From contig JAHOYT010000054.1 of the NCBI GenBank assembly GCA_019038645.1, positions 4,365-68,364 of the forward strand: a stretch of 64,000 nt of DNA, in the 5' to 3' direction. Both the position numbers and the translations under genes were made by a program. Positions within the stretch are counted from its first letter, which is position 1. Each line of letters starts with the position of its first letter. This DNA comes from Bacteroidales bacterium (GTDB taxonomy: Bacteria; Bacteroidota; Bacteroidia; Bacteroidales; UBA12077). Under the pieces are notes generated by a model that was not told where the DNA came from, searched no databases, and worked only from the letters and a program-made list of their open reading frames with translations. Positions 1 through 64,000 of this stretch are shown here, piece after piece.

Positions 1-75
1 GAAAAATACAATAATGAGGGGTCAGATATAAAAATTGTTTTTGAAAATGAGTTCTTAGAAATGTTAAATAGTTAA
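1..75 (+). CDS. 3' end of an unidentified CDS entering from the left edge
   Basis: Frame 1 is open from base 1 (EKYNNEGSDIKIVFENEFLEMLNS) to TAA at 73-75; too short to identify. Confidence 0.45.
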   Translation, partial: EKYNNEGSDIKIVFENEFLEMLNS

Positions 76-114
76 GATCTGAACGAATGAAAGAAACATT
101 TAAATTCCCAGCTA

Positions 115-135
115 GGCGTAGCTTGTAGCTACGTC
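115..135. repeat. REP-like GC-rich hairpin, type A
   Basis: GGCGTAGCT-TGT-AGCTACGTC preceded by CCC; related copy at 1125-1146. Confidence 0.7.
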
Positions 136-172
136 ATAAAAATTAAATTATAATTAACCTAAAATTATTATT

Positions 173-1072
173 ATGAAAAAAATATTAACACTTCTTATTT
201 TCACTATTTTACTACAAACTAGTGTTTTTTCTCAAGTTAAATTTTGGGAACCTGAAAAATTCATTGCTGTAAGAACAAAAGGAATCATTTGTAAATTTGA
301 TGAACCAGTAAAAATTAGTTCGGATATCTCAAACAAATCAGATGAATCTGCAAAAATGCAAAAACCAGATTCAATTGCTGGTATAATACCAGCGTATACT
401 ATCGCAGGTGTATTATTACCTTATGTTATTAAATATGGAAGTTATGCAATCCAAAAAGCAACAAGTAAAGATGAGAAAGATTACACTGCAGTATTCACAT
501 CAATGAATTCAATAAATTTTGCTGATAGTTTAATTAACGAAAATGGTTTAAAGTTTTCAACTCAACTGAAGTATTATCAAAAGAGAGAGTCTGCGATTGA
601 TGTTGCATGTAATTATGAATTTAAACTTCAAAAAGAAAAAAAGTTTTATTCTGTTAGTTTAGAAAATAATAATATGCTTCACAATTCGCCTGTCAAAGTC
701 AAGAAGAAATATGATTTAGTGCTCACTAATTTTGACATTTCTATAAAAGCACTAATAGATGAAATACAAGAAAATGGAAATATAGAATCAAAAATTGTTG
801 ACATCGGAACACAAAAAATTTATTTGATATCTCCTTGTTTTCTGGATTCATCTGTAAAAAATTCTATAGTTAATGAAGCGAAATATAAAATTCCAAATTT
901 AACAAATGATAAAAAGAAAATTGAAATAAAAAATATAATTATTTCATTGAGCATTAATTATTCTAATCCTTATGGATTAACTTCCAGCACTGCAAATCAT
1001 TTTTTCACAGAAAATTCTGAAACAAACGAAGAACTTTTAAATTCAATATTGATAGAAAAAGAAGATGAATAA
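173..1072 (+). CDS. Hypothetical exported protein
   Basis: 299-aa ORF, Sec signal peptide (MKKILTLLIF...VFS-Q), no recognisable family. Confidence 0.75.
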   Translation: MKKILTLLIFTILLQTSVFSQVKFWEPEKFIAVRTKGIICKFDEPVKISSDISNKSDESAKMQKPDSIAGIIPAYTIAGVLLPYVIKYGSYAIQKATSKDEKDYTAVFTSMNSINFADSLINENGLKFSTQLKYYQKRESAIDVACNYEFKLQKEKKFYSVSLENNNMLHNSPVKVKKKYDLVLTNFDISIKALIDEIQENGNIESKIVDIGTQKIYLISPCFLDSSVKNSIVNEAKYKIPNLTNDKKKIEIKNIIISLSINYSNPYGLTSSTANHFFTENSETNEELLNSILIEKEDE

Positions 1073-1124
1073 CGATATTCGAGTTTACACCGAAAAGGTA
1101 ATGAAGCGTGTGGCTCCCTCGTTC

Positions 1125-1146
1125 GGCGTAGCGTCTACGCTACGCT
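1125..1146. repeat. REP-like GC-rich hairpin, type A
   Basis: GGCGTAGCGT-CT-ACGCTACGCT, preceded by CCC. Confidence 0.7.
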
Positions 1147-1181
1147 TAACAAAGAAAGAAATAGTCGAAAAAAAGTTATAC

Positions 1182-1218
1182 CCCCAATTAGCACAAGCGT
1201 CTTTCGTTTGTGCTAATT
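1182..1218. repeat. REP-like hairpin, type B
   Basis: CCCCAATTAGCACAAGCG-TCTTT-CGTTTGTGCTAATT; near-identical direct copy at 2026-2062. Confidence 0.8.
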
Positions 1219-1319
1219 ATCTACAATAAAAACCTGCTGTGCGGCTAATTTTTCAGGATAAAACCAGACATCACCGGATTGAAAAAAACCAGGACAGTGT
1301 AGCCCTTACTTTTTCTTTG

Positions 1320-1913
1320 TTACTTCCCGGAATACTTTTGTTCAAGTTTTCCTGTAAAATAACCGGAAATTAAAACATTACCTTCAACAAAAACACTTTC
1401 CAATGGTTCATCTGTCCCTTCGTGTTTATCTGTAATAACATTTAAAGTTAAGGTGTAGTAATCCCCGCTCTTTGCAACGGTAAAAGTTCCTCCCGTTGGG
1501 GAAAAGAAGTAGTTGGCTGTCCAGGTTTCCTCGTCCCAGCCAGTTACAAGAATCCCATTTCCGAAACATCCTACAGCGCCCGTTTCGTCCAGGTCGAAGG
1601 TATAAACTCCAGGACTAAGCTGGCCTGTAGTTGCAGAATAGAATTCTATTTGCATCATAAAATCTAAATAAGTAGTGTTTTCCATACCACTACTGGTATC
1701 GGCTGCCATTAAAATAATATCGTAGCCATAACCCTGACAAACAGAATATTCTCCATGGAACATTTCTCCGAATACAAGAGTGTATTCAACTCCTTCGATA
1801 GTTACCTTTCCTGTTTCTGTATTTTCCGGTATAGGATCATCATCGTCGTCTGAGCATGCCGTTAAAATAGAGAGGAAAGCAATTAATAAAATAAAAAAGA
1901 ATGGCTTTTTCAT
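1320..1913 (-). CDS. Hypothetical lipoprotein
   Basis: Lipobox LTAC followed by acidic SDDDDD export-signal-like stretch; beta-rich body. Confidence 0.8.
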   Translation of the reverse strand: MKKPFFFILLIAFLSILTACSDDDDDPIPENTETGKVTIEGVEYTLVFGEMFHGEYSVCQGYGYDIILMAADTSSGMENTTYLDFMMQIEFYSATTGQLSPGVYTFDLDETGAVGCFGNGILVTGWDEETWTANYFFSPTGGTFTVAKSGDYYTLTLNVITDKHEGTDEPLESVFVEGNVLISGYFTGKLEQKYSGK

Positions 1914-2025
1914 TGTTGTTGCTTTTTGTTAAACCTATTTATACAAGTTACGATATGAGGAAGGCGAAATCAATTATATTTAAATAAATTTGATTAGCAA
2001 AGCAGAATATTAAAACTCAGACATT

Positions 2026-2062
2026 CCCCAATTAGAGCAAGCGTCTTTCGCTTGTGCTTTTT
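2026..2062. repeat. REP-like hairpin, type B
   Basis: CCCCAATTAGAGCAAGCG-TCTTT-CGCTTGTGCTTTT. Confidence 0.8.
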
Positions 2063-2146
2063 TAGTTATTTAAAAATAATAGATGAGAATTTTGCAAATT
2101 CACATTTATAAAAATGGACAGGATTACGTATATTCGTAAAATTGTA

Positions 2147-2188
2147 AAAGATTAAAGGCAAAAGATAAAGAGCAAAGTGCAAAAAATA
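2147..2188. repeat. Degenerate heptamer tandem repeat
   Basis: AAAGATT AAAGGCA AAAGATA AAGAGCA AAGTGCA AAAAATA. Confidence 0.6.
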
Positions 2189-2210
2189 AAAGTTTAAAAT
2201 CTAATTTAAA

Positions 2211-3593
2211 ATGGAAGAAAATAACACACAAATAAAAAATACGGAAGCTTTTCCGAGAACATTCTGGACAGCAAATGTAACCGAACTAATTGAAAGGGCT
2301 GCTTATTATGCAATGGCGAGTTTCGTGGTGCTTTATCTTGGGCGTCTGGGGCTCGGCGATTATTGGCCAAGTACCTTGAACGGAATCTTATGGTTTCTCG
2401 TGTTTTTCTTACCCATTTTATCGGGAACCATTGCCGATGAAATTGGTTTTAAAAAATCGTTACTTGGAGCCTTTGTTCTTTTGGCCATTGGATATTTTAT
2501 CATGGGATATCCGGTATGGTTTGGAGGAGCAACATTACTGGCTAAAGGTTCAAGCGAAATAACCAGTGGATATGATATTATCATTCCTGTAATTGGTGCC
2601 ATTATACTAATTGGTATTGGTGGATCAGTTATTAAACCATGTATCTCAGGAACAATTCAAAAAACTTCCGGATCAAGAGCAACACTGGGTTTTGGTATAT
2701 TCTATATGATAATCAATGTTGGATCATTATTAGGAAGAGGCATAAGTTATATAGCCAGAAAAGAATTTGATCTGAGCTATATATTTGCAGTATCGGTAGC
2801 TGCCTCCATTTTTGCATTTTTTGTAGTTCTGTTTTTTTATAATGAGCCTGAACAGGAAATAAAAGATAAAACCAAAAAAACAGTTGCAAAAATTCTGTTA
2901 GACATGGTTCTTGTTTTACGTAATCTTAGATTTGCTGTTTTTTTATTGGTGATTAGTGGTTTTTGGTTCGTTTATGCACAAGTATATAATGTTCTCCCTA
3001 AATATCTGGAAATGGTAGTGGAAATTGATCCCGCTGTGGATATTTACACTATGACCAATCCATTTGTTATTGTTTTTTTCCAGTTATTAGTTATAAGACT
3101 ATTCGGTAAGCTTAAACCAATTAAATCAATTATTATTGGCGGGATTATTATTGGACTTTCAATGTTAATCAACCTGGTACCAATACTTTTATATGGTAAT
3201 ATCAGAGAGGGTGTAAACCTTTTTTGGGTAACAATTCCTATAGGTTCACTATTCATTGTTCTTACTGTGGCTTTAATTGCTTTCGGTGAACTTTTTGCAG
3301 CTGCCCGACAATTTGAATTTATTGGAGCACTTGCTCCTAAAGGCAAGGAAGGTCTTTTCCTGGGTTATGCAAACCTTCCTATGGCAATAGGTGCACTAAT
3401 TGGCGGACCTGCAGGCGCTGCTATTCTAAATGAGATAATGTGTAAGAATTCAATCATGCTCGAAAACGGGCTTTTGGAACTTGATCCTTTTTGGAATTCT
3501 TTAGGGTGGATAATTCTTATGGGAATCGGTATCGCCTCTGCATTTTTCATGTGGTTATATAACCGGTGGATTCAAAAAAATCCTTTAAAATAG
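2211..3593 (+). CDS. MFS transporter, POT/peptide-transporter-like
   Basis: About 12 hydrophobic segments, N-terminal ELIERAAYY (ExxER-like) motif, GxxAD in loop 2-3, FYxxINxG motif. Confidence 0.85.
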   Translation: MEENNTQIKNTEAFPRTFWTANVTELIERAAYYAMASFVVLYLGRLGLGDYWPSTLNGILWFLVFFLPILSGTIADEIGFKKSLLGAFVLLAIGYFIMGYPVWFGGATLLAKGSSEITSGYDIIIPVIGAIILIGIGGSVIKPCISGTIQKTSGSRATLGFGIFYMIINVGSLLGRGISYIARKEFDLSYIFAVSVAASIFAFFVVLFFYNEPEQEIKDKTKKTVAKILLDMVLVLRNLRFAVFLLVISGFWFVYAQVYNVLPKYLEMVVEIDPAVDIYTMTNPFVIVFFQLLVIRLFGKLKPIKSIIIGGIIIGLSMLINLVPILLYGNIREGVNLFWVTIPIGSLFIVLTVALIAFGELFAAARQFEFIGALAPKGKEGLFLGYANLPMAIGALIGGPAGAAILNEIMCKNSIMLENGLLELDPFWNSLGWIILMGIGIASAFFMWLYNRWIQKNPLK

Positions 3594-3650
3594 ACGCCGG
3601 ATCAAATGATATATTGTTTAGTGTACTAAATTTGTAATAAATAAAGAATT

Positions 3651-4226
3651 ATGAAAACAAAGCTGGGACCGCAACGAATATTATTTCCATTACCAACAGT
3701 TTTAGTTGTAACAGGCACAATGGAAAATGCAAATATTGCAACCATTGCATGGATAAGCCTGTTGTCGGGCAAACCACCAACGCTTGGAATTTCTGTTGGT
3801 ACGAAAGGAATAACAGGAGAACAAATTCTAAGAAATAAAGAATTTTCTGTAAATATCGCCACGGCCGATATTATGAAAGAAACAGATTTTTGTGGTATAA
3901 CTTCAGGCAGAGATACCGATAAATTTGAAAAAACGGGATTTGTAAAAATGCCGGCCTCGGAAATTAAGGCTCCTATAATAAAGCAATGTCCAATAAACCT
4001 TGAGTGCAAATTAATCGAATCGAAAATTATAGGCACAACTAATCATTTTGTTGGAGAAATACTTGAAACACACATCGATACCGATAAAATTAAAGATATT
4101 AACAATTGGAATTCTATTGATATAGAAGCTTTTAATCCACTTGTATATATTTCGGGAGCAAGAGAATACCGCGAAATAGGAAAGAAAATTGGCGATGCAT
4201 ATAAAATCGGGGAAGAACTTAAATAA
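3651..4226 (+). CDS. Flavin reductase family protein (flavoredoxin-like)
   Basis: FPLPTVLV, PPTLGISV, EFSVNI, CGITSGRDTDKF, PIIKQCPINLEC motifs. Confidence 0.9.
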   Translation: MKTKLGPQRILFPLPTVLVVTGTMENANIATIAWISLLSGKPPTLGISVGTKGITGEQILRNKEFSVNIATADIMKETDFCGITSGRDTDKFEKTGFVKMPASEIKAPIIKQCPINLECKLIESKIIGTTNHFVGEILETHIDTDKIKDINNWNSIDIEAFNPLVYISGAREYREIGKKIGDAYKIGEELK

Positions 4227-4232
4227 AAAATT

Positions 4233-4263
4233 GCCAGGAACTATTTTACCTGGCTTTTCTTTT
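4233..4263. terminator. Probable intrinsic terminator between convergent genes
   Basis: GCCAGG...CCTGGC stem with T-rich tail and upstream A-run. Confidence 0.55.
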
Positions 4264-4302
4264 CAGATTATATAATTTTGATTTCTGACTCTACACTCAC
4301 AA

Positions 4303-5079
4303 CTAATTAAAATAATATCCCACACGGAAAGAAAAACGATCATAAATAAATTCACGTTCATATTTAGTTTCCAGCCACCAGTCATCAAATCGTTCACCCA
4401 TAATTTTCATATGCCTGAAACCGCAGGTTATTACAAAAGCGTTTCTTGAATTTTTGAAATTAGCTTTCAAACCAATCACGGGATTATAAAAATATCCTCT
4501 TTTGTAATTATAATCATCCCATTCCATTTCATTATCATTTCGTTCTAACGGGAATAAAAATCCGCCTTGCATTCCTATAAAAACTTGTGTATTTCCTTTA
4601 TTTAAATTCCATCTGAGATCTCCAAATAAAGGGATTAATTGTATATCCATAAACTCAATACCAAATCCTAAGCCAACAGAAGCTTTTTCATTCAGCTGAA
4701 CACCATTTATCATATTAAAACTTAATGAATACTTCTTATATCCATCTCGTTTTCCGGCCAACATACCAATATCAGAAATATTGAAATAAGATGATGTCAT
4801 ACCAACTTTATTACTGTCTTTACTCTTCTCTTTAAAATTAATTTTAATCTTATCCTCAAAACTAACTTTATGCTTAGCTTTATAAATATCTAATATTTCA
4901 TTCTTATTAATTATTTTTACCTCATCATTTATTTTAACTATTATATCATAATGGTAATAATTTAATATTTCTCCATGAATTAAAGAGCTGTCGTTTAAAA
5001 TGATTAATTGACTTTGTCCGAATAGGTTTATTGCAATAAAAGTGAGGATGATAATTAAGATGAATTTCAATTGTTTCAT
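4303..5079 (-). CDS. Hypothetical outer-membrane beta-barrel protein
   Basis: Signal peptide, alternating beta-strands, C-terminal FSFRVGYYFN barrel signature. Confidence 0.75.
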   Translation of the reverse strand: MKQLKFILIIILTFIAINLFGQSQLIILNDSSLIHGEILNYYHYDIIVKINDEVKIINKNEILDIYKAKHKVSFEDKIKINFKEKSKDSNKVGMTSSYFNISDIGMLAGKRDGYKKYSLSFNMINGVQLNEKASVGLGFGIEFMDIQLIPLFGDLRWNLNKGNTQVFIGMQGGFLFPLERNDNEMEWDDYNYKRGYFYNPVIGLKANFKNSRNAFVITCGFRHMKIMGERFDDWWLETKYEREFIYDRFSFRVGYYFN

Positions 5080-5131
5080 TATTATGGATTATTTAATATT
5101 ATTACTTTATGGTCCAGGGCATATAATTTTA

Positions 5132-5210
5132 TAGATGAGGATAATTATATATAAGTTGCGTTAACAGTTTATTTCCTGATACGCAACCAGAACCGACATT
5201 CTTTCATCTA
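5132..5210. promoter_or_regulatory. Pair of divergent ECF-sigma-type promoters, GCAAC-N17-CATCTA
   Basis: Minus strand 5159-5132 and plus strand 5183-5210 carry identical boxes with identical 17-nt spacing. Confidence 0.65.
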
Positions 5211-5236
5211 AAGAGCATACCATAAATTTATCAGCT

Positions 5237-6529
5237 ATGAAAAATTTTACTGTAATATTATATTTGATTGCATTATCCTTAGTTCTTTTTAGTAGTTGTG
5301 AGGATGAAATTATCGACCGGCGTATATACACTGCTAATGTGCCCATATATATGTCAAATGCCGATTTTAAAGCAGGTCTTAAAATTAAAGAACCACAGGA
5401 TTTAGTAAATCCCGGAAAGATTTATTTTAAGGATAGTTACATTTTTATTAATGAAATGTATAAAGGAATTCATGTTTTTGATAATTCAGATCCTTCTGAT
5501 CCACAAAATATTTCGTTTATAGAATTACCATCAAATTTGGATATTGCAATAGCTGATAATTTTCTGTATGCTGACAGTTATACTGATCTTGTTGTTATAG
5601 ATATATCAGATATTCATAATCCCATAGAAATTTACCGCATCGATAGTGCGTTTCCATACTCTATTCCACCTTATGATACAAACTATCCATTAACCGATAT
5701 TGATGAAAGTAAAGGGGTGGTTATTGGGTTTGAAATTCAGGAAATAACTGAAGAAATTACAGTAACCGAAATGGAATTAAGAGACAGAGGTATTTTCTTT
5801 TTTGATGCTTTAGGATTCACTGAAATGAGCAAATCTAATATTACCAATGGATCAGGAACATCTATTGGAATTGCAGGTTCAATGTCAAAGTTTATGATTT
5901 ATGATCATTATTTATATACTCTGTTTCTCTCACAAATGAAATTATTTGATATTTCAACTTTGAATCAACCTCTTGAATCAAATGATATAAGTATAGCGTG
6001 GGATATTGAAACATTGTTCCGCTATGAGGATAAAATGTTTATTGGAGCACAAACAGGAATGTATATTTACGATTTATCATCTCCTGGAAATCCAACTTAT
6101 ATATCAGAATTCACACATGCTCAAAGTTGTGATCCCGTTGTTGTAGAAGATGATATTGCCTATGTTACACTTCGATCAGGAACTCGTTGTGGTGGTATTT
6201 TAAATCAACTTGATGTATTGGACGTATCGGATGTTACCAATCCTATTCATTTAAAATCGTATTCTTTTTATAATCCTCATGGATTAGGTATTGATAACGG
6301 AACATTATTTATCTGCGATGGCGAATCAGGATTAAAAATATTTGATGCACAAGATCCATTGTCAATCTCCGATAATCAAATTGCTCATTTTGAGAGTATC
6401 AATTCTAAAGATGTTATTCCTTTAGGAGATATTCTGTTAATGATAGGCAATGAAGGTCTTTATCAATATGATTATACTGATCTCAGTAATCTTAAATTGC
6501 TTAGTATAATTCCTGTAACGGAACAATAA
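5237..6529 (+). CDS. LVIVD-repeat lipoprotein (beta-propeller)
   Basis: Lipobox FSSC; repeats such as DLVVIDISD, GMYIYDLSSP, QLDVLDVSDV, SCDPVVV. Confidence 0.85.
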   Translation: MKNFTVILYLIALSLVLFSSCEDEIIDRRIYTANVPIYMSNADFKAGLKIKEPQDLVNPGKIYFKDSYIFINEMYKGIHVFDNSDPSDPQNISFIELPSNLDIAIADNFLYADSYTDLVVIDISDIHNPIEIYRIDSAFPYSIPPYDTNYPLTDIDESKGVVIGFEIQEITEEITVTEMELRDRGIFFFDALGFTEMSKSNITNGSGTSIGIAGSMSKFMIYDHYLYTLFLSQMKLFDISTLNQPLESNDISIAWDIETLFRYEDKMFIGAQTGMYIYDLSSPGNPTYISEFTHAQSCDPVVVEDDIAYVTLRSGTRCGGILNQLDVLDVSDVTNPIHLKSYSFYNPHGLGIDNGTLFICDGESGLKIFDAQDPLSISDNQIAHFESINSKDVIPLGDILLMIGNEGLYQYDYTDLSNLKLLSIIPVTEQ

Positions 6530-6567
6530 CAAACCTAACTAATAAAATAGAAGAAGCTTCCCTGCCG

Positions 6568-6589
6568 GCGCGGACGTTCACGTCCGTGC
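6568..6589. repeat. REP-like hairpin related to types A and B
   Basis: GCGCGGACGT-TC-ACGTCCGTGC preceded by CCC, between convergent genes. Confidence 0.6.
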
Positions 6590-6645
6590 AAAAAACCCTG
6601 AACGGCGTTGTGTATATTTTTTAACAATAAATTTTATCCGGAGAA

Positions 6646-6984
6646 TTATTTTTTAGGTCCGTACCTGTCTGCATCTTCAAAGAAATCCATTAAAAATGTT
6701 TTCTGTTTAAAACAAGCCGAATGCGGTACACCTGCAGGAATAAAATACCTGTCACCGGCTTTATAGGTCGTGGTTTTGCCACCTATAGTAAAGTCCATCT
6801 CACCCGAAAAAACAACTCCCCATTGTGCTCCGTGCGAATGCTCTGCTACTTCACCAATGGCTTCGATCTCAAAAAATACCATCTGATGGTCATTTCCCTG
6901 AAATAGTTTTCCCTTAACTCCTGCAAAAGGTATATCTGCGTCGGGCAAATGCCTGATCATTTCCGGATAGAATACATTTTCCAT
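6646..6984 (-). CDS. Cupin domain protein
   Basis: HSH...QWG and GDRYFIPAGVPH cupin motifs. Confidence 0.9.
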   Translation of the reverse strand: MENVFYPEMIRHLPDADIPFAGVKGKLFQGNDHQMVFFEIEAIGEVAEHSHGAQWGVVFSGEMDFTIGGKTTTYKAGDRYFIPAGVPHSACFKQKTFLMDFFEDADRYGPKK

Positions 6985-7024
6985 AATCCTGATTTTTATT
7001 CGTTGTTTTTATAAATGAAATAAA

Positions 7025-7894
7025 CTAAATCTCTTTTGTTGCTTTATTTTTTTTAAGACCTAAATATATAGCGATACCACCTGTAAAGAACATTAATAAA
7101 CTATATATAGCCGGTGTAATAGCAAATTCGCTATTGCCAAGTAAAACCACTGCAATTGTTATAGCCAGAGTACCGTTTTGAATTCCCGACTCAATGGAAA
7201 TAGATATGGCTCTTTTATTTGTAATTTTAAATAATTTCGCAGAATAATAGCCCACTGCCATAGTGACAACATTTAAAATCAGGGCAACTAATCCGGCTTG
7301 TCTGAAATATGGAATAACATTTTCTTTTTCTTTAATAACAATACCTATTATAATTAATGCTATAACAATCCCTGACGCTTTTCGTACAGGTTTAGCCATT
7401 TTTAATGCGAAACCTTCTTTGTATCGTCTTATTATCATTCCAATACTAACGGGAATAACTATAATTACAAAAATCTGGATTATAGTTTCAACAATATTCA
7501 GCTTAATCATTTGTCCTTCTTCTAAAAAATGAACAAGAGCAAAATTCACAATAAATGGTATTGATAAAATTGTAATAAAACTGCTCATTGCAGTAAGGGA
7601 AACAGATAATGCAACATCTCCCTTTGCCAAATGGCTTATTAAATTTGATGTTGGCCCGCCCGGACAAGCAGCTAAAATCATAATTCCTATAGCAATTTCG
7701 GGCTTTAGCGGAAATAATAATGCAATAGAAAATCCTATTATGGGTAAAATGATTAACTGGTTTGTTAAACCAACCAATATTGCTTTTGGATAAGCAAATA
7801 TCCTCTTAAAATCGTTAGCAACCAACGATAATCCCATTCCTAACATAATAATAATGAGAGAAGAAGCTAAAAAAATTGTAGAAATTCTGTCCAT
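7025..7894 (-). CDS. Bile acid:sodium symporter (SBF/BASS) family transporter
   Basis: MLGMGL, ACPGGPTSN, GDVALSV, SIESGIQN motifs. Confidence 0.93.
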   Translation of the reverse strand: MDRISTIFLASSLIIIMLGMGLSLVANDFKRIFAYPKAILVGLTNQLIILPIIGFSIALLFPLKPEIAIGIMILAACPGGPTSNLISHLAKGDVALSVSLTAMSSFITILSIPFIVNFALVHFLEEGQMIKLNIVETIIQIFVIIVIPVSIGMIIRRYKEGFALKMAKPVRKASGIVIALIIIGIVIKEKENVIPYFRQAGLVALILNVVTMAVGYYSAKLFKITNKRAISISIESGIQNGTLAITIAVVLLGNSEFAITPAIYSLLMFFTGGIAIYLGLKKNKATKEI

Positions 7895-8019
7895 AATGTA
7901 TAATTTAGTTTAAAAGGCAATATACAAGATTAATTTCTTTTATATAGCGAAAATAAAAAAATAACAATATGGATGCAGATGAGATCGTGAATATTAAAAG
8001 GACAAATAAGCGGTATGTA

Positions 8020-9234
8020 TTATTTTCTTTTTCCTTTACCTTTTCCTTTGTAATTCCTTTTTGTGTATTTGCGAACCGGCTTCGGGTTCCAAACAGGACT
8101 TTCTCCAATTTCAGGAGGAACAGGTATTTTAATAATTTCGCGGTCAATTAAGCTTTCAATATGCTTAAATTTTAGCATATCGTCCTCGTTAATCAGGGTA
8201 AGAGCAACACCTGTTGTATTTGCACGCGCGGTTCTTCCAACACGATGCACATAATCTTCAGCATCATGCGGTACATCATAGTTAATAATCAGGTTAATAT
8301 CTTTTATATCGATACCTCTGCTAATAACATCGGTAGCAACTAACACCCGTGTTCTTTTTGAGCGAAAGCGTGAAAGAACTTCTTCGCGTTCCTTTTGTTC
8401 CAGATCAGAAGATATTCCTTCAATAGAATAATCTTTATTTTTCAATCCGCGAACTATTTCAAATACTTTGCTTTTTGTTGATGTAAAAATAAGGATGCTG
8501 TCGTATTCAGATTTATTTTTTATGAGGTATTTAATTAAGGCTGTTTTTTGTTTCTCGAAAACCAAATAGGATGCCTGCAAAACTCCTTCGGCAGGTTTTG
8601 AGAGTTCTATGCTTATTTCTTTTGGATTCTTAAGTATCTGACTGGCCAGAGTGCGTATTTTCGGTGGCATTGTTGCACTAAACATCAATGTTTGTCTTTT
8701 TTTAGGAATATAGGATATGATCTTCTGTATATCTTCATAAAATCCCATATCGAGCATTTTATCAGCTTCATCAAGAATTAGATGCTTAATCTCATCGAAT
8801 TTTACATATCCCATTTTTAAATGAGAAATTAATTTGCCAGGTGTTGCAACAATAATTTCGGCGTTACCCAAAAGGGCTTTTCGCTCAGATTCAAAATCGT
8901 TACCATCTCCGCCACCATAAACAGGACACGAGCTAACCGGTACAAAATAAGAAAAACCCTGAATCTGTTGTTCAATTTGCAATGCCAGTTCACGTGTAGG
9001 AACAATGATTAAAGTATTAATTGATGATCCTTTGGATTCTTCACTCAACTTATTTAAAATAGGTAAAATAAAAGCCGCTGTTTTGCCTGTTCCTGTTTGT
9101 GCACAGGCAATAAGGTCGTTTTGCTTCATTATTTCCGGGATGGCCATTTCCTGCACAGGAGTAGCCTCATCAAAATTCAGGTATGATATTGCCTCCAGAA
9201 GGCTATCATTCAAATTAAACTCAGTAAATTTCAT
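8020..9234 (-). CDS. DEAD-box RNA helicase
   Basis: Q motif, AQTGTGKT, PTRELA, DEAD, SAT, RGID, HRVGRTAR. Confidence 0.96.
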   Translation of the reverse strand: MKFTEFNLNDSLLEAISYLNFDEATPVQEMAIPEIMKQNDLIACAQTGTGKTAAFILPILNKLSEESKGSSINTLIIVPTRELALQIEQQIQGFSYFVPVSSCPVYGGGDGNDFESERKALLGNAEIIVATPGKLISHLKMGYVKFDEIKHLILDEADKMLDMGFYEDIQKIISYIPKKRQTLMFSATMPPKIRTLASQILKNPKEISIELSKPAEGVLQASYLVFEKQKTALIKYLIKNKSEYDSILIFTSTKSKVFEIVRGLKNKDYSIEGISSDLEQKEREEVLSRFRSKRTRVLVATDVISRGIDIKDINLIINYDVPHDAEDYVHRVGRTARANTTGVALTLINEDDMLKFKHIESLIDREIIKIPVPPEIGESPVWNPKPVRKYTKRNYKGKGKGKRK

Positions 9235-9544
9235 TAATTATGCTCTGTATTGTATAAACATGCAAAGATACCGATTTTTTGGGATAAAAGCTGTTAAGGT
9301 GTTCATCATGTCATTTTTATAAAACTTTTTCCACAGAAATTTCAATATTAATGAAAAAGCTACATTGTTTGGTTATCAAGTGAGGTCTTGTTATGGGTAT
9401 TTGTATGCCAGATGAACTGTCTGTAGTTATCAGACAGCTGCAAATAAGGTAACAAAAAGCCGGTTTTAGGTTAAAAATGTGGTCTTTATGCAAAAAAAAT
9501 CAAAAAAAAACAGTAATAAATTTTCGGATAATAATATATATTAC

Positions 9545-9552
9545 TAAATTTG
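9545..9552 (+). promoter_or_regulatory. Bacteroidota primary-sigma -7 box of the cold-shock gene
   Basis: TAAATTTG matches TAnnTTTG, 30 nt upstream of the ATG. Confidence 0.55.
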
Positions 9553-9582
9553 CGCATTAAATAATTTATTAAAAATTGAATA

Positions 9583-9774
9583 ATGAACAAAGGTACAGTA
9601 AAATTTTTCAATGAGTCTAAAGGTTTTGGATTCATAAGTGAAGACGACACAAACAAAGAACATTTCGTACACGTTTCCGGTTTAATTGATGAAATTAACG
9701 AAGGTGACACTGTTGAATTTGAATTAACAGAAGGTAAAAAAGGATTGAACGCAGTAAATGTTAGAGTAATTTAA
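9583..9774 (+). CDS. Cold-shock protein (CspA family)
   Basis: GTVKFFN, KGFGFI (RNP1), FVHVS (RNP2). Confidence 0.96.
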   Translation: MNKGTVKFFNESKGFGFISEDDTNKEHFVHVSGLIDEINEGDTVEFELTEGKKGLNAVNVRVI

Positions 9775-9805
9775 TATTTATTCTTCAACTTTACGATACT
9801 GAAAG

Positions 9806-9833
9806 AGCCTGTCAATATTGACAGGCTTTTTTT
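9806..9833 (+). terminator. Intrinsic terminator of the csp gene
   Basis: AGCCTGTCAA-TA-TTGACAGGCT followed by a T run. Confidence 0.85.
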
Positions 9834-9841
9834 ATTGCCTT

Positions 9842-9953
9842 CACTTCGACATCCTTCGACAAGCCTGACTGCCGTCAGGCAGGCTCAGGATGACATTGCT
9901 CAGTGTGACAGATTGATTATTTGACAGTTGTCATATTGAGCCTGTCGAAATAT
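9842..9953. repeat. Nested palindromic repeat cluster (CTTCGAC..GCTCAG..TGACA family)
   Basis: Outer CACTTCGAC/GCTCAGTGTGACA, middle ATCCTTCGACAA/GCTCAGGATGACA, inner CCTGACTGCCGTCAGGCAG; inverted partner TGTCATATTGAGCCTGTCGAAAT. Confidence 0.75.
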
Positions 9954-10031
9954 GAACAATCGTAAGACTTTTGGACAGGCTTTTTTATTATTTGATATGT
10001 CGTTTTGAAATAAGTTGAAGTATTACCCATT

Positions 10032-10060
10032 AAAAAACCGGCTTTAATTTAAAGCCGGTT
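10032..10060 (-). terminator. Intrinsic terminator of the small secreted protein gene
   Basis: AACCGGCTTTA/TAAAGCCGGTT stem with a 5' A-run (T-run on minus strand). Confidence 0.8.
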
Positions 10061-10093
10061 CTGATTTATTAACCTATTCACAACTGAAAAGAA

Positions 10094-10300
10094 TTACTTC
10101 TTTTCCTTCTTCTTTTCTTCAGTCTTAGTTTCTGCTTTTTTATCACATGCTTTTGGGCAGCACTTAGATTTTTCTTTATCGCATTTTTCTGTTTTTGCCT
10201 TAGTTTCGGTTGCTTTCGTTTTAGGATCCTGAGCATTAACTGATAACGTCATAAGAGTTATAAATGCTATTCCTGATAATACTACTACAAATTTTTTCAT
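10094..10300 (-). CDS. Small secreted Lys/Cys-rich protein
   Basis: Signal peptide ending VNA-Q; KCDKEKSKCCPKAC; has its own -7 box (10341-10348) and terminator. Confidence 0.75.
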   Translation of the reverse strand: MKKFVVVLSGIAFITLMTLSVNAQDPKTKATETKAKTEKCDKEKSKCCPKACDKKAETKTEEKKKEKK

Positions 10301-10370
10301 AACAATTTTAATTATTTGTTTAATAAGAATTAATCTTTAGCAAATGTAAGTAGTGAAAATTAATTTCCGG

Positions 10371-10407
10371 GTTATAATGAGGTTAATTCATGTTAATGCG
10401 ATGTTAA
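10371..10407. promoter_or_regulatory. Four direct repeats, probable OmpR-family operator
   Basis: GTTA(A/T) at 10371, 10382, 10392 and 10403 (10-11 bp period) between divergent promoters. Confidence 0.6.
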
Positions 10408-10446
10408 AATCGTGCAAGTCACCCATTTTCTGGTTAAATTTGTTGC

Positions 10447-11706
10447 GTGAAGAAGAATAAATTACAAATCATATTAATCATTGTTACATTTTTAAGTTTG
10501 ATTGCACTTGTAGCAATACAGGTTTCGTGGATTGTTAAAGCAGCTAACATACAGGAAAAGCAATTTAGCCACAGTGTAAAAATGGCCATGAGTATGATCG
10601 TGGAAAATCTGGCCGAAGATGAGTCTATCTGCAGCGAAGTAGCTAGTTGTATGAGTAAGGGTGATGCAGCTTCTTGTTATAAAAGTATGTACAATCAAAT
10701 TGAATGGAGTAAAGTAGATTCTATTGTAAGTGCTGCACTGGATAATTACAACATCGACACCGGTTACGAATTCGACATTGTTGATACACGCAAAGATTCC
10801 GATTTTAATGTTTGTAATAAATCCTATTTTTCCGATAATCTGGAAAGTGTGTTCTTACAAAATGGTGTAGAGCTTAAAATAAAATTTCCTCAAAAAAGTG
10901 AATTTATTGCAGCACAAATAGGAGCTATGTTTATTAGTTCAATTCTCTTAATTTTACTTATAAGTATTTCATTTTTAATGATTATAAAATATTACAAGCG
11001 GGAAAAAAGACTGTATAGCAGTACCCGCGACTTTATAAATAATATAACGCACGAATTTAAAACACCAATAACAAATATTGCCCTGGCCAATAGTATGATT
11101 TCGAAAAGCGAAAATATATTGCATGACGAAAAATTAATGCAGTATTCTGGTATTATTAAATCGGAACATAAGAAATTAAAAAACCGTGTTGAGGGATTAC
11201 TGGATGCAGCACGAATTGAAAACGGGAATAGCAATTATTGCGAAACGATTGATATTTGTGATATTATAAGAGGAACCGTTGATTCATATCAGGTTCAGCT
11301 TCAGGAACAAAATGGTAAAATAACTTATGAAAAAATATCGGATCGATGTACTGTGCATGCCGACAAAGAGCAGATTCAGTTTGCAATATCTAACCTCATT
11401 GATAATGCTATTAAGTATTGTGACCGGGAACCAAAAATTGTAATCCGTACATTAGATAAAGGAGATAATATTATCATAGAAATAGAAGATAATGGAATTG
11501 GAATAAAACATGAACATATAAAGCAGATTTTTGAAAAATATTATCGCGTTCCGACAGGCGACATTCATAATGTAAAAGGATTTGGCATTGGCTTATCGAT
11601 GGTAAAAGCTATTATTGAATCTGTTAGTGGCGCTATAGAGATTCACAGTAAACCAGGAAAAGGAACCATATTTAGTATTAAGTTACCTTATTGCAGCGAA
11701 GATTAA
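10447..11706 (+). CDS. Sensor histidine kinase (HisKA + HATPase), Cys-rich sensor loop
   Basis: Two TM segments, THEFKTP H-box, NLIDNAIKY, DNGIGI, GFGIGL; GTG start 4 nt after a TAAATTTG -7 box, so probably leaderless. Confidence 0.93.
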   Translation: MKKNKLQIILIIVTFLSLIALVAIQVSWIVKAANIQEKQFSHSVKMAMSMIVENLAEDESICSEVASCMSKGDAASCYKSMYNQIEWSKVDSIVSAALDNYNIDTGYEFDIVDTRKDSDFNVCNKSYFSDNLESVFLQNGVELKIKFPQKSEFIAAQIGAMFISSILLILLISISFLMIIKYYKREKRLYSSTRDFINNITHEFKTPITNIALANSMISKSENILHDEKLMQYSGIIKSEHKKLKNRVEGLLDAARIENGNSNYCETIDICDIIRGTVDSYQVQLQEQNGKITYEKISDRCTVHADKEQIQFAISNLIDNAIKYCDREPKIVIRTLDKGDNIIIEIEDNGIGIKHEHIKQIFEKYYRVPTGDIHNVKGFGIGLSMVKAIIESVSGAIEIHSKPGKGTIFSIKLPYCSED

Positions 11707-11709
11707 AAT

Positions 11710-12408
11710 ATGAATAATCAAAAGGTTAAAATATTACTTGTTGAGGATGACACGAATCTTGGGTTCCTTTTATTGGAGTTCCTTGAATCCAAAGGTTTTG
11801 ATGTAAAGTTATATCGCGATGGTATTTCAGGACTTACTGGTTTCAAAACTTCTGTTTTCGATTTTTGTATTTTAGATGTAATGCTTCCCAATATGGATGG
11901 ATTTACATTAGCTGAAAAAATTCGCGAAAAAAATAAAAAGGTTCCTGTTGTTTTTCTTACTGCACGCTCAATGAAAGAAGACAAGCTTAAGGGTTTCCGT
12001 ATTGGAATCGACGATTATATTACCAAACCATTCGATGAGGATGAATTATTATTTCGAATACAGTCTATTTTAAATCGTGTTAATCCTGAACGATCAGTAG
12101 AAAGCAAACTGATTTATAAGTTGGGGCAATTTTCTTTCGATGTTCAGAATCAGGTGTTAAAATTTGGAAGCGAATCAAAAAGATTAACTTCAAAAGAGAG
12201 TAAAATTTTGGCCATATTGGCAAAACATAAGAACAATATTGTATCGCGCGAGGATATAATGCAGGAAGTATGGGGCGAAACCGATTACTTTATTGGCCGC
12301 AGCTTCGATGTTTTTATTTCTAAATTAAGAAAGCACCTTGATCCAGAACCAAAATTGAAAATCGAAACAATTCCTACAGTGGGAGTAATTCTTAATATTT
12401 CTGAATAA
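11710..12408 (+). CDS. OmpR/PhoB-family response regulator (RprY-like)
   Basis: LLVEDD, LDVMLP, FLTA, DDYITKPF, winged-helix RSFDVFISKLRK. Confidence 0.94.
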   Translation: MNNQKVKILLVEDDTNLGFLLLEFLESKGFDVKLYRDGISGLTGFKTSVFDFCILDVMLPNMDGFTLAEKIREKNKKVPVVFLTARSMKEDKLKGFRIGIDDYITKPFDEDELLFRIQSILNRVNPERSVESKLIYKLGQFSFDVQNQVLKFGSESKRLTSKESKILAILAKHKNNIVSREDIMQEVWGETDYFIGRSFDVFISKLRKHLDPEPKLKIETIPTVGVILNISE

Positions 12409-12472
12409 CAAGACAATCAAAGTACTTGTATTATTATTTCAATTTCGTTTAGTAAGGTTTTTTTCTGCATTC

Positions 12473-12539
12473 TGTCATTCCGCACTCCTGTCTGCCGGTT
12501 TAACTGCTGCAGGCATGTCGTGCATGTGATGCGGAATCT
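12473..12539. repeat. Palindromic repeat TGTCATTCCGCAC..TGATGCGGAATCT with an insertion in its loop
   Basis: Arms at 12473-12486 and 12527-12539; insert begins CCTGTCTGCCGG and resembles the inner element at 9864-9882. Confidence 0.65.
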
Positions 12540-12617
12540 CTTTAAACAACATTTACTATTATTTCCTGAATTATTTATCAGAACCAAAATAATGTAAGAA
12601 TCATTTTGTATTTTGAT

Positions 12618-12641
12618 CGATATGTTTATTTTTGCATATCC
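12618..12641. promoter_or_regulatory. ModE-like operator overlapping the wtpA -7 box
   Basis: CGATATGT-N8-GCATATCC; TATTTTTG -7 box at 12627-12634 lies inside it; same motif at 38477-38500. Confidence 0.7.
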
Positions 12642-12663
12642 TTAATTAAACAATTGAACAAAA

Positions 12664-13617
12664 ATGAAACGCATTAAATTATTAACCATTTTTCTCACAG
12701 CTTTAATCCTTTTTAGCTGTAACAATAAAAATTCTGAAAACAATCAACTTATTATTTTCCATGCAGGAAGCCTTTCTGTTCCTTTCAAACAAATGAAAGC
12801 AGAATTTGAAAAAGAAAACCCCGGCGTTAAAATTTTACTGGAATCGGCAGGAAGTGTTGCAAGTGCCAGAAAAATTACGGATTTAAATAAAGATTGTGAT
12901 ATTATGGCATCCGCAGATTATACTATTATTGATGAAATGTTAATTCCGGATTACACCAGCTGGAACATAAAATTTGCCAGTAACGAAATGGCAATCGTAT
13001 ATCATGATGCATCAAAATACTCCGATGAAATAAATGCAGAAAACTGGCATGAAATATTATTACGCGATGATGTATTATTCGGACGCTCAGATCCAAACTC
13101 CGATCCATGCGGATACCGTGCTATATTAACTTCTCAGTTATCGGAACAGTTTTATAATCAGGATGGTTTAACGAACAAAATCATACAAAAAAATCAGGAA
13201 TATATTCGTCCCAAAGAGGTTGATTTATTGGCGCTGTTAGAATCGAATACAATTGATTACTTATTCTTATATCGTTCGGTAGCACAACAACACGAATTAA
13301 AATATGTTATTCTTCCTGATTCAGTTAACCTGAAAAATCCTGAATTAAGAGAATTCTATAAAAATGCGAAAGTAGATATTACAGGTAAAACTCCGGGAAC
13401 CACAATAACAAAAATCGGTCAGCCAATGGTTTATGGCATTACAATTTTAGATAATGCGCCAAATAAAGAACTGGCCTTAAAATTCACCGATTTTATTTTA
13501 TCAAAACAAGGAGGCGCAAAAATTATGGAAGAAAACGGCCAACCATCTATGATTCCTTCGTATTCCGAAACTTATATTTCAATTCCTGAGACACTTAAAC
13601 AATATGCCAAAAATTAG
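12664..13617 (+). CDS. wtpA: Tungstate/molybdate ABC transporter substrate-binding lipoprotein WtpA
   Basis: Lipobox LFSC; FHAGSL, AGSVASARK, SADY, SDPNSDPCGYR, RPKEVDL, YRSVAQQH motifs of WtpA. Confidence 0.92.
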   Translation: MKRIKLLTIFLTALILFSCNNKNSENNQLIIFHAGSLSVPFKQMKAEFEKENPGVKILLESAGSVASARKITDLNKDCDIMASADYTIIDEMLIPDYTSWNIKFASNEMAIVYHDASKYSDEINAENWHEILLRDDVLFGRSDPNSDPCGYRAILTSQLSEQFYNQDGLTNKIIQKNQEYIRPKEVDLLALLESNTIDYLFLYRSVAQQHELKYVILPDSVNLKNPELREFYKNAKVDITGKTPGTTITKIGQPMVYGITILDNAPNKELALKFTDFILSKQGGAKIMEENGQPSMIPSYSETYISIPETLKQYAKN

Positions 13618-13647
13618 CTGTTAGCTTTAGTAATTGGCTTTTAGCAA
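13614..13647. repeat. Degenerate heptamer tandem repeat
   Basis: TTAGCTG TTAGCT TTAGTAA TTGGCTT TTAGCAA. Confidence 0.55.
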
Positions 13648-13666
13648 AAAAAAAGAATCTCAAAAA

Positions 13667-14911
13667 ATGAAATACATATATTTATTTTTACTAATCAGTA
13701 TAATAACAACAAGCATAAAAGCGCAATTAAGAATTGATGCAGAATATCGCCCGCGATTTGAACTGAGAGATGGTTACAGTACTTTAAAAGCAGAAGATTC
13801 TGAGCCTGCATATTTTGTTACTCAACGTACCAGACTAAATTTAAATCACACATATAATAATGTTACATCAAAATTGTCGGTTCAGGATTATCGTGTTTGG
13901 GGAGACTCAAAATTAAAAGCTGATGATCCGGGAGTAAGTGTTTTTGAAGCTTATTTTAAATTGAATTTAAACGATTATTGGGCAATAACTGCTGGTCGTC
14001 AGGCAATTGATATTGATAACAAACGACTTTTTTCGGCAGCAAACTGGAATCAGGTTAGTACTTCGCACGATGGTGTAACTCTTGATTTCATGAATGAATT
14101 GTTCAATTTTAAAATGATTACAGCCTTTAATCAGGCAGAAGTTTCTAATTTTGGAACCGATTATTCTGCTCAGATCAGCAATTACAAATTTTTAAACGTA
14201 ATCTGGTTAGAGAAAAAAATCAAAAAACTGACTCTTGCCAATTTAACCATAACCGATGCTTATCAAAAAGTTGGTACAAGCAATACCGATTATTACAGAT
14301 TTACGACAGGTGCGATAATCAAATATAAGAAAACAGCAAATGATATTCAGATAAGAGGATTTTATCAGACGGGGAAGAATAAGACAGGACAGGATGTAAG
14401 TGCGTATTATACAAGTGCAAGTTATGCACGTAAATTTGGATCGGTTCTGAGTTTAACCGGAGGGTTCGAATATATGTCGGGTAACAATTTAACCGATATA
14501 ACCAATGAGAAAGATAATGCATTTGATATTTTATATGGAGCAAAACATTGGTTTAATGGAATGATGGATTATTTTAGCACTCCAAATACAACTCATAATG
14601 CGGGTTTAGTTGATGGATATATAAAAGTTGATTTCACAAAAATTGAGAATTGGAAATTATCTACACATTATCATTATTTAGCTTTTGCTAATAATTATAT
14701 TCACGAAGGCGAAAAGCAAGATAAATTTTTAGCAAACGAAATCGACTTGGTTGGAACCTGGAAGGTTAATGATATTATAAATTTACAGTTAGGATACGGA
14801 ATGTTATTTGGAGGAAAAACGCTGGAATATGTTAAAGGAGTTGAAGGTGATGGATTACAACACTACTTTTTTGCAATGATAACAGTAAAACCAACATTCT
14901 TTAAAAATTAA
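13667..14911 (+). CDS. Alginate-export-family outer-membrane beta-barrel porin
   Basis: ATG 13667 gives a signal peptide; EYRPRFELRDGY, QRTRL, QDYRVWG, GRQ, NWNQ..HD and H.F.GMMDYF motifs; stop overlaps the wtpB start (TAATG). Confidence 0.8.
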   Translation: MKYIYLFLLISIITTSIKAQLRIDAEYRPRFELRDGYSTLKAEDSEPAYFVTQRTRLNLNHTYNNVTSKLSVQDYRVWGDSKLKADDPGVSVFEAYFKLNLNDYWAITAGRQAIDIDNKRLFSAANWNQVSTSHDGVTLDFMNELFNFKMITAFNQAEVSNFGTDYSAQISNYKFLNVIWLEKKIKKLTLANLTITDAYQKVGTSNTDYYRFTTGAIIKYKKTANDIQIRGFYQTGKNKTGQDVSAYYTSASYARKFGSVLSLTGGFEYMSGNNLTDITNEKDNAFDILYGAKHWFNGMMDYFSTPNTTHNAGLVDGYIKVDFTKIENWKLSTHYHYLAFANNYIHEGEKQDKFLANEIDLVGTWKVNDIINLQLGYGMLFGGKTLEYVKGVEGDGLQHYFFAMITVKPTFFKN

Positions 14912-15699
14912 TGATAAATAACCGAAATACACCGATACTATTCGTACTATTTGGCGGACTAATTTTACTTTTTATTATTAGTCCGTTGCTTAGCATGTTT
15001 TTGGCAACAACTCCGCTGCAATTATTCGAAACATCTAAAGATCCTGAAGTAGTTAATAGTATCTGGCTAACGCTAAGAGTTTCTTTTTTAGCCACTTTGT
15101 TTTTTGCTATTGGTGCTATTCCGCTGGCCTATTTTTTGGCAAGAACAAAATTCAAATTTAAAAAACTTGTAAATGGTATTATTGATTTACCCATTGTAAT
15201 ACCACACTCAGCTGCCGGAATTGCTATTCTTGGATTTATTTCAAGAGATTCTGTTTTAGGAAAAGTAGCATCTTCGCTTGGGCTTAATTTTGTTGGTCAT
15301 CCTGTTGGAATAGCGTTAGCAATGGCATTTGTGAGTATCCCGTTTTTAATAAATGCTGCCCGCGATGGATTTGAGAGTGTTCCAATAAAACTTGAAAAAA
15401 CAGCATTAAACCTTGGGGCATCGCCCGTAAGAGTATTTTTTACTATATCCTTTCCCCTGGCATGGAAAAATATATTGTCGGGATTAATAATGATGTTTGC
15501 CCGTGGATTAAGCGAATTTGGAGCTGTTGTTATTGTTGCATATCACCCAATGATAACACCTGTACTTATTTTTGAGAGATTTGGTGCATTCGGGTTAAAA
15601 TATGCAAGGCCTGTCTCAGTTGTATTTATTATTGTATGTCTGGTATTCTTTATTTTTTTAAGAACCTTATCGAAAGAAAAACACACAAATAATGCTTAA
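14911..15699 (+). CDS. wtpB: Tungstate ABC transporter permease WtpB
   Basis: DLPIVIPHSAAG, EAA-like loop LEKTALNLGAS, FARGLSEFGA. Confidence 0.9.
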   Translation: MINNRNTPILFVLFGGLILLFIISPLLSMFLATTPLQLFETSKDPEVVNSIWLTLRVSFLATLFFAIGAIPLAYFLARTKFKFKKLVNGIIDLPIVIPHSAAGIAILGFISRDSVLGKVASSLGLNFVGHPVGIALAMAFVSIPFLINAARDGFESVPIKLEKTALNLGASPVRVFFTISFPLAWKNILSGLIMMFARGLSEFGAVVIVAYHPMITPVLIFERFGAFGLKYARPVSVVFIIVCLVFFIFLRTLSKEKHTNNA

Positions 15700-16732
15700 G
15701 CTAAAAGATATATCAATTAAGCTCGGGGATTTTCAACTGAGAAAAATAAATCTTGAGTTGAATAAAGGAGATTATTATGTTCTTTTAGGTAAATCGGGTG
15801 TAGGAAAAACTGTTTTGCTGGAAATTATTGCCGGACTTATTAAACCCGATTCAGGTAATGTTTTTATGAATAATACAGAAATAACTAATGAAAAAATACA
15901 AAACAGAAAAGTAGGAATTGTTTTTCAGGACTATTCAGTTTTCCCGCATTTAAATGTAAAACAAAATATCGCATACTCTTTAAAAGGCAAGAAGATTACA
16001 AATAGTAAAAAAGAAGTATTAATAAATCAATATGCCGGATTAACCAATATTACTCACTTGTTAGATCGAAATACTCAAAATTTATCGGGTGGGGAATTAC
16101 AGCGTGTAGCATTGGCCCGTATGTTGGTTTCAAAACCTGAATGCCTGCTTTTAGATGAACCATTAGCTTCCCTTGATATACAATTGAAAGGCGGTTTAAG
16201 AAATTTATTACGACAAATAAATCAAAGTGGAGTAACTATTTTACATGTAACGCACGATTATGAAGAAGCAATTGCTTTATCGGATAAAGTTGCTGTTATA
16301 CACGAAGGTGAAATAGTTCAGAGAGGATCAACAAAAGAAGTATTCCAAAAACCTGCCAATGAGTTTGTTGCCAATTTTACCGGAATAAAGAATTTTTTTC
16401 TTGCAGATTTTTCCCCAATTAATAATGCAAAAATTAATGGTACACTGGAAATAAACGTTTCAAATAAAGATCAGATAAAAAACGGGAAAATAATTATTCG
16501 TGGTGAGGAAATTATCTTATCCAATGAAAAAATGGAATCAAGTGCAACTAATAATTTCAAAGGAAAGATAAAACAAATTATCCCGTACTTAACCAATCAT
16601 GAAATAATTGTTGATATTGGAATTGATTTAACAGTTGTAATATCTGAAGAATCATTACAAAAATTTAAATTCAGTGAAAATTCTGAAGTTTGGGTTTCCT
16701 TTAAATCTACTGCAATAAAGATTATTCCGTAG
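15692..16732 (+). CDS. wtpC: Tungstate ABC transporter ATPase WtpC with C-terminal TOBE domain
   Basis: GKSGVGKT, LSGGE, LLLDEP, HVTHD, SSATNNFKG TOBE. Confidence 0.88.
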   Translation: MLKLKDISIKLGDFQLRKINLELNKGDYYVLLGKSGVGKTVLLEIIAGLIKPDSGNVFMNNTEITNEKIQNRKVGIVFQDYSVFPHLNVKQNIAYSLKGKKITNSKKEVLINQYAGLTNITHLLDRNTQNLSGGELQRVALARMLVSKPECLLLDEPLASLDIQLKGGLRNLLRQINQSGVTILHVTHDYEEAIALSDKVAVIHEGEIVQRGSTKEVFQKPANEFVANFTGIKNFFLADFSPINNAKINGTLEINVSNKDQIKNGKIIIRGEEIILSNEKMESSATNNFKGKIKQIIPYLTNHEIIVDIGIDLTVVISEESLQKFKFSENSEVWVSFKSTAIKIIP

Positions 16733-16763
16733 AACACATCCATATCATTATTCTTAATTGTAA

Positions 16764-18062
16764 TTATAATCTTCGATAAATATGTTTAGGTGCGAATATA
16801 GTTAAGGTGACAAGTCGTGCAATCATAAATATCATAAATGCAGCCCATAATCCATGATTATTAAAATAGTGATGCAAAATAAAATATGAAGGAATAAAAA
16901 TTAAATAAGTCGAAATTAGCATGGCATTTCGCATACTTGCCGATGCTGTTACCCCAATAAAAATTCCATCCCAGATAAAAGCTCCGAATGTTATAACAGG
17001 AATCAGGTAAATCCAGAATAAGTAAGTTTGAATATTTTGAATTACTTCTGAATTATTGGTTAAAATTTTTAGCAGTAAATTATCTCCAAAATAATAAACA
17101 ATGGTGAAGATAGCTGCCATTAATAATCCCCAATAAAATAATAGTTTGCTTACTTTAATCAGGCTTGTTTTATCACGTGCTCCGAAATATTTGCCTGCCA
17201 AAGCTTCTCCTGCATAGGCAAATCCATCAACTACGTGTGCATAAATCATAAAAAACTGAAGTAACAAAGTGTTTACTGCCAGTAAAGTATCTCCGTATTT
17301 AGCTGATTTTGCAGTAAAGAATGATAGTGCAAAAACTAAACTAATGGTTCTTATAAATATGTCCTTATTTACATTTAAGAATTTTTTAAGTGCATTCAGT
17401 TGAAGAATCTCTTTGAAGATCAGATACTGTTTTAATCTTTTCGAATTCTTCCGTAAGAAAATGACTCCAAGAATTAATCCTAAGTATTGAGCCAGTACAG
17501 TTCCAAGTGCAACTCCATCGGATTTCATTCCAAATACCTTGATGAATAAAACATTGAAGCCTACATTCAACAGATTAACAGTAATAGCAATAATCATCGG
17601 GATTTTGGCATTTTGCATTCCAATGTACCAGCCTGATATAGAATAAAGAGCAATGGTTGCAGGAGCAGCCCAAATCCGGATATAAAAATATTGCCGGGCA
17701 AAAAATTCTACTTCGTTACTACCGCCAATGAAAAAAAAGCTTAATAAATCGATTGGTTTTTGAATGATAAGTAAAAATACTGCACCTATAAATCCTACAA
17801 AAAGAGCTCTGTACAAAATAAAAAAACTTTCACGAAAATCTTTTTTGCCATAGGATTGTGCTGCAAAACCACTGGTTCCTATTCGCAGGAAACTAAATCC
17901 CCAGTAAATAAAATTGAATATCATGCTTCCAAGGGCAATGGCTCCAATGTAAACTTTGGAATCAAGATGACCAACTAAAGCCAGATCTACAATTCCGAGT
18001 AGAGGTATTGTAATATTACTAATGATATTCGGAACGGCAATATTTAAAATTCGTCGGTTCAA
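16764..18062 (-). CDS. dinF: MATE-family efflux transporter (DinF type)
   Basis: PNIISNITIPLLGIVDLALVGHL, FLRIGTSG, IRIWAAPA, DGFAYA; TTG start. Confidence 0.9.
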   Translation of the reverse strand: MNRRILNIAVPNIISNITIPLLGIVDLALVGHLDSKVYIGAIALGSMIFNFIYWGFSFLRIGTSGFAAQSYGKKDFRESFFILYRALFVGFIGAVFLLIIQKPIDLLSFFFIGGSNEVEFFARQYFYIRIWAAPATIALYSISGWYIGMQNAKIPMIIAITVNLLNVGFNVLFIKVFGMKSDGVALGTVLAQYLGLILGVIFLRKNSKRLKQYLIFKEILQLNALKKFLNVNKDIFIRTISLVFALSFFTAKSAKYGDTLLAVNTLLLQFFMIYAHVVDGFAYAGEALAGKYFGARDKTSLIKVSKLLFYWGLLMAAIFTIVYYFGDNLLLKILTNNSEVIQNIQTYLFWIYLIPVITFGAFIWDGIFIGVTASASMRNAMLISTYLIFIPSYFILHHYFNNHGLWAAFMIFMIARLVTLTIFAPKHIYRRL

Positions 18063-18145
18063 ATCCCTTGTTTTTGTGGTACGAAAGTAATTTTTAAAAA
18101 AATATTAAACAATTGGAAGTCTTCTTTGTTATAAAGTAAAATTAA

Positions 18146-18160
18146 TTAGAATCGATCTAA
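18146..18160. promoter_or_regulatory. Fur/PerR-like 7-1-7 box upstream of the SOD genes
   Basis: TTAGAAT-C-GATCTAA imperfect inverted repeat. Confidence 0.45.
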
Positions 18161-18196
18161 ATAAATAATATTTAACTAATAACAAAGAATAAAATT

Positions 18197-18556
18197 ATGG
18201 CTTTTAAATTACCGGAATTAACATATAAGTACAATGCATTAGAGCCTTACATCGATGCACAAACAATGGAAATACATCACACTAAGCATCATGCAGGGTA
18301 TACTAACAATTTGAATAATGCTATTAAAGGTACAGAATTAGATAACAAATCCATAGAGGATATAGTAAAGGATATTTCTAAATATCCTGTTGCAGTCAGG
18401 AATAATGGAGGCGGATTATATAATCACAAGTTATTCCGTGAAATAATGACGCCAAATGGTGGTGGTGAACCAACCGGAGATTTATCTCCGGTTTTTTTGT
18501 TATGGCAGGATTCATTTTCTGGTCATTTATCTTTAAATTTGTTTAAAATAAATTAA
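18197..18556 (+). pseudogene. sodA: Truncated Mn-type superoxide dismutase (N-terminal domain only)
   Basis: [23 protein letters not shown] matches SOD to PTGDL, then runs into a terminator; the DxWEH ligand domain is absent. Confidence 0.8.
18472..18498 (+). terminator. Terminator hairpin at the sodA truncation point
   Basis: AACCGGAGAT-TT-ATCTCCGGTT plus T run. Confidence 0.75.
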
Positions 18557-18574
18557 CAACCTAAAATAGATCTC

Positions 18575-19150
18575 ATGGCTTTCGAATTACCTAACCTACC
18601 CTATGCATATGATGCTTTAGAACCGTTTATTTCAAAACAAACACTGGAATTTCACCACGACAAGCACCATGCGGCTTATGTAAATAATCTAAATAATTTA
18701 ATAAAAGGCACGGAGTTTGAAAATGCCAATATCGTTGATATTATTACCAAAGCTAAAGGTGGTATTTTTAACAATGCAGCTCAGGTTTGGAATCATACAT
18801 TTTATTTTGATCAGTTTGGGAAAAACAAAATTGAAAAATTGAGTGGTCAGTTATTGGTAGCAATTAATGCCAGCTTTGGATCATTTGACGAGTTCAAGGA
18901 GAAATTTTCTGTAGCAGCAAAAACTCTGTTTGGATCAGGTTGGGCATGGTTGGTTAAAAAACCAAATGGAAGCCTGGAAATTATTCAGACTTCAAATGCA
19001 ACAAACCCATTAACTGAAGGTTTGATCCCAATTTTAACCTGCGATGTTTGGGAGCACGCTTATTATCTTGATTATCAGAATAAACGTCCTGATTATGTAG
19101 GGAACTTCTGGAGCCTGATTGATTGGGAAATTGTTTCGGGTCGATACTAA
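18575..19150 (+). CDS. sodB: Superoxide dismutase [Fe]
   Basis: HHDKHH, FNNAAQVWNH (Fe-type Gln), FGSGWAW, DVWEHAYY. Confidence 0.95.
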   Translation: MAFELPNLPYAYDALEPFISKQTLEFHHDKHHAAYVNNLNNLIKGTEFENANIVDIITKAKGGIFNNAAQVWNHTFYFDQFGKNKIEKLSGQLLVAINASFGSFDEFKEKFSVAAKTLFGSGWAWLVKKPNGSLEIIQTSNATNPLTEGLIPILTCDVWEHAYYLDYQNKRPDYVGNFWSLIDWEIVSGRY

Positions 19151-19272
19151 CAGAGAGTATTTAAAATGATTTTAAATTGACTAATCAGGTAATTGATTAC
19201 CTAATTATTGTGTTGAATTTTATATATTCGGGGTCATTAAATATTAAAAGTAATTACATAAAACAATAAATT

Positions 19273-19848
19273 ATGAGCTCTTTAAAAGGAACACGTACAG
19301 AACAGAACTTATTAAAATCATTTGCCGGCGAATCACAGGCAAAAAACAGGTATGAGTTTTTTGCTAAAGTGGCAAAAAAAGAAGGTTACGAACAAATTGC
19401 TGAATTCTTCAATGAAACTGCATTACAAGAACAACAACATGCTAAAACTTTTTTCAAATTCCTTGAAGGAGGAGTGGTTGAAATAACAGCTTCATATCCT
19501 GCAGGAGTTATCGGTACAACAGCAGAAAATTTAAAAGCTGCAGCTGAGGGAGAAAATGAAGAATGGACAGATCTTTATCCTGAATTTGCAAGAATAGCTG
19601 AAGAGGAAGGATTTAAAAAAATTGCTATTGCTTACAAATTAATTGCTAAAGTAGAAGCAGAGCATGAGAAAAGATATTTAAAACTTCTGGAGAATATCGA
19701 AAGCGGAAAAGTTTTTGCACGTGAAGAAAAAGTGCGTTGGGTTTGTCGTAAGTGCGGACATGTTCACGAAGGCACAAAAGCTTTAAAGAATTGTCCTGTT
19801 TGTGCTCATCCGGAAGCATATTTCGAAATTGAGAAAACAAATTATTAA
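19273..19848 (+). CDS. rbr: Rubrerythrin
   Basis: FAGESQA, ExxH di-iron motifs, C-terminal CRKC/CPVC rubredoxin site. Confidence 0.96.
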   Translation: MSSLKGTRTEQNLLKSFAGESQAKNRYEFFAKVAKKEGYEQIAEFFNETALQEQQHAKTFFKFLEGGVVEITASYPAGVIGTTAENLKAAAEGENEEWTDLYPEFARIAEEEGFKKIAIAYKLIAKVEAEHEKRYLKLLENIESGKVFAREEKVRWVCRKCGHVHEGTKALKNCPVCAHPEAYFEIEKTNY

Positions 19849-19868
19849 AATATTCAAATGCAGATTTT

Positions 19869-19900
19869 AAAAGATGGTCAGATTTAGACCATCTTTTTTT
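19869..19900 (+). terminator. Intrinsic terminator after rbr
   Basis: AAAAGATGGTC/GACCATCTTTT stem plus T run. Confidence 0.8.
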
Positions 19901-19925
19901 GTATCTTTTCGAAAAAATAAATAGT

Positions 19926-20492
19926 ATGATAAAAGAATTAGTATTAAAAAACAGAAGTTATCGCAGGTTTTATCAGGATCATTTAATTACTCCTGATAAT
20001 TTAAGGGAATTAGTTGATCTGGCAAGACTTTCTGCTTCAGGAAAAAATCTGCAGCCATTAAAGTATTTTATTTCGGCAGATAATGTAACAAACGAAAAGA
20101 TTTTTTCAACACTTGCATGGGCCGGATATTTAAAGGATTGGGACGGACCGGAGGAAGGAGAGAAACCCGCAGGCTATATTGTTATTTTGGGAGATACACG
20201 CTTAACAAAAAACTATTTCTGTGATCATGGAATAGCATCACAAAGTATGCTCCTGGGTGCAGTTGAAAAAGGCCTCGGAGGTTGTATTTTTGCTTCAATA
20301 AAAAGAGAGAAATTAAAGGAGCTATTAAAGGTTGAGGATTATTTTGAGATTTTATTGGTTTTGGCTTTAGGCAAACCTAAAGAAGAAGTTGTAACGGAAG
20401 ATGTTGTTGATGATAACATAAAATATTACCGTGATGAAAATCAGGTTCATCATGTTCCAAAAAGAACTCTGCAGGAAATTATTATTTCATAA
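19926..20492 (+). CDS. Nitroreductase family protein
   Basis: NRSYRRF, ARLSASGKNLQP, DHGIASQSMLL, ALGKP; ATG 19926 preferred because the upstream TTG lies in the terminator. Confidence 0.92.
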   Translation: MIKELVLKNRSYRRFYQDHLITPDNLRELVDLARLSASGKNLQPLKYFISADNVTNEKIFSTLAWAGYLKDWDGPEEGEKPAGYIVILGDTRLTKNYFCDHGIASQSMLLGAVEKGLGGCIFASIKREKLKELLKVEDYFEILLVLALGKPKEEVVTEDVVDDNIKYYRDENQVHHVPKRTLQEIIIS

Positions 20493-20525
20493 TAAGAAAG
20501 CCGGAAATAGTCCGGCTTTCTTATT
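20491..20525. terminator. Bidirectional terminator
   Basis: AATAAGAAAGCCGGA/TCCGGCTTTCTTATT perfect stem between convergent genes. Confidence 0.85.
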
Positions 20526-20539
20526 TGTACTTTCATTTA

Positions 20540-23500
20540 TCATTGTATAATCAGTTTCCTCAAATAATATTTATCATCAATTCTGAATCTTATGTAATAA
20601 ATACCATTAGCGTATGGATTAACATCTATATGCTTCGTTGTATTCTGAACATTTGATAATTTGTTGTTATACAGAATTTGTCCGTTAATATTTATTATTT
20701 CTATTACAACATCAGTTGATTTTTCATTTTCAAGAATTATACTCAGACTTTCGGAAACAGGATTTGGATAATAAGTAATTTTATATCCTTCTCCCTTAAT
20801 TAAATTATCAATTCCGGTTATTTTTTCACAATATATCTCTCCCATGCCCTGACATCCTAACGCATCAGTTACCGTAACTGTATAAGTATCTGTTTCTGTT
20901 ACTGTAATTGTTGGAGTTGTGTCTCCTGTGGACCATAAATAAGAACTATAAGTATCGAATATAATTATTTCATAACTGTCTGAAAAGCGTACCGTATCAC
21001 TTCCCATATCAACAACAGGTTGGCTAATTTCAATAGGATTATCAGATAAAGTATCATTAACTGCATTTTCATCACCGCCTAATTTAACAAAAGGTTTAAA
21101 TTCATAATCTCCTGCAGCATCAAATGTAATATCATCGGCAAAAGTATAATCGATTGTAGTACTTGCATTCAGAGTCGAGCTTAAGTTGGTATTTTCAAGT
21201 ACAATAGGTCCGTTCCCAATACGATATCCAACATCTAAATAAGATCCGGACGTAATGTTAACTTCTCCTAAATTTTCAATAGTAATTTCAACCTGATATG
21301 TTTTTCCCGATTGCCAGCATTCCGATACAGGTGATTTTAAAACTGTTACTCCCAAATCAGGAGTTATATCAAATATAACCATAACTGAATCTGAAGCCAC
21401 ACAGCCTAAATCATTGGTTACAGTAACGGCATAATAATTATTCAGTGTTTGGGTATTGATATCTACAGTATAAGTCTGAAGGTCACTTTCATCAAACCAT
21501 TCATAAATGACATAACCACTGCCAGCATCAAGTACATACTCTGTATTAGCTGTATTTACAGTTTCTCCCAGATCGAGATCTGGTTTTGGGTGGTCAATTA
21601 TTATTGTAGTTGTATCAATTAGATCAACGTCAAGACTGGTCAGTTTGGCAAATACATTAAATTCGTGTGGCTTGTTTTCTGTTAAATCAGCATCATTTCC
21701 TGATAATGTGAATAAGCTTGTACTATCAGGATAAAGAATCTCAGTTAAATTAAACAATTCACTTACATAAGGATCAGAATTTAATAAATATCCTACTTCC
21801 AGTTGTTCTCCAATTTGCAATGTATCTGCTCCATTATTTATTACTCCAATAATAACAGTTTCAGTTGTGGTTAAATCACATTTTACAACAGGAGAATTAA
21901 TTGAGTCGGCAGTAACATTATAAGTGTAAATATTAAGGTAATCGGTTGTGGTACATCCGTTTACGTCTGCAACTGTTAAAGTGTATTCCTTTGAAGCCAG
22001 ATATGTTACATTTAATGTTTGGCCTACTGTCCCGTCACTCCAGTTATAAGCATTGAAACCGCCAGGTGCTACAATTGAAACAGTATCGGGTTGTGTGGTT
22101 AGTATATCGTCACCTATTTCAACATCAGGGAAGCCGAATGTTTTTATTGCATCAATTAATGTGTCATTTGTTGTATTCACATCCAGGTTATAAGCTGTGA
22201 ATAACTTAAACTTGTGTGTCTTTATTAATGAAACATCAACCTGGTCTGCAAAAGTATAATTAACAGTTTGAGAAGGCCCCAGATCTGCTTCTAAAGTAAA
22301 GTTTTCAACCACGGGAACTTCGCCTTCTAAAATATAGCCGACAGGAATAACAGTGTCCGTATATAAAATGTCCAGACTATAATTTTTAATAGTAATAGTT
22401 ACGTTCTCATTAGCTGAATTTTCACAAGCATTAGTGGGACTAACCATAGCATTTATTCCTACATTATAGGTAATAATATGAGTTGAATCAACACTGGTAA
22501 TACAATCATGCATGTCAGTAACTGTTACCTTATATTTTTTAGAAAAATTATCACTTACTGAAAGGCTGTTACTTCCTGAAGAACCATCACTCCAGTTATA
22601 TGTTTTAAAGCCGCTTTGTACAATTAATTCTACAGTATCTGCACTTGTTGTAAAAATAGTATCATAAGGAAGTGAAACAGTCGGATATCCATAAGTTTCC
22701 AGGGCTCCGTCGAAACTATCGTTTAATGAATTGGCATCTTGTTCTGAGTTAAGCTCTATTACAAATGAATAACTTCCGTCAATATTCGGATCTACAGTAT
22801 TTGTTAAGGTCAGTGTTCTGTCAATACCCGATCCCAAATCACTCGCGAGAGTAACTGTGTCATTTACCCATCCAGCGCCATTAAAATCAAATCTGAACGG
22901 AATTTTAGTACCTGTTAAATATGTATTGCCACTGTAATTATGAATTGATACCTGTATTGGTTCAGTGGTCGTATGTCCGCAGTCACTTACAGGATTTATT
23001 ACACTGTTAATTCCAAAATCATATGTTTGAACAAAAACGGAATCAGAATCGCTTCCGCATGCAAAATTATCTGTAACCGTTACATAAAACCAGTTACTTA
23101 AATTGTTTGGTGGTTTAATAGAATCATTTGTTTCTGCTGTGTTCCATATATAATTCAAATAGCCAGCTGTAGCAACTAAATCCAATGTATCTGCTTGTGA
23201 TGTGTACGCAGTATCATAATTTAGATTGACATCAACATAACCGTTTGTATTAATTATACTGGTTACAGTATCATCGGCATGATTCAGGTCTTTTAATACA
23301 TTAGTGAATACCTTGACCGTATAAGCTCCTGGTGTTTTTAGATCACACTTTTCGTTATATGTAAAATCGGCATTACCTCCTATACCGATTTCAGAAGAAA
23401 CGAATAAAGTATCCTCAACAACCGGATTATTATTAATCTGATAACCCAGTAAAACCGTATCAGTATCACTTATAACACTTATGCCATTATTTATAAAACG

Positions 23501-26500
23501 CACTGATAATTCAGTAAGCAGGTTTCGTTCACAGGAATCAGCTGTTTCGGTATAAAGGACATCCATTGTAAGATCAATTAAAGAAGAAACAATTTCAATT
23601 GAATCCTGAGCTGAACAACCAGCAAGGTTTGTAACAGTTACATAATGCATTCCTGTCTGTGTTACATCCCATGTTTGTGTTGCTGCAGAGTTATCCGGAG
23701 GTGGTAATAACCACGCATAGGTATCATATCCTGCTTCTGCATCTAATGTTATATCTGTTATAGGATTTCCTCCAACAATATCTTCAAACGGGTTGTAATT
23801 TGGCATTCCGGTAACTGAAATAGTTGTTGAAAGAGTGTCGTTACTTACCGTTTCATTATAGAAATAAGTATTATTCTCCAGTTTTGTATAAACCGTAAAA
23901 CCAAAATCACCTGCATACGACATATCAACAGTTGTTCCGAAAGTAAAAAGTACATTGTTGCCGTATAATAAATCGCTGGCCAGAGTTAAAGTATCATTAA
24001 TAATATCGGAATTAAATTCTAACGTTAGTGGAATTTTTGTGCCTGATTTAATAGTATTTATTCCGTAATTTTCAACATAAACTTTAACTTCAGTATCTGC
24101 ACCAATTTCACAGTCTGTAACCGGTTCTGATATTGAACTGATTCCAACATCAACAGGTGCGTTATAAATTCGGATATCATCAATCCCAAATCCTTCATAA
24201 TTATTTGTTTCGTTACTTTCAAAAACAAATTTAAACTTAACACTACTTTGATTCATTACATCTAACGGAAGAAGTTGTCTGAAAGAAAGCCATTCTCCAT
24301 TAGTAGTGTCGATTCCAGGTAACTCCAGATCACTAATATTTGCTTCGGTGTACCAGTTCCAGTAAAAATCTCCGTCATCAGGAACTATGTTCCATGAAGT
24401 TCCTTCGTTTAATGAATACAATAGTGATAATCCATCAGTTTTATCTTCCGAAATTCCTTTACATTTAAATTCGAATACAATAGAATCCGATCCACTAAAA
24501 TTAAAACACGGGCTTAATAAATATGAGGAATCATTATTTGAGTATAATCCGTCAGGATTTGTAACCCATGCCTTTGTACCTGAAGCTGCAGCATCAATTA
24601 TAATATAATTCGGCTCCCCATATTCCCATGAAGAATTTGTACCTCCTGATAAATAATATCCATAATTAGTTTCAAAATCTTCGTAATAAGGCAAACTATA
24701 AGTTGGTGTAATAAATATAGTAGTATCAATTCTGTTGTTTGTATTGTCCTCATCACCAGCCAAATGAGTTGTTGCATAAACATTGTTATACCAACCTGGT
24801 ACTGTCAAATCAATTGGTTTGTCAATCTGATAAACTATAAAGTCATCAATTGCAATATTGGGATTTATAATAGTGTCATATGAAATAGTTTCACCATCAT
24901 CAAACGAGTAACTTACTGGTAATGGATCGTTTAATAATTCTCCTGCATAGTTTTGTATTTTTACTTCAACATATTCTTCGCTGGTATGTCCGCAACCATC
25001 CAGAGGAGCAATCCATTCTGTAATTCCAACATCTTTAGATATATAGTTGCCAATTATTATTACGTCTTCAATATTCCACCCTGTATATGCATTAACGGCT
25101 CCTGTTTCCCCTAAAGTATATTTTAATTTTGCAATTTCTTGTCGTTCAAAAACAGAACTAATGTCTAAGGATTTATAATACCATGAATTTTCTGTATAAA
25201 AACCGCTACCACTCCAGATAGCTGTCCAGTCTGTCCCGTTTGAGGATCCAAGAATTTTTGCGTAGTCTTGAAAATCGACATTGAGCCACCTATAATATGT
25301 AAGGTAAATATCTTTATAATACTTAAAATTTAAAGTAGGGAGTTCTGCTACATAGGCAGTGTCGGCAATTCCATTTGCATATAAACCATCATCTGTTAAA
25401 TCTGTGCCCAAAACATAACTACCGCTATATGCTTCTTCAGGATCTGCATTTCCGTTTGCTCCAAATAGTCCAAGTGGAATTGCTCGTTCAAATTCACCGG
25501 TAAGTCTCCATCCCTTATCTGTTTCAAAATTATCAATAAAAACAGATTCATAAATTGTTCTTGAAGCTTCCGGCGATTTATCTGCAAATGGATATAAATA
25601 GTTATTTATTTTAATTCCTGATTCTTCAATATAAACATCAGCAATATGTCCGTGCATTTCATGACTTAAGTCTTCTTTAATATCATATGTTATCCAAATT
25701 GAACTTAATTTTCTGGGAATATCATAATTTAGGTTATCAAAAACTCCTATTCCTGAATTGAAATTACCAGAAGCCAGCAAATTCGTTGTTGAAAAAATTG
25801 TATCATCTGTTGCATATATTTTTAAACCATTAATTTCAAGATCATCATCGGATGTATTTAATGTTTTTACAGCTAAGGAATCTAAAATTAATGTTCCATC
25901 ATTTCCTTCAACAACCAGATCAATTCTCATTATCGGGTTGTTAGTGGTTCCTGTAGGTATAAATGATGAATTAGTTTGCTTTATAGTAATAGAACTTAAA
26001 TATTTTGCTATGATTCCGGTTTCAACAATTTGTATCTCGTCGATACAAACACCGTGGCCATATCCGGTTATTCCCTCAAAACCAATATAGTAAGTTGATG
26101 AAATACTGCTGTCAGGTAATAATATATTGCGGGCAGTCCAATCTGTTACAGGTAAAAGATATTCCTCAAGCAAAACCCATGAGCTGTCTTCACCTCTTTT
26201 ATAATATACTTTTAATCTATCCCACCAATCTTGTTCGTCCCACCAAATATCCTGGGCATGTCCAAATCTTAATTCAGGTTTAATTATATCCGCTATATCT
26301 ATGGAGGGAGTTATAAGTCTGGTTGCTTCATTATTATAACTTTGATACTGGAATATAGCATTATAAGTACTTCCATTATAACCTGAAGCAGGATTTCCCT
26401 GATGACCTCCACTCATTGATTCCCAATCAATTTGACTTGAACCAACGACTTTTTCCTGTGTCCATCCGGATGGAAGAGCAGGTGGAACAATGCTTTCAAA

Positions 26501-26581
26501 GTCTTCACTAAAAACTACTGTTTGTGAATAAACTGCGATATTAAGAAGTACTGCAAGCAGAGTTGTTGATAGTAATTTCAT
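20540..26581 (-). CDS. Large T9SS type-A-CTD secreted protein (jelly-roll/adhesin-like domains plus Ig-like repeats)
   Basis: Signal peptide, FSEDFE/W..DDI adhesin-like modules, repeated D(V/L)GI...P...C..N.G Ig/CARDB-like units, C-terminal YPNP...GIYYI...KLII. Confidence 0.88.
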   Translation of the reverse strand: MKLLSTTLLAVLLNIAVYSQTVVFSEDFESIVPPALPSGWTQEKVVGSSQIDWESMSGGHQGNPASGYNGSTYNAIFQYQSYNNEATRLITPSIDIADIIKPELRFGHAQDIWWDEQDWWDRLKVYYKRGEDSSWVLLEEYLLPVTDWTARNILLPDSSISSTYYIGFEGITGYGHGVCIDEIQIVETGIIAKYLSSITIKQTNSSFIPTGTTNNPIMRIDLVVEGNDGTLILDSLAVKTLNTSDDDLEINGLKIYATDDTIFSTTNLLASGNFNSGIGVFDNLNYDIPRKLSSIWITYDIKEDLSHEMHGHIADVYIEESGIKINNYLYPFADKSPEASRTIYESVFIDNFETDKGWRLTGEFERAIPLGLFGANGNADPEEAYSGSYVLGTDLTDDGLYANGIADTAYVAELPTLNFKYYKDIYLTYYRWLNVDFQDYAKILGSSNGTDWTAIWSGSGFYTENSWYYKSLDISSVFERQEIAKLKYTLGETGAVNAYTGWNIEDVIIIGNYISKDVGITEWIAPLDGCGHTSEEYVEVKIQNYAGELLNDPLPVSYSFDDGETISYDTIINPNIAIDDFIVYQIDKPIDLTVPGWYNNVYATTHLAGDEDNTNNRIDTTIFITPTYSLPYYEDFETNYGYYLSGGTNSSWEYGEPNYIIIDAAASGTKAWVTNPDGLYSNNDSSYLLSPCFNFSGSDSIVFEFKCKGISEDKTDGLSLLYSLNEGTSWNIVPDDGDFYWNWYTEANISDLELPGIDTTNGEWLSFRQLLPLDVMNQSSVKFKFVFESNETNNYEGFGIDDIRIYNAPVDVGISSISEPVTDCEIGADTEVKVYVENYGINTIKSGTKIPLTLEFNSDIINDTLTLASDLLYGNNVLFTFGTTVDMSYAGDFGFTVYTKLENNTYFYNETVSNDTLSTTISVTGMPNYNPFEDIVGGNPITDITLDAEAGYDTYAWLLPPPDNSAATQTWDVTQTGMHYVTVTNLAGCSAQDSIEIVSSLIDLTMDVLYTETADSCERNLLTELSVRFINNGISVISDTDTVLLGYQINNNPVVEDTLFVSSEIGIGGNADFTYNEKCDLKTPGAYTVKVFTNVLKDLNHADDTVTSIINTNGYVDVNLNYDTAYTSQADTLDLVATAGYLNYIWNTAETNDSIKPPNNLSNWFYVTVTDNFACGSDSDSVFVQTYDFGINSVINPVSDCGHTTTEPIQVSIHNYSGNTYLTGTKIPFRFDFNGAGWVNDTVTLASDLGSGIDRTLTLTNTVDPNIDGSYSFVIELNSEQDANSLNDSFDGALETYGYPTVSLPYDTIFTTSADTVELIVQSGFKTYNWSDGSSGSNSLSVSDNFSKKYKVTVTDMHDCITSVDSTHIITYNVGINAMVSPTNACENSANENVTITIKNYSLDILYTDTVIPVGYILEGEVPVVENFTLEADLGPSQTVNYTFADQVDVSLIKTHKFKLFTAYNLDVNTTNDTLIDAIKTFGFPDVEIGDDILTTQPDTVSIVAPGGFNAYNWSDGTVGQTLNVTYLASKEYTLTVADVNGCTTTDYLNIYTYNVTADSINSPVVKCDLTTTETVIIGVINNGADTLQIGEQLEVGYLLNSDPYVSELFNLTEILYPDSTSLFTLSGNDADLTENKPHEFNVFAKLTSLDVDLIDTTTIIIDHPKPDLDLGETVNTANTEYVLDAGSGYVIYEWFDESDLQTYTVDINTQTLNNYYAVTVTNDLGCVASDSVMVIFDITPDLGVTVLKSPVSECWQSGKTYQVEITIENLGEVNITSGSYLDVGYRIGNGPIVLENTNLSSTLNASTTIDYTFADDITFDAAGDYEFKPFVKLGGDENAVNDTLSDNPIEISQPVVDMGSDTVRFSDSYEIIIFDTYSSYLWSTGDTTPTITVTETDTYTVTVTDALGCQGMGEIYCEKITGIDNLIKGEGYKITYYPNPVSESLSIILENEKSTDVVIEIININGQILYNNKLSNVQNTTKHIDVNPYANGIYYIRFRIDDKYYLRKLIIQ

Positions 26582-26723
26582 GACGTTTTTTATTAATTAA
26601 CAAATCGCTAAAACCTTAGGTTGCGTTTTTCGTATACTTTTCCATAAACGCTAGTTTTTCTTACGTAAATTTAAGAAAATTGTTTATAAAAAATGATATA
26701 TTTACTTTTCAAACTCAAAAAAG

Positions 26724-29700
26724 ATGAAAAAATTATTAATATTCATATCGTTATTATTTTTCACAATTAATTTGTTTGCACAAACAGATAGAGAATTTTG
26801 GTTTGCTGCTCCTGAAGTAACCTGGCGACATGATAATGGACGATTTTATCCGGAATGGGGAACTACATATGCCGGTGGAGAACCAATTTTACTTAGGGTG
26901 GTAACTAATACTTTACCAGCAAATGTTACTATAGAACAACCTGCAAACTCAGTAAATTTTCCTACAATTAACTTAAGTATTGCTGCAAATTCAACTCAAA
27001 CGGTTAATTTAACTGATCTGGGAATGCAAGCGGAGGTGGAAAATACATATGATAATGCTAATGGAATAATGGATAAGGGCATACACATATTTTCTGACAA
27101 TTTAATTACTGTATATTATGAGGTGAGGACCAGAAATAATTGTGATATTTTTGCTTTAAAGGGACAAAATGGATTAGGATCTGACTTTTATGTACCTTTT
27201 CAGGATATTGGTAGAAATCAGAGAGATAGTTGGGCTACAGACAAAGCTTATTCTGCAATAAATATTGTAGCAATAGAAGATAATACAATAATAACAGTTT
27301 TACCATCACAAGCAGTACTTAGAGATATGGGTGCAAACATGGTACATCCTGCCGGAGTTCCTTTTGATGTTGTTTTAAATAAAGGACAAACATATTCATT
27401 GCCACCTGCATGGGATGCAGCGTGGAACTGGTTTGGTCGGGAGAAAAATCAACATATTGGTGGAACATATTTACATGTACATGATGACAAAAAGATTGCT
27501 GTTACAATTAGTGATGACTCGGTTAGAGAAGATTTAGCAAGTGTTGATTGGGGCTGTTATGATCTTATTGGAGACCAGATGGTTCACCTCGGTGTTTTAG
27601 GAAAGGAATATATTGCAATGAGAGGTCAGTTAAATACTGATTTGGAAAATATATTTATGGTTGCAACAGAGAATAATACACGAATTTGGGTTGAAGGTAA
27701 TGATACATTAAACCCCCCTGATGCAATAATAGATGCAGGAGAACAGTTCATGTATACATTTGTTGTAGCTTCTCCAGACTTTTTACATATGATTTCAAAT
27801 AAGAAACTATCTGTTTTACATGTTTCCGGATTTGGTTGTGAGATGGGTGGTGCAGTACTTCCACCAACTGACAAATGTACTGGTTCCACACAAGTTGGTT
27901 TTACGAGATCTACCGATGAAGGATTTTATTTAAATATAATGGTTTGGAACGGAGCTGAAGATGGATTTTATATAGATGGGGTTTTACAGGATGGGTCAGC
28001 AGGTACTCTTTTTGACGATACTGATTTTCTACCTGTAACCGGAACTGCAGATTGGTTAGTATATAGATCTCTTAATCTTAATACAGCAACTATTCCTTTA
28101 AATGCTCAAACACTTATTACAAATAACAAGGATGTTTTTCATTTAGGTATAATAAATGGAGGTACAAATTCTGGTTGCCGTTTTGGTTATTTTTCAGATT
28201 TTAATGAATTAGCAGTTTCAGCTGAAGCTACAGGTAGTCAATCAAGTTCTATTAGAGCTTGTAGTTATGAACAAATACAATTATATGCAGCCGGAGGAAC
28301 TAATTTTAACTGGTGGCCGGCAGAGTATTTAAATGATCCGTCTATTGCGGAACCAATTGCTGATCCACCAGCAGGTTCAACTACATTATTTGAAGTTGAA
28401 GTTAGTGGTGCCTGCGGATTAACAGACACTGCGAATGTTACAGTAAAAAAATTCCCTAATCTTGATGCCCAGTTTTCTGTTGATAAAGGAAACGGATGTT
28501 CTCCTTTAGAAATTGAAATGAACGAAACCTCAACGCAAATTTATGAAAGATATTGGGATTTCAATTATTCAGGAATAGGAGGTATACTTGATAGAGATAC
28601 TGTTTTATTTACTGATAACACAAATTATGACACAGATACTACATTTACACATTTTTTTATTAATACTACTAACGAGGCAGATCCTGATTCAATAGAAAAC
28701 TATGAAATTCGACTACTAGTAAAGAATACCAACGATTGTGTAGATACGGCTTATGGTTCCATAATTGTTTACCCGGAAGTAACTGCTGATTTTACATTAA
28801 CAGATTTGAATGATACTATTGGTTGTAGCCCGTTGTTAGTAGGATACGTTGATAATTCAAATAATGAAGATTTTTATTATTGGAAATTTGGTGATGGAGT
28901 GTCTAGTACGGTTCAAAACCCTATTCACGAATTTATCAATATTCTGAATTCTGATACTGTGTATAACACAGAATTAATTGTAAGATCAATACACTTCTGT
29001 AGAGATACTTTAAATATGGATATTACTTTACATCCTTACCTTGAGGCAGGATTTACAATTGATGTATACGAGGGATGTTCGCCCCTTGATGTTACCGTTA
29101 CAACAAATAATGTATTTGAAGATTCAGTTGTACTTGTGTATGGTGATGGAGATACTCTTAAGGCTCCTACTTTAGGCTCGGTTGTTCATACATATAGTAA
29201 TACAGGTACGAGTGTTGATACCAATGCTATTGAGTTGCATGTGTTTAATGACGAAGGCTGTGAGAAAATCTGGTATGATACGGTTATTGTATTTCCAGAA
29301 TTTACTGCAGATTATAATATAGATGTTCCTTCCTATTCCGGATGTAATTCTCAATTGTTTAATTTTACAAATGCAACTACTACTAGTTTGCATGCTGCTT
29401 CAGAATTTCTTTGGTCCTTTGGTGATGGTTCGAACTCTAATGTAGAAAACCCACCTCCACATTTATATGATAATACTTCATCAGCCGATAAAGTATACAA
29501 TTTTACTTTACATGCAGAATCTCAATATGGTTGTTTTGATGATACTACAGATCAAATTATAATCTATAGGGCTTATGCTGATTTTACAGTTGATGCTGAT
29601 GAAGGATGTTCTCCTCTTGATGTTACAATTTCAAATATTTCTGAAGGTAATCAAATAACAACATGGGCTTGGGATTTTGATGATGCAACTAATAGTGCTT

Positions 29701-32700
29701 TGCAAGATCCTCCTGTAAAAACATATACGAATACTTCAGGAGCAACTCAGGTTCGCAATATGCAACTCACTGTTACCGGAACAGCTGGTTGTAGCACATC
29801 TAAAATTACACCTATAACTGTTTATTCATCTGTAGATTTAACATTTATTCCATTAAATCAAACCGGTTGTGATTCCTTTGAGATTGACTTCAATTCAACC
29901 ATTAATCCGATTATAGCAGGAACAACTTATCAATGGGATTTTGGTGATGGAACTTCATCAGGTATAGATGACCCAACACATATTTACAGGAATTTAACAA
30001 ACGCAAATGCAGTAGTATATCCTGTTAATATTGCAGTTCAAACACCTGACGGTTGTACTGATGCTGAAACAACGAATATAACTGTTAGACCTTACGTTAA
30101 TGCAAAATTCACAGTTGACAAGGTGGCAGACTGTTCACCTTTAACCCTGGACGCAGTTGCAACAGAATATATAGGTATTCCTGTTGGTAATTATGCGTGG
30201 ACATATGGTGATGGGTATAATCCGACAGTATCTGATCCTCCTGCACATACGTATCCTGCTAATCCTCCAGGGGCAAATGATATTTATACACTTAGATTAG
30301 ATGTATCTGATCCAAGTGGAATTTGCACTGATTTTATTACACAAACAATAACAGTTTACGATGAAGCACTGGCCGATTTTGATCCAAAAAATTCAACAGA
30401 TTGTAATCCGTATGTTTTAACTTTCGATAATGTATCACTAAATGCAGCAATAAATAAGTGGGATTTTGATGATGGAGGTACAACTTCATCTGACTTTGAA
30501 CCTACATATACTTTTACAAATGATGCTGTTGTTACAAAAACGTATGATGTTGAATTAGAGGTTACTTCGGATGAAGGATGTACTGATGTTACAACCTCAC
30601 CTGTGAATGTTTATCCTCTCGTAATAGCTGATTTTGACATTGATATTTCCGAAGGTTGTTCTCCGGTTATTGTAACTATTTCTAATAATTCGTCCGGTGG
30701 TAATTATAGATGGTTTTGGACTGATGATGATCTAACTGCTGCTGCGGACTTCACAACAAATACTTCACCAGATTCATTTACTCATACTTATACCAATTCA
30801 TCCGGGATTACAGATATTAATAACCTAACCGTAATTGCAGATAATGGAAATGGTTGTTTTGATACATTGCAAAGAGCAGTTACAGTACATACAACAATTG
30901 ACGCTCAGTTTACTGTCAATCCTGTTAGCGAGGAAGGATGTAATCCTTTAACAGTTGATTTTACAAATACAACATTTAACGGGGATACTTATAATTGGTC
31001 ATTTGGTGATGGATCATCAACAACAATAACTTCTCCAACAAATGAATTTATTAATACAACTACCAGCGATAAAACATTCAATGTGAGAATGGATGCTGAA
31101 TCTGTAAATGGTTGTACAGATTTTGCAGAAACTGTAATTACAGTTTATTCGAAGGTAATTTCTGGTTTTTCTATTGAAACGAGTGAAGGATGCCCTCCTT
31201 TTTATACATCAATTGATAATACTTCAGTAGGGAATGCAGCAAATACATACCAATGGTTAATTGACAATGTTCCGGTTGGTGGTTCACCTGTAGATTTATC
31301 AGATTTTGACCATACTTATGAAAATACTGTAACTTTCACACGCGATTATGAAGTTAAGTTAATTGCAACAAATCCACATGGATGTACATCTGAACATACA
31401 GATATCGTTACTGTATATGAATATATTGAAGCATCATATAGTATGGATATTGATAATGGTTGTAGTCCTCTTGACATTGAATTTACAGATTTATCTTCGG
31501 TGCCGGCCTCAACTAAGTATATATGGGGTTTTGGTGATGGAGCTTCTTCGGGTTTATCCGACCCCACACATACATTTTATAATTCAAGCCGAACAGCAGA
31601 TTTAACATATACAGTTGATCTGACAGTACAATCACCAAATTATTGTGCTGATGATACAAGCATGGAAGTAGATGTTTATCACCAGCCATTATCGAAGTTC
31701 TTTATTGATAATACTTCTTCTTGTCCACCTTTATTATCTACCCTGATAAAACAATCAGAAGGAGAAGATATGTTTGAATGGCGTTTTGATGACGGTAACC
31801 CAAATAATACAACAGATGCAAATTTAACGTATTCATGGCCAAACACAGACGTTGATGTTATTCAAACCTACAATTTAGAACTTTGGGTGGGAACTTTTAA
31901 TAATTGTAAAGATAGTGTCTCATTAGATTTGAATGTATTCCCTTTAGTAGATGCTGATTTTACTATTGATAATAATGAAGGTTGTAGTCCGTTAGAAGAT
32001 GTGAATTTTACGAATGAATCCACATCACCCGCAACACAGTTTTTCTGGAGTTTTGGAGATGGTTCAACTACCAACATGGAAAATCCGGCACATGATTTTG
32101 CGAATATAGGAATTACTGATAGAACATATGATGTGTTTTTTAGAGCATCATCGGAATATAATTGCTGGGATACAATAACAAAGCAAGTTACGGTTTATGT
32201 GCAACCGAATGCAGAGTTTTATGTCGATCCGGTATTATTAACATTCCCTGACAATATAGTAGGTGTTGATAATAAGACGAATAGTGGTCCGTTTGATTAT
32301 CTGTGGAAGTTTGGAGATATTGATAATACTGAATCCGATGCGGAAGAACCAGGTTCTTTTGAATATGAACATTGGGGAGAGAAAATAATTGAATTAACTG
32401 CAATTAGTCAAACTAATATTGATTGTAATGATTATTATGCTGACACGATAACTATTATACCTCCTGAAGTAAATGCAGACTTTACAAGCAATATTAATGA
32501 AGGCTGTTTAGCAGATGGTTTAGAAGTGCAGTTTACAGCTGCTGGTTCTGCTTACTCTGAAGATTATAGCTATTCATGGGAGTTTGGAGATGGAAAAACC
32601 GGTACGGGACAATATATTAATCATATTTATGAAGAAGCAGGTATTTATTATGTAAAAATGACTGCTTCAAGTACTGAGGGAATGGGAGAAGATTATGAAT

Positions 32701-33269
32701 ATAAAACCATTCAGGTATACTCAAACCCAACAGCTAACTTTGAGGTGTCTCCGGCTCTTGTCATGTTAAATATTGATCTTGAAGCAAGAGTAGAATTTTT
32801 TAATTTATCTGAGTGTAGCGACACTTCGGGCTGTTCATATGTTTGGGACTTTGGGGATGGAAGTACTGGCATATCAAGAGATGTAACACATCAATATACT
32901 GAGTTAGGTATATATGATATTGGTTTAACCGTAACATCTTTTAATAATTGCGTAGATTCATTATTCAAACCAGGAGCGGTTGAGGTAATCGGAGCAGGTC
33001 AAATTTCATTTCCAAATGCCTTTACTCCAAATGGTGATGGATTGAATGATGTTTTCAGGCCGGTATCCGAAGGAGTTATAAAATATGAATTGCTGGTATA
33101 TACCAGATGGGGTGAATTAATTTTTACCACAAAAGATTTAAGTGCAGGTTGGGATGGCAAGATACAAGGTGAATATGCAAAACCTGAAGTATATGTGTGG
33201 AAAGCAGAGGGTAAATTTACAAATGGCAGAGCGTTTGAACTGGCAGGTGATATAACATTAATAAAATAA
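26724..33269 (+). CDS. Large PKD-repeat protein with IgGFc-binding-like N-terminus and T9SS type-B (gliding-motility-associated) CTD
   Basis: Signal peptide, DREFWF N-terminus, many GCSPL...W(D/S)FGDG PKD repeats, C-terminal FPNAFTPNGDGLND...RWG...WDG...G.ITLIK. Confidence 0.92.
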   Translation: MKKLLIFISLLFFTINLFAQTDREFWFAAPEVTWRHDNGRFYPEWGTTYAGGEPILLRVVTNTLPANVTIEQPANSVNFPTINLSIAANSTQTVNLTDLGMQAEVENTYDNANGIMDKGIHIFSDNLITVYYEVRTRNNCDIFALKGQNGLGSDFYVPFQDIGRNQRDSWATDKAYSAINIVAIEDNTIITVLPSQAVLRDMGANMVHPAGVPFDVVLNKGQTYSLPPAWDAAWNWFGREKNQHIGGTYLHVHDDKKIAVTISDDSVREDLASVDWGCYDLIGDQMVHLGVLGKEYIAMRGQLNTDLENIFMVATENNTRIWVEGNDTLNPPDAIIDAGEQFMYTFVVASPDFLHMISNKKLSVLHVSGFGCEMGGAVLPPTDKCTGSTQVGFTRSTDEGFYLNIMVWNGAEDGFYIDGVLQDGSAGTLFDDTDFLPVTGTADWLVYRSLNLNTATIPLNAQTLITNNKDVFHLGIINGGTNSGCRFGYFSDFNELAVSAEATGSQSSSIRACSYEQIQLYAAGGTNFNWWPAEYLNDPSIAEPIADPPAGSTTLFEVEVSGACGLTDTANVTVKKFPNLDAQFSVDKGNGCSPLEIEMNETSTQIYERYWDFNYSGIGGILDRDTVLFTDNTNYDTDTTFTHFFINTTNEADPDSIENYEIRLLVKNTNDCVDTAYGSIIVYPEVTADFTLTDLNDTIGCSPLLVGYVDNSNNEDFYYWKFGDGVSSTVQNPIHEFINILNSDTVYNTELIVRSIHFCRDTLNMDITLHPYLEAGFTIDVYEGCSPLDVTVTTNNVFEDSVVLVYGDGDTLKAPTLGSVVHTYSNTGTSVDTNAIELHVFNDEGCEKIWYDTVIVFPEFTADYNIDVPSYSGCNSQLFNFTNATTTSLHAASEFLWSFGDGSNSNVENPPPHLYDNTSSADKVYNFTLHAESQYGCFDDTTDQIIIYRAYADFTVDADEGCSPLDVTISNISEGNQITTWAWDFDDATNSALQDPPVKTYTNTSGATQVRNMQLTVTGTAGCSTSKITPITVYSSVDLTFIPLNQTGCDSFEIDFNSTINPIIAGTTYQWDFGDGTSSGIDDPTHIYRNLTNANAVVYPVNIAVQTPDGCTDAETTNITVRPYVNAKFTVDKVADCSPLTLDAVATEYIGIPVGNYAWTYGDGYNPTVSDPPAHTYPANPPGANDIYTLRLDVSDPSGICTDFITQTITVYDEALADFDPKNSTDCNPYVLTFDNVSLNAAINKWDFDDGGTTSSDFEPTYTFTNDAVVTKTYDVELEVTSDEGCTDVTTSPVNVYPLVIADFDIDISEGCSPVIVTISNNSSGGNYRWFWTDDDLTAAADFTTNTSPDSFTHTYTNSSGITDINNLTVIADNGNGCFDTLQRAVTVHTTIDAQFTVNPVSEEGCNPLTVDFTNTTFNGDTYNWSFGDGSSTTITSPTNEFINTTTSDKTFNVRMDAESVNGCTDFAETVITVYSKVISGFSIETSEGCPPFYTSIDNTSVGNAANTYQWLIDNVPVGGSPVDLSDFDHTYENTVTFTRDYEVKLIATNPHGCTSEHTDIVTVYEYIEASYSMDIDNGCSPLDIEFTDLSSVPASTKYIWGFGDGASSGLSDPTHTFYNSSRTADLTYTVDLTVQSPNYCADDTSMEVDVYHQPLSKFFIDNTSSCPPLLSTLIKQSEGEDMFEWRFDDGNPNNTTDANLTYSWPNTDVDVIQTYNLELWVGTFNNCKDSVSLDLNVFPLVDADFTIDNNEGCSPLEDVNFTNESTSPATQFFWSFGDGSTTNMENPAHDFANIGITDRTYDVFFRASSEYNCWDTITKQVTVYVQPNAEFYVDPVLLTFPDNIVGVDNKTNSGPFDYLWKFGDIDNTESDAEEPGSFEYEHWGEKIIELTAISQTNIDCNDYYADTITIIPPEVNADFTSNINEGCLADGLEVQFTAAGSAYSEDYSYSWEFGDGKTGTGQYINHIYEEAGIYYVKMTASSTEGMGEDYEYKTIQVYSNPTANFEVSPALVMLNIDLEARVEFFNLSECSDTSGCSYVWDFGDGSTGISRDVTHQYTELGIYDIGLTVTSFNNCVDSLFKPGAVEVIGAGQISFPNAFTPNGDGLNDVFRPVSEGVIKYELLVYTRWGELIFTTKDLSAGWDGKIQGEYAKPEVYVWKAEGKFTNGRAFELAGDITLIK

Positions 33270-33445
33270 GAATCACTTAACATGTCAGGTATCTCAAAAT
33301 GATAATAAATAAAATAAAGATTTGTTAAACAATGTTAATAAGTAATTTATTGTAAGATTTGAAAATATTTATAAATTTACAATTAAGAACGTAATAGTGC
33401 GTTGTATGTGTAATGAAATTGCTATAATAAAGGAAAATAAAAATT

Positions 33446-34432
33446 GTGAAACGATTATATATACTATTCATTTTAATAGGTTTAATAATTTTTAAAACTG
33501 GTTTATCGCAGGATTCTCAGTTTTCACAATTTTATGCAAGCCCGCTTTATTTAGCCCCTTCGTTTGCAGGGTCAACTGATGGTGACCGTATTTCAATAAA
33601 TTATCGTAATCAATGGCCCTCTTTAACTAAATCGTTTCAAACTTATTCGCTTGGTTATGACCATTATTTTCCACATTTGAATAGTGGAGTCGGGCTTTTA
33701 ATGTACAGAGAACAAGCCGGGGCCAGTAGCCTGTCTACAACAAATATTGGTTTAGTTTATTCGTATAAATTCAGTTTTAGAAGTGGCTGGAGAGTAAGCC
33801 CAGGATTGAGTTTTTTTTATACACAACGAAATGTTGATTTTGGAAGCTTACTTTTTGAAGATGAAATCCGAAGTGATATAACCACAGGTACCGGCGAGCA
33901 GCAGATTCTTGAGAAGAAAGCAGATATTGACGCATCATTTTCGGTGTTAACTTATAATAAAAATTATTGGGTTGGATTTACCTGGGATAGAATATTAAAG
34001 CCAAATCGTTCTTTAACGGGTGATGTGATTGAGGATCCTTTCAAGTTTTCTATATACGGAGGAACGAAATTTACAATTTTTGACAGGTATAACTGGGCAA
34101 GCGGACAAAGTTTATCACCTTCTTTTCTTTTTAAAATGCAGGATACTTATTCTCAGCTTGATATTGGATTATACTGGTATCAGATTCCTCTTGTTATTGG
34201 TTTATGGTATAGAGGGATACCGGTTTTTAAAGAGCTTGCCAGTAATGATGCTTTAACTCTTTTATTAGGTTTTAAAATAGATCAGGTTAGTGTTGGATAT
34301 AGCTATGATGTAACTATCTCAAAGCTTGCAGGATTTACTGGTGGCACTCATGAAATTTCTTTGAACTACATGTTTAACCAGGGTATTACTAAAAGAGAAA
34401 AAAGAAAAGGTATTCCTTGTCCTACTTTCTGA
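33446..34432 (+). CDS. PorP/SprF-family T9SS membrane protein
   Basis: QDSQFSQFY..P.YL.P..AG, NYRNQW, GYSYD, GTHEISL, CPTF end; follows a type-B CTD gene. Confidence 0.93.
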   Translation: MKRLYILFILIGLIIFKTGLSQDSQFSQFYASPLYLAPSFAGSTDGDRISINYRNQWPSLTKSFQTYSLGYDHYFPHLNSGVGLLMYREQAGASSLSTTNIGLVYSYKFSFRSGWRVSPGLSFFYTQRNVDFGSLLFEDEIRSDITTGTGEQQILEKKADIDASFSVLTYNKNYWVGFTWDRILKPNRSLTGDVIEDPFKFSIYGGTKFTIFDRYNWASGQSLSPSFLFKMQDTYSQLDIGLYWYQIPLVIGLWYRGIPVFKELASNDALTLLLGFKIDQVSVGYSYDVTISKLAGFTGGTHEISLNYMFNQGITKREKRKGIPCPTF

Positions 34433-34521
34433 TAAAAAATCCCAAAATTCTTTTTGGAGTGTATTATATTCAATTATATTTGCTTTGTTAAAATAACGAA
34501 TAAAAATTAAATTAATTAATT

Positions 34522-35127
34522 ATGAAAAAACTTTCTCTTTGGTTAAATATAGTTTTAATCATTGCTGTTGCGGTAATCTATTTTTTACATTTTTCAGGAA
34601 ACAAAACTGCTAAGGTAGAAGTGAATGAGGATGGAACAGAATTGGTAATTGACAGAGATTACGCAATTGCATACGTGAATATTGATACATTGGTGAGAAA
34701 TTATGATTTATTTATTGATAAGAGTGGTGAGTTAACTCAAAAGAAAAATGAATCAGAAGCAGAATTGCAAATTCAGTCGAGAAAATTTGAAAAGGAAGTT
34801 CGGGACTATCAGGATAAAGTTAATAAGGGTCTAATTACCAGAACAAAAGCTCAAATGTTGCAACAGGAACTTGCTCAAAAAGAGCAGCAATTATATGCAA
34901 CAAGAGATAACTTGGCAATGCAATTACAAGAAGAAGAGCAGGTAATGTATCGACAGGTACTAAATGAAGTTATGTCCTATCTTGAAGAGTATAATAAGGA
35001 TTATAATTACAAATTTATTTTTAGCAATTCATTCGGAGGACAGCTTTTATATACTGATAAAAGCCTGAATATTACAAGTGACGTACTTGTAGGTTTGAAT
35101 GAAAAGTACGGTAAATCAAAGGAGTAA
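34522..35127 (+). CDS. OmpH/Skp-family periplasmic chaperone
   Basis: IAYVNIDTL, long coiled coil, NITSDVLVGLN. Confidence 0.88.
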   Translation: MKKLSLWLNIVLIIAVAVIYFLHFSGNKTAKVEVNEDGTELVIDRDYAIAYVNIDTLVRNYDLFIDKSGELTQKKNESEAELQIQSRKFEKEVRDYQDKVNKGLITRTKAQMLQQELAQKEQQLYATRDNLAMQLQEEEQVMYRQVLNEVMSYLEEYNKDYNYKFIFSNSFGGQLLYTDKSLNITSDVLVGLNEKYGKSKE

Positions 35128-35139
35128 AAGTACTATAAA

Positions 35140-36405
35140 ATGGGATTTGCAGATTTTTACTTTGAAAGACAAAAGGAATTTCAGGTGAAAATTGATGATA
35201 CTCCTAACAGTGATCTTAAATATATTGTAGTTATTCCATGTTATTATGAGTTTGAAATAATCACAACACTCAACTCAATCAGGAATAGCAATAGACCAAA
35301 ATCTTCTGTAGAAATATTAATAGTAATTAATTCATCTGAAGATTCCGATCAGAGGGTTTTAGATCAAAATAAGAAAACATATAGCGAAGTGAATAATTGG
35401 ATTGCACTGCATGATGATTCTTCACTTCGTTTTTTTGTTATTAACGATGAAAACCTTCCCCGAAAATTTGCAGGAGCTGGATTAGCCAGAAAAACAGGGA
35501 TGGATCAGGCCGTGTATCGGTTTAACCAAATAAATCAGGAGCGGGGCGTTATCATTTCGCTTGATGCCGATGCTGTTATAAAAGAGAATTATTTTACTGA
35601 GTTGGAAAAACACTTTAACCGGTTTCCGAAAACAAATGTTGCAACAATTTATTTTGAACATCCGATTGAAGGCAATGAGTATGACAATGAAACATATGAT
35701 GCTATTACAACATATGAACTGTATTTAAGGTATTACAAACAGGTTTTAAAATATTCTGGTTTTCCGTATTCGTTTTATACAGTTGGTTCATGTTTTAGTG
35801 TTAATGCGAAAGCATATGTAAAGCAGGGGGGAATGAATAAAAAACAAGCCGGAGAAGATTTCTACTTTTTACATAAAATTTTCCCACTTAGTCACAATCA
35901 CGAAATCAATACAACTTGTGTTTATCCATCGCCAAGACCTTCGGACAGAGTCCCATTTGGAACCGGACCAATGGTTAAATCAATAATTGAAGCTGGAGAA
36001 GAAGTTTTTTTAACTTATAATCTCGATTCTTTTTTTGAATTAAGAAGTTTTTTTGAGCGCATAAATGATTTATTTAAAATATCATCAGAAGAACTTGATA
36101 GACTTATGGATAAATTGCCTGTTTGTATAACTGAATTTTTAAAACAAAATGAAATAAGTGTAGCTATTAAAGAAATTAACGGGAACAGTACTACTCTTAT
36201 AACATTCACAAAACGTTTCTTTGATTGGTTTAATGCTTTTAGGGTATTGAAATTCCTTAATTTTGCGCATGAAAAATACTATCAGAAACAGTCTTTGTTA
36301 AACGAAGTGGAAAAACTTTTGGTTTTTTTATCAATTAAGGAGTCAAAAAAGAAAACTAATAAAATTTATTTAGAGATTTTCAGGAAACTGGAAAGACGGT
36401 ATTAA
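35140..36405 (+). CDS. Glycosyltransferase family 2-like protein
   Basis: VVIPCYYE, GAGLARK.GMD, SLDAD (DxD), GEDFYFL, SDRVPFGTG. Confidence 0.85.
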   Translation: MGFADFYFERQKEFQVKIDDTPNSDLKYIVVIPCYYEFEIITTLNSIRNSNRPKSSVEILIVINSSEDSDQRVLDQNKKTYSEVNNWIALHDDSSLRFFVINDENLPRKFAGAGLARKTGMDQAVYRFNQINQERGVIISLDADAVIKENYFTELEKHFNRFPKTNVATIYFEHPIEGNEYDNETYDAITTYELYLRYYKQVLKYSGFPYSFYTVGSCFSVNAKAYVKQGGMNKKQAGEDFYFLHKIFPLSHNHEINTTCVYPSPRPSDRVPFGTGPMVKSIIEAGEEVFLTYNLDSFFELRSFFERINDLFKISSEELDRLMDKLPVCITEFLKQNEISVAIKEINGNSTTLITFTKRFFDWFNAFRVLKFLNFAHEKYYQKQSLLNEVEKLLVFLSIKESKKKTNKIYLEIFRKLERRY

Positions 36406-36713
36406 TCTTCTTCAACAATAACAAAAATATCTTCATTATCTTTTTTCATAAGGTATTGTTCGCGTGCAAATTTCTCAAGATTTTTATTATTGGTTTTTAA
36501 TTGCTGTAAACGTTTAGAATCTTTATCAATTCGCTCAATATAGTACTTCTTATCTTTTTCTAATTGACGAAGATGTCTTAACTCTCTTGCTCTGTCCAGC
36601 AGGTTGTTCCTGTCGAAAAAGAAAAGCCATATAATGAAAATGAGTATTGTAAGAATAAATTTATTCTTAGCAAAAGGAAGTATTTTCTTCCATATTTTAA
36701 GTGCAGTACTCAT
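36402..36713 (-). CDS. Septum formation initiator (FtsB/DivIC family)
   Basis: One TM segment, coiled coil, LEKFAREQYLMKKDNED. Confidence 0.9.
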   Translation of the reverse strand: MSTALKIWKKILPFAKNKFILTILIFIIWLFFFDRNNLLDRARELRHLRQLEKDKKYYIERIDKDSKRLQQLKTNNKNLEKFAREQYLMKKDNEDIFVIVEED

Positions 36714-36824
36714 GCTACAATATTAAGAGAAAATAGATCTTACACAAAAGATTTTAATGGGAAAGTATTAACAATAATTAGTAAAAAGTTTAGATTTAAT
36801 AGTTAAAAGTTTTAAAATGTGAAT

Positions 36825-36859
36825 AACTCCGAACTTTAAACTCGAAACTCAGAACTATT
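36825..36859. repeat. Heptamer tandem repeat AACTNNN x5
   Basis: AACTCCG AACTTTA AACTCGA AACTCAG AACTATT. Confidence 0.65.
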
Positions 36860-36861
36860 GT

Positions 36862-37065
36862 TTATCCTCCGCTTACCAGATGAAGCACTATTACATTATC
36901 TCCCTCATTGATTTCAAAAATATCGTAAGCATCTTTTTTAATCAACTTGCTATTAACTTTTATAACCAACATTTTAAAAGTGTAGTTCTTAATTTGAAGA
37001 ATTTCAGAGATAGTTATTTTTTCTCTATCAAAAGATTCCTGCCGGTTATTTAGTATGATTTCCAT
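36862..37065 (-). CDS. thiS: ThiS/MoaD-family sulfur carrier protein
   Basis: 67-aa ubiquitin-like protein ending in GG. Confidence 0.9.
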   Translation of the reverse strand: MEIILNNRQESFDREKITISEILQIKNYTFKMLVIKVNSKLIKKDAYDIFEINEGDNVIVLHLVSGG

Positions 37066-37649
37066 TATTTCTTACTTAACAAAATTTCTAAAACAGTATT
37101 CGCCTGCATATTTGCCACTATCCCAACTCTTGGTGCCAATGGTGGATTATTATCAGCAATTTCTGATTTTTCATCGCCGCAAATATATAAATTTTCGTTT
37201 TGTCTGAATTTTATAGCGTTATTTTTTCCCCAACCAGCCATGCCAGAGCCAATAATAACTGGTATTTCAGGTAATTCTGATAAACATGTTTCAATCAACA
37301 TCTTTTTCATTTCTGCTAAATCGAATGCTTCTACAATAATGTCACAATCTTTATAAATCTCAACAATGTTATTCTCATTAAGTTTAATATTATTGTCAAT
37401 AACATTAATTTCAGGATTTATTCTTTTAATATTTTCTTTTAATGCATCCACTTTTCTAAGACCGATCTGATCTTTAAAGAAATACTGGCGATTAAGATTC
37501 GATTCATACACAATATCAAAATCAGAAATAATGATTTTACCAATTCCAACTCTTGCCAGAGCCACAGCACAATTCGAACCTAATCCTCCTGCTCCTGCAA
37601 TACCAATGGTGTAATTTTTAAGTTTTGTTTTTATTTCTTCGAAAGTCAT
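37065..37649 (-). CDS. thiF: Sulfur-carrier adenylyltransferase ThiF (short form lacking Zn-binding CxxC)
   Basis: GAGGLGS, DFD.V..SNLNRQ, EAFD, GSGMAG, APRVG. Confidence 0.9.
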   Translation of the reverse strand: MTFEEIKTKLKNYTIGIAGAGGLGSNCAVALARVGIGKIIISDFDIVYESNLNRQYFFKDQIGLRKVDALKENIKRINPEINVIDNNIKLNENNIVEIYKDCDIIVEAFDLAEMKKMLIETCLSELPEIPVIIGSGMAGWGKNNAIKFRQNENLYICGDEKSEIADNNPPLAPRVGIVANMQANTVLEILLSKK

Positions 37650-37652
37650 AAT

Positions 37653-38351
37653 TTATGGTTTTAAAAAGACCTTACTCATAAATGATAAAAACTGTTTTGT
37701 GCCTCCTCCTTTCTTAATAATTTTCAATGTATTTTCATCATTGGGTTCAAAGACGGAACCAAAAAGTAATTTAATATTACGATACTGAAACATTTCGCCA
37801 TTAAGTATTGTTGACGGACCCAAAGTGTAAATATCGCAATTATCTCTGGTTGCATTAACCAAATCTAAGAATGTTTTATTAAAAACTGAAGTTGAGGAAA
37901 GAATCAAGGCATCAGCCTTTTCAATTTCGATTAACTGTTCTGACATATTAGTTAACTTATTATCTTCTTCAGCTTTATCAAATATTTTTAAATCTATTTT
38001 TTCATTTTCGAATTTTTCAACCAACGATCGAAAAAACCCAATCATTACAATTTTATTATATTTTTTAAAATCGATTTTGTTAAAAATATCTATGGTTGTA
38101 TCATATTGATTATCATAATTATAAGTGGCATTAAAATACGCATTTAAAACAATCCTGTGCTGAATATTTTTTAAATCAGGAATCTTTAAATCCCGGATAT
38201 CAACTTTTATATAATTATCGAGTGTAGCACAAACACCAATATTTCCATTCTTTAGAATAACTGCTACATATTTTGCTCCACAAACAATATTCTGGATGTT
38301 ATTAATGTCGGTTCCGTATTTTTCGAAAAAGTATTCTAAGGGTTCTTGCAT
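37653..38351 (-). CDS. DUF364/Rossmann-like domain protein
   Basis: GVCATL, A..NA, VMIGFF, SSTSVFNKT, LGPST pattern typical of DUF364. Confidence 0.72.
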   Translation of the reverse strand: MQEPLEYFFEKYGTDINNIQNIVCGAKYVAVILKNGNIGVCATLDNYIKVDIRDLKIPDLKNIQHRIVLNAYFNATYNYDNQYDTTIDIFNKIDFKKYNKIVMIGFFRSLVEKFENEKIDLKIFDKAEEDNKLTNMSEQLIEIEKADALILSSTSVFNKTFLDLVNATRDNCDIYTLGPSTILNGEMFQYRNIKLLFGSVFEPNDENTLKIIKKGGGTKQFLSFMSKVFLKP

Positions 38352-38476
38352 ATTTTTAAATCTTGAATGCTAAAATATTTAACAAATTTACAATTAATTC
38401 TTTCAAATAATTAATATAATTTGGAATGCTAATATGTTCATATACAAACCAGTAATTGTATTTCTAAATTCATTCC

Positions 38477-38500
38477 CGATATGCACAATATAACATATTG
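38477..38500. promoter_or_regulatory. ModE-like operator between aor and the DUF364-thiF-thiS operon
   Basis: CGATATGC-N8-ACATATTG, same architecture as 12618-12641. Confidence 0.7.
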
Positions 38501-38511
38501 ATTTAAGTCAT
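38498..38511. promoter_or_regulatory. CRP/FNR-like site upstream of aor
   Basis: TTGAT-TTAA-GTCAT versus TTGAT-N4-ATCAA; -7 box TAATTTTG at 38542-38549. Confidence 0.4.
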
Positions 38512-38589
38512 ATTATACTTTCAATGCAAACTATAATTTTATAATTTTGAAAGGCTAAAATTTAAAATAAACTTTAAGGAAAAATAGAT

Positions 38590-40743
38590 ATGGATATTCA
38601 AAAAATGAAAGACGCTCACAAGCTTTTAAAAGAGTGGAAATATGAGCTTCGCCCAATCGATAAAGGGTATAATGATCGTACATTGTATGTGAATGTTGGT
38701 TCAAATGAAATTAAGGAGAAACCTGTTCCACAACAAATGAAAGAAAAATTTATTGGTGGAAAAGGATATGGCTTAAGATTATTATGGGATGCTACTGCAC
38801 CTGAAACAAAATGGAACGACCCTGAAAATGAAATCATTATTGCTGGTGGTCCTATTTGCGGTATAACTCAATATTCTGGTACAGGTAAAGCTATTGTAGT
38901 ATCTGTATCTCCGCAAACTAATTCCATTATGGATTCAAACGTAGGTGGTCATTTTGGTCCGTTTTCTAAGTTTGCCGGATTTGATGCTGTTGAGATTCAG
39001 GGAAAATCTGAAAAAGAAGTTATAGTATTTATTGATGGAGTTAATGGTAAAGTTGAGATTTTAGAAGCTCCAGAAGAACCAATTGATAGTCATGTTTTGG
39101 GTGAAGTATTACACGAAATGTATTCTGATGATGAAAAGGACAGAAGAAATGTTTCTGTTGTTTCAGCCGGAACTGCTGCTGATCATTCATTAATTGGAAT
39201 GTTAAACTTTACTTTCTGGGATAATAAACGTAAACTGGTTCGTTTAAAACAAGCTGGTCGTGGTGGAATCGGAACTGTTTTCAGAGATAAAAAAATTAAA
39301 GCATTAGTTTGTAAAATACCTGGTGTAAAGGGTAACTTGAATAATGTTGTTGATATGGAAGCTATCATGGAACGTGGTAAGCGATTCAACAAAGAAATGC
39401 GTGAGCTTGACGATTCGCAATGCGAAATGAAGAGTAAAGGTACAGCTCACCTTACTGGAATAATGAATGATTATGATCTACTTCCGGTAAATAATTTTAA
39501 GTTTGGAAATCATCCGGATGCTCATAAAATTAACGGAGATGTTTGGAAATCATATTTTACACAAGGTGTTCCTGATGGATGTTGGATTGGTTGTAATATG
39601 TCATGTGCAAAAGGTGTTGATAATTACTTATTAAGAACCGGACCATATGCCGGAGATAAAGTAATTGTTGATGGACCTGAATATGAAACAACTTCATCGA
39701 ATGGTTCAATAATGGGTATCTTTAATCCTGATTTTACTATTGAAACTAACTTTTATTGTGATACTTATGGTATTTGTACTATTACTTTTGGTACAATCAT
39801 GGGATTTGTAATGGAATGTTACGAAGCTGGAATTTTGAACGAAGAACGTACTGGTGGATTAAAATTGAACTTCGGTAATGCAGATGATGCAATGGAGGTG
39901 TTACACCAAATGGCAGGTGGCGAAGGATTCGGTAAGATTGCAGGATTAGGTGTTCGTAAAATGAAACAACTGTTTGCTGAAAAAGGATGGGGTGATGCTC
40001 AATTCATGCAAGACATTGGAATGGAAAACAAAGGGTTGGAATATTCTCAATATGTTTCTAAAGAATCATTAGCTCAGCAGGGTGGTTATGCCATGACTAA
40101 TAAAGGTCCACAGCACGACGAAGCCTGGTTAATTTTCATGGATATGGTAAACAACCAGATTCCTACTTTCGAGAAAAAAGCAGAAGCATTGCATTATTTC
40201 CCAATGTTCCGTACCTGGTTTGGTTTAACAGGATTATGTAAATTGCCATGGAACGACGTTGAGCCTGTAAATAATGCAGAAGCTGATGAGCCAGCAAAAG
40301 TACCGGAGCATGTTGACAATTATGTAACTATTTTCAAAGCTGTTACAGGATTAGAATTCGATAAAGAAGAAATGATTACTCAATCGGAAAGAGTATATAA
40401 CTTTCAGCGTATTTTTAATATTCGTAGAGGTTATGGTGTACGGAAAGATGATGCTCAGCCATATCGTGCTGCAGGTCCTGTTACAATAGAAGAATACGAA
40501 TCTAAAGCAGAGCATTATGACAAACAGCTGAAAGAATTAATCGGTGTTGATCCTGCCGGGAAATCTGTTGAGGAAAAGAATGCGATTACAAGAAAATACA
40601 GAGAAGAACAATACGAAAAACTACTTGATGCAGTTTATGCGCGTCGTGGTTGGACATCTAATGGTGTTCCAAAAATTGAACACTTAAAGAATATAGGTAT
40701 GGATCTTCCGGAATTAATCGAAGTAATAAAAGATAAGCAATAG
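38590..40743 (+). CDS. aor: Aldehyde:ferredoxin oxidoreductase family (tungsten oxidoreductase)
   Basis: FIGGKG, DSNVGG, AGRGGIG...KKIKA, CWIGCNMSC, GPEYET, CDTYG, GLCKLPW, YARRGW...G.P. Confidence 0.92.
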   Translation: MDIQKMKDAHKLLKEWKYELRPIDKGYNDRTLYVNVGSNEIKEKPVPQQMKEKFIGGKGYGLRLLWDATAPETKWNDPENEIIIAGGPICGITQYSGTGKAIVVSVSPQTNSIMDSNVGGHFGPFSKFAGFDAVEIQGKSEKEVIVFIDGVNGKVEILEAPEEPIDSHVLGEVLHEMYSDDEKDRRNVSVVSAGTAADHSLIGMLNFTFWDNKRKLVRLKQAGRGGIGTVFRDKKIKALVCKIPGVKGNLNNVVDMEAIMERGKRFNKEMRELDDSQCEMKSKGTAHLTGIMNDYDLLPVNNFKFGNHPDAHKINGDVWKSYFTQGVPDGCWIGCNMSCAKGVDNYLLRTGPYAGDKVIVDGPEYETTSSNGSIMGIFNPDFTIETNFYCDTYGICTITFGTIMGFVMECYEAGILNEERTGGLKLNFGNADDAMEVLHQMAGGEGFGKIAGLGVRKMKQLFAEKGWGDAQFMQDIGMENKGLEYSQYVSKESLAQQGGYAMTNKGPQHDEAWLIFMDMVNNQIPTFEKKAEALHYFPMFRTWFGLTGLCKLPWNDVEPVNNAEADEPAKVPEHVDNYVTIFKAVTGLEFDKEEMITQSERVYNFQRIFNIRRGYGVRKDDAQPYRAAGPVTIEEYESKAEHYDKQLKELIGVDPAGKSVEEKNAITRKYREEQYEKLLDAVYARRGWTSNGVPKIEHLKNIGMDLPELIEVIKDKQ

Positions 40744-40762
40744 AATAAATCAGATAAATTTT

Positions 40763-40803
40763 AAAGGGTTGGTCCGGCATCTATCGGGATCAGCCCTTTT
40801 TTA
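40763..40803 (+). terminator. Terminator after aor
   Basis: AAAGGGTTGGTCC/GGATCAGCCCTTT stem plus T run. Confidence 0.8.
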
Positions 40804-41003
40804 TTAATAAGTGTATTGTTTAACTAAATTATTTGTACGGATGATTTTAAACTATTTTGTTATATCTAAGTCATATGGTTCAGTCTTTTAGATCAGTTTA
40901 CATGTTGTTTAATTAAATAGTGTAAAAAAAAGTTAAACAAAACAACAAATACCTAAAACATGGTATTTCAGAATTAAATGGTTTATTATACTTTTGACCC
41001 ATA

Positions 41004-41387
41004 ATGAGTGATAGAAAACTAAATAACAACAAGCGAATTATAACATTCCTGTTTTTTGTTTTAATAGGAGGAATTATTTTTAATTCCACTTTCTTTCTTC
41101 ATTCTCACAGAACGGCTTGCGGTAAAGTAATTGTTCACGCTCATCCGTTTAATAAAAGTGCCGAAGGCGAAGATTCTTCTTCACAACACAAGCATAATAA
41201 AATCGATTTACAGGTAATATCTTCTTTAAAGTATTTCGTAAGCATAGCTTCATCAGCAGAAATACCATACAATCCTGTTTTGGAAACAGAATTTGTTGAT
41301 GAGCAATTTGTATTTTTAATTTCAGAGAGTATTTCTTTACAAACAGACCGTGGTCCTCCTTTTGATTCTCCATTTATTATAGCTTAA
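41004..41387 (+). CDS. His-rich membrane-anchored leader protein with C-terminal RGPP (DUF2946/CruR-like architecture)
   Basis: One TM segment, HSH...HAHP...HKH, RGPP at codons 116-119; ATG 7 nt after TACTTTTG -7 box. Confidence 0.8.
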   Translation: MSDRKLNNNKRIITFLFFVLIGGIIFNSTFFLHSHRTACGKVIVHAHPFNKSAEGEDSSSQHKHNKIDLQVISSLKYFVSIASSAEIPYNPVLETEFVDEQFVFLISESISLQTDRGPPFDSPFIIA

Positions 41388-41467
41388 TATTTAAAGCATT
41401 ATTCTTCATTTAATTAATTGGGATAGTAATTCCGGTTTATCATTATTTAATACAACACAATATTACA

Positions 41468-43837
41468 ATGCGTAGAATTATATATATATTTCTGGCAATA
41501 ACATTTAATATATTTTCAAATAATATAATTGCAAACAATCCGGTCTCAACAGTTAATGGTTCTGTTACAAGTAATGGCGAACAGGTATCATTTGCAACTA
41601 TAATAGTAAAAGGAACAACAATAGGTACTGCTTCAGATGAATACGGGCAGTATAATTTAATTAATATACCTGATGGTAAAATTATTGTTCGTGCTCAGGC
41701 CATTGGTTACAAACCCAAAGAGATAGAAGTGGAAGTTATTACTGCAAAATCGAAACAGATTAATTTTGATTTGGAAGAGGATGTTTTTGGACTTGAACAG
41801 GTGGTTATTACAGCCGACAGAAACGAAAAAAACAGGAAAGAATCATCTGTAATTGTAAACACTTTAACTCCAAAATTATTTGGCATTGCACAAACTGCAA
41901 CATTAAGCGAGGGATTAAATTTTTGTCCGGGATTAAGAATGGAGAATAACTGTCAGAACTGCGGCTTTAATCAGGTTCGTATGAACGGCATGGAAGGGCC
42001 GTATTCTCAGATTCTAATAAATAGCCGACCAATTTTTAGCGGATTAGCAGGTGTTTATGGTCTTGAATTAATCCCATCTAATATGATTGAGCGAATTGAA
42101 GTTGTACGCGGTGGAGGTTCTGCTTTATATGGAAGTAACGCCATAGCAGGAACAATAAATTTAATTTTGAAAGATCCAATCAATAATTCTTATGAAGTGG
42201 CACTTAATAGTGCCCTAACCGGTGTTGGGATTAATGGCTCCGGAAATCCGGCAGAAGATTACAGTGTGAATTTTAATACATCCATTGTTTCAGATGAAAA
42301 TAAAACAGGAGTAGCATTGTATGGATTTTACAGGGATCGCCAACCTTTTGATGTTAACGATGATGGATTTTCGGAATTATCTTTAATAAAAAATAATACC
42401 ATTGGAACACGATTATTTTACCGTCCCGGATATAGAAATAAAATAGCCATAGATTTTTTTAATATCAGAGAAGACAGGAGAGGTGGTAATAAATTTGATT
42501 TACCTAAACACGAAACAGATATTACCGAAGCTGTTGAACATAATATCACTACAGGTGCAATAACTTTTGATCAATTTTTCAGGGAATTTGATTTGTGGTC
42601 GGTATTTGCATCGGGGCAGTTTGTCAACAGAGATTCGTATTATGGTGCATTACAGTCACTTAAAGATTATGGAAGGACCAGCGGATTTACATATACAATA
42701 GGATCACAATACAATGCCAAATTTAAAAATTCAGGTTTGATTTTAGGAATTGAAAATCGGAGAGAAACTTTATTTGATGAAAAACTGGGCTATCCTGATT
42801 ATGAAGGCGCTTATTACGTAGCTGGTAATTTATTTATTCCTCATATTGAGAATACCACAGTTGCTGATCAGGTGTCGAACACTTTAGGTGCATTTGTACA
42901 GTATGAGGTTGATTTAAATAAGTTAAATATATCGGTTGGTGCCAGGTTCGATAATTATTTGGTTGAGGACAGAGAAAATAATGCAACCAAAAAAACAGGA
43001 AATGTAGTAAGCCCAAGGTTAACTTTTAAGTATGATTTTATGGAGTATTTGCAGGCTCGTGTAAGTTATTCTCAGGGATACAGAGCACCTCAGATTTTTG
43101 ATGAGGATTTACATATTGAAACATCAGGTTCCCGAAAAGTTGTTCACACGAATGATCCTGATTTAAAGCAGGAAACAAGCCATAGTTATATGGCTTCATT
43201 AGATTTTAATAAATCTTTTGGTACGATTAATACAAGTTTATTGATCGAGGGATTTTATACTAAACTAAATGATGCATTTGCTAATGAGTATAATAATCCT
43301 GATGCAAACGGAGTGGTTACTTATACAAGGATTAATACCGGTGATGGTGCTTTTGTTCAGGGTATTAATCTGGAATTAAATTTAGTTCCATCAGATATTT
43401 TTTCGTTTTCGGGTGGTTTTACATTTCAAAGTAGTAAATATGAAGAGGAACAGGAATTTAACGAAAAAAACTTTTTTAGAACTCCAAACCAATATGGATA
43501 CTTAACAATTGACTGGGATTTTATGAAGAATATATGTTTATCTGCTACCGGAAACTACACTGGCAGCATGTTGGTTCCTTACTTTGGACCGGAACAAACA
43601 AATCCGGAAGTTGGTGAATTAAGAAAGTCTGGTTCGTTCTATGATATTAGCTCAAAATTAAGCTATGATATAAAAATTAAAGAGAGCAAAGTGCAGATAT
43701 TTGCCGGAATAAAAAACATTTTTAATTCATATCAGAATGATTTTGATTTAGGAATAGAGCGCGATCCGGGTTATTTGTACGGACCCACTTTGCCACGAAC
43801 AGTATATTTCGGAATTAAACTGGGGAATTTATTGTAA
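41468..43837 (+). CDS. TonB-dependent receptor, probably for a metal or metal chelate
   Basis: Signal peptide, carboxypeptidase-like N-domain, plug with ENNCQNCG and IERIEVVRGGGSALYG, C-terminal YGP..PRT.YFG. Confidence 0.93.
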   Translation: MRRIIYIFLAITFNIFSNNIIANNPVSTVNGSVTSNGEQVSFATIIVKGTTIGTASDEYGQYNLINIPDGKIIVRAQAIGYKPKEIEVEVITAKSKQINFDLEEDVFGLEQVVITADRNEKNRKESSVIVNTLTPKLFGIAQTATLSEGLNFCPGLRMENNCQNCGFNQVRMNGMEGPYSQILINSRPIFSGLAGVYGLELIPSNMIERIEVVRGGGSALYGSNAIAGTINLILKDPINNSYEVALNSALTGVGINGSGNPAEDYSVNFNTSIVSDENKTGVALYGFYRDRQPFDVNDDGFSELSLIKNNTIGTRLFYRPGYRNKIAIDFFNIREDRRGGNKFDLPKHETDITEAVEHNITTGAITFDQFFREFDLWSVFASGQFVNRDSYYGALQSLKDYGRTSGFTYTIGSQYNAKFKNSGLILGIENRRETLFDEKLGYPDYEGAYYVAGNLFIPHIENTTVADQVSNTLGAFVQYEVDLNKLNISVGARFDNYLVEDRENNATKKTGNVVSPRLTFKYDFMEYLQARVSYSQGYRAPQIFDEDLHIETSGSRKVVHTNDPDLKQETSHSYMASLDFNKSFGTINTSLLIEGFYTKLNDAFANEYNNPDANGVVTYTRINTGDGAFVQGINLELNLVPSDIFSFSGGFTFQSSKYEEEQEFNEKNFFRTPNQYGYLTIDWDFMKNICLSATGNYTGSMLVPYFGPEQTNPEVGELRKSGSFYDISSKLSYDIKIKESKVQIFAGIKNIFNSYQNDFDLGIERDPGYLYGPTLPRTVYFGIKLGNLL

Positions 43838-43900
43838 AAGGTGCTTCCCATAATAAGATGCAAATCCTTTGCTTACATATAGATATAAGTAAATAGAGTG

Positions 43901-43922
43901 GTCATACTGAGCTTGTTGAAGT
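43901..43922. repeat. Single copy of the GTCA..CTGAGCTTGTCGAAG palindromic repeat family
   Basis: GTCATACTGAGCTTGTTGAAGT, related to 9929-9953. Confidence 0.6.
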
Positions 43923-43960
43923 TATTAAAGATAAGCAATAAGATAAAGAATTATATAGAT

Positions 43961-43992
43961 AAAAGGGTTGGCAATATAGTCAACCCTTTTTT
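43961..43992. terminator. Bidirectional terminator
   Basis: AAAAGGGTTGGC/GTCAACCCTTTT. Confidence 0.8.
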
Positions 43993-43994
43993 AT

Positions 43995-46409
43995 TTATTC
44001 ATACCTAAGCGCTTCAACCGGATTTTTATTAGCGGCAATTACTGCATGTATACTTATAGTAAGTTGAGCTATTAGTAAAGTTATTAAACCAGCTATAAAA
44101 TATATCCAGTATGGCATATCAATTCTATAAGAAAAATTCATTAACCATTTATTCATAAATAAGTATACCAATGGCCATGCAAGTATATTTGAAATTAGAA
44201 CTAACCACATAAATCCTGATGACATATTTAATACTATTTTTGAAATACTAGCACCAAGAACCTTTTTTATACCAATTTCTTTTGTTCTCTTTTCAGCAGA
44301 ATATAAGGTTAATCCATAAAGTCCCAGGCAAGCAATAAAAATTCCAAGAAATGTAAAGATTAATATTAACTTACCGGCTTTTTCCTCTTCATTGTAGAGT
44401 TTATTAAAATCATCATCTAAAAAGTAATAATAAAATGGATTATCAGGATATAATTCATTCCATTTCTTTTCTATAGTTTTGACCGATGCACTGATGTCCC
44501 CATCATTAATTGTAAGATTTAAAGTGCTAAATTGATCTGGAAAAAATTCTAAGATAAGTGGTTCAATTTTATTCTGGAGTCCCATAAAATGGAAATCTTC
44601 GACCACACCAATAACTTTTAATATTCTTCCTCCCAATCCGGTAACAATTTCATGTCCAATTGCTTCTTCAGGATTGCTCCATCCGAATGATTTTAAAGCA
44701 GATTTGTTTAGAATATAAGAACCATATTCACGTTGTTCCCACGATGAAATATCTGTAATTATGGTTTTGTCAAAATTTCTACCTCCAATTAATTTAATAT
44801 CAAATTGACTAATAAAGTTATCATCAACAAACATGTAATACATGGATTGACTTTTATTATCTTGTTCTCTTGGTAGATGAGCAGAAAAATTACCTATACT
44901 ATGTCCGATGGAAGTAGATGAAACGGAAATATCTTTCACATTCGTATTTGAAATAAACTCTTTTTTAATTTCCTCATAATTTTCTTCAACTGAGATGCTA
45001 CCTCTTATTGGAAGAATGAGTTTGTTAGATTTATTAAACCCAAGCTTTTTGTTTTTCATATAATTTACCTGGGTATATATAATAAAAGATGCAATAATTA
45101 AAGCAATTGAAATAGCAAATTGTATTATTACTAAAACTTTACGAACAATTGAACTAAAAGAACCTTTTCTTTTTTCATTACGAAATGCATCTATAGGTTT
45201 TACAATTGACAAATAAATGGCAGGATAACTTCCGGATAAAAGACCTATTAAAATTCCAAATACTATTAAGCCGGGCAATGTCCACCAATTAGATAAATAT
45301 TCAATGTTTAAATCTTTATCTACAAGATTATTAAATGTTGTTTGAACTAATTCAATTATGTATAGGGCAATATTCAACGCAATAAAACTTAAAATAACCG
45401 ATTCAATAAGAAATTGAGAAATAACAACTTTTTTAGTTCCTCCAAGAATTTTCCGAATAGCGATTTCCTTAAAGTTATTTATGTTTTTGGATGTTGATAG
45501 ATTCATAAAGTTAACACTTCCAATAATTAGAATAAATATTCCAATAATTGAAAAAATGAATATATATATATTATTACCATGGATATTTTCATCAAGTCTG
45601 TATGGTTCATTTAAATGAATATCTGCTAATGGTTCTACAAAGAATCTTATACTAAATCCATTATCTCTCATTCGCTGACCTTCATAATGATAAGCTATAG
45701 TATCAAGTCCTGCTTCAAATCTTTCAAAATCGATATTTGGTTTAAGTGTGATATATGTAAAAAACATAGTGTTAAACCAATTGGCATTCAGTTCATGCCA
45801 GTCTTTCCAAGTAGCTAATGATGCTATAAATTCATATTGCAAAATAGAATTATCTACACAATCTTCAATAATTCCAGTTATTTCATAATCACGAGTATTT
45901 ACATGAATTAATTTTCCAATTGGATCTTCCTCACCAAAATATTTTTTTGTTGCACCTTGCGTTACTAAAATTGTGTTTGGGCGAACTAAGGCATCATCAG
46001 GATTTCCTTTGATAAATCTTATTTTAAATATTTTTAATAGATCCGGCTCAGAAATAATCATTTTACTTTCGTAAAAGCTTTTATCTTCGTATTTAAATAA
46101 TCTATTTCCCCAAACGTATGTACGGGCTGAATATTCAACCTGAGGGTGTTTTTCTTTTATCCCAGCACCTGCAGGTCCGCATACGGGAGCATAAATAGTA
46201 CTTTCTTTTCCTTGGGTAAATTCTTGAAGTACTCTGTATGTTCGTTTATAATTAGGATGAAACTTGTCATAACTTAGCTCGTGATTAATCCACAAAAAGA
46301 TTAAGATACTGCAAGCAAGACTAATTGCCAGACTCAATATTTTTATAATCGAGAATATTTTATCGCTTATAATTTTTCGAAGGCTAATTTTTATATGATT
46401 CCAAAACAT
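43995..46409 (-). CDS. ABC transporter permease, MacB/FtsX-like duplicated architecture
   Basis: ELSYDKFH, NFMNLST, QFLIES, QFAISI, VIGVVEDFH, RTKEIGIKKVLGAS, NPVEALRYE. Confidence 0.92.
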   Translation of the reverse strand: MFWNHIKISLRKIISDKIFSIIKILSLAISLACSILIFLWINHELSYDKFHPNYKRTYRVLQEFTQGKESTIYAPVCGPAGAGIKEKHPQVEYSARTYVWGNRLFKYEDKSFYESKMIISEPDLLKIFKIRFIKGNPDDALVRPNTILVTQGATKKYFGEEDPIGKLIHVNTRDYEITGIIEDCVDNSILQYEFIASLATWKDWHELNANWFNTMFFTYITLKPNIDFERFEAGLDTIAYHYEGQRMRDNGFSIRFFVEPLADIHLNEPYRLDENIHGNNIYIFIFSIIGIFILIIGSVNFMNLSTSKNINNFKEIAIRKILGGTKKVVISQFLIESVILSFIALNIALYIIELVQTTFNNLVDKDLNIEYLSNWWTLPGLIVFGILIGLLSGSYPAIYLSIVKPIDAFRNEKRKGSFSSIVRKVLVIIQFAISIALIIASFIIYTQVNYMKNKKLGFNKSNKLILPIRGSISVEENYEEIKKEFISNTNVKDISVSSTSIGHSIGNFSAHLPREQDNKSQSMYYMFVDDNFISQFDIKLIGGRNFDKTIITDISSWEQREYGSYILNKSALKSFGWSNPEEAIGHEIVTGLGGRILKVIGVVEDFHFMGLQNKIEPLILEFFPDQFSTLNLTINDGDISASVKTIEKKWNELYPDNPFYYYFLDDDFNKLYNEEEKAGKLILIFTFLGIFIACLGLYGLTLYSAEKRTKEIGIKKVLGASISKIVLNMSSGFMWLVLISNILAWPLVYLFMNKWLMNFSYRIDMPYWIYFIAGLITLLIAQLTISIHAVIAANKNPVEALRYE

Positions 46410-46442
46410 AATTTGTAAATTTAATTGGTTTTGAAATTGAAT

Positions 46443-46458
46443 TTCAAGATAAGTGCCG
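46443..46458 (-). promoter_or_regulatory. Sigma-54 (-24/-12) promoter of the permease gene
   Basis: Minus strand CGGCAC-TTATC-TTGAA, 34 nt upstream of the ATG. Confidence 0.65.
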
Positions 46459-46521
46459 TAATTACAAATGTATTGTAAGTCAGTTAAATGCTAATATAAA
46501 TTCATTGATAAAGTTCACAAA

Positions 46522-46560
46522 TGTAGCAAAATGATCAATTTGCTGTAGCAAATTGATACA
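46522..46560. promoter_or_regulatory. Tandem enhancer (UAS) sites for the NtrC-type regulator
   Basis: TGTAGCAAAATGATCA and near-palindromic TGTAGCAA-A-TTGATACA, 22 bp apart. Confidence 0.6.
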
Positions 46561-46616
46561 GTATATTTTGAAATTAATCTTAGGCTCAATACATTTGAAT
46601 TCTAATACTTAAAATT

Positions 46617-47987
46617 TTGAATAAAGGTAAAGGAAAAATATTAATTGTTGACGACAATAAAAGTTTATTAAAAGCTCTAGAATTACTTTTAACAAAGGAA
46701 TTTGAATTAATTCAAACCATAAGTAATCCTAATTTAATTCCTGAAACTATCAGAGCTAATGACTTTGACATTGTGTTACTTGATATGAACTATAAGGCTG
46801 GATTAAATACAGGTACTGAAGGATTATATTGGTTAAAAGAAATTCAAAAGTTCGATAAAGATATAGTTGTAATAATGATAACTGCTTATGGAGATATAAA
46901 TCTTGCAGTTAATACAATGAAGGAAGGTGCAACCGATTTTATTTTAAAGCCTTGGGAAGATAGTAAACTCTTAATTACTTTAAAAAATGCTTTAAAATTA
47001 AGAGAATCAAAAAGGGAAATTGGTAGCCTAAAACAAAAACAAAAGCATTTGATTAATGATATGGATAAACCATATTCAAAAATAATAGGGAACTCACCTG
47101 CGATGCAAGAAATTTTTCGAAAGATTAAAAAGGTTTCTAAAACGGATGCAAATATCCTATTATTAGGTGAAAATGGTACAGGAAAAGAACTGATAGCAAG
47201 AGAAATTCACAGGCAATCATTAAGAAAGGATCGAATTTTTTTTGGTGTTGATTTAGGTGCTATAAGTGAAACTCTTTTCGAAAGTGAGTTATTTGGACAT
47301 ACTAAAGGCGCTTTTACCGATGCAAAAGAAGAAAGGGCTGGCAAATTCGAATCTGCATCAAAAGGTACAATATTTTTGGACGAAATAGGGAATCTATCAT
47401 TAAATATGCAAGCCAAACTATTATCGGTTCTGGAGAAAAGATTCATTACTAAAGTTGGTGCCGATATAGAAATTCCAATTGATGTAAGGATTATTTCAGC
47501 TACAAATCAAGATTTAAAAAAACTAATTAACAATAATCAATTTAGAGAAGATTTATTATATAGAATTAATACAATTGAAATTGAAATTCCACCATTGCGG
47601 GAAAGACAGGACGACATTATTGAGATAGCAAATCATTATTTAAAAATTTATGAATCTAGATATAAGAAAGAAAACCTAACTTTAGATGAGAATACACTTG
47701 CCAGATTGCAAAAATATCATTGGCCTGGAAACATTAGAGAACTTAGGCATGCAATCGAAAAAGCTGTAATTTTAACGGAATCAAATAAGATTTCTATTTC
47801 AGATTTAAGTATAGATAGTGAATTCATTAGTCCTGCAGATAAGTTGTCTCTTGATGAAATTGAAAAACATGCTATTTTAAAGGTGCTTAAAAAAAATAAA
47901 TGGAATCACAGTCATGCAGCAAATGAATTAAAGATTGCTCGAACAACCCTTATTCGAAAGTTAAAGAAGTATGGTCTTCATAATTAA
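46617..47987 (+). CDS. Sigma-54-dependent response regulator (NtrC family)
   Basis: Receiver domain, GENGTGKE, ESELFGH.KGAFTDA, FLDEIG, WPGNIREL, Fis-type HTH. Confidence 0.95.
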   Translation: MNKGKGKILIVDDNKSLLKALELLLTKEFELIQTISNPNLIPETIRANDFDIVLLDMNYKAGLNTGTEGLYWLKEIQKFDKDIVVIMITAYGDINLAVNTMKEGATDFILKPWEDSKLLITLKNALKLRESKREIGSLKQKQKHLINDMDKPYSKIIGNSPAMQEIFRKIKKVSKTDANILLLGENGTGKELIAREIHRQSLRKDRIFFGVDLGAISETLFESELFGHTKGAFTDAKEERAGKFESASKGTIFLDEIGNLSLNMQAKLLSVLEKRFITKVGADIEIPIDVRIISATNQDLKKLINNNQFREDLLYRINTIEIEIPPLRERQDDIIEIANHYLKIYESRYKKENLTLDENTLARLQKYHWPGNIRELRHAIEKAVILTESNKISISDLSIDSEFISPADKLSLDEIEKHAILKVLKKNKWNHSHAANELKIARTTLIRKLKKYGLHN

Positions 47988-47995
47988 AGTAACTC

Positions 47996-49345
47996 ATGAT
48001 ATATAAGAAATTTTATATAAATATTGTTGTCAGAGTAGTTCTTTTATTAGCAACTTGTTTTTTAATTACTTTTTCATTTCCTACCCAAAAAGCATTCTTG
48101 ATAATAAATCATTTAGCTCTATTAATTATTCAAATAATTTTACTTGTTAGATATTTAAATAAAACCAACTATGAACTAGCTGATTTCTTTGAGAGTGTTG
48201 TTAATAAGGATTATAACTTCTTGCAGTTTTCTAAAAAAAAGGGAAAGTCGTATTCAAAATTATATGAATCGTTAACTGTAATAAGTGATGCATTAAAGAA
48301 ATCTGAAATAGAAAATATTTTTAAATCCCAATATTTACTTGCGGCTATTGAAAATGTAGGAACTGGATTAATTTGGTTCGATGATAAGGGAAATGTGCTT
48401 TTAGTAAATAAATCTACAAGGGAACTGCTAAGTATAAGCACGTTATCAAATATTTCTGAGTTAGATTATGTAATGAAAGGATTTTCTCAAATAATAAATG
48501 AAATTAAACCTTCAGAAAATAGATTAATTAAACTATATATAGGAGATGATTATAGACAGATTTCAATAAAATCTACAGAACTTATACAACAGGGTAAACA
48601 CATTAAGTTAATTTCTTTGCAGGATATTAAAAACGAACTTGACGAAGTAGAATTGGATTCATGGCAAAAGTTAATTAGAGTCCTGGCACATGAAATAATG
48701 AACTCTATCGGACCAATAACTACAACTACAACTGCAATTTTAAGGTATTTTAGAAATGATCAAGGAATGACAATAGATTTAAATAATATAGATAAAACAA
48801 CCATAGATAATACAATAAAAGGGCTTGAAATAATTGAAGATCGTAGTGTTGGTTTAAAAGAATTTGTAAGCAATTATAGGCAATTAACTAATTTGCCGAA
48901 ACCAATTATTTCCGAAATAAAGCTAAATTCTTTTGTTGAAAATATCAGTTTATTATTTAAGGAAGAATTTCTGGATAGAAATATTGATTTTAATTATGTT
49001 GTTGAACCAAAAGATAAGAGTTTATCAGCTGATGAGAAACTTATTTCCCATGTCATAATAAATCTCTTGAAAAATTCTATTGAAGCTGTTCGATCTATTA
49101 AAAAACCTAAAATAGATCTGAAAGTTTTTGAAAACAAAAACAATGAAATAGTAATTCAAGTTAGAGATAATGGACCTGGAATTCCCGAAGAAATTATTGA
49201 TAAAATATTTATACCATTCTTTACAGCCAAAGAAGAAGGTTCAGGAATTGGATTAAGCTTATCGCGTCAGATTATGCGATTGCATAATGGTTCAATTAAG
49301 GTAAAATCTTCAAAAGGAGGAACAGATTTTCAATTGATTTTTTAA
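47996..49345 (+). CDS. Sensor histidine kinase (NtrY-like, with PAS)
   Basis: [36 protein letters not shown]. Confidence 0.93.
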
Positions 49346-49469
49346 TGCTTGTACGTTAGTCTAAATATTTATAAAAATGATTACAATAAAAAATAAGCAC
49401 TAATTTAGATTTATTTGTTAGAAACACACAATTAACAATATAAATTACAATCGGATCTCATTAAACAGT

Positions 49470-50495
49470 CTAAAAATTCCACCAATCAACTTTTGAAGTG
49501 GTAAGCTGATTGTAAATGACAATAATATTCTCTTTAAATTGATCTTCGTTTCCTTTTAAATCATGATCCATAATATCGCATATTGCAATAATCTGATCAA
49601 GACTTAAGTTTTGTTTTTTTAAACGCTCAATTTTTTGGGCTAGGGTTTTAAAATAATCTGATTGTTCTTTTAAAATAATTTTTTCTCCAATTTCTCCATG
49701 ACCCGGAATTACGGTGTAAATATTTTCTTTATAAAGATCATCCAGTATTTTTACCCAGGTATAAATATCTACTCCATGTTCTTCAATGGTATAAGGAAAC
49801 ATCTTATTAAAAATAAGATCTCCCATATGGATTACATTGTGATTTGAAAATTTCACCAGTATATTATCGTTTGTATGTCCCGGACCTGGATGTTCAAGCA
49901 TAATTCGTTCATTTGCAATTCTGAATCGGTAAAAGTTTTCAAATGCGATATCCGGTTCTCTTAATTTAATATTTTTAATATCTTCAAAATATTCCAAATT
50001 GGTTTCATAGTCCTTTTTTAGGGAAATGAATTCTTCACTTTCTTTATTTTCAATTAATCCCATTTGTAATTTTAGATTAACTAAATAGCCCGGAAGTACA
50101 TTGTTTATATAATTATCCAAATTCTTTTTATTAAATAAATCGTTATTTTTTGATAAATCCTGATGGGCAATTATCTTAACATCTCGTGGAAAGCCAACAA
50201 TACCATTAATATGATCACCATGAAAATGTGTTAATATTAAATATTTAATTGGCTTGTTCGAAACAGATTTTATTATGGACACTATTTTTGCACCATTTTC
50301 TGGTGTACTACCGGCATCAACCACAACAATTCCTTTTTTCGTTACAAGGAAAGCAACATTTCCACCACTAATTTCGGTTATTACATAAAGGTTATGGCTT
50401 ACTTCGATATAATTAAAATCTTCCTGTGAATTTGAAGTTTTTGTAAATAAAAGGATTATAATTTGAAGAGATAATAGAATGATTTTTATTTTCAT
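49470..50495 (-). CDS. Exported metallo-beta-lactamase-fold hydrolase
   Basis: Signal peptide, VVDAG, THFHGDH, GHT, MGDL, PGHG. Confidence 0.9.
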   Translation of the reverse strand: MKIKIILLSLQIIILLFTKTSNSQEDFNYIEVSHNLYVITEISGGNVAFLVTKKGIVVVDAGSTPENGAKIVSIIKSVSNKPIKYLILTHFHGDHINGIVGFPRDVKIIAHQDLSKNNDLFNKKNLDNYINNVLPGYLVNLKLQMGLIENKESEEFISLKKDYETNLEYFEDIKNIKLREPDIAFENFYRFRIANERIMLEHPGPGHTNDNILVKFSNHNVIHMGDLIFNKMFPYTIEEHGVDIYTWVKILDDLYKENIYTVIPGHGEIGEKIILKEQSDYFKTLAQKIERLKKQNLSLDQIIAICDIMDHDLKGNEDQFKENIIVIYNQLTTSKVDWWNF

Positions 50496-50524
50496 TTTGA
50501 GATTCTAGTTTTGATATAAGTCTT

Positions 50525-50551
50525 AAAAAAATACCCTTCAATAAAGGGTAT
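50525..50551 (-). terminator. Intrinsic terminator
   Basis: ATACCCTT/AAGGGTAT stem with a 5' A-run. Confidence 0.65.
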
Positions 50552-50572
50552 CTCAGTTTTTGTAGACTAAAA

Positions 50573-51841
50573 TTATTTCTTTTTTAATTTGGATTCCAGC
50601 TTCTTTATTTTTCTGGTAAGTTCGTCATTAGTATTCTGAAGTTCAACCATCTGTGTTTCTGATTCTTCTGCCCTTCTTGATGATTCTTCCTGTGTAGCTT
50701 GCAATTCTTCCATATTCTGACGCATTTCTTCTTCCTGAGCCGACATTTCTTCAGCTTGTTGCTGAGTTTTTTCAAGAAGTTCTGAAGTACGCCTGTTTGT
50801 TTCCGCCATATTAAGCGAACTGGCAATACTTAACGATGCCTGTTCAAGAAATTCAATCTGAAATTTTTCGAATAAATTAAACGAAGCAATCTCAATAACA
50901 CCTAATACTTCTTCTTCCATTTTCATAGGAATGAGCAATAAACTGTTCGGATTTGATCCGCCCAGACCACTTGTAATCTGAATATAACTATCCGGAATTT
51001 CTGTTAAATGAATTGTCTGTTTTTCAAGTGCACAATTTCCAACCAATCCTTCTCCCAATTCAAATACTTTTTTAATATATTTTCTTCTGTTAAAAGCATA
51101 AAATGATTGTAACTCCAGAGTAATATTGTTCTGATCATCGCTATTTCTTATAAATATTCCACCCTGATTAGCATTCATGTAGTTTACAATATAACTTAAT
51201 ATCTGATAAGATAATTCAGCTACATCATCCTGTTTTCTTAAAATTTCGTTTAGTTTGGCTAATCCCTCATTTACCCAGGATCTTTTTTCTTCTTCAATAT
51301 GTTTTTCTTCCTGTATTTTAGTTGCTTCCTGAAGCTTTTTTCTCATTTCCATCAACGCTGATCTTAAATGGTCCGATTCACCCAGAAGTTCTATTTCATG
51401 ATCAAGGTTTCCTTCTCCCACTTGTCTGGCAAATTCTGCAGTATCTCTCAGATTATTAATCATTTTTTCCAACGCAATGTTCATTTGGCCTGTTTCGTCA
51501 TTATTTTTCTTAATTTCTTCATTAATTTCAACTGATAAATCACCGTTCGATATTTTCTTTAAAGCGTTGATAGAACCTTTAATAGGTTTTTGTATATATT
51601 TTTTAAAAATTAGGTTTCCCATAAGTAATATTAAATATCCTACTGGAACATACCAAATTAAATACTTAATTCCGTACATACCAATTACAAAGGAGATAAC
51701 TCCAACAAGAAGATTTGTACTGAGTATTGCCATCGCCGATTTGAATATTATCGTTCCACGATATCTTAGCCGGTTAACAACAATACCTAACGGAATAGCA
51801 ACGAAAATCATAAATAAAATAAATACGAATAAAGGATTCAT
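50573..51841 (-). CDS. Membrane HAMP-GAF coiled-coil protein with no output domain
   Basis: Three TM segments from ATG 51841, HAMP-like region, GAF (GEGLVG, LGVIEIAS), QQQAEEMSAQEEEMRQNMEELQATQEE coiled coil. Confidence 0.85.
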   Translation of the reverse strand: MNPLFVFILFMIFVAIPLGIVVNRLRYRGTIIFKSAMAILSTNLLVGVISFVIGMYGIKYLIWYVPVGYLILLMGNLIFKKYIQKPIKGSINALKKISNGDLSVEINEEIKKNNDETGQMNIALEKMINNLRDTAEFARQVGEGNLDHEIELLGESDHLRSALMEMRKKLQEATKIQEEKHIEEEKRSWVNEGLAKLNEILRKQDDVAELSYQILSYIVNYMNANQGGIFIRNSDDQNNITLELQSFYAFNRRKYIKKVFELGEGLVGNCALEKQTIHLTEIPDSYIQITSGLGGSNPNSLLLIPMKMEEEVLGVIEIASFNLFEKFQIEFLEQASLSIASSLNMAETNRRTSELLEKTQQQAEEMSAQEEEMRQNMEELQATQEESSRRAEESETQMVELQNTNDELTRKIKKLESKLKKK

Positions 51842-52060
51842 AAGCTTAGATTTTTGGTCCGTTCCAAAATACGATTTTTTTGACAAAAAGAAAAATCTAA
51901 ATATATAAAGGCTTGTATGTGTTGTAGTTATATTGTTATAATGACTTGCTAAATTAAGAGAAATAAATATACTATTAATCTGCATTCTGTTTCAAATATT
52001 AAACGTTGTACCATTTTATATGTCATATTGTTAATTCAATTTATTCATTATCTTTGGATC

Positions 52061-52435
52061 GTGGTAAAAAATAAATATAGCATATTACCTTTCTTACTTT
52101 TAGCGTGGACTATAATTTTTGCTCACAGTGTTATCCCGCATCATCATTCAGAGAATTTTCATTCCGAATGTAGTCATCACTCCCATGAAACTCATTTTTC
52201 TGAAATGTCAGAAATTCATGATTGTAATCACGAGTGTAATGATCATACCTGCCATTTTCATGTTGATGTTTTAACGAAGGTTTCTGTTGATAATGTTTTT
52301 ATCACAAATAACATAAATACATTTTTAAATAATCTCAACTTTTCAGAATCATATGATAATGGTTTCTTTGTTGATTTTATTTCTAATCAGATACCAAAAA
52401 CCAATCATCTTCGCGGTCCTCCTGTACTTGTTTAA
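52061..52435 (+). CDS. His/Cys-rich leader protein with C-terminal RGPP (DUF6769/DUF2946-like)
   Basis: TM segment then HSVIPHHH, CSHHSH, HDCNHECNDHTCH; ends LRGPPVLV; GTG 4 nt after TATCTTTG -7 box. Confidence 0.8.
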   Translation: MVKNKYSILPFLLLAWTIIFAHSVIPHHHSENFHSECSHHSHETHFSEMSEIHDCNHECNDHTCHFHVDVLTKVSVDNVFITNNINTFLNNLNFSESYDNGFFVDFISNQIPKTNHLRGPPVLV

Positions 52436-52496
52436 TGAGGTTTTCAATTCCAACAAGGAATTTTATTTTTTTCTTTAATCCAAATCTTAAATTATA

Positions 52497-53762
52497 ATGA
52501 GAAAATTCACAGTTGTTCTCATATCAATGGTTTATATAACCATGATGAGTTGTAAACATAATGATGATCATAATCATGATGATCACGGTCATTCACATGA
52601 AGAAGTAAGTGAACATACAGATCATGATAATGAACATGAGCACGAAAAAGAAACAGAAGAACACGCACACGATCATTCAGTTGAAGAGCATAATCAGGAT
52701 GAAGCAGAAGAACATGTACACAATCATACAGATGAAGAGCATAATCAGAATGAAACAGAGGAGCACGATCATAAGCACGAGTATAAAACAGCAAAAATAC
52801 AGTTACAGTCATTTCATCAAATTATTAAAACAAGTGGCGAAATAATAAATTCTCCATCAGAGGAAATTGAGGTTGTAGCAACCAACAACGGAAGAATAAG
52901 CCTTTTTGCCGGTTTGGCAAAAGGTGTTAATGTTAATACTGATCAAATTCTTTTTCAAATATCAGGAGATAATATTATAGATAACAACATTGCTTTAAGG
53001 TATAATACAGCAAAAGCAGATTTTGAAAAAGCAAAATCAGATTTTGAAAGAGCTGAAAAATTGACTAAAAACAATATTATTTCTGAAAAGGAGTACGAAC
53101 AAATTAAACTTGAATATTCAAATACAAAGTACGAATATGAATTAATTGCAAAATCATACAAAAAGGGTAGTGGCGTTGTAGCTTCTCCGTCAAAAGGTTA
53201 TGTGAAAGAGTATTTTGTTAATGAGGGACAATATGTTGAAACCGGACAAAAGCTGGCCGTTATTAATAAACAGAGTAGATTAAGATTGGTAGCTGAAGTA
53301 TCTCAAAAGTATGTTCACAATTTGCCTGAAATAGAATCAGCCACTTTTCTAATTAATAATAGTGAAAAGGCATTCGATACTGAATCATTAGATGGGAAAC
53401 TTATTTCATATGGTAAATCAGTTAATAGTAAAAGCTATTATATCCCGGTAATCTTTGAAATCAAAAATGATAAAGATTTACTGCCCGGTTCTTTTACGCA
53501 GGTTTTTTTAAAAGGTAAAGAGCTGAAGGATGTTATTGTTGTACCTGTATCGGCATTAATTGAAGAGCAAGACAATTATTTTGTTTTTGTTGAAGAAGAT
53601 CATGATAAATTTCAGAAACGACATGTTATTTTAGGTGACAGTGACGGAACAAATGTATTGGTAAAAGAAGGTTTATCTGCCGGAGAAATTATTGTAACCG
53701 AAGGAACATATTTTGTTAAACTGGCAAGTATGTCAAATGAACTTCCTGTACATAGTCATTAA
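52497..53762 (+). CDS. RND efflux periplasmic adaptor (CzcB/CusB-like) lipoprotein with His-rich N-terminus
   Basis: Lipobox MMSC, long His/Glu tract, helical hairpin, SPSKG..V.EGQYV..GQ, VPVSAL. Confidence 0.92.
   Translation: MRKFTVVLISMVYITMMSCKHNDDHNHDDHGHSHEEVSEHTDHDNEHEHEKETEEHAHDHSVEEHNQDEAEEHVHNHTDEEHNQNETEEHDHKHEYKTAKIQLQSFHQIIKTSGEIINSPSEEIEVVATNNGRISLFAGLAKGVNVNTDQILFQISGDNIIDNNIALRYNTAKADFEKAKSDFERAEKLTKNNIISEKEYEQIKLEYSNTKYEYELIAKSYKKGSGVVASPSKGYVKEYFVNEGQYVETGQKLAVINKQSRLRLVAEVSQKYVHNLPEIESATFLINNSEKAFDTESLDGKLISYGKSVNSKSYYIPVIFEIKNDKDLLPGSFTQVFLKGKELKDVIVVPVSALIEEQDNYFVFVEEDHDKFQKRHVILGDSDGTNVLVKEGLSAGEIIVTEGTYFVKLASMSNELPVHSH
52632..52784 (+). repeat. Intragenic 51-bp (17-aa) His/Glu repeat
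   Basis: GAAGAGCATAATCAG at 52683 and 52734; a degenerate unit precedes them. Confidence 0.7.
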
Positions 53763-53779
53763 CATTAAACCTGATAATT

Positions 53780-56700
53780 ATGCTAAATAAAATTATAAAA
53801 TTTTCGCTGGAAAACAGGTTGCTGGTGGTTTTTGGTTCGGTTTTACTGCTTCTGTCCGGAGGATATGTGACATCCAGAATGGAAGTTGATATTTTCCCTG
53901 AATTAACTGCTCCTACAGTAGTTGTTATGACCGAAGCGCATGGTATGGCTCCTGAAGAAGTTGAAAAACTTGTAACTTTTCCAATAGAAACATCAGTTAA
54001 CGGAGCAACGGATATTCGTCGCGTTCGATCTTCATCATCAATGGGCTTTTCCATTGTTTGGGTTGAGTTTGACTGGGGGACAGATATATATAATGCCCGA
54101 CAAACGGTAACTGAAAGGCTTGTGGCTGTTAAGGATCAGTTACCAACACAGGCCGGTGATCCTTTTATTGCACCTCAATCATCTTTGCTGGGAGAAATAA
54201 TGCTGGTTGCCATTACTTCTGATACAAAGTCGCCGATGGAATTACGCACTATCGCTGAATGGAATCTGCGTCCCAGGTTACTTTCAATTGGTGGTGTAGC
54301 TCAGGTTTCAACAATTGGAGGGGAATTTAAGGAATATCAAATATTGGTAAATCCTGACTTAATGAAATATTACAACGTTTCGTTTAGTGAGATTATTGAA
54401 AACAGCCAGTTAATGAACGAAAACGCTACCGGTGGATTTATTGAGCAACATGGTAATCAGTATATGGTTCGGGGAATTATCCGAACAAATAATACAGATG
54501 AGCTTGGGAATGTCGTAATTAAAATGGCTGAAAATTATCCCGTTAAAATCTCTGATGTTGCAAAAGTAAAAATTGGAAGCTCTCCTAAAATTGGTGACGC
54601 ATCGTATCGTGGCGAAAAAGCTGTTATTTTATCAATAACCAAACAGCCTAATGTAAATACAATTGAACTTACAAAAAGTGTAAATGAATCATTGGTTGAT
54701 ATACAGAAAAACATTGGAAATGAAATTCATTTTCATACAGATATCTATAACCAGTCTGAATTCATCAACACATCAATTAACAATGTAAAAAAGGCGTTAG
54801 TTGAAGGGTCTTTTTTTGTGATCATTATTCTTTTCTTATTCCTGATGAATTACAGAACAACTCTGATTTCACTTCTGGCAATTCCGCTTTCGTTATTAGT
54901 TACAATTCTTGTATTAAAAGCGTTGGGATTAACAATTAATACAATGAGTCTGGGAGGGATGGCTATTGCAATCGGCTCTCTTGTTGATGATGCAATTATT
55001 GACGTTGAGAATGTTTACAAACGTTTGAAACAAAACGTAGGATTTGAAACAACACACAGGGAAAAGCCATTAAAAGTTATTTTCGATGCTTCAACTGAAA
55101 TAAGACCTTCAATCATGAATGCTACTATTATTATAATTGTTGCATTTGTACCATTATTCTTTTTAGGTGGAATGGAAGGCCGGATGTTAAAACCTCTGGG
55201 TATATCATATATAGTTGCATTGTTTGCATCACTTGTTGTGGCAATTACTATTACCCCGGTTTTATGTAGTTATTTACTCACTAACGAAAAACGTTTAAAA
55301 AAGCATAAAAAAGGAAGTTGGTTAGAGAGGAAACTGAACAGGTTATATTTTGCCAGCCTAAAATGGGTTTTAAATAAGAAAACTGTCGTTCTAAGTTCCG
55401 CCTTTGCTCTGTTGATATTAGCAGTTGTTGTATTTACCGGATTCGGGAGTAATTTTTTACCACCTTTTAACGAAGGTTCGCTCACGATAAATTTGAATTC
55501 TTTACCAGGGATTTCTCTGGAAGAATCATACAAACTTGGGAAAAAGGCCGATGATATTTTACTTGATATTCCAGAAATAAAATCAGTGGCACGAAGAACA
55601 GGACGTTCAGAATTGGCTGAGCATTCATTTGGTGTAAACGTATCTGAAATAGATGCTCCATTTGAATTAATAGACAGATCCAGAGCTGAGTTTTTGGCTG
55701 ATGTAAGATCACAGCTTAAAACCATAAAAGGAGCAACGGTGGAAGTCGGACAGCCTGTCACACACCGCATGGATCATATGTTATCAGGAACAAAGGCTAA
55801 CATTGCCATTAAATTATTTGGTAACGAATTAAATGAAATGTTCCAGGTGGCTAATGTTATAAAAAGCGAAATTCAGGATATTGAAGGTATAGGCGATTTA
55901 TTTGTTGAACAGCAAATCGAAATTCCTCAGTTAAAGATAAAACCAAAACGTGATATGCTTGCTAAATACGGAATCCCGTTAAATAAATTTATGGAATTTG
56001 TCGATTATGCTTTTGCCGGTGAAAAAGTATCTGATGTTTTTGAGGATGAAAAATCATTTGATCTGGTTCTTCGTTTTGATGAGGAGCATAGAAATTCTAT
56101 TGAGACAATTCAGGAGGCAATGATTGATACACATGATGGCAAAAAAATACCGATTTATTATGTGGCTGATATTACATCATCTTCCGGCCCAAATACTATA
56201 AGTAGAGAAAATGTTCAGCGTAAAATTGTTGTTTCGGTAAATGTTGCTGATCGTGATGTAGGCAGTGTTGTAAAAGATATTATTGAAAGGGTTAATGATC
56301 ACGTTATTTTGCCCGAAGGTTACCGGGTTGAATACGGAGGACAATTTGAAAGTGCTGCCAGTGCTTCAAGAACTTTAACCATAACTTCAATAATTGCAAT
56401 TTTGGTAATATTCCTGATTCTTTTTCAGGAGTTTAAAAGTACAAAATTGGCATGGATTATTTTATTAAACCTTCCGTTAGCAATGATCGGAGGAGTTATT
56501 GCAATCAGGTTAACATCCGGAGTTGTAAGTATTCCTGTTATAATTGGATTTATTACATTATTTGGAATAGCAACGCGTAATGGGATTTTGCTTGTTTCAA
56601 GATACAGAAATATGGCAGAAAAAGGAATAGAGGTATATGATAGAGTTATAAGGGGTTCGCTGGACAGGTTAAATCCTATTCTAATGACAGCTCTTACGGC

Positions 56701-56875
56701 GGCTCTTGCTTTAATTCCATTAGCAATTGCAGGTGATAAGCCTGGTAACGAAATCCAAAGTCCAATGGCGGTTGTTATTTTAGGCGGATTGCTGAGTTCT
56801 ACATTTTTAAACATTTATATTGTTCCGGTAATTTATTTGATAATGCATAATAAGGAGGTGAAAGATGAAAAGTAG
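53780..56875 (+). CDS. Heavy-metal efflux RND permease (CzcA/CusA family)
   Basis: DIFPEL, APEEVE..VT.PIE, GSLVDDAIIDVEN, FLPPFNEG, RLNPILMTA. Confidence 0.95.
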   Translation: MLNKIIKFSLENRLLVVFGSVLLLLSGGYVTSRMEVDIFPELTAPTVVVMTEAHGMAPEEVEKLVTFPIETSVNGATDIRRVRSSSSMGFSIVWVEFDWGTDIYNARQTVTERLVAVKDQLPTQAGDPFIAPQSSLLGEIMLVAITSDTKSPMELRTIAEWNLRPRLLSIGGVAQVSTIGGEFKEYQILVNPDLMKYYNVSFSEIIENSQLMNENATGGFIEQHGNQYMVRGIIRTNNTDELGNVVIKMAENYPVKISDVAKVKIGSSPKIGDASYRGEKAVILSITKQPNVNTIELTKSVNESLVDIQKNIGNEIHFHTDIYNQSEFINTSINNVKKALVEGSFFVIIILFLFLMNYRTTLISLLAIPLSLLVTILVLKALGLTINTMSLGGMAIAIGSLVDDAIIDVENVYKRLKQNVGFETTHREKPLKVIFDASTEIRPSIMNATIIIIVAFVPLFFLGGMEGRMLKPLGISYIVALFASLVVAITITPVLCSYLLTNEKRLKKHKKGSWLERKLNRLYFASLKWVLNKKTVVLSSAFALLILAVVVFTGFGSNFLPPFNEGSLTINLNSLPGISLEESYKLGKKADDILLDIPEIKSVARRTGRSELAEHSFGVNVSEIDAPFELIDRSRAEFLADVRSQLKTIKGATVEVGQPVTHRMDHMLSGTKANIAIKLFGNELNEMFQVANVIKSEIQDIEGIGDLFVEQQIEIPQLKIKPKRDMLAKYGIPLNKFMEFVDYAFAGEKVSDVFEDEKSFDLVLRFDEEHRNSIETIQEAMIDTHDGKKIPIYYVADITSSSGPNTISRENVQRKIVVSVNVADRDVGSVVKDIIERVNDHVILPEGYRVEYGGQFESAASASRTLTITSIIAILVIFLILFQEFKSTKLAWIILLNLPLAMIGGVIAIRLTSGVVSIPVIIGFITLFGIATRNGILLVSRYRNMAEKGIEVYDRVIRGSLDRLNPILMTALTAALALIPLAIAGDKPGNEIQSPMAVVILGGLLSSTFLNIYIVPVIYLIMHNKEVKDEK

Positions 56876-58043
56876 AAGAAATCTGATAATTTCGATATTG
56901 TTTTTTGTTTCGATAAATGCTTACTCACAGTCATTTAATGAAATTTTGGAAACAATTGAGCAGAATAATAAAGAGCTGCAGGCCGGAAATAAATTCCTGG
57001 AAAGTAAAATCTATGAGCATAAACAAAACAATTTACCGGGAGGCCCGTCATTATCATACGGATATTTTCCTGATAATTCTTCGGTTTCAGGAACAAAGGA
57101 AGTTTTTGAGGTAAGTCAGTCATTTCAGATGCCATGTTTTTACAGAAATCAATCGGCGTATTCAAAGTTAATGATTGGAACAGAAGAATTAAATCATTTG
57201 GTATTAAGGCAAAACATATTGAGCGAAGCAAAAAGCCTTTTAACAGAATATGTTTATCTCTTAAAACAGATATCAATTCTCAGCATAAGATTAAAGTTTG
57301 CTGAAGATATTTATAACGCTTATCTGGTTCGGGGTGAATTAGGAGATGTAAATGCTCTGGAAATAAATAAAGCAAAGTTGCATTTACTTCAGGTTCAGAA
57401 ACAAGAGAAAGATTTACAAACTCAATTTTTGGCAATAACAGAAAAACTCATGAATCTAAATGGTGGAGATGATTTAAGCTTAGGAGTAATAAATTATCCT
57501 TTAGAAAATCTGACAGATTTGGACACATTGTTATTTGAAAGACTGGAGTACGATCCGGAATTATTGTATAATCAAAAGGCATTTGAAGCATCAGAAAAGA
57601 GAATAAAAGTTGCTAAAAACCTGCAGTTACCTGAATTTAGTCTGGGTTATGGAAGTGAGACAGTTGCAAATGAGAAATTCAAAGGATTTTTAGTTGGTGT
57701 TTCAGTTCCTTTATGGGGAAGCAAAAACTCAATTCAGCAGGCAAAAGCAGAATCAGATTTTTATGACGTAAATAATAATTTTTTAAGAGAGAAAAGAATA
57801 TCTGAAACAAAAATTCAATTTGAAAAAGTACATTCACTCAAAGAAAACCTGGAAAGTTATGAAACAGTTTTAAGTTCTGTAAATAATGAAGATCTTCTTA
57901 ATAAGTCGTTAGAATTAGGGGAAATATCAGTAATTGAATTTTTTACTGAGATGTTTTATTTCTATGAAATTTATGATGATTATTTATTACTGGAGAAAGA
58001 TTACTATCAGGCTTTAACGGAATTGTATAAATACAAACTATAA
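56865..58043 (+). CDS. TolC/CzcC-family outer-membrane efflux protein
   Basis: Signal peptide, helical repeats, GVSVPLW, GEIS; overlaps the RND gene. Confidence 0.88.
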   Translation: MKSRRNLIISILFFVSINAYSQSFNEILETIEQNNKELQAGNKFLESKIYEHKQNNLPGGPSLSYGYFPDNSSVSGTKEVFEVSQSFQMPCFYRNQSAYSKLMIGTEELNHLVLRQNILSEAKSLLTEYVYLLKQISILSIRLKFAEDIYNAYLVRGELGDVNALEINKAKLHLLQVQKQEKDLQTQFLAITEKLMNLNGGDDLSLGVINYPLENLTDLDTLLFERLEYDPELLYNQKAFEASEKRIKVAKNLQLPEFSLGYGSETVANEKFKGFLVGVSVPLWGSKNSIQQAKAESDFYDVNNNFLREKRISETKIQFEKVHSLKENLESYETVLSSVNNEDLLNKSLELGEISVIEFFTEMFYFYEIYDDYLLLEKDYYQALTELYKYKL

Positions 58044-58051
58044 TATTTTGT

Positions 58052-58086
58052 GATCTGTCAGTCCCAATAATCGGGACCGACAGATC
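58052..58086. terminator. Long hairpin between convergent genes
   Basis: GATCTGTCAGTCCC/GGGACCGACAGATC. Confidence 0.7.
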
Positions 58087-58094
58087 TTATAGCT

Positions 58095-58283
58095 TTATCT
58101 TTCACAGGATTCAGTTCCGCATCCACAACCAATTCCCTGGTCTTTTAATTCCTTAGGATGATTATTGTGACACGAACCTCCGTGAAACTCACTTTTTTTG
58201 GTGAAAATCAATCTGACTGACAATGCTAATACTGCAATCAAAACTAATACAAAAGTTAGTATAAGTAATTCTAAAATTGGCAT
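58095..58283 (-). CDS. Small single-TM protein with Cys-rich C-terminus
   Basis: Hydrophobic N-terminus, F.GGSC and GIGCGCG..SC; fills an intergenic gap. Confidence 0.7.
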   Translation of the reverse strand: MPILELLILTFVLVLIAVLALSVRLIFTKKSEFHGGSCHNNHPKELKDQGIGCGCGTESCER

Positions 58284-58449
58284 GATATTCCTTTTGTTTT
58301 AATAACAATAAGACGTTCGAAAGGTTCAAAACAATACTCTTTTAGTTTTTATGCAGGCAAAAAGTTAGAGTATTGATTTTCACTGTAATAATACTTAAAT
58401 TTGTTTTGTTATTACAATTATTATTGATTTTAACCTAAAACAAATTGCC

Positions 58450-59154
58450 ATGAGAAAATTAATTTCTGTCTTTTTAGCTTTAGTTTTATTTTCATTTAGT
58501 GATTATGCATCGGATGGTCTTAAAGAAGTAAATGGGAATATATCTTTGTCAAATTACTCTCTAAGCTTATCTGAAAAATATTCCTCTAATAGTTTTGATA
58601 CAGATTATGATTTGGCCTTAATGAATCTTCAGGTGGATCTTTTGGGAATAGTATTTTTTGGCCCGCAAATCGCTCTTGATTTTCAACTTGCAAACATGAT
58701 TGCTGTCGGGCCATTTTTTAGATGGAATTACGCAGGGGTAATCTATCAGGGTGTTGTTACAGATTGGTTTACAGATGAATCTGTGGCTTCGCCGGCGAGT
58801 TATGGGATCGGAGTTCAGGCTAAAATATTGATTCCGATTGGATCAGGACAACACAGACCATATGCAGGGTTTTCTTATGAGAGATTTAGGGGAGAAGATT
58901 CATATGATCCGGGAGGAACGGATGGCAAGCACATATGGGAATACAAAAGTAATGTCATGCTTGTAAATTTGGGATACAGAATGTTGACAGAATCCAGTTT
59001 TAATTTATCAGTCGGATTAAGCCTTGGTATATCTACTGAAACTGAAAGTATAGATTATTATGAATTTGGAGATGGTACTGTGGATTACAATCCAACATAT
59101 ACTCGTTTTATAGGAATGTTACAAATTGGTCTCGGCTGGCAATTAGGAAATTAA
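58450..59154 (+). CDS. Hypothetical outer-membrane beta-barrel protein
   Basis: Signal peptide, amphipathic strands, C-terminal QIGLGWQL. Confidence 0.75.
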   Translation: MRKLISVFLALVLFSFSDYASDGLKEVNGNISLSNYSLSLSEKYSSNSFDTDYDLALMNLQVDLLGIVFFGPQIALDFQLANMIAVGPFFRWNYAGVIYQGVVTDWFTDESVASPASYGIGVQAKILIPIGSGQHRPYAGFSYERFRGEDSYDPGGTDGKHIWEYKSNVMLVNLGYRMLTESSFNLSVGLSLGISTETESIDYYEFGDGTVDYNPTYTRFIGMLQIGLGWQLGN

Positions 59155-59176
59155 AATAATCAAATATATAGAAATT

Positions 59177-59226
59177 GGGAATCTCGTGGTTTGCTGTTAA
59201 TAGAGCAATTAAGAGATTCCCTTTTT
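59177..59226 (+). terminator. Terminator-like hairpin
   Basis: GGGAATCTC...GAGATTCCC plus T run. Confidence 0.6.
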
Positions 59227-59370
59227 ATACGCTTTGCTCATAACAAAAGTTCTGGGAAATGACATTTTCCGGATTTCTTGAACAGCCGTAATTTTAATTA
59301 AAATCAATCTAATTTATTCCTATATATTGATATATTTGGATACTTATTTTATATTTATAAGATACAAAAT

Positions 59371-59838
59371 ATGATTTCTATGAACAATAATTTAGTTGAT
59401 GTTTTTTCTTCCTTTGATGGGAAAGAAGAAGAACTTATTCCGATACTTCAGAAAGTACAAAATGCATTGGGTTTTTTATCAGATGATTCGATGGAAGAGA
59501 TTGCGCGATTTGCTCGCGTACCCATGAGTAAGGTTTTTGGAGTTGCTACATTCTATGCTCAATTTAGATTTACTCCTAAAGGTGAAAAACACATTATGTT
59601 GTGCCGGGGAACTGCATGTCATGTGAAAGGAGCTCCAAGGATTCAAGAGGAGATTGAAAATCATTTAGGCATTAAAGAAGGCGAAACATCCAAAGATTTA
59701 AAACATTCGATGGAAAATGTGGCGTGCATAGGAGCCTGTAGTTTAGCACCTTGCATTTTGGTGAATGAAACTGTTGAAGCTAATCTTACGCCTCAGAAAG
59801 TTGAAAAATTATTCTCATCAAAGGGGAAAAATAAATGA
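59371..59838 (+). CDS. NuoE/HydC-like [2Fe-2S] subunit
   Basis: GVATFYAQF, CRGTAC, CIGAC thioredoxin-like 2Fe-2S motifs. Confidence 0.93.
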   Translation: MISMNNNLVDVFSSFDGKEEELIPILQKVQNALGFLSDDSMEEIARFARVPMSKVFGVATFYAQFRFTPKGEKHIMLCRGTACHVKGAPRIQEEIENHLGIKEGETSKDLKHSMENVACIGACSLAPCILVNETVEANLTPQKVEKLFSSKGKNK

Positions 59839-59842
59839 TCTT

Positions 59843-61723
59843 ATGGATATAAATAAACTTATTAAAGAAGCCTCGGCCGAATGGACCGATCTACTTAATG
59901 GTCCTGTTCCTGCATTTTTAGTGGGGAATGCTACTTGTGGAAGATCAGCTGGTGCTGGCAATATAATTGAAAAGTTGAAATCTGAAATTTCAGCAGGAAG
60001 TCATGAGTGCAGGGTGCTTGAAGTTGGTTGCATTGGTATGTGTTTTATGGAACCCATTGTTTCTGTTTATAGACCGGGTTATCCGCTTATTGTATACGGT
60101 AATGTGGAGGAGAAAGATGTTGCTAAAATGACAGAAGCTTTTCTTGAAAAAGGAGAAATAATTAATTATAATATAATTGGTGTTGTAGGCCCAAATGAAC
60201 AACTAGATAAGCCCGATTTATTCAATATTCCTGTAATGGAACCCCAAAAAAGGCTTGTTCTTAATAATTGTGGATTGATTGATCCTACAAACTTAAATCA
60301 TTATATAGCAAATAAAGGTTATATAGGACTCCAGAAAGCTCTTCAACTTTCTTCGCAAGATGTAATTGAAAGACTGAAAGAATCAGGATTAAGAGGTCGA
60401 GGTGGGGCAGGATTTCCAACTTGGCGTAAATGGCAGTTTTGCAAAGATCAGGATAATGACACAAAATATTTAATTTGTAATGCCGATGAAGGTGATCCTG
60501 GTGCTTTTATGAATCGTTCTTTATTAGAAGGTGATCCTCATTCCTTAATTGAAGGTATGGTAATTGCCGGACATGCAATAGGGGCGTCATCAGGTTATAT
60601 CTATTGTAGAGCCGAATATCCTTTGGCTCTTGAACGTTTGAGATTAGCTATATTACAAGCAGAACAAAAAAATCTTTTGGGAAATGATATAATGGGTATG
60701 GGTATTAATTTTAAATTAAAGGTGAAGGAAGGAGCAGGTGCTTTTGTTTGCGGTGAAGAAACAGCACTAATAGCATCAATAGAAGGTGAAAGAGGAATGC
60801 CAAGACCAAGACCTCCCTTTCCGGCAATTTCTGGATTGTGGGAAAACCCAACTATAATTAACAATGTAGAAACCTTAGTTTCAGCAGCAAGAATACTACA
60901 AAACGAACCGGGTTGGTTCTCTAAATATGGAACGAAAGAAAGCAAAGGAACAAAAACATTTGCCTTAGTAGGTAAGATAAAAAACACAGGTTTAATTGAA
61001 GTTCCAATGGGAACTACTCTTAGAGAAATTATTTATGATATTGGTGGTGGTGTTGATAATGGGAAAAAGCTTAAAGCTGTGCAAACTGGCGGTCCCTCAG
61101 GAGGTTGTGTACCTGCAAGTATGATTGACATTCCGGTTGATTATGAGTCACTTGCTGAGGCTGGTACTATTATGGGATCTGGTGGATTAGTGGTGATGGA
61201 TGAGGATAATTGCATGGTAGACGTTGCTAAATTCTTTATTGATTTTGCTCATAAAGAATCGTGTGGTGAGTGTGCTCCATGTAGATTAGGAACTAAGCAA
61301 ATGCTTGCTATACTTGAAGATATTGTTGCCGGTAAAGGTACAATGGAAGATTTAGATTTATTAGAGGATTTGGGTAAAGGTATTATGAAAGGTTCATTAT
61401 GTGGATTAGGTCAAACAGCTCCAAATCCGGTATTAACTACGCTTAGATACTTCAAAGATGAGTATATAGAACATATTCAAAATAAGCGATGTCCTGCAAA
61501 AGTATGCAGAGATCTTAAATATTACGAAATTCTTAAAGATAAGTGTACGGGTTGTCATATCTGTTTTAAAGCTTGCTCGGTTGCTGCTATTAGTGGTAAT
61601 CCTAAAGAACTGCATAAAATAGATCAGGATCTTTGTATAAAGTGCGGAATGTGTTTGGATAAATGTCCAACAAAATTCAATGCAATTGAAGTTTATCCTG
61701 GAAATAAAGTAATGGAGGATTAA
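59843..61723 (+). CDS. NuoF/HydB-like FMN/NADH-binding subunit with C-terminal 2x[4Fe-4S]
   Basis: GLRGRGGAGFPT, NADEGDPGAFM, GAFVCGEETAL, GGPSGG, ESCGECAPCR, CTGCHIC and CIKCGMC; ATG 59843 lies 4 nt after the upstream stop. Confidence 0.93.
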   Translation: MDINKLIKEASAEWTDLLNGPVPAFLVGNATCGRSAGAGNIIEKLKSEISAGSHECRVLEVGCIGMCFMEPIVSVYRPGYPLIVYGNVEEKDVAKMTEAFLEKGEIINYNIIGVVGPNEQLDKPDLFNIPVMEPQKRLVLNNCGLIDPTNLNHYIANKGYIGLQKALQLSSQDVIERLKESGLRGRGGAGFPTWRKWQFCKDQDNDTKYLICNADEGDPGAFMNRSLLEGDPHSLIEGMVIAGHAIGASSGYIYCRAEYPLALERLRLAILQAEQKNLLGNDIMGMGINFKLKVKEGAGAFVCGEETALIASIEGERGMPRPRPPFPAISGLWENPTIINNVETLVSAARILQNEPGWFSKYGTKESKGTKTFALVGKIKNTGLIEVPMGTTLREIIYDIGGGVDNGKKLKAVQTGGPSGGCVPASMIDIPVDYESLAEAGTIMGSGGLVVMDEDNCMVDVAKFFIDFAHKESCGECAPCRLGTKQMLAILEDIVAGKGTMEDLDLLEDLGKGIMKGSLCGLGQTAPNPVLTTLRYFKDEYIEHIQNKRCPAKVCRDLKYYEILKDKCTGCHICFKACSVAAISGNPKELHKIDQDLCIKCGMCLDKCPTKFNAIEVYPGNKVMED

Positions 61724-61726
61724 AAT

Positions 61727-64000
61727 ATGAATATGGTAAATATTAATATAAATGGTAAAAAATTTGCAGTTAATATAGATCAAACAATTCTAGAAGCTGC
61801 TATTGAGAATAATATTTATATTCCTGCATTATGTCATCATCCCGATCTTATTCCATCAGGGAATTGCAGAATGTGCATGGTGGAAATTGAAGGTCGAAGA
61901 GGACAGATTATTGCTTGTAAAACTCCTGTTGAGGAAGGAATGATTGTAAGAACCGAGAGTCAGGATATATCATTAATTCGTCAAACAACACTTGAGCTTA
62001 TACATGTAAATCATACTCAGGATTGTACAAATTGTTCGCAAAATAGTTCTTGTCAATTACAAGAAGTTACTGCATATGTTGGCGTTGATGAGGAGAGATT
62101 AAGCAGATTAAGACGAACAAAACAGAAAATTGGGAAAGATGATTCGAATCCTTTTTTTACGCTTGATCATGACAAATGTATTATGTGTGGAATATGTGTT
62201 CGTACATGCGACGAAGTCCAAGGCGTTAATGCCCTCGATTATGGTTATAGAGGTTTTGATACGATAATAAGCACTTTTAGTAACAGAACAATTAAAGAAT
62301 CTGTTTGTGAATCATGTGGCGAATGTGTTGTAAGATGTCCTGTTGGAGCATTAACATTCAAAGAAACACGCAAACCTACCACAGAAGTTAAAACAGTTTG
62401 TACTTATTGTGGTGTTGGTTGCAATATGTATCTCGGTGTTAGAGGTAACGAAATTGTTAGTGCTCGTGGAGACAGAGATAGTATTGTAAATAAAGGTCGC
62501 TTATGTGTAAAAGGAAGATTTGGTTTTGAATTTGTTAATCACGATGAGAGACTAAAAGTTCCTCTTATTAAAAAGAACGGCACCTTTGTAGAATCTACAT
62601 GGGAAGAAGCTTTTTCAATTATTGTTGAGAAATTTTCGTCTCTTGAGAGCAAACAGTTTGCTTCTCTTACTTCTGCTAAAGTTACAAATGAAGATAATTA
62701 TGTAATACAAAAGTTTGCAAGAGCTGTTATGGGCACGAACAATATAGATCATTGTGCTCGACTTTGTCATGCTCCTACAGTTGCTGGTTTGGTTCAAAGT
62801 CTTGGAAGTGGTGCAATGACAAATTCTATTGATGAATTTACCGATTCTCAAACTATATTCTCAATTGGGTCTAATACAACAGCTGCTCATCCAATTATCG
62901 GGCTTCATTTTAAGGAGGCTAAAAGAAAGGGTGCGAAAATTATTGTGGCTAATCCTAAAGAAATTGATCTGTGTAGATTTGCTGATGTATTTATGCAGCA
63001 ATACCCTGGAACCGACGTAGTTTTATTAATGGGTATGATGAAAGTAATATTAGATGAAAATCTTCAGGATGAAGAGTTTATTAAAGCGCGAACGGAAGGT
63101 TATGATGAATTTGTTGACTCGCTAGTTGATTTTGATTTGGAAACAACTGAAAAAATAACGGGTGTTCCAAAGGAAAAGATAATCGAAGCAGCACGTATTT
63201 ACGCTACAAACAAACCATCATCGCTGGTTTACGCAATGGGAATTACCCAGCATTCTCATGGAACTGATAATGTACTCGCAACCAGTAATCTTGCAATGTT
63301 AACAGGAAATATTGGTAAAGAGTCTGCAGGGATAAATCCTCTTAGAGGACAGAATAATGTGCAAGGTGCTTGTGATATGGGTGGTTTGCCAGATGTATAT
63401 CCCGGATACCAGAAGGTTGATAAGCCCTGGGTAAAAGAAAAATTTGAAGAGCACTGGGAAACAAAACTGGATCCGAAAGCCGGACTTACACATACAGAGA
63501 TATTTGATGAAATTGAGAAAGGAAATATAAAGGCACTGTACCAAGTTGGTGAAAATCCAATCCTTAGTGAGGCAGATTCTAATCACGTTAAAAGAGCATT
63601 AGATAATTTAGATTTCTTTGTTGTGCAGGATATTTTTATGACTGAGTCGTCCAGATATGCTGATATAGTTCTTCCGGCAGCTTCATTTGCTGAAAAGGAT
63701 GGTACTTTTACAAACACCGAACGCCGGGTTCAGAGAGTAAGAAAAGCAGTTACATCTCCCGGTGATGCTAAATGTGATTGGTGGATTGCCAGTGAAATTG
63801 CCAGACGAATGGGCGCTAAGGGATTTGATTATAATTCGCCTTCGGATATAATGAATGAGATTAATAAGGTTGCTCCTATTTATGGTGGAATAACCTTCGA
63901 AAGAATTGAAAATGAAGGCTTACAGTGGCCATGCCCGACAACAGATCATCCAGGGACTAAGTTCTTACATAGTGAGAAATTCACAAGACCTAATGGACTT
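61727..64000 (+). CDS. fdhF: Formate dehydrogenase alpha subunit (Mo/W-bisPGD, Cys ligand) with N-terminal HydA/NuoG-like FeS domains; truncated by window edge
   Basis: Absent from the ORF track because it runs off the window; read manually: IPALC..CRMC, HTQDCTNCSQNSSC, CIMCGICVRTC, CESCGEC, CTYCGVGC, NNIDHCARLCH (TGT at 62765), LRGQNNVQG, in frame to the last base. Confidence 0.93.
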   Translation, partial: MNMVNININGKKFAVNIDQTILEAAIENNIYIPALCHHPDLIPSGNCRMCMVEIEGRRGQIIACKTPVEEGMIVRTESQDISLIRQTTLELIHVNHTQDCTNCSQNSSCQLQEVTAYVGVDEERLSRLRRTKQKIGKDDSNPFFTLDHDKCIMCGICVRTCDEVQGVNALDYGYRGFDTIISTFSNRTIKESVCESCGECVVRCPVGALTFKETRKPTTEVKTVCTYCGVGCNMYLGVRGNEIVSARGDRDSIVNKGRLCVKGRFGFEFVNHDERLKVPLIKKNGTFVESTWEEAFSIIVEKFSSLESKQFASLTSAKVTNEDNYVIQKFARAVMGTNNIDHCARLCHAPTVAGLVQSLGSGAMTNSIDEFTDSQTIFSIGSNTTAAHPIIGLHFKEAKRKGAKIIVANPKEIDLCRFADVFMQQYPGTDVVLLMGMMKVILDENLQDEEFIKARTEGYDEFVDSLVDFDLETTEKITGVPKEKIIEAARIYATNKPSSLVYAMGITQHSHGTDNVLATSNLAMLTGNIGKESAGINPLRGQNNVQGACDMGGLPDVYPGYQKVDKPWVKEKFEEHWETKLDPKAGLTHTEIFDEIEKGNIKALYQVGENPILSEADSNHVKRALDNLDFFVVQDIFMTESSRYADIVLPAASFAEKDGTFTNTERRVQRVRKAVTSPGDAKCDWWIASEIARRMGAKGFDYNSPSDIMNEINKVAPIYGGITFERIENEGLQWPCPTTDHPGTKFLHSEKFTRPNGL

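Follow-up and report, generated by a model that had tools for sequence, protein, structure and literature searches.

Two similar palindromes in the genome of a Bacteroidales MAG (genome code G000; 3.39 Mb, 32% GC), one at a tungstate transporter gene and the other at an aldehyde:ferredoxin oxidoreductase (AOR) family gene, raise the question of whether a common regulator controls both, and by what signal. In the window (the whole stretch of DNA analyzed, 64,000 nucleotides), operator 1 (CGATATGT-TTATTTTT-GCATATCC, positions 12618..12641, no strand assigned) lies in the wtpA promoter with its 3' edge 22 nt ahead of the wtpA ATG (12664), and operator 2 (CGATATGC-ACAATATA-ACATATTG, 38477..38500, likewise unstranded) lies between a DUF364 gene (minus strand, start at 38351) and aor (ATG at 38590). 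The pair had been proposed in a sequence-only reading, whose coordinates were upheld by the sequence, and it occurs far above background frequency: the pattern CGATATGY-N8-RCATAT with at most one mismatch gave 4 strand-matches in the window (two sites on both strands) versus 0.11 expected, and at least 4 strand-matches were reached in 0/100 dinucleotide shuffles of the window. It is highly probable, judging from sequence comparison, that the palindromes are conserved operators of a short ModE-like regulator and form one small regulon in uncultured Bacteroidales. This regulon appears to bring the uptake of tungstate and the synthesis of the pterin cofactor together with two aldehyde-oxidizing enzymes, one a tungsten aldehyde oxidoreductase and the other a tungsten-free dehydrogenase.

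The bare core ATATG-N10-CATAT showed no genome-wide enrichment (17 copies, compared with 4-18 for other spacer lengths), and 13 of the 17 copies are intragenic; all four copies outside genes fit the fuller consensus CKATATGY-N8-RCATATCG. Scanning with a PWM of 106 sites, all from relatives, gave five matches in G000 at 25.1-28.8 bits, every one extragenic, in a scan that is not fully independent because the relatives' sites were chosen with a G000-derived consensus. The next match, at 18.3 bits, is intragenic, 29 matches of at least 8 bits were found in 3.39 Mb, and the weaker intergenic ones adjoin unrelated genes. Among 2613 upstream windows of G000, 41 scored at least 12/16 and six at least 14/16, the latter all true targets. 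The five operators stand ahead of wtpA, aor, a ferredoxin-aor2 operon, pruA and a 125-aa ModE N-domain gene. The window's pair thus belongs to one motif family of five, whose members all lie at promoters, either of tungsten/pterin genes or of pruA, in line with the earlier idea of a wider regulon. Regarding the moa/moe/wtp/aor/fdh genes named as likely targets, operators were found for moeA-moaA-moaC, wtpA and aor, and none for the formate-dehydrogenase-like cluster in the window. Three other AOR paralogues also have no operator, and a separate modABC-xdh cluster has neither an operator in the PWM scan nor a Moco riboswitch. A further strongly conserved target, beyond the view of the sequence-only reading, is pruA, which encodes a tungsten-free, NAD-dependent glutamate-semialdehyde (glutamate-gamma-semialdehyde) dehydrogenase; its site in G000 is degenerate (14/16), with an imperfect -7 box, 156 nt ahead of the ORF start.

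Footprinting across about 30 congeneric species, with usable loci only in the aor denominator, demonstrated that orthologous promoters retain the sites. Operators scoring at least 12/16 were present in 29/29 usable loci for aor, 28/29 for pruA and 27/30 for wtpA, and the regulator gene has its operator in 24/30; the ferredoxin-aor2 site was retained in just 2/24 orthologous loci. Some changes were symmetric in both half-sites (GGACATG in G016; GTTATG in G022, G030 and G034). At the level of the order, where one genome per family was sampled (60 with the regulator and 89 without), the pattern was found in 35 of the regulator-bearing genomes (82 hits) versus 17 of those lacking it (25 hits), and a reversed control pattern gave 23 and 49 hits, respectively. 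This association links regulator and motif at the sequence level (Fisher p = 1.4e-6, a value inflated by genome relatedness). Moreover, reading of coordinates placed an operator within ~60 nt upstream of the regulator in at least eight other families (represented by G051, G087, G130, G142, G151, G158, G163 and G164).

The regulator had been stated to lie outside the window, and a ModE-family HTH gene with its own operator was indeed found on another contig (G000:C36:19948-20325, minus strand). Its 125-aa product consists of a ModE N-domain only. The best profile match is TIGR00637 ModE_repress (E 7.7e-22, 77.2 bits, under the curated cut-off of 98.5), PF00126 is matched at 40.1 bits (cut-off 26.6), and the E. 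coli ModE structures 1O7L and 1B9M are matched at E 2.3e-10 across their residues 21-92. SYRKAW and RGGxxGG are invariant among 21 homologues. The gene is the sole ModE-like gene of the genome and heads the operon modE_N-HDIG-moeA-moaA-moaC; in 24/30 genus loci the operator lies 50 to 29 nt ahead of it. Since only the N-domain is present, with no Mop/TOBE and no other oxyanion-binding domain detected in profile searches, the protein is not a canonical ModE. A homodimer model gave an ipSAE of 0.56 versus 0.00 for the best control, and the runs had 97% or more of their contacts in common, with pLDDT at 80 or higher. In the calibration of the tool, the ipSAE mark was reached by 20/30 pair-solved and 1/23 single-chain-solved proteins; the pass may reflect likeness to known structures, because ModE dimers have already been solved.

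Promoters of Bacteroidota follow a -33/-7 consensus with TAnnTTTG as the -7 box. At wtpA, such a box (TATTTTTG, 12627..12634, plus strand) falls inside operator 1, covering spacer and reaching one base into the right half-site, as the sequence-only reading had claimed, and an exact TAnnTTTG is kept at the same offset in 18/27 site-bearing wtpA loci of the genus. It also lies inside the operator spacer at 26/28 pruA and 10/24 regulator sites. A candidate -33 element TTTG (12605..12608, plus strand), proposed from sequence, precedes the -7 box by 18 nt. Operator 1 scores 27.9 bits on the relatives' PWM, and in the 27/30 loci with the site it starts 67 to 32 nt ahead of the start codon. The wtpA gene (12664..13617, plus strand) encodes a tungstate ABC transporter substrate-binding protein (NF003196, 391.7 bits, cut-off 355; TIGR03730, 337.5 bits, cut-off 242.75). 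It is followed on the same strand by an outer-membrane channel gene within the operon (13634..14911; Alginate_exp-like, PF13372, 45.6 bits), which had a tblastn match at roughly half of the 30 wtpA loci from the genus, then by a wtpB-like permease gene (14911..15699; PF00528; top NCBIfam match NF040839 WtpB, 273.7 bits, under the cut-off of 340) and a wtpC-like ATPase gene (15692..16732; top NCBIfam match NF040840, 344.8 bits, under the cut-off of 440). WtpC ends in a TOBE domain (residues 283-343; PF03459, 26.4 bits), and the whole genome has only two such domains, in WtpC and ModC.

Operator 2 scores 25.1 bits on the same PWM. Its half-sites stand at 15/16 in 29/29 usable genus loci, with spacer and 5' flank variable. 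An alignment of 29 orthologous upstream regions revealed a conserved block, ATTTAAGTCATTTTATACTTT (38501..38522, plus strand), between operator and promoter, with a -33-like TTTn at its 3' end. The aor -7 box (TAATTTTG, 38542..38549, plus strand) lies 41 nt downstream of the operator, against the ~40 nt proposed earlier, and, counted from the operator start, TAnnTTTG recurs at offset 65 in 26/29 loci. Thus, both proposed geometries, repressor-like at wtpA and activator-like at aor, are conserved among genus loci. The aor gene (38590..40743, plus strand) encodes a 717-aa protein (AFOR_N, 161.8 bits; AFOR_C, 319 bits) whose closest solved relative is 1AOR (E 3.4e-50); no NCBIfam equivalog was reached, and the product is an uncharacterised branch of the AOR family. 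On the minus strand, the divergent operon begins with a DUF364/DUF4213 gene (37653..38351, family confirmed by profile match), followed by a thiF/moeB-like adenylyltransferase gene (37065..37649; NF006395, 263.9 bits, cut-off 159) and a 67-aa ThiS/MoaD-like sulfur-carrier ORF ending in GG (36862..37065, assigned by translation alone). DUF364 is divergent from aor in 24/30 genus loci, and no DUF364 match was found in the other 6/30. The candidate -7 box of its promoter (TAAATTTG, 38383..38390, minus strand) is ~87 nt from operator 2, and in the alignment of orthologous aor upstream regions the block ACAAATTTAC is kept in DUF364-bearing loci.

E. coli ModE acts both as a repressor and as an activator, and its winged-HTH N-domain is homologous to the present regulator (1O7L, E 2.3e-10). 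The E. coli operator, ATCGNTATATA-N6-TATATANCGAT, measures 24 bp from CG to CG as given in PMC545781; the sites here are likewise 24-bp inverted repeats with CG ends and a TAT core, one of them on an oxyanion ABC transporter promoter. In contrast, E. coli ModE has 262 aa with Mop domains and its half-site reads ATATA, whereas position 7 here is G (ATATG), and the targets here are wtpABC, AOR-family genes and pruA, with modABC site-free. The earlier claim of a ModE-type box holds as to kind, but the closest form is the archaeal RTTATGT-N8-RCATAAY of M. acetivorans, proven by EMSA according to PMC12327845. The two are near-identical, and relatives here bear CGTTATGT-N8-ACATAACC. As described in the same source, M. 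acetivorans ModE is also linked to a WtpA-type transporter and represses an alternative enzyme that works without the metal; it differs in keeping one Mop domain, in having alternative nitrogenases as targets and in being archaeal. Its Mo sensing was not demonstrable in vitro, the box being bound without Mo effect, and E. coli ModE lacking the C-terminal (second) Mop domain bound DNA independently of Mo (PMC12327845). By its description in PMC3417520, the ModE-like Cj1507c of C. jejuni (Taveirne 2009) is also a DNA-binding protein with no metal-binding domain that controls a tungstate transporter, and the proposals made for it include partners or sensing of the cofactor; it belongs to an epsilonproteobacterium, regulates both mod and tup, and has neither AOR nor pruA among the targets in that summary. 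TaoR of Desulfovibrio alaskensis (Rajeev 2019) similarly provides tungstate-linked transcriptional control of aldehyde oxidoreductase and transport genes, but is described as an HTH_17 plus PBP_like protein (PMC11980592, PMC12327845), a family other than that of the present regulator, and G000 yielded no PBP_like protein.

In the proposed mechanism, a dimeric 125-residue ModE N-domain protein would occupy the five operators. Because the -7 box lies in the spacer at wtpA, the regulator gene and pruA, the bound dimer should block RNA polymerase there, so that wtpA-porin-wtpBC (tungstate uptake), the regulator's own operon modE_N-HDIG-moeA-moaA-moaC (pterin cofactor synthesis) and pruA would be repressed. 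The aor operator is located one promoter-length upstream, centred ~67 nt before the inferred start, and the same bound dimer would most likely activate aor; the divergent DUF364-thiF-thiS operon may be a further target of this dimer, and the fifth operator precedes the ferredoxin-aor2 operon. With sufficient tungsten, uptake, the regulator's own operon and the tungsten-free dehydrogenase would be off and the tungsten enzyme on. We infer tungstate or the tungsten cofactor as the signal, the signs of regulation, and metal sensing by a protein lacking Mop; for the tungsten signal together with these signs, the chances seem roughly even. DNA binding here could be constitutive, because E. coli ModE deprived of its C-terminal Mop domain binds DNA independently of Mo (PMC12327845).

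Several other explanations were weighed. The operators and regulator may be as described with a signal other than tungstate, i.e. molybdate, the finished pterin cofactor, a partner protein, or constitutive binding that merely sets expression levels by way of autoregulation, which we regard as somewhat unlikely. WtpA-type proteins bind both oxyanions, and the regulator has no Mop/TOBE domain. Binding by M. acetivorans ModE and truncated E. coli ModE without dependence on Mo (PMC12327845) and the sensing proposed for the C. jejuni protein without a metal domain (PMC3417520) point the same way. However, the regulon takes in wtpABC and AOR-family genes and not modABC-xdh, and one would expect modABC to be among the targets of a molybdate sensor; it is also typical of a metal-sufficiency switch for an uptake gene and a metal-enzyme gene to have opposite geometries. 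It is less probable still that the aor site is not activating and either regulates DUF364-thiF-thiS alone or represses from a distance. The divergent arrangement in 24/30 loci, an aor transcription start deduced from sequence only and the conservation of the block between operator and -33 element would suit such a role, but the 41-nt spacing to the aor -7 box is fixed in 26/29 loci, the operator persists in the 6/30 loci with no DUF364 match, the DUF364 -7 box is ~87 nt away from it, and silencing a tungsten enzyme alongside tungstate uptake makes little physiological sense.

We consider it very improbable that another transcription factor binds the palindrome and the modE-like gene is merely one more target. 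OmpR-type regulators prefer direct repeats, and a two-component pair stands beside wtpA in just ~4-5/30 loci; the genome has a single ModE-like gene and no TaoR-type PBP_like protein, and from family to family the distribution of the motif follows that of the regulator. The box also equals ModE boxes reported as experimentally proven (PMC12327845, PMC545781). In favor of another factor, six regulator-less genomes of the order sample have at least two pattern hits, and four congeneric assemblies counted as operator-bearing have no detectable ModE-like gene (4/36; completeness 98, 94, 83 and 63%), of which G017, G036 and G011 retain the aor operator and the former two also the wtpA operator. Because the neighboring pruA is also absent or cut by a contig end in all four, the missing gene may reflect an assembly gap. 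A chance or compositional origin in AT-rich promoter DNA might be suspected from the 32% GC genome and a bare core no commoner than other spacings, but it was ruled out by the shuffles (0.11 expected), the PWM gap, footprinting (the site kept in 29/29 aor promoters although the spacer varies), the upstream background (non-target windows of at least 14/16, 0/2613) and the order profile, which leave it practically no probability.

The place of pruA in the predicted ModE-like regulon resembles known cofactor-sparing switches in part. To our knowledge, a tungsten AOR paired with a P5C/GSA dehydrogenase has no earlier description, and, as a difference from those switches, an AOR paralogue standing in for PruA is conjecture here. 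In the cases outlined in PMC545781 and PMC12327845, ModE/MopA repress anfA and B12 riboswitches repress B12-independent enzymes. Similarly, a cofactor-independent enzyme, here PruA, has a repressor-type site for a regulator that would report cofactor sufficiency.

The palindrome that the sequence-only reading had taken for a shared ModE-like operator of wtpA and aor, 26 kb apart, does occur twice in the window, at 12618-12641 (CGATATGT-TTATTTTT-GCATATCC, operator 1) and at 38477-38500 (CGATATGC-ACAATATA-ACATATTG, operator 2). A search with CGATATGY-N8-RCATAT and at most one mismatch gave four matches (the two sites, each on both strands), compared with 0.11 expected, and none of 100 shuffled sequences reached four. 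Operator 1 ends 22 nt short of the ATG at 12664, and the ORF starting there encodes WtpA (NF003196 in NCBIfam, 391.7 bits, cut-off 355); WtpB and WtpC are the top NCBIfam matches for their respective genes, both under cut-off. Operator 2 lies between aor (38590-40743, plus strand) and a divergent minus-strand operon containing DUF364 (37653-38351), thiF (37065-37649) and a 67-aa ORF with a GG end (36862-37065). The 717-aa aor product contains AFOR_N and AFOR_C domains, both well over cut-off; its closest solved enzyme, 1AOR, is distant (E = 3.4e-50), and neither metal content nor substrate can be read from the sequence. A gene for an Alginate_exp-type outer-membrane channel (13634-14911) is located between wtpA and wtpB, was found by tblastn in about half of 30 genus loci, and is a candidate for an outer-membrane route for tungstate.

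The studied genome (3.39 Mb, 32% GC, 102 contigs) was then scanned for further sites. The bare core ATATG-N10-CATAT is present in 17 copies and shows no enrichment over other spacings in this genome (other spacer lengths give 4-18 copies), and therefore a fuller consensus was needed. Thirteen of the 17 copies are intragenic, and the four outside genes all share CKATATGY-N8-RCATATCG. Operators 1 and 2 of the window are two of these four. On contig C40, a site at 20358-20381 ends 43 nt before the ATG (20425) of a ferredoxin gene, whose product has a twin-arginine motif as read from the sequence and which is followed by a gene for an AOR paralogue (aor2). On contig C36, a site at 20345-20368 precedes a 125-aa minus-strand ORF (19948-20325) by 19 nt. 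A PWM built from these four sites revealed a fifth, untrained site (C36:20872-20895, 23.9 bits) between ppnP and the gene for a 550-aa aldehyde dehydrogenase, which was identified as L-glutamate gamma-semialdehyde (P5C) dehydrogenase, PruA (TIGR01236, 768 bits, cut-off 613.6). A second PWM, derived from 106 sites of relatives only, has the consensus CGATATGY-N8-RCATATCG; these sites had been picked by a consensus from the studied genome and are hence not wholly independent of it. Applied to the studied genome, it recovered exactly the same five sites, at wtpA, aor, ferredoxin-aor2, pruA and the regulator operon, with 25.1-28.8 bits, and the next match (18.3 bits) is intragenic. Weaker intergenic PWM matches on contigs C27, C15, C46 and C6 have unrelated neighbours (integrase, dehydroquinase, carboxyltransferase, WD40-caspase protein and beta-lactamase-like genes) and were regarded as noise.

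The regulator, which had been expected outside the window as a ModE-family HTH protein, was found in the 125-aa ORF on C36, the only ModE-like gene of this genome. Its best NCBIfam match is the ModE repressor domain TIGR00637 (E = 7.7e-22, 77.2 bits, under the cut-off of 98.5), and it passes the ModE/LysR-type winged-HTH family PF00126 (40.1 bits, cut-off 26.6). It also matches the DNA-binding domain of the E. coli ModE structures 1O7L and 1B9M (E = 2.3e-10) and 2IJL, a 135-aa 'molybdenum-binding transcriptional repressor' (E = 1.6e-8). SYRKAW and RGGxxGG are invariant in its homologues; those listed in a search for short forms have about 110-150 aa, and close ones are already named 'molybdate transport system regulatory protein' in public annotation, by homology. 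No Mop/TOBE domain is present in the regulator, the only two TOBE domains of the genome being those of WtpC and ModC, and no free-standing Mop domain was found in the genome. The homodimer was modelled with an ipSAE of 0.56 (best control 0.00), a score that may be due to likeness to solved ModE dimers; in calibration, the mark of the tool was reached by 20 of 30 solved pairs and one of 23 solved single chains. Between runs, at least 97% of the contacts are shared, pLDDT is at least 80, and the modelled interface is formed by the N-terminal strand 11-23 and the C-terminal helix 96-125. Because ModE dimers have already been solved, the model shows likeness more than independent proof.

The regulator gene is followed in its operon by genes for an HDIG protein, MoeA, MoaA and MoaC. 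The HDIG protein was considered as a sensing partner and rejected, being downstream of the regulator in only nine of 30 loci. Another candidate regulator, the histidine kinase and OmpR-type response regulator pair encoded just before wtpA in the same orientation (10447-12408), was rejected: only some 4-5 of the 30 genus loci have it beside wtpA, and it is probably unrelated to tungsten control. It is known that TunR combines Mop and XerC-like domains; neither this architecture nor that of TaoR was found in the studied genome, in which the TaoR-type PBP_like domain (PF12727) has no match. Most of 22 relatives show translational coupling between the regulator gene and a gene whose 246-aa product matches TiaS_TCKD weakly (21.5 bits, under cut-off), and a 190-aa membrane protein without Pfam family is encoded next (L020:1879-2619 and L020:2561-3139 in one relative). 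Neither of these two genes was found in the studied genome.

Conservation was analyzed in 36 congeneric genomes, scanning for each gene only the sequence before it and counting sites when at least 12 of the 16 specified half-site positions matched the operator consensus. The regulator gene was detected in 32 of these genomes, with 68-79% identity and open frames of 127-161 aa. Operators are present at aor in 29 of 29 usable loci (all 15/16; the 30th locus stops at a contig edge), at wtpA in 27 of 30 (-67 to -32) and at the regulator gene in 24 of 30 (-50 to -29). The pruA operator, unseen in the sequence-only reading, is very well conserved: it was found in 28 of 29 loci, 14 times as a perfect 16/16, and the locus without it has only 95 nt of upstream sequence. 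For ferredoxin-aor2, the count is two of 24 loci. As background, 41 of 2613 upstream windows in the studied genome reach at least 12/16 and six reach at least 14/16, all six of which are true targets. The shared operator is thus borne out in orthologous wtpA and aor promoters. Upstream of aor, constant half-sites are combined with a freely variable 8-nt spacer and 5' flank, which is the signature of a protein-binding site and not of general conservation. At wtpA, some changes are symmetric, affecting both half-sites (GGACATG in G016; GTTATG in G022, G030 and G034).

The four genus genomes in which no ModE-like gene was detected are 98, 94, 83 and 63% complete. Three of them (G017, G036 and G011) keep aor operators, and G017 and G036 also keep wtpA operators. 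The neighbouring pruA is absent or cut by a contig end in all four; since most of the 30 loci have pruA, ppnP and the regulator gene side by side, the regulator is more likely missing because its locus failed to assemble, although this is not proven. Three further observations were made in the genus. The wtpA gene of one relative (L049, from G004) contains an in-frame TGA and has no operator within 200 nt upstream (best 9/16), and it may be a decaying copy. A second conserved block, AAACATGAYAAAAATCTTGTTTT, is located 10-35 nt upstream of the pruA operator in 28 genus loci and may represent an extended -33 region or the site of a second regulator. Ferredoxin-aor2 loci without the ModE-type box (e.g. 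L109 and L114-L117) have another palindrome, TTATCCTGGTWACAGGATA, about 140 nt before the ferredoxin gene, which hints at another regulator for this paralogue.

The association of regulator and motif was further examined in 149 genomes that represent other families of the same order, with nearly one genome for each. Short regulator homologues (115-130 aa, without Mop) occur across the order and are present in 60 of these genomes. CGWTATGY-N8-RCATAW was found in 35 of the 60 genomes with the regulator (82 matches) and in 17 of the 89 genomes without it (25 matches). The reversed control pattern gave 23 and 49 matches, respectively. Fisher's test gave p = 1.4e-6 for this association, a value to be read with the reservation that related genomes are not independent. 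In at least eight of these families, the box precedes the regulator gene by no more than about 60 nt, as judged by comparing coordinates by eye.

Promoters of Bacteroidota have the consensus -33 TTTG and -7 TAnnTTTG. At wtpA, pruA and the regulator gene, the spacer together with the first base of the right half-site forms the -7 box (TATTTTTG or TATATTTG), and exact TAnnTTTG at the spacer offset is present in 18 of 27 wtpA, 26 of 28 pruA and 10 of 24 regulator sites. A dimer bound there would thus lie over the -7 box, and the repressor geometry that had been suggested for wtpA agrees with these counts, as far as promoter boxes can tell. At aor, 26 of 29 loci have the -7 box TAAYTTTG at the same offset of 65 relative to the start of the operator, i.e. 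41 nt past the operator; the distance of about 40 nt previously noted as activator geometry is thus maintained in the genus. With this fixed offset, the operator centre would be about 67 nt before the inferred start, a typical position for an upstream activator. The gap between the aor operator and promoter is filled by a conserved block, ATTTAAGTCATTTTATACTTT, ending in a weak -33-like TTTn. The DUF364-thiF operon, which runs divergently to aor in 24 of 30 loci, has a conserved -7 box (38383-38390, minus strand) 87 nt from operator 2; co-regulation of this operon by operator 2 is possible but less clear. Similar short, GC-richer hairpins were observed between genes, at 12465-12535 of the window (between the response regulator gene and wtpA) and at G000:C36:20905-21000 in the studied genome (separating the pruA operator from the start of the gene), and some relatives have comparable insertions in their aor 5' leaders. 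These elements look like a REP/MITE-like family, and because of their insertion some operators are 130-160 nt, not about 45 nt, from the start codon.

The studied genome makes use of molybdenum as well. On contig C44, modABC (TIGR01256, TIGR02141 and TIGR02142, all over cut-off) immediately precedes xanthine-dehydrogenase genes and has dnaA as a neighbour (1094-7458; L168). The genome encodes two proteins with molybdopterin-oxidoreductase domains, one of them in an NADH-linked formate-dehydrogenase-like cluster (NuoE-like, NuoF-like and molybdopterin-oxidoreductase) that runs off the end of the window (59371-64000). The PWM detected no ModE-type box in this genome at modABC-xdh, the formate-dehydrogenase-like cluster or the molybdopterin-oxidoreductase genes. 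In the modA leader, neither the box nor a Moco riboswitch was found, only sub-threshold chance Rfam matches, and in the whole window no Rfam family reaches its gathering score, Moco and Tuco riboswitches included. Given that the molybdenum genes have no box, the regulon is limited to the tungsten side, comprising wtp, the AOR-family genes and the shared synthesis of pterin. Such tungsten-only content is our main argument for inferring that the signal is tungsten sufficiency.

The operators resemble those of known ModE proteins. According to PMC545781, the E. coli consensus is ATCGNTATATA-N6-TATATANCGAT, and the operator, like that found here, has CG at both ends, a length of 24 bp and a TAT core; the consensus of the 106 sites of relatives fits the E. 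coli-type form CG-N-TAT...ATA-N-CG. Several relatives carry exactly RTTATGT-N8-RCATAAY (e.g. CGTTATGT-TTATTTTT-ACATAACC), which is the ModE box of M. acetivorans shown by EMSA in PMC12327845. The same paper places that ModE beside a WtpA-type transporter and describes repression of alternative nitrogenases and no response to Mo in vitro. As in canonical ModE, the regulator has a winged-HTH N-domain and its operator would overlap the promoter of an oxyanion uptake operon, judging from the -7 box of wtpA; unlike canonical ModE, it does not have the C-terminal tandem Mop/TOBE domains. In consisting of the DNA-binding domain alone, it resembles single-domain ModE-like proteins (Cj1507c, those of Desulfovibrio, and 2IJL). 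C. jejuni Cj1507c has no metal domain and represses mod and tup, with partners or cofactor sensing proposed in PMC3417520, and for the single-domain genes of Desulfovibrio, the mechanism is called 'not clear' in PMC545781. TaoR, a protein of another family, ties tungstate to aor expression in Desulfovibrio, as far as it is cited in PMC11980592 and PMC12327845.

On this basis, a Mop-less ModE dimer would bind the 24-bp box at tungsten sufficiency; once bound, it would block the -7 box at wtpA, pruA and its own operon and would recruit or stabilise polymerase at aor. The simplest reading of the pruA operator is cofactor sparing, by which a tungsten-free aldehyde dehydrogenase would be switched off when the tungsten AOR can work; by analogy, the proposed repression of pruA parallels that of alternative nitrogenases by ModE. 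Sensing may rely on a partner such as the TOBE domain of WtpC or on the tungsten cofactor itself, or it may be absent altogether. MalK controls MalT, which provides a model for the WtpC TOBE domain acting in trans. A tungsten-sparing isoenzyme switch with such sensing, in which the dimer at tungsten sufficiency represses the NAD-dependent PruA and activates the 717-aa AOR, the latter oxidising the same or a related amino-acid-derived semialdehyde with transfer of the electrons to ferredoxin, and WtpC TOBE supplies the oxyanion-binding domain, is in our opinion an improbable combination; if true, the regulator would read the state of the transporter and not free tungstate. From the unexpected and very well conserved pruA operator, it is predicted that the supply of tungsten and the catabolism of proline and arginine are linked.

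Although tungsten enzymes are common among anaerobes, to our knowledge next to nothing has been learned of the control of tungsten use in Bacteroidota. Our literature search returned no account of a ModE-type or tungsten regulon for Bacteroidales or Bacteroidetes; a prior computational prediction may exist. The novel points are that the regulon includes aor and pruA and is confined to the tungsten side, and that Mop-less regulators with defined operators form a large set in nature. The result is a testable map of one 125-aa regulator, a sharp 24-bp box and five operators in two geometries, which extends to dozens of uncultured Bacteroidales species. The diversity of these regulators, each with a known operator, also extends a question that C. 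jejuni and Methanosarcina had posed before: by what means a ModE without a working metal domain senses metal.

Some other features of the window were noted. A 119-aa ORF (18197-18556) with the N-terminal Fe/Mn superoxide dismutase domain only lies directly before a full 191-aa SOD gene (18575-19150) and looks like a partial tandem duplicate; rubrerythrin and nitroreductase genes come after this pair. Two divergent giant ORFs, 20540-26581 (minus strand, 2013 aa) and 26724-33269 (plus strand, 2181 aa), adjoin a PorP/SprF type IX secretion gene (33446-34432, plus strand) and probably encode large secreted or surface proteins.

Follow-up and report, generated by a model that had tools for sequence, protein, structure and literature searches.

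A barrel gene lies inside a wtp operon

Four genes occupy positions 12664–16732 of the window (the whole 64,000-nucleotide stretch of DNA that was analysed), all on the + strand and in the order wtpA, PF13372 barrel, wtpB, wtpC in the open reading frame list. The first, wtpA (12664–13617), encodes a 317-residue tungstate/molybdate-binding lipoprotein that exceeds the cut-offs of both NCBIfam WtpA models, NF003196 and TIGR03730 (391.7 against 355, and 337.5 against 242.75), identifying it as a WtpA-class binding protein. It aligns to solved archaeal WtpA/ModA proteins with E values of 1e-70 to 1e-77, and its D147, in a DPC motif, and E185 align to their conserved Asp and Glu. These two carboxylates would serve as ligands in octahedral W coordination, the Asp of the DPC motif being the presumed Asp ligand. 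Next comes the outer-membrane barrel gene of the alginate-export family (13667–14911), encoding 414 residues from an ATG start with an N-terminal signal-like helix; an alternative in-frame TTG start lies upstream, at 13634. A wtpB-like ABC permease (14911–15699, 262 residues) and a wtpC-like ABC ATPase with a C-terminal TOBE domain (15692–16732, 346 residues; PF00005 and PF03459) complete the operon, their best NCBIfam matches being WtpB (NF040839) and WtpC (NF040840), both below cut-off (273.7 against 340, and 344.8 against 440). The barrel TAA (14909–14911) overlaps the wtpB ATG (14911–14913) as TAATG, and the ORF coordinates agree with the gene order and overlap originally described. A sigma-70 promoter and terminator scan, which is uninformative for Bacteroidota, found 27 promoter-like sites where 24.0 would be expected, and no terminator.

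The barrel is predicted to fold like AlgE

The barrel scores 45.6 bits against PF13372 (Pfam gathering cut-off 25.2), matches no NCBIfam family and has no real match in a sequence search of the PDB (one at E 0.15). Its AlphaFold2 model shows 18 long strands with a pLDDT of 93.8. The top Foldseek match is AlgE (E 3.9e-15, 11% identity), the 18-stranded Pseudomonas aeruginosa barrel (PF13372, TC 1.B.13), which is again the top match in a second structure search (VIA; Z 31.2, rmsd 3.1, 346 aligned). OccK/OccD carboxylate channels match at Z about 28, and the phosphate porin OprP at 14.9 against 31.2 for AlgE, showing that the predicted fold is not of the OprP type; OprP has 16 strands, compared with the 18 predicted here.

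The Pfam name implies that the barrel exports alginate or another polysaccharide, consistent with its PF13372 score and with AlgE as best structural match, and a more distant relative (L284) precedes a gene that looks flippase-like by eye. We consider this reading extremely improbable, as identity to AlgE is only 11–12%, alginate synthesis genes are absent nearby, and neither the operon nor the recurrent neighbour clusters contain a synthase, an AlgK-like gene or any other gene for polysaccharides. Since the barrel sits in an import operon, its direction and substrate likely differ from those of AlgE.

Barrels of one clade are linked to wtp genes

All 15 genus orthologues with at least 63% identity directly precede wtpB, so that linkage exceeds chance. 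The clade that contains the barrel has 58 members (FastTree support 0.993; 35–100% identity), and wtp genes adjoin 29 of the 30 with known context, bearing out the synteny that the original prediction proposed to check. The gap from barrel to wtpB is −14 to +13 nucleotides at 26 of 29 loci. The exception among the 30 clade members is L070 (65% identity), where neither the upstream gene nor the 450 bases of available downstream sequence contain a wtp gene. Barrel and WtpB distances correlate across 27 loci (Spearman 0.83, permutation p 0.0005), a correlation also expected from simple vertical descent. Two further wtp-linked barrels fall outside the clade: L278 groups with phosphate-linked barrels and L018 with chemotaxis-linked ones. 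Judging from the tree, these would have been recruited to wtp separately, giving three separate wtp associations in all. Tree and residue comparisons left out barrels shorter than 380 residues and the duplicate loci L011, L012, L036 and L042.

Related barrels adjoin other oxyanion genes

We placed 140 full-length barrels by genomic context, a tally that includes duplicates and close kin: 24 are adjacent to wtp, 21 to pst, 63 to nirK, nrf, nar, nrt or NO genes, 8 to chemotaxis genes and 24 to others. Because Bacteroidota barrels lie beside phosphate, nitrate and nitrite genes, the PF13372 relatives in this phylum look more like channels for oxyanion entry than like exporters of alginate, as far as gene neighbourhoods indicate, and many Bacteroidota genes annotated as 'alginate export' may thus be oxyanion import channels. 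A comparable case is BT1414 of Bacteroides thetaiotaomicron, an 'alginate export family' gene described as co-regulated with the oxyanion-metabolism operon nrfAH; its context is nitrite rather than a tungstate operon, and the accessible portion of the source assigns it no function (PMC10434189). The placement of eight family members in chemotaxis clusters is unexplained by an oxyanion role. This genome's barrel paralogue (C91) is one of these eight.

Lumen arginines are shared across the family

The Arg-rich motifs EYRPRFELR, QRTRL, YRVW and GRQ are all present in the barrel translation. Strand alternation, applied without coordinates and unreliable for strands 8–9, predicts R28, R30, R34, R54, R56, R211 and R230 to face inward, with 18 K/R against 12 D/E in the lumen. 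The earlier suggestion that Arg-rich strands signal tungstate specificity is not supported by comparison with relatives, as the arginines are family-wide: R28, R30, R34, R54, R56, R76, R111 and R120 are also conserved in clades linked to phosphate, chemotaxis and nitrogen oxides, and K84, R211 and R230 are shared with the nearest phosphate-linked group.

These comparisons bear on whether the pore itself selects tungstate, or tungstate and molybdate, over phosphate and sulfate, as OprP does for phosphate. The long-lived wtp-linked clade would fit such selection, as would its slightly higher mean of inward K/R (19.0, compared with 16.7 in the pst and 14.7 in the nitrogen-oxide clade) and three positions, I288, T308 and K390, that differ from both phosphate groups. 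However, every conserved basic residue of the lumen also occurs in the nearest phosphate-linked group, and convergence at I288 or T308 is absent from the separately recruited L278 and L018; a selective pore therefore appears rather unlikely. K84, D197 and R230 were considered as tungstate-specific pore residues and rejected, their signal having gone once closer phosphate-linked relatives were added.

A putative ModE-type operator is shared with tungstoenzyme-family genes

A palindrome, CGATATG-N10-CATATC(C/G), lies before wtpA at 12618–12641 and is the top match of a genome scan. It overlaps a candidate Bacteroidota −7 promoter element at 12627–12634. The second-best match (22.0 bits, 38477–38500) lies upstream of an AOR/WOR-family (aldehyde:ferredoxin oxidoreductase) gene and a divergent DUF/ThiF-like pair. 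That gene (38590–40743, + strand, 717 residues; PF01314 at 320 bits, NF007354 at E 4e-28, below cut-off) is likely, from its family and putative operator, to be a tungsten consumer in the regulon of the wtp operon. The five best genome matches precede wtpA, two AOR/WOR loci, a modE-like gene and the gene divergent from it, while none of the best 40 matches listed lies upstream of modA. Of 35 loci, 25 match at least 11 of the 14 consensus positions ahead of wtpA, and in L025 the operator carries a symmetric double change. In other genera, matches of at least 15 bits occur in 27 of 78 wtpA upstream regions, compared with 0 of 390 shuffles, and the operator is found at five of the seven barrel loci of other families.

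The putative operator matches the core and spacing of the E. coli ModE consensus, CGNTAT-N12-ATANCG (PMC545781), the type of palindrome found at Mo/W gene promoters of ModE regulons. The ModE-like proteins (119–125 residues; 125 in this genome) consist of an HTH domain only, that of L018 scoring 86.5 bits against TIGR00637, below cut-off. They lack the molybdate-binding domain, as has been noted for Desulfovibrio (PMC545781).

Tungsten demand is suggested by five AFOR_C genes in this genome and at least one in 36 of 37 genus genomes. A separate modABC has xanthine-dehydrogenase-like neighbours and no barrel, and PBP_like_2 (PstS/TupA-type) has no match in this 96.9% complete genome. The 'archaeal-type' label given to the wtp genes by the original prediction holds for family membership but not for rarity, as WtpA occurs in 127 of 401 genomes sampled from the order, pointing to a widespread tungsten regulon in Bacteroidales. 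When genomes were drawn evenly across the class, only 4 of 401 had WtpA, and genus and order draws were used instead; a single-protein scan of genome contigs yielded only 2 loci.

Many wtp loci carry a TonB-dependent module or neither

In many sister genomes, the wtp operon contains a TonB-dependent receptor and lipoprotein module instead of the barrel. Across 37 genus genomes, 13 have only the barrel, 13 only the receptor, 3 both and 8 neither, an exclusion with Fisher p 0.018 among kin that are not independent. Among 80 wtpA loci from other genera, the barrel is present at 7 and the TonB module at 24; the other 49 show neither of them within about 11 kb, with some of the loci truncated by contig ends. 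Exclusion is not significant in this sample (p 0.096). Since 49 loci have neither and only 7 the barrel, the channel would be dispensable or replaced by unlinked porins.

The barrel might be a non-selective small porin or a co-expressed passenger with little input to tungsten uptake: at those 49 loci neither type of outer-membrane protein is linked to wtpA, relatives of the barrel also turn up in unrelated settings (chemotaxis clusters, for example), and small oxyanions can use general porins. This is quite unlikely given that barrels of as little as 38% identity, in several families, still sit tightly spaced between wtpA and wtpB, and given two separate recruitments and the family-wide bias to oxyanion operons.

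The TonB module, a second candidate outer-membrane route, raises another alternative, namely that what passes through the channel is an organic form of tungsten (a chelate or pterin cofactor), or a carboxylate or aldehyde substrate of the co-regulated WOR enzymes, rather than free tungstate. The module's lipoprotein resembles molybdopterin-oxidoreductase proteins with high confidence, the barrel fold is common to OccK/OccD carboxylate channels, and AlgE is described as binding citrate (PMC4118822). We nevertheless regard organic cargo as improbable: the transporter it is paired with in the inner membrane handles free oxyanions, sister clades adjoin phosphate and nitrate/nitrite genes, and neither the TonB module nor its lipoprotein is present in this genome.

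A candidate outer-membrane route for tungstate

Taken with the evidence above, we think the barrel is probably, though far from certainly, a co-regulated oxyanion channel of the wtp operon that brings tungstate and molybdate into the periplasm, with W selection by WtpA. Tungstate, and molybdate with it, would diffuse through the predicted arginine-lined pore; WtpA would pick the metal and pass the anion to WtpBC. The operon, presumably transcribed as a unit, is likely switched through the ModE-type operator that AOR/WOR tungstoenzyme loci also carry. The pore probably descends from phosphate-linked ancestors and is likely a general channel for tetrahedral oxyanions, also accepting similar anions such as phosphate, and its dedication to tungsten would come from gene position and regulation. 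The dedicated entry route of the original prediction is thus retained in part: cross-family synteny with three wtp associations links the barrel to tungstate/molybdate uptake, and the shared operator and the alternative module in sister genomes agree, whereas most wtp loci of the order lack the barrel and pore chemistry does not appear to provide the dedication.

OprP offers a functional parallel, being a basic-lined channel (an arginine ladder) that serves a periplasmic oxyanion-binding ABC system, Pst. It belongs to another barrel family, and pore selectivity, shown for OprP, is only a candidate property here. The basic residues predicted in the lumen also parallel the electropositive pore described for AlgE (PMC4118822).

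More broadly, we tentatively propose, at somewhat less than even confidence, that the Bacteroidota 'alginate export' barrels are mislabelled oxyanion channels (for nitrite/nitrate, phosphate and tungstate), and that anaerobic Bacteroidales use two interchangeable metal-regulated tungsten routes, a channel derived from a phosphate barrel and an active TonB-dependent receptor with surface lipoproteins. The locus is a concrete candidate for tungstate entry across the outer membrane, with natural controls in its phosphate- and nitrite-linked sister barrels.

WtpA here shares its family and the Asp/Glu carboxylate positions with WtpABC of Pyrococcus furiosus, for which a preference of about 650-fold for W over Mo is cited (PMC10221389); Wtp is elsewhere described as a dual Mo/W system with a slight W preference only (PMC13144720). 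Archaea have no outer membrane, whereas here an outer-membrane gene sits between wtpA and wtpB. The literature searched, with subscription papers and supplements outside its scope, contained no description of how tungstate crosses the outer membrane. For a group-6 oxyanion, such a step is described in the T6SS-ModA-IcmP route of P. aeruginosa, which takes up molybdate through a secreted binding protein and a receptor, proteins unrelated to the barrel (PMC8602904, PMC11734730).

The wtpABC operon and its embedded barrel

ORF coordinates bear out the predicted positions and order of wtpA (12664–13617), the barrel gene (13667–14911), wtpB (14911–15699) and wtpC (15692–16732), and the window sequence contains the barrel/wtpB overlap at TAATG described in the original prediction. 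Profile searches show that WtpA passes both curated WtpA models, and that WtpB and WtpC match their own models best, with scores below the cut-offs; a TOBE domain lies at the C-terminal end of WtpC. Alignment to solved archaeal WtpA/ModA proteins (E 1e-70 to 1e-77) shows D147 and E185 of WtpA to be conserved. P. furiosus WtpA is reported to discriminate W from Mo ~650-fold, dependent on one Asp (PMC10221389), and a weaker W preference is given in PMC13144720.

The arrangement of a barrel inside a wtp operon is real and conserved. Orthologues with at least 63% identity were found in 15 of 36 other genomes of the genus, and the proposed synteny holds there, with all 15 directly upstream of wtpB; two of these loci carry a lipoprotein gene between wtpA and the barrel. 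We consider it probable that the barrel acts as a passive channel with a preference for oxyanions. Whenever the operon is expressed, it would let more tungstate into the periplasm, with W/Mo discrimination performed by WtpA rather than by the barrel. By analogy, it may work as OprP does with Pst, although OprP belongs to a different barrel family. In the literature covered, T6SS-ModA-IcmP is the one outer-membrane step described for a group-6 oxyanion, in this case molybdate (PMC8602904, PMC11734730; Mo uptake is reviewed in PMC7759655). Among the listings and abstract openings from our full-text searches, no paper deals with a porin in a wtp operon, a tungstate channel or a tungsten system that depends on TonB; relevant work may lie in subscription papers and supplements, which these searches did not reach.

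Predicted barrel fold and pore residues

PF13372 is the only family matched by the barrel. The closest named records are Bacteroidales MAGs. The AlphaFold2 model (110-sequence alignment, mean pLDDT 93.8) has a signal-like N-terminal helix and 18 long strands, the strand number reported for the AEP family (PMC4827864). AlgE, whose pore is described in PMC4118822, ranks first in Foldseek (E 3.9e-15, 11% identity) and in VIA-align gives Z 31.2 (rmsd 3.1, 346 aligned), compared with Z ~28 for Occ channels and 14.9 for OprP. The barrel shares the PF13372 fold with AlgE but is not a functional AlgE, and we regard a polysaccharide exporter as extremely improbable; genes flanking the barrels found in genus, phylum and metagenome searches were grouped into clusters, and scans of representatives showed no polysaccharide synthase among the recurrent ones.

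Strand alternation, applied without coordinates, suggests that R28, R30, R34, R54, R56, R211 and R230 point inward, among 18 K/R versus 12 D/E inward residues. A channel for organic W-species or a carboxylate seems improbable, and a non-selective passenger unlikely. That the pore itself is tungstate-selective is likewise unlikely: the arginines named in the original prediction are near-invariant in all barrel clades, and K84, D197, R211 and R230 are shared with the nearest phosphate-linked group. The wtp clade differs from both phosphate groups at I288, T308 and K390 only, and separately recruited wtp barrels show no convergence on I288 or T308. The lack of a barrel at most wtp loci, and the existence of chemotaxis-linked paralogues, also count against this strongest claim.

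Phylogeny and genomic context of sister barrels

Of 401 genomes drawn evenly from the order, 127 have WtpA and 41 a barrel at E 1e-66 or better. The best 30 barrel loci (13 weaker matches left out) comprise 13 adjoining wtp, 11 adjoining pst-like genes, defined by similarity to PstA/PstB/PstS-like ORFs, and six others. FastTree places the query barrel in a 58-member clade (support 0.993, 35–100% identity); the context is known for 30 of its members, of which 29 are wtp-linked. The exception, L070:1200–2471 (65% identity), lies downstream of an rlmF-like gene with no wtp genes adjoining. The clade sits among phosphate-linked barrels. That it arose from a phosphate-linked ancestor can be taken only as a lead, because deeper nodes are moderately supported and the outgroup is arbitrary. 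Since the wtp-linked barrels of L278 and L018 fall outside the clade, the tree points to recruitment to wtp more than once.

Among 140 full-length barrels, a query-seeded tally including duplicates and kin and therefore no unbiased census, 24 adjoin wtp, 21 pst and 63 nirK, nrfAH/ccs, narK/nrt/nirBD or NO-related genes, with eight in chemotaxis clusters and 24 elsewhere. Sister barrels in pst operons or by nirK, nrfAH and narK/nrt/nirBD are spread across Bacteroidota (L041–L049, L082, L085, L095; L080–L178). A family member, B. thetaiotaomicron BT1414, is reported as down-regulated along with nrfAH (PMC10434189). The genome also has a paralogous barrel (C91:2748–4037, 38% identity) within an MCP/cheW chemotaxis cluster, as do L037–L040 and L044, which possibly admits a chemoeffector anion.

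An alternative TonB module

Where genus members have no barrel, the wtp operon or its flank often encodes a TonB-dependent receptor and three lipoproteins, the third of them ~357 aa long; at L054:7121–12159 the first two lipoproteins are ~190 and ~300 aa and the receptor ~773 aa. The 37 genus genomes divide into 13 with barrel only, 13 with receptor only, three with both and eight with neither (p 0.018, kin not being independent). Other genera contribute 80 wtpA loci, taken from 128 listed matches; of these 80, seven have a barrel (six families), 24 receptor plus lipoprotein, none both and 49 neither (p 0.096). This module, commoner than the barrel in the order, is a candidate active outer-membrane tungsten uptake system; no orthologue was found in the genome carrying the window. 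It is also wtp-linked in L051, L053, L056, L058–L060, L062, L064, L068 and 24 of L179–L258.

The third lipoprotein (L054:11089–12159) occurs in 30 of the 80 loci, often without the receptor; it has no Pfam or NCBIfam match, and of the named Atlas clusters PF00174 molybdopterin-oxidoreductase lies closest to it (0.90). In several loci a TiaS-N/methanogenesis-marker-11-like gene, together with one for a small membrane protein, separates wtpA/modE from the module (L017:154–1390; also L183, L194, L199, L210, L228, L255).

Putative operator, regulator and tungsten demand

Positions 12618–12641 hold the palindrome CGATATG-N10-CATATC(C/G). Of 35 loci examined, 25 have it ahead of wtpA, and L025 shows a symmetric double change in it. 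A matrix built from these sites matches 27 of 78 wtpA upstream regions of other genera versus 0 of 390 shuffles; the 27 include five of the seven barrel loci. Of 52 genome matches above 11 bits, the best five precede wtpA, an AOR/WOR gene (window 38590), a second AOR/WOR operon (contig C40), a modE-like gene (contig C36) and a gene divergent from it; the sixth (18.6 bits) is within a coding region. Core and spacing agree with the E. coli ModE consensus (PMC545781).

The ModE-like regulator is HTH only, and its gene heads a moeA/moaA/moaC/MOSC-like cluster with the operator in front (C36:19948–20325 and C36:20872). The second C36 operator precedes the divergent aldehyde-dehydrogenase-like gene, which we take to be PruA-like. 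Similar genes turn up repeatedly around wtp loci, with 12 ORFs of cluster k1 in 80 loci. The genome encodes five AFOR_C genes and a separate modABC without a barrel.

At 59371–64000, running past the window end, NuoE/NuoF-like genes (assigned by eye) precede a gene whose 891-aa product matches PF00384 (molybdopterin-oxidoreductase); the locus may encode a bifurcating enzyme that depends on Mo or W. At 18197–19848 what we take to be a rubrerythrin-like gene follows a tandem pair of superoxide-dismutase-like ORFs, the first of which, at only 119 aa, seems truncated.

Follow-up and report, generated by a model that had tools for sequence, protein, structure and literature searches.

A six-histidine leader ending in R-x-P-P as a candidate ribosome-arrest metal sensor before a TonB-dependent receptor in Bacteroidales

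In the 64,000-nt window analyzed here (contig JAHOYT010000054.1 of the Bacteroidales assembly GCA_019038645.1, positions 4,365 to 68,364), a small histidine-rich reading frame stands directly before a gene for a TonB-dependent receptor, which raises the question whether the small frame controls the receptor and, if so, in response to which signal. A first-pass annotation had proposed a metal-sensing leader that arrests its own ribosome, and this proposal gains comparative support from a conserved R-x-P-P ending, invariant histidines, fixed spacing, linkage to the receptor and a scarcity of promoters in the intervening gap. An arrest leader similar to CruR and CutF appears to be the best reading of the locus, and the frame would then be a real, well-conserved candidate arrest sensor. 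As a whole, it is reasonably probable that the leader is a gene fixed before a CxxC receptor and functions as a nascent-chain metal sensor with a periplasmic six-histidine site and CruR-like Rho attenuation. The parts of this reading differ in strength: a ribosome stall at RGPP is very probable in view of the known arrest peptides, control of the receptor by the leader highly likely, and metal sensing likely; the periplasm is slightly favored as the sensing compartment, and the chances of a Rho step appear evenly balanced.

The features described at the outset were recovered (Table 1). The clusters HSH, HAHP and HKH correspond to H33-S-H35, H45-A-H47-P48 and H62-K-H64, the RGPP motif indeed precedes the stop codon by eight residues, and the single transmembrane segment has a best 19-residue Kyte–Doolittle mean of 2.2, compared to 1.04 for the second-best segment. 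The description as near-leaderless agrees with the TAnnTTTG box immediately 5′ of the start codon, which we take to be the Bacteroidota −7 consensus and which suggests a near-leaderless mRNA. For 32 of 65 leaders, but for only 4 of 331 control genes, such a box ends at most 12 nt from the start, and a sigma-70 promoter and terminator scan was uninformative (8 found, 8.5 expected). RGPP occurs three times in the 7,674 ORFs of the source genome, each time at most 20 residues from the end of a small His-rich ORF that heads metal-transport genes, namely the leader itself (41004–41387), a paralog on contig C54 and a different leader at 52028–52435 of the window; the placement of RGPP at the end of such ORFs exceeds chance. 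An AlphaFold2 model of the leader (mean pLDDT 79.7, pTM 0.43) predicts a helix at residues 2–30, a two-strand hairpin (32–36 and 42–46) that carries the first four histidines, and a helix at 66–84, and Foldseek retrieved no PDB match to it at E ≤ 0.001. The only cysteine, C39, is kept in 4% of the wide family. The upstream neighbor in most loci of the same genus, here at 38590–40743, is a gene for aldehyde:ferredoxin oxidoreductase (Pfam), which is probably unrelated to the leader and is set apart by a terminator-like hairpin that would insulate the leader operon; this hairpin was not among the matches of a simple terminator scan.

Table 1. Features of the leader–receptor locus (positions in the window).
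Feature	Position	Strand	Basis or remark
Intrinsic-terminator-like hairpin and T run closing the upstream gene	40763..40805	+	RNAfold −20.2 kcal/mol on 40761–40805
Operator-like palindrome AATACC-N8-GGTATT, 40 nt 5′ of the −7 box	40948..40967	.	Common to feoAB promoters
TAnnTTTG −7 promoter box, 7 nt 5′ of the leader ATG	40989..40996	+	
Leader ORF, unnamed Bacteroidota six-His R-x-P-P family	41004..41387	+	127 aa
N-terminal transmembrane/signal-anchor segment, approximately residues 13–31, after basic N-terminus	41040..41096	+	
His hairpin, H33-x-H35 and H45-A-H47-P48, two predicted beta strands	41100..41147	+	AlphaFold2
Third His pair, H62-x-H64, and conserved acidic D68	41187..41207	+	
RGPP (R116-G-P-P119), predicted ribosome-arrest motif, followed by 8 residues and stop	41349..41360	+	
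U-rich, G-poor tract of weak structure across the stop codon, candidate Rho-loading region	41361..41415	+	
Weak 9-bp hairpin in the gap, clear of the receptor start, possible pause hairpin	41416..41437	+	Predicted fold
TonB-dependent receptor, 789 aa	41468..43837	+	Pfam; starts 80 nt after leader stop

A search with the leader sequence alone found 58 relatives, and a profile built from 51 of them retrieved 1,119 clusters (50% identity) at E ≤ 0.001. Members of the family were detected in 78 of the 201 Bacteroidales genomes and in 12 of 301 genomes of a phylum-wide scan, a figure that understates its range because only 14 candidates per genome were scored. Within an alignment of 149 of the best 150 representatives (one fragment was omitted), H33, H35, H45, H47, P48, H62, H64 and P118 are invariant in all 149 sequences at a mean column identity of 18%. 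Of the 150 representatives, 131 carry R[AGS]PP and most of the remainder KAPP, RPPP or similar; the R-x-P-P ending is thus conserved, and a lack of conservation of RGPP, which had been named in advance as speaking against arrest, did not appear. In 112 of 143 representatives and 47 of 51 close homologs (seven skipped by the pattern in each set) the last histidine stands 51 residues before the arginine, and in 87 of 98 members of a second subfamily (22 skipped) this distance is 55 residues; the loop preceding the last His pair varies between 8 and 16 residues, and the distance from the first histidine to the arginine is about 81–83 residues in all sets. Four residues past the last histidine, 126 of 148 sequences have E or D. 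Neither Pfam nor NCBIfam offers a family for the leader. Membership in DUF2946 (PF11162) was rejected, as the leader has no Pfam match at E ≤ 1 and no CxxC, and DUF2946 was absent among the best 25 families listed for the 149 family members. An Atlas search retrieved unnamed Bacteroidota clusters, the nearest named one being DUF6769 (PF20558; score 0.94, 122/256 features), like the leader a small His-rich Bacteroidota protein; assignment to it was likewise rejected, there being no Pfam match, and family members are absent among the DUF6769 hits listed (best 25 of 58 families). The leader thus belongs to a large Bacteroidota family without a Pfam model.

The receptor shows the CQNC plug motif that had been reported for it, as C162-Q-N-C165 (41951–41962) within the Pfam Plug match (residues 124–229). 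C162, C165, H348, H549 and M701 are kept in all 69 full-length receptor relatives aligned and H358 in 99% of them, a soft-ligand set that would suit a metal cargo. No close solved relative of the receptor was found, the best match (E 1.4e-17) covering the N-terminal part only. For the linkage analysis the 80 best loci were fetched by the receptor alone, and an upstream leader was sought with a profile cut at residue 70; since this profile is blind to the leader tail, the test of tail and linkage is non-circular. A leader lies directly 5′ of the receptor in 64 of the 72 loci with at least 700 nt upstream, and of the 65 leaders at receptor-chosen loci 62 end in [RK]xPP and three in RAPT. The gaps have a median length of 115 nt and extend up to 636 nt, and only four of 65 contain a −7 box, so that the objection that the receptor might have its own promoter is not borne out. 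The other neighbors of the pair gave no clue to a metal in the 80 loci, the neighborhood being variable. A census of downstream genes covered 70 of 96 order-wide leader matches (the 30 best and 40 picked by hand): 49 leaders precede a receptor with CxxC and five more a receptor missed by the pattern (three recognized by Pfam, two by eye), and the rest precede an RND efflux component (nine), a porin-like gene (one), unknown genes (four) or a contig end (two).

Among characterized systems, the closest counterpart is CruR (Bp2923, DUF2946/PF11162) of Bordetella pertussis, the leader of cruR-bfrG(crtA)-bp2921 (PMC9426467), which arrests in vitro at RAPP with two proline codons in the P and A sites (PMC12992588). 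In both cases a small first gene with an N-terminal export signal precedes a TonB-dependent transporter at the end of a long gap, and a metal-ligand motif is held at a conserved distance from a C-terminal R-x-P-P. Unlike CruR, however, the leader is devoid of CxxC and instead has six histidines and an acidic residue on a predicted beta hairpin, its spacing is 51 rather than 45 residues, its host belongs to the Bacteroidota, its locus has only a weak C>G bubble, and its receptor carries the CQNC plug motif, whereas CrtA orthologs have no conserved Cys or Met. With ApdA, ApdP and SecM the leader shares the arrest core (RAPP/RGPP/RAGP) and the N-terminal localization signal, but those peptides precede sec genes and contain no metal motif. 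RAPP/RGPP upstream ORFs before TonB-dependent receptors were described as a class by Fujiwara et al. (EMBO J 2025; PMC12992588), where RGPP gave the strongest, EF-P-resistant arrest in many contexts. Such arrest peptides are small secretory or membrane proteins with R-[AG]-P-P close to the C-terminus, a description that applies to the leader, and its family belongs to this class: Bacteroides thetaiotaomicron BT_RS02460 and BT_RS02470, which show the His pattern of the six-His family, and Parabacteroides distasonis BDI_RS07210 are rows of the source table, the two former listed as RAPP upstream ORFs before TonB receptors. In the available part of that paper the class is handled in bulk, the six-His family is not defined and only Streptomyces proteins and CruR were tested.

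The second precedent is CutF of Rhodobacter capsulatus with the CutF-like proteins (bioRxiv 10.1101/2022.11.11.516240, PMC9973294; 10.1101/2025.02.05.636593), where, as proposed for the leader, an exported nascent chain serves as metal sensor for the next gene through a proline-rich arrest motif. CutF differs from the leader in having CxxxC and in activating cutO through the melting of a stem-loop that masks the ribosome-binding site. The CutF-like survey selected proteins of <150 aa with an N-terminal export signal, PP in the last 15 residues and a same-strand gene within ≤1,000 nt; the leader, with 127 aa, a hydrophobic segment, PP eight residues from the end and a gap of 80 nt, has all of these features, and the protein list of the survey may contain members of the leader family. 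Its His-only clusters 14 and 17 precede HupE/UreJ genes rather than CxxC receptors. The principle, a bulk list of RAPP upstream ORFs that includes unnamed family members, and His-only CutF-like clusters are thus already published. A description of the six-His family as such was not found in a search confined largely to freely available papers, and neither PMC12119571 nor the available part of the Price et al. preprint contained information on the mechanism.

By analogy with ApdA, ApdP and CruR, the ribosome would stall at RGPP with P118 in the P site. H62 and H64 are 54–56 residues from this proline and H33–H47 71–85 residues; about 50 extended residues suffice to span SecYEG up to its periplasmic end, and at about 70 residues a periplasmic domain was folded (Sandhu preprint). 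The membrane-anchored chain would thereby present its six histidines on the periplasmic face of the Sec channel. In the simplest model, based on this geometry and the conserved N-terminal anchor, the hairpin would reside in the periplasm and the last His pair at the channel mouth, just outside the channel because of its distance of 54–56 residues from the arrest point. Without metal, if CruR is a valid guide, the stalled ribosome would cover the U-rich tract, Rho could not load and the receptor would be made. A divalent metal would clamp the hairpin histidines to the last pair, tug the chain and free the stall, whereupon Rho would terminate transcription within the 80-nt gap.

Periplasmic sensing would fit both the chain geometry and CutF, the precedent for this compartment, whose metal response is reportedly lost upon deletion or Tat swap of the N-terminal signal. 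CruR provides a counter-example, as copper is sensed in the cytoplasm and the signal peptide is not involved in release. Following CruR, the His site of the leader could fold round the metal outside the exit tunnel, the N-terminal segment serving only to dispose of the protein, and the CxxC–RAPP spacing of 45 residues in CruR is near the 51 of the leader. We give this alternative a small chance, as the first four histidines, at 71–85 residues from the arrest point, lie beyond the need of a cytoplasmic fold, and the N-terminus is strongly conserved: a hydrophobic segment is present in 139 of 143 representatives and net positive charge ahead of it in 133 of 143, and all 51 close homologs have both.

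A layer of control overlooked by the first-pass annotation is the palindrome in the leader promoter. With a matrix derived from 18 sites of the receptor-chosen set, scores of at least 16 were obtained in 19 of 22 close CxxC-receptor loci outside the training set (one of which, L020, duplicates a training locus), but in none of five ZnuA-type loci. By pattern, the element was found at 19 of 65 receptor-chosen leaders and eight of 49 loci of the order-wide census, and it is therefore lineage-restricted. The source genome contains four matches, a number not above controls (three in reversed, zero to five in shuffled sequence), but all four are exactly 40 nt before a −7 box, one of them that of feoAB, so that in this genome the position of the palindrome and not its raw count is significant. 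In eight other genomes it precedes feoAB as well, 39–40 nt from the −7 box. Since the leader and feoAB promoters have the palindrome in common, an iron-linked transcription layer is likely in the leader's lineage, and AATACC-N8-GGTATT is a candidate for an undescribed iron-regulon operator. B. fragilis feoAB is Fur-regulated (PMC6460266). Regulator genes in the source genome comprise two of the Fur family and a hemerythrin–LuxR pair; CsoR/RcnR and DtxR were rejected as owners of the palindrome, as neither was matched there. In its layout the palindrome is similar to a NarL/LuxR 7-2-7 site, and this would suggest a regulator of the CdhR type. Such a hemerythrin–LuxR pair is encoded in the source genome and in nine genomes with operator-positive census loci, but its presence in 120 of 201 genomes of the order makes it non-discriminating. 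Palindromes 39–40 nt before a −7 box were also seen at C63:2534, C45:7361 and C40:34446 of the source genome and at loci L139–L152 and L160, where the promoters belong to feoAB, hemerythrin genes and a porin-like gene. At C40:34475–34493 in the source genome, L144 and L045, a second palindrome, ATTTAGAATnATTCT-like, is interposed between this element and the −7 box; it resembles a Riemerella Fur-box prediction. Three receptors without a leader (L093, L096, L118) retain the palindrome at their own promoter, which suggests that loss of the leader need not entail loss of the transcription layer.

An unlikely alternative in this context is that the leader itself senses iron or heme and doubles the iron control of its promoter. 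The feoAB-type palindrome 40 nt upstream of the −7 box would agree with this, as would paralogs that head flavodoxin–DUF2023 and HmuY loci, whose B. thetaiotaomicron counterparts rise more than 100-fold without iron, and six histidines with one carboxylate could hold Fe(II). However, ZnuA-type paralogs are mostly without the palindrome (0 of 5, plus L022), and expression data speak against iron. We read BT_RS02470 as BT0503 from the row "BT_RS02470-2505, BT0503-09" (PMC10434189). In B. thetaiotaomicron with 150 µM dipyridyl this leader is up 2.39-fold and its receptor BT0504 2.43-fold, with hmu genes up >100-fold; no attenuation between leader and receptor is thus visible without iron, whereas a leader released by iron should raise the receptor above itself. 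The second cassette, BT_RS02460-65, is not among the up-regulated rows listed in the available part of the table (PMC10434189). Iron is therefore disfavored as ligand, a conclusion qualified by the possibility of translational control.

For a leader that senses another metal, zinc is the best guess and has the best support from gene neighborhoods, because the family heads both ZnuA-type import and CzcCBA-type export systems. Six-histidine sites are, however, more usual for octahedral Ni, Co, Mn or Fe(II). Our ranking places zinc first, as a tentative choice, followed by Ni or Co as possible, Fe(II) as rather doubtful, and Mn or another metal as least likely. Across the order, NiFe hydrogenase large subunits (from a hand-sorted list) are weakly associated with the leader, being encoded in 30 of 78 genomes that have one and in 29 of 123 that do not (odds ratio 2.0; p 0.03, with no correction for kinship). 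No such subunit was found in the source genome (96.9% complete) apart from one short match of 404 aa, nor was NikR, which weakens the case for nickel in this organism; the complete genome G008, which has five leaders, likewise yielded no NiFe hydrogenase large subunit.

Downstream of the arrest point, the claimed pyrimidine-rich, G-poor stretch turned out to be G-poor and U-rich (31 T, 7 C and 4 G in the 60 nt of 41361–41420), but not C-rich. The 78-nt windows at the source locus have at most a weak C>G excess, which is partly an amino-acid effect because it is absent at fourfold-degenerate sites before the arginine. Compared to 157 control gaps, the first 30 nt past the leader stop are richer in pyrimidine (0.60 vs. 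0.48) and poorer in G (0.115 vs. 0.164), terminator-like hairpins are present in one of 65 leader gaps vs. 17 of 157 control gaps, and Rho is encoded in the source genome. Rho attenuation is favored, if at nearly even balance, because of this gap composition, the few hairpins and −7 boxes, the rho gene, and the failure of folding to predict a general opening of a start hairpin. Coupling in the manner of CutF or SecM, where the stalled ribosome would melt a hairpin over the receptor start without Rho, appears quite unlikely for the leader: CutF works so, either polarity would be possible, which would suit the efflux operons described below, and the predicted folds of gap regions are somewhat more stable than those of shuffles (mean z −1.5, 15 of 47 below −2, with no control set; z 0.30, no better than shuffles, at the source locus), but masking the ribosome footprint barely alters the predicted start accessibility (0.52 to 0.54 in 53 sequences with gaps up to 220 nt only), and the gaps are long and variable. 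The increase exceeds 0.1 in eight of the 53 sequences, and at the source locus predicted accessibility rises from 0.65 to 0.75; a start-site hairpin as in CutF is thus not generally predicted in the leader family.

A second hydrophobic segment is present in 105 of 143 distant members and in none of 51 close homologs, and for the close subfamily the idea that a second transmembrane helix universally generates the force was therefore rejected. That the leader monitors its own export or insertion like ApdP or MifM, its histidines serving later as a small periplasmic metal chaperone, is highly improbable: RAPP-type peptides were first found as Sec monitors, and the second segment of most distant members starts 41–50 residues from the arrest point, where helix insertion pulls, but this segment is missing from the leader's own subfamily, the fixed His-to-R distance ties the histidines to the arrest, and sec or yidC is directly downstream in none of the 70 census loci, where receptors, porins, efflux parts and unknown secreted proteins are encoded instead.

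If the arrest-leader reading is true, nascent-chain sensing of metals, for which the demonstrated cases (CruR, CutF) are limited to copper and Cys motifs, would be extended by a His-only version to further metals and to the Bacteroidota, a phylum whose regulatory mechanisms are described as scarcely known in one iron-stimulon paper. Identification of the releasing metal would, in addition, indicate the cargo of the uncharacterized CxxC receptor family. The idea is directly testable, because tractable gut species encode family members (B. thetaiotaomicron with BT_RS02460 and BT_RS02470, P. distasonis, B. finegoldii). A more far-reaching version is possible, but we advance it tentatively: a cysteine-free, phylum-wide sensor in which six histidines (with a carboxylate) at the Sec mouth would report Zn, Ni or Co to a ribosome 54 residues away, portable before importers and exporters, and which in this lineage, under an undescribed feoAB-type operator, would allow receptor synthesis only at low iron and in the absence of a second metal.

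The paralogs in close relatives head porin–ZnuA–ABC-3 operons, HmuY–receptor pairs and DUF6686–flavodoxin–DUF2023 genes. A simple model in which metal turns the downstream genes off does not account for the efflux operons, nine of which are headed by the same family in the 70 census loci. These efflux leaders are scattered in a poorly supported tree without forming a single supported clade, and their downstream composition is similar. The RGPP paralog of the source genome (L128, C54:18062–18517) heads genes for a 430-aa porin-like protein, a ZnuA-family binding protein and two ABC-3 permeases, with no ATPase gene directly in the row and no feoAB-type palindrome. The other RGPP-ending small ORF of the window (52028–52435, forward strand) is His/Cys-rich and of a different family; it aligns with the six-His family only at the RGPP tail (probability 2.5%) and has a weak likeness to DUF6769 (E 0.032). 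It lies 61 nt before a His-rich CzcB–CzcA–TolC efflux operon (52497–58043), and a −7 box at 52049–52056 suggests a start near 52070. At L181, L182 and L185 the gene that follows the leader encodes an unnamed secreted protein of approximately 200 aa without a Pfam match. An island in another genome (L124, G008:C1:4370000–4389999) contains three family leaders, each with a palindrome, and a fourth, unrelated His-rich RAPP ORF (L124:16555–16869) before another receptor, together with flavodoxin, DUF2023, hemerythrin and LuxR genes.

Follow-up and report, generated by a model that had tools for sequence, protein, structure and literature searches.

The closest studied systems are two arrest leaders of metal operons, and they differ in sign: metal relieves the stall of CruR and enhances that of CutF (PMC9973294; PMC9426467; bioRxiv 10.1101/2025.02.05.636593). 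CutF, from Rhodobacter capsulatus, is a metal-ON leader (bioRxiv 10.1101/2025.02.05.636593), and the arrest of CruR was shown in PMC12992588. Since the RNA predictions for relatives make the stall the ON state, as it is in CruR and CutF alike, any reversal of logic must lie in the response of the peptide to metal.

Both kinds of ORF have been surveyed in silico. Ozturk 2023 found OEP, ACR_tran and HlyD_D23 genes downstream of CutF-like ORFs, to which Bacteroidota contribute a large share (PMC9973294). In Fujiwara 2025 (PMC12992588), RGPP and RAPP are the two motifs that gave robust arrest in several contexts, and the source data of that paper hold 620 RAPP against 148 AAPP uORFs before RND adaptors (16-fold), 50 RAPP uORFs before CusA/CzcA transporters (28-fold) and at least 45 occurrences of DUF6769. 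A metal-ON arrest leader before an exporter, which the sequence-only reading of this DNA had put forward, is not a novelty: CutF has already been published as metal-ON, and arrest-type uORFs before RND genes are a published in-silico class. The class and both polarities are known, as are DUF6769 RAPP ORFs before RND adaptors in the 2025 source data, and the published class and polarities limit the surprise of the present locus. What is new here is predicted, namely a leaderless start in the family and, in relatives, a stall-opened helix that would hide the start of the next gene. We found in the literature no experimental study of a DUF6769 leader, and no experimentally tested arrest-peptide metal sensor that comes from Bacteroidota or controls an RND pump; no relevant main text names DUF6769, and the published CutF-like and RGPP lists may include the subfamily. 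Because the family occurs widely across the order and B. thetaiotaomicron carries one of its members, the determinant of metal-ON versus metal-OFF behaviour is testable in a tractable gut bacterium.

The leader, its family and the efflux operon

The leader heads an efflux operon in the window, that is, in the whole stretch of 64,000 nucleotides that was analysed (Table 1). The elements that had been picked out from the sequence, a GTG 4 nt past a −7 box, a transmembrane segment, a dense His/Cys cluster and RGPP three residues from the stop, were all confirmed. The N-terminus is basic and is followed by a hydrophobic helix (Kyte-Doolittle 19-mer of residues 7-25, 2.03), a candidate, as judged by hydropathy and AlphaFold, for the signal peptide of the CutF-like rule set or for a signal anchor. 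In the AlphaFold model (pLDDT 51) the confident part is helix 5-23 alone, and beyond this helix no folded domain was predicted, at that low confidence. Of residues 22-67, 14 are His and 4 are Cys. RGPP is found in four ORFs of this genome, three of which are ORFs of 60-200 aa with the motif within the last 20 residues, and it occurs 0 times in ORFs of at least 250 aa.

Table 1. Features of the leader locus and of the first RGPP leader, in positions of the window.
Feature	Position	Strand	Remarks
First RGPP leader, different family	41004-41387	+	127 aa; RGPP 8 residues from stop; before TonB-dependent receptor 41468-43837
Bacteroidota −7 box TATCTTTG	52049-52056	+	4 nt ahead of start codon; predicted leaderless mRNA
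Leader ORF, divergent DUF6769-like protein	52061-52435	+	124 aa; GTG start 52061; TAA 52433-52435
N-terminal hydrophobic helix, residues 7-25	52079-52135	+	Predicted signal anchor or signal peptide (hydropathy)
His/Cys cluster, residues 22-67	52124-52261	+	H22-x3-P-H-H-H and C64-H-F-H conserved; putative metal site
RGPP arrest motif (predicted)	52412-52423	+	3 residues from stop; 54 residues past Cys64; RAPP in many homologues
Weak hairpin AATTCC-AACAA-GGAATT	52446-52462	+	Putative element; U-rich tail TTATTTTTTT at 52463-52472
RND periplasmic adaptor (HlyD_D23)	52497-53762	+	Lipoprotein-type N-terminus; 21 His within first 100 residues
CusA/CzcA-family RND transporter	53780-56875	+	TIGR00914 over cut-off; TM4 (presumed) AIGSLVDDAIIDVEN; HRMDH motif
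Outer membrane efflux protein	56865-58043	+	

Judged by the rule set for CutF-like ORFs (Ozturk 2023, PMC9973294), the leader is shorter than 150 aa (124), has PP within its last 15 residues and is followed within 1000 nt on the same strand by metal genes, the adaptor gene lying 61 nt past the leader stop and the RND transporter scoring over the TIGR00914 cut-off. By the RAPP/RGPP arrest-peptide criterion (Fujiwara 2025, PMC12992588), it is a small uORF of secretory or membrane type with RGPP near its C-terminus. It resembles CutF in its putative N-terminal export segment, in a Cys/His site that presumably binds metal, and in being the first gene before metal-defence genes. It differs in that CutF has an EF-P-sensitive PPP where this leader has RGPP, that CxxxC/CXXC of the CutF type is not the conserved site here, the family keeping H-x3-PHHH and CHFH, and that the stem-loop over the downstream initiation site of CutF, which is melted by the stalled ribosome, has its counterpart in a helix predicted in some relatives but not in the window. 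The likeness to CruR (Bp2923 of Bordetella pertussis, DUF2946; PMC9426467) lies in R(A/G)PP three residues from the C-terminus, in the fixed spacing of sensor and motif (CXXC to RAPP in CruR) and in an exported-type uORF at the head of a metal operon. However, 45 residues intervene in CruR against 54 from Cys64 to Arg here, a 162-nt intergenic region and a TonB importer stand in place of 61 nt and an exporter, and the leader has no DUF2946 match; Pfam DUF2946 was matched at E up to 0.1 neither by the leader nor by any of 32 homologues, and no conserved CXXC like that of DUF2946 and CruR is seen in the close-homologue alignment of the family. CzcI of Cupriavidus metallidurans is, by description, a similar small exported protein before a czcCBA-type operon, but it has no C-terminal proline motif. 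Profile links place BT_RS10320/BT_2037 of B. thetaiotaomicron (PMC12992588, Fig. 4B) in the same family, and it shares motif position and neighbour class; it is of the DUF6769 RAPP form, whereas the leader of the window is sub-cut-off, of the RGPP form and has a predicted leaderless start.

Against DUF6769 (PF20558) the leader scored 14.5-15.1 bits (E 0.035-0.055) and did not reach the gathering cut-off of 27 bits. Among 32 close homologues 21 matched DUF6769 at E up to 0.1, and scores over the cut-off were obtained for P0031 (36.7 bits; 51% aligned identity) and for the copy of the same-genus genome G051 (29.7). Since the leader stays below the cut-off and close homologues rise above it, we call it DUF6769-like. 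No NCBIfam model matched either leader of the window.

The leader is under purifying selection, with a dN/dS of 0.21-0.37 in eight of eight pairwise comparisons with relatives. LRGPP, CHFH and H-x3-P-x-H are invariant in 32/32 close homologues while the spacer diverges, and Cys64 is the only invariant Cys, C55-x3-C59 being variable. For a survey of the family, the transporter was used as query on 56 family genomes and gave 32 non-self matches; one at a contig edge was left out, and of the 31 fetched, 27 had upstream DNA and 4 ended too early. The leader heads the operon at all 27 loci with upstream DNA, with R(G/A)PP and the Cys-to-Arg spacing kept. When the window is included (28 loci), the motif is RGPP at 19 and RAPP at 9, the codons in use for it number 5 for Arg, 7 for Gly/Ala and 3-4 for Pro, and the Cys-to-Arg spacing is 53-56 throughout and exactly 54 at 22. 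A profile search for relatives matched 373 clusters; among the best 150 of these matches 144 end in R[AGS]PP, and in a non-circular count the same ending was found in 22 of 27 matches whose alignment ended ahead of the motif. Across the order the leader family was matched in 111 of the 401 genomes searched. RAPP or RGPP is present at 84 of 91 order-level loci examined, and the genes 3′ of these leaders are efflux genes at 85, TonB receptor genes at 2 and without a hit on short flanks at 4. The distribution of RGPP, the invariance of LRGPP and the dN/dS values indicate that the leader is a selected peptide signal beyond chance.

Some members of the family depart from this pattern. Seven order-level leaders have variant endings at the same position, RGSP (L053, L100, L126), RPPP (L101, L121, L138) or LAPP (L107), and are candidates for further arrest motifs. 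L102 and L130 lie ahead of TonB-dependent receptors, not pumps, and form a natural pair for comparing polarity. At L047, L051, L082 and L084 an ORF of 145-155 aa with a basic start (M-S/N/K-K-K/R-K-L) lies between the leader and the efflux genes.

The best solved relatives of the RND transporter are ZneA and CusA, and we take AIGSLVDDAIIDVEN to be at the position of the TM4 signature. In a comparison of short motifs alone, its HRMDH (at 662) and EHSFGVN resemble HRLDH and HAEGVH of the HME5-type pumps NieA/NrsA; NieA is a predicted nickel pump of this type (PMC7060636). Our guess from the His-rich leader site and the HME5-like pump is that the metal may be divalent, for example Ni, Co or Zn. 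In the 212-nt gap ahead of the other CzcA gene of this genome (C24:19472-23824) there is no leader. A 62-aa membrane peptide with a C-terminal Cys/His cluster, CHNNH...CGCG...C (58095-58283, −), which is encoded convergently to the efflux operon, gave no Pfam or NCBIfam match.

Promoter and upstream neighbourhood

With a distance of 4-5 nt from −7 box to start site (PMC6847099), the 4-nt gap between box and GTG predicts a leaderless leader mRNA; such mRNAs are uncommon in the phylum, where 5′ UTRs under 10 nt make up about 3.7% (PMC7366714). A −7 box at this 4-nt gap is found at 23 of 28 family loci by a strict and at 27 of 28 by a relaxed definition, compared with 16 of 2366 ORFs of the genome. 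Elsewhere in the order a leaderless-type box is present at 18 of 91 loci, which makes it a trait of the window's family. Neither BT_2037 nor BT_2038 has a primary start site in the Theta-Base table.

When the 28 loci were compared without gaps, conservation was confined to A/T-rich positions and the −7 box, with no conserved regulator box, and no DNA-binding regulator was found among the 27 nearest upstream ORFs (of 37 listed) from 24 family loci. As had been read from the sequence, no MerR/ArsR regulator or two-component system adjoins the operon; a sigma-54 two-component pair lies 2.7 kb upstream. Divergent from the leader is the gene of a HAMP-GAF coiled-coil membrane protein (50573-51985, −; true start probably near 51841), which has no kinase or DNA-binding domain and is syntenic at 13 of 24 family loci.

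Proposed metal response and output of the leader

The ORF is very probably an arrest leader of some polarity. The explanation that we prefer, with roughly even confidence, is that it is a cis-acting metal sensor whose stall switches the efflux operon ON and that excess metal prolongs the stall as in CutF, this polarity being favoured because it is the plainer reading for an exporter. Motif invariance, the interchange of RGPP and RAPP, the fixed spacing and the position ahead of the operon support it, as do the order-level RNA predictions below and the lack of a DNA-binding regulator among the upstream ORFs examined. In such a mechanism the N-terminal helix would bring the nascent chain into the Sec translocon, and once the ribosome had paused at Pro-Pro, the tunnel and the translocon would be spanned by the 54-residue spacer, its length setting the His/Cys cluster at the periplasmic side, where bound metal might hinder release. 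The stalled ribosome may keep the downstream start region open, as the helix predicted in many relatives suggests, or protect the transcript; at the window, translation, termination, Rho or stability are candidate routes of output.

At seven family loci (L014, L015, L018, L019, L021, L022, L026) the last codons and stop of the leader are predicted to pair with the next AUG in a helix of 10-15 bp. Covariation in this helix was not above shuffles (184/500), 9 pairs being invariant. For the order-level RNA set 67 of 91 loci were used, 24 being dropped because they had no motif, no credible start or a gap of more than 200 nt. At these 67 loci the arrest-site tail paired with its cognate next start region at a mean of −7.7 kcal/mol and with non-cognate ones at −5.85 kcal/mol (0/20000 permutations), while a segment 30-66 nt upstream of the arrest site gave p 0.11, one just upstream of the motif gave a smaller cognate excess and ordinary gene pairs gave none (p 0.24). 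Cognate pairing beat shuffles of its own sequence at 18/67 loci against 10/150 controls. In these predictions a stall footprint opened the next start region by at least 2 kcal/mol at 27 of the 67 loci and closed it at 1, against 17 and 11 of 200 controls, the loci being related, hence non-independent, and the controls coming from one AT-rich genome; among family loci, opening was seen at 6/26 and closing at 1/26. In this window the switch helix is not predicted: the stall shifts the opening energy by 0.2 kcal/mol, and the leader-tail duplex (−6.7 kcal/mol, rank 14/28) is no better than non-cognate pairs. Since the phylum has no Shine-Dalgarno sites, the predicted helices of relatives, unlike the stem-loop of CutF, cover the start codon itself or the A/U-rich stretch ahead of it; this suggests a route for leader control without such a site. 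The RNA predictions for the family would fit a stall that is the ON state. The seven helix loci also share an unannotated gene between leader and adaptor; its product, a His-rich lipoprotein some 80 aa long, has a conserved PEQE(S/G/N)F motif and, at the C-terminus, an HD repeat.

Metal-induced folding may release arrest, and under the CruR polarity, which we consider unlikely for this leader, the stall would again be ON but metal would fold the His/Cys domain, pull the chain and free the stall, so that scarcity of the sensed metal turns the operon ON. In that case the pump would be no plain detoxifier of that metal and might expel competing metals in starvation or move a metal complex outward. 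The exact RGPP/RAPP motif and the fixed spacing are CruR features, and loci over the DUF6769 cut-off precede the RND subfamily of the window (56-61% identity, same TM4) at 11/11 complete RND genes. In B. thetaiotaomicron, BT2038-40, which lie behind the DUF6769 RAPP ORF BT_RS10320, rise 2.5-3.3-fold when iron is depleted and 4.4-6.5-fold during colitis; in the same data the CusA/CzcA operon BT3968-72 also rises and two other CusA/CzcA operons fall, and the main text and tables do not name the leader (PMC10434189). This expression is not what simple metal-ON control predicts; it is ambiguous and keeps the CruR polarity alive. The fold changes are small and come from one study, a chelator may raise other metals, and BT3968-72 rises too. 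Moreover, BT2039 is a presumed orthologue of the window's pump, and the pump itself scores as a CusA/CzcA exporter. For PG0063-65 of P. gingivalis no metal-response data on these genes were found in the literature. Somewhat less likely still is the wider proposal that DUF6769-like leaders are metal-released arrest peptides which, without Shine-Dalgarno sites, switch RND 'heavy-metal efflux' ON in metal scarcity by unmasking the start codon; if it were true, the pump would serve the metal-starvation physiology of gut and oral Bacteroidales, not plain detoxification.

The 'opposite logic' suggested in the sequence-only reading could also arise by an inverted RNA output. At low metal the ribosome would be held at RGPP and the hairpin with its U tract would end or weaken transcription; metal would free the ribosome, which on reaching the stop would disturb the hairpin or a post-stop pairing and allow read-through. 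The hairpin is present and weak, as had been described, but it is of ordinary strength (−3.9 to −4.5 kcal/mol, a value matched in about half of 161 ordinary intergenic regions from the genome) and its sequence is not conserved among relatives. Consistent with release as the ON state, it begins 10 nt past the leader stop and has 7 U in 8 nt, a hairpin with at least 6 U in 8 nt being found in 10/161 of the control regions; the intergenic hairpin is stronger than its shuffle mean, with varying sequence, at 22/28 family loci. Pairing between the post-stop GAGGUUU and the region from −15 to −9 has a probability of 0.52 under the stall constraint and of 0.00 with a ribosome at the stop, and TransTermHP lists a terminator just past BT_2037. 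Against this, most homologous hairpins have no U tract (at least 5 U at 8/28) and begin 10-30 nt past the stop, at or beyond the reach of a terminating ribosome, there is no coverage drop at the BT_2037 terminator, and the stall closes the start region at just one locus in either RNA set. We regard this output as quite improbable. A sigma-70 promoter/terminator scan, ill-suited to this phylum, called no terminator at the hairpin. An anti-terminator in which the RGPP codons pair with the hairpin was rejected, the hairpin having a probability of 0.93-0.97 under all three ribosome states. The start codon of the adaptor gene is itself covered by a hairpin (probability 0.92-0.99), which is not special, ranking at the 71st-76th percentile of start regions in the genome.

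It is very unlikely that the product works in trans as a periplasmic accessory of the pump that is anchored in the membrane and binds metal, whether CzcI-like or a chaperone, with RGPP timing export or being incidental. A His/Cys-rich exported-type protein inside a metal operon is what such a role predicts, and CzcI has been placed among CutF-like proteins although it has no proline motif. This would leave unexplained the invariant R(G/A)PP with its synonymous variation, the fixed spacing, the first position and the avoidance of RGPP in long ORFs, and the low-confidence model (pLDDT 51) offers no folded domain past the helix. Least probable is a leader that monitors export or membrane-insertion capacity, as SecM and MifM do, or some other signal from the envelope, the His/Cys cluster playing a secondary part, for although a hydrophobic N-terminus with a RAPP-like motif is the anatomy of Sec/YidC monitors and all downstream genes encode envelope proteins, the His and Cys residues are invariant and the linkage to metal-type RND genes is near-exclusive.

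Other RGPP leaders of the genome

The leader before the TonB-dependent receptor (Table 1) had been thought to be the 'same device' as the one before the pump. An RGPP leader does stand at both places; 'same' is too strong, since the two belong to different sequence families, with no significant similarity between them (BLASTP E 0.38). A third RGPP leader on another contig (C54:18062-18517, −) has an H-x-H...HAHP pattern like that of the leader at 41004, and it is followed by genes for a porin-like protein, a ZnuA-family protein and two permease-like proteins. The suggestion that leaders stand on both import and export is borne out by these positions, before a TonB receptor gene, before porin-like, ZnuA and permease-like genes, and before the present pump. 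Genes for an aldehyde ferredoxin oxidoreductase, ThiF and DUF364 (37065-40743) lie immediately ahead of the first leader and the TonB receptor gene that follows it, and they may hint at the metal that is imported by this receptor.
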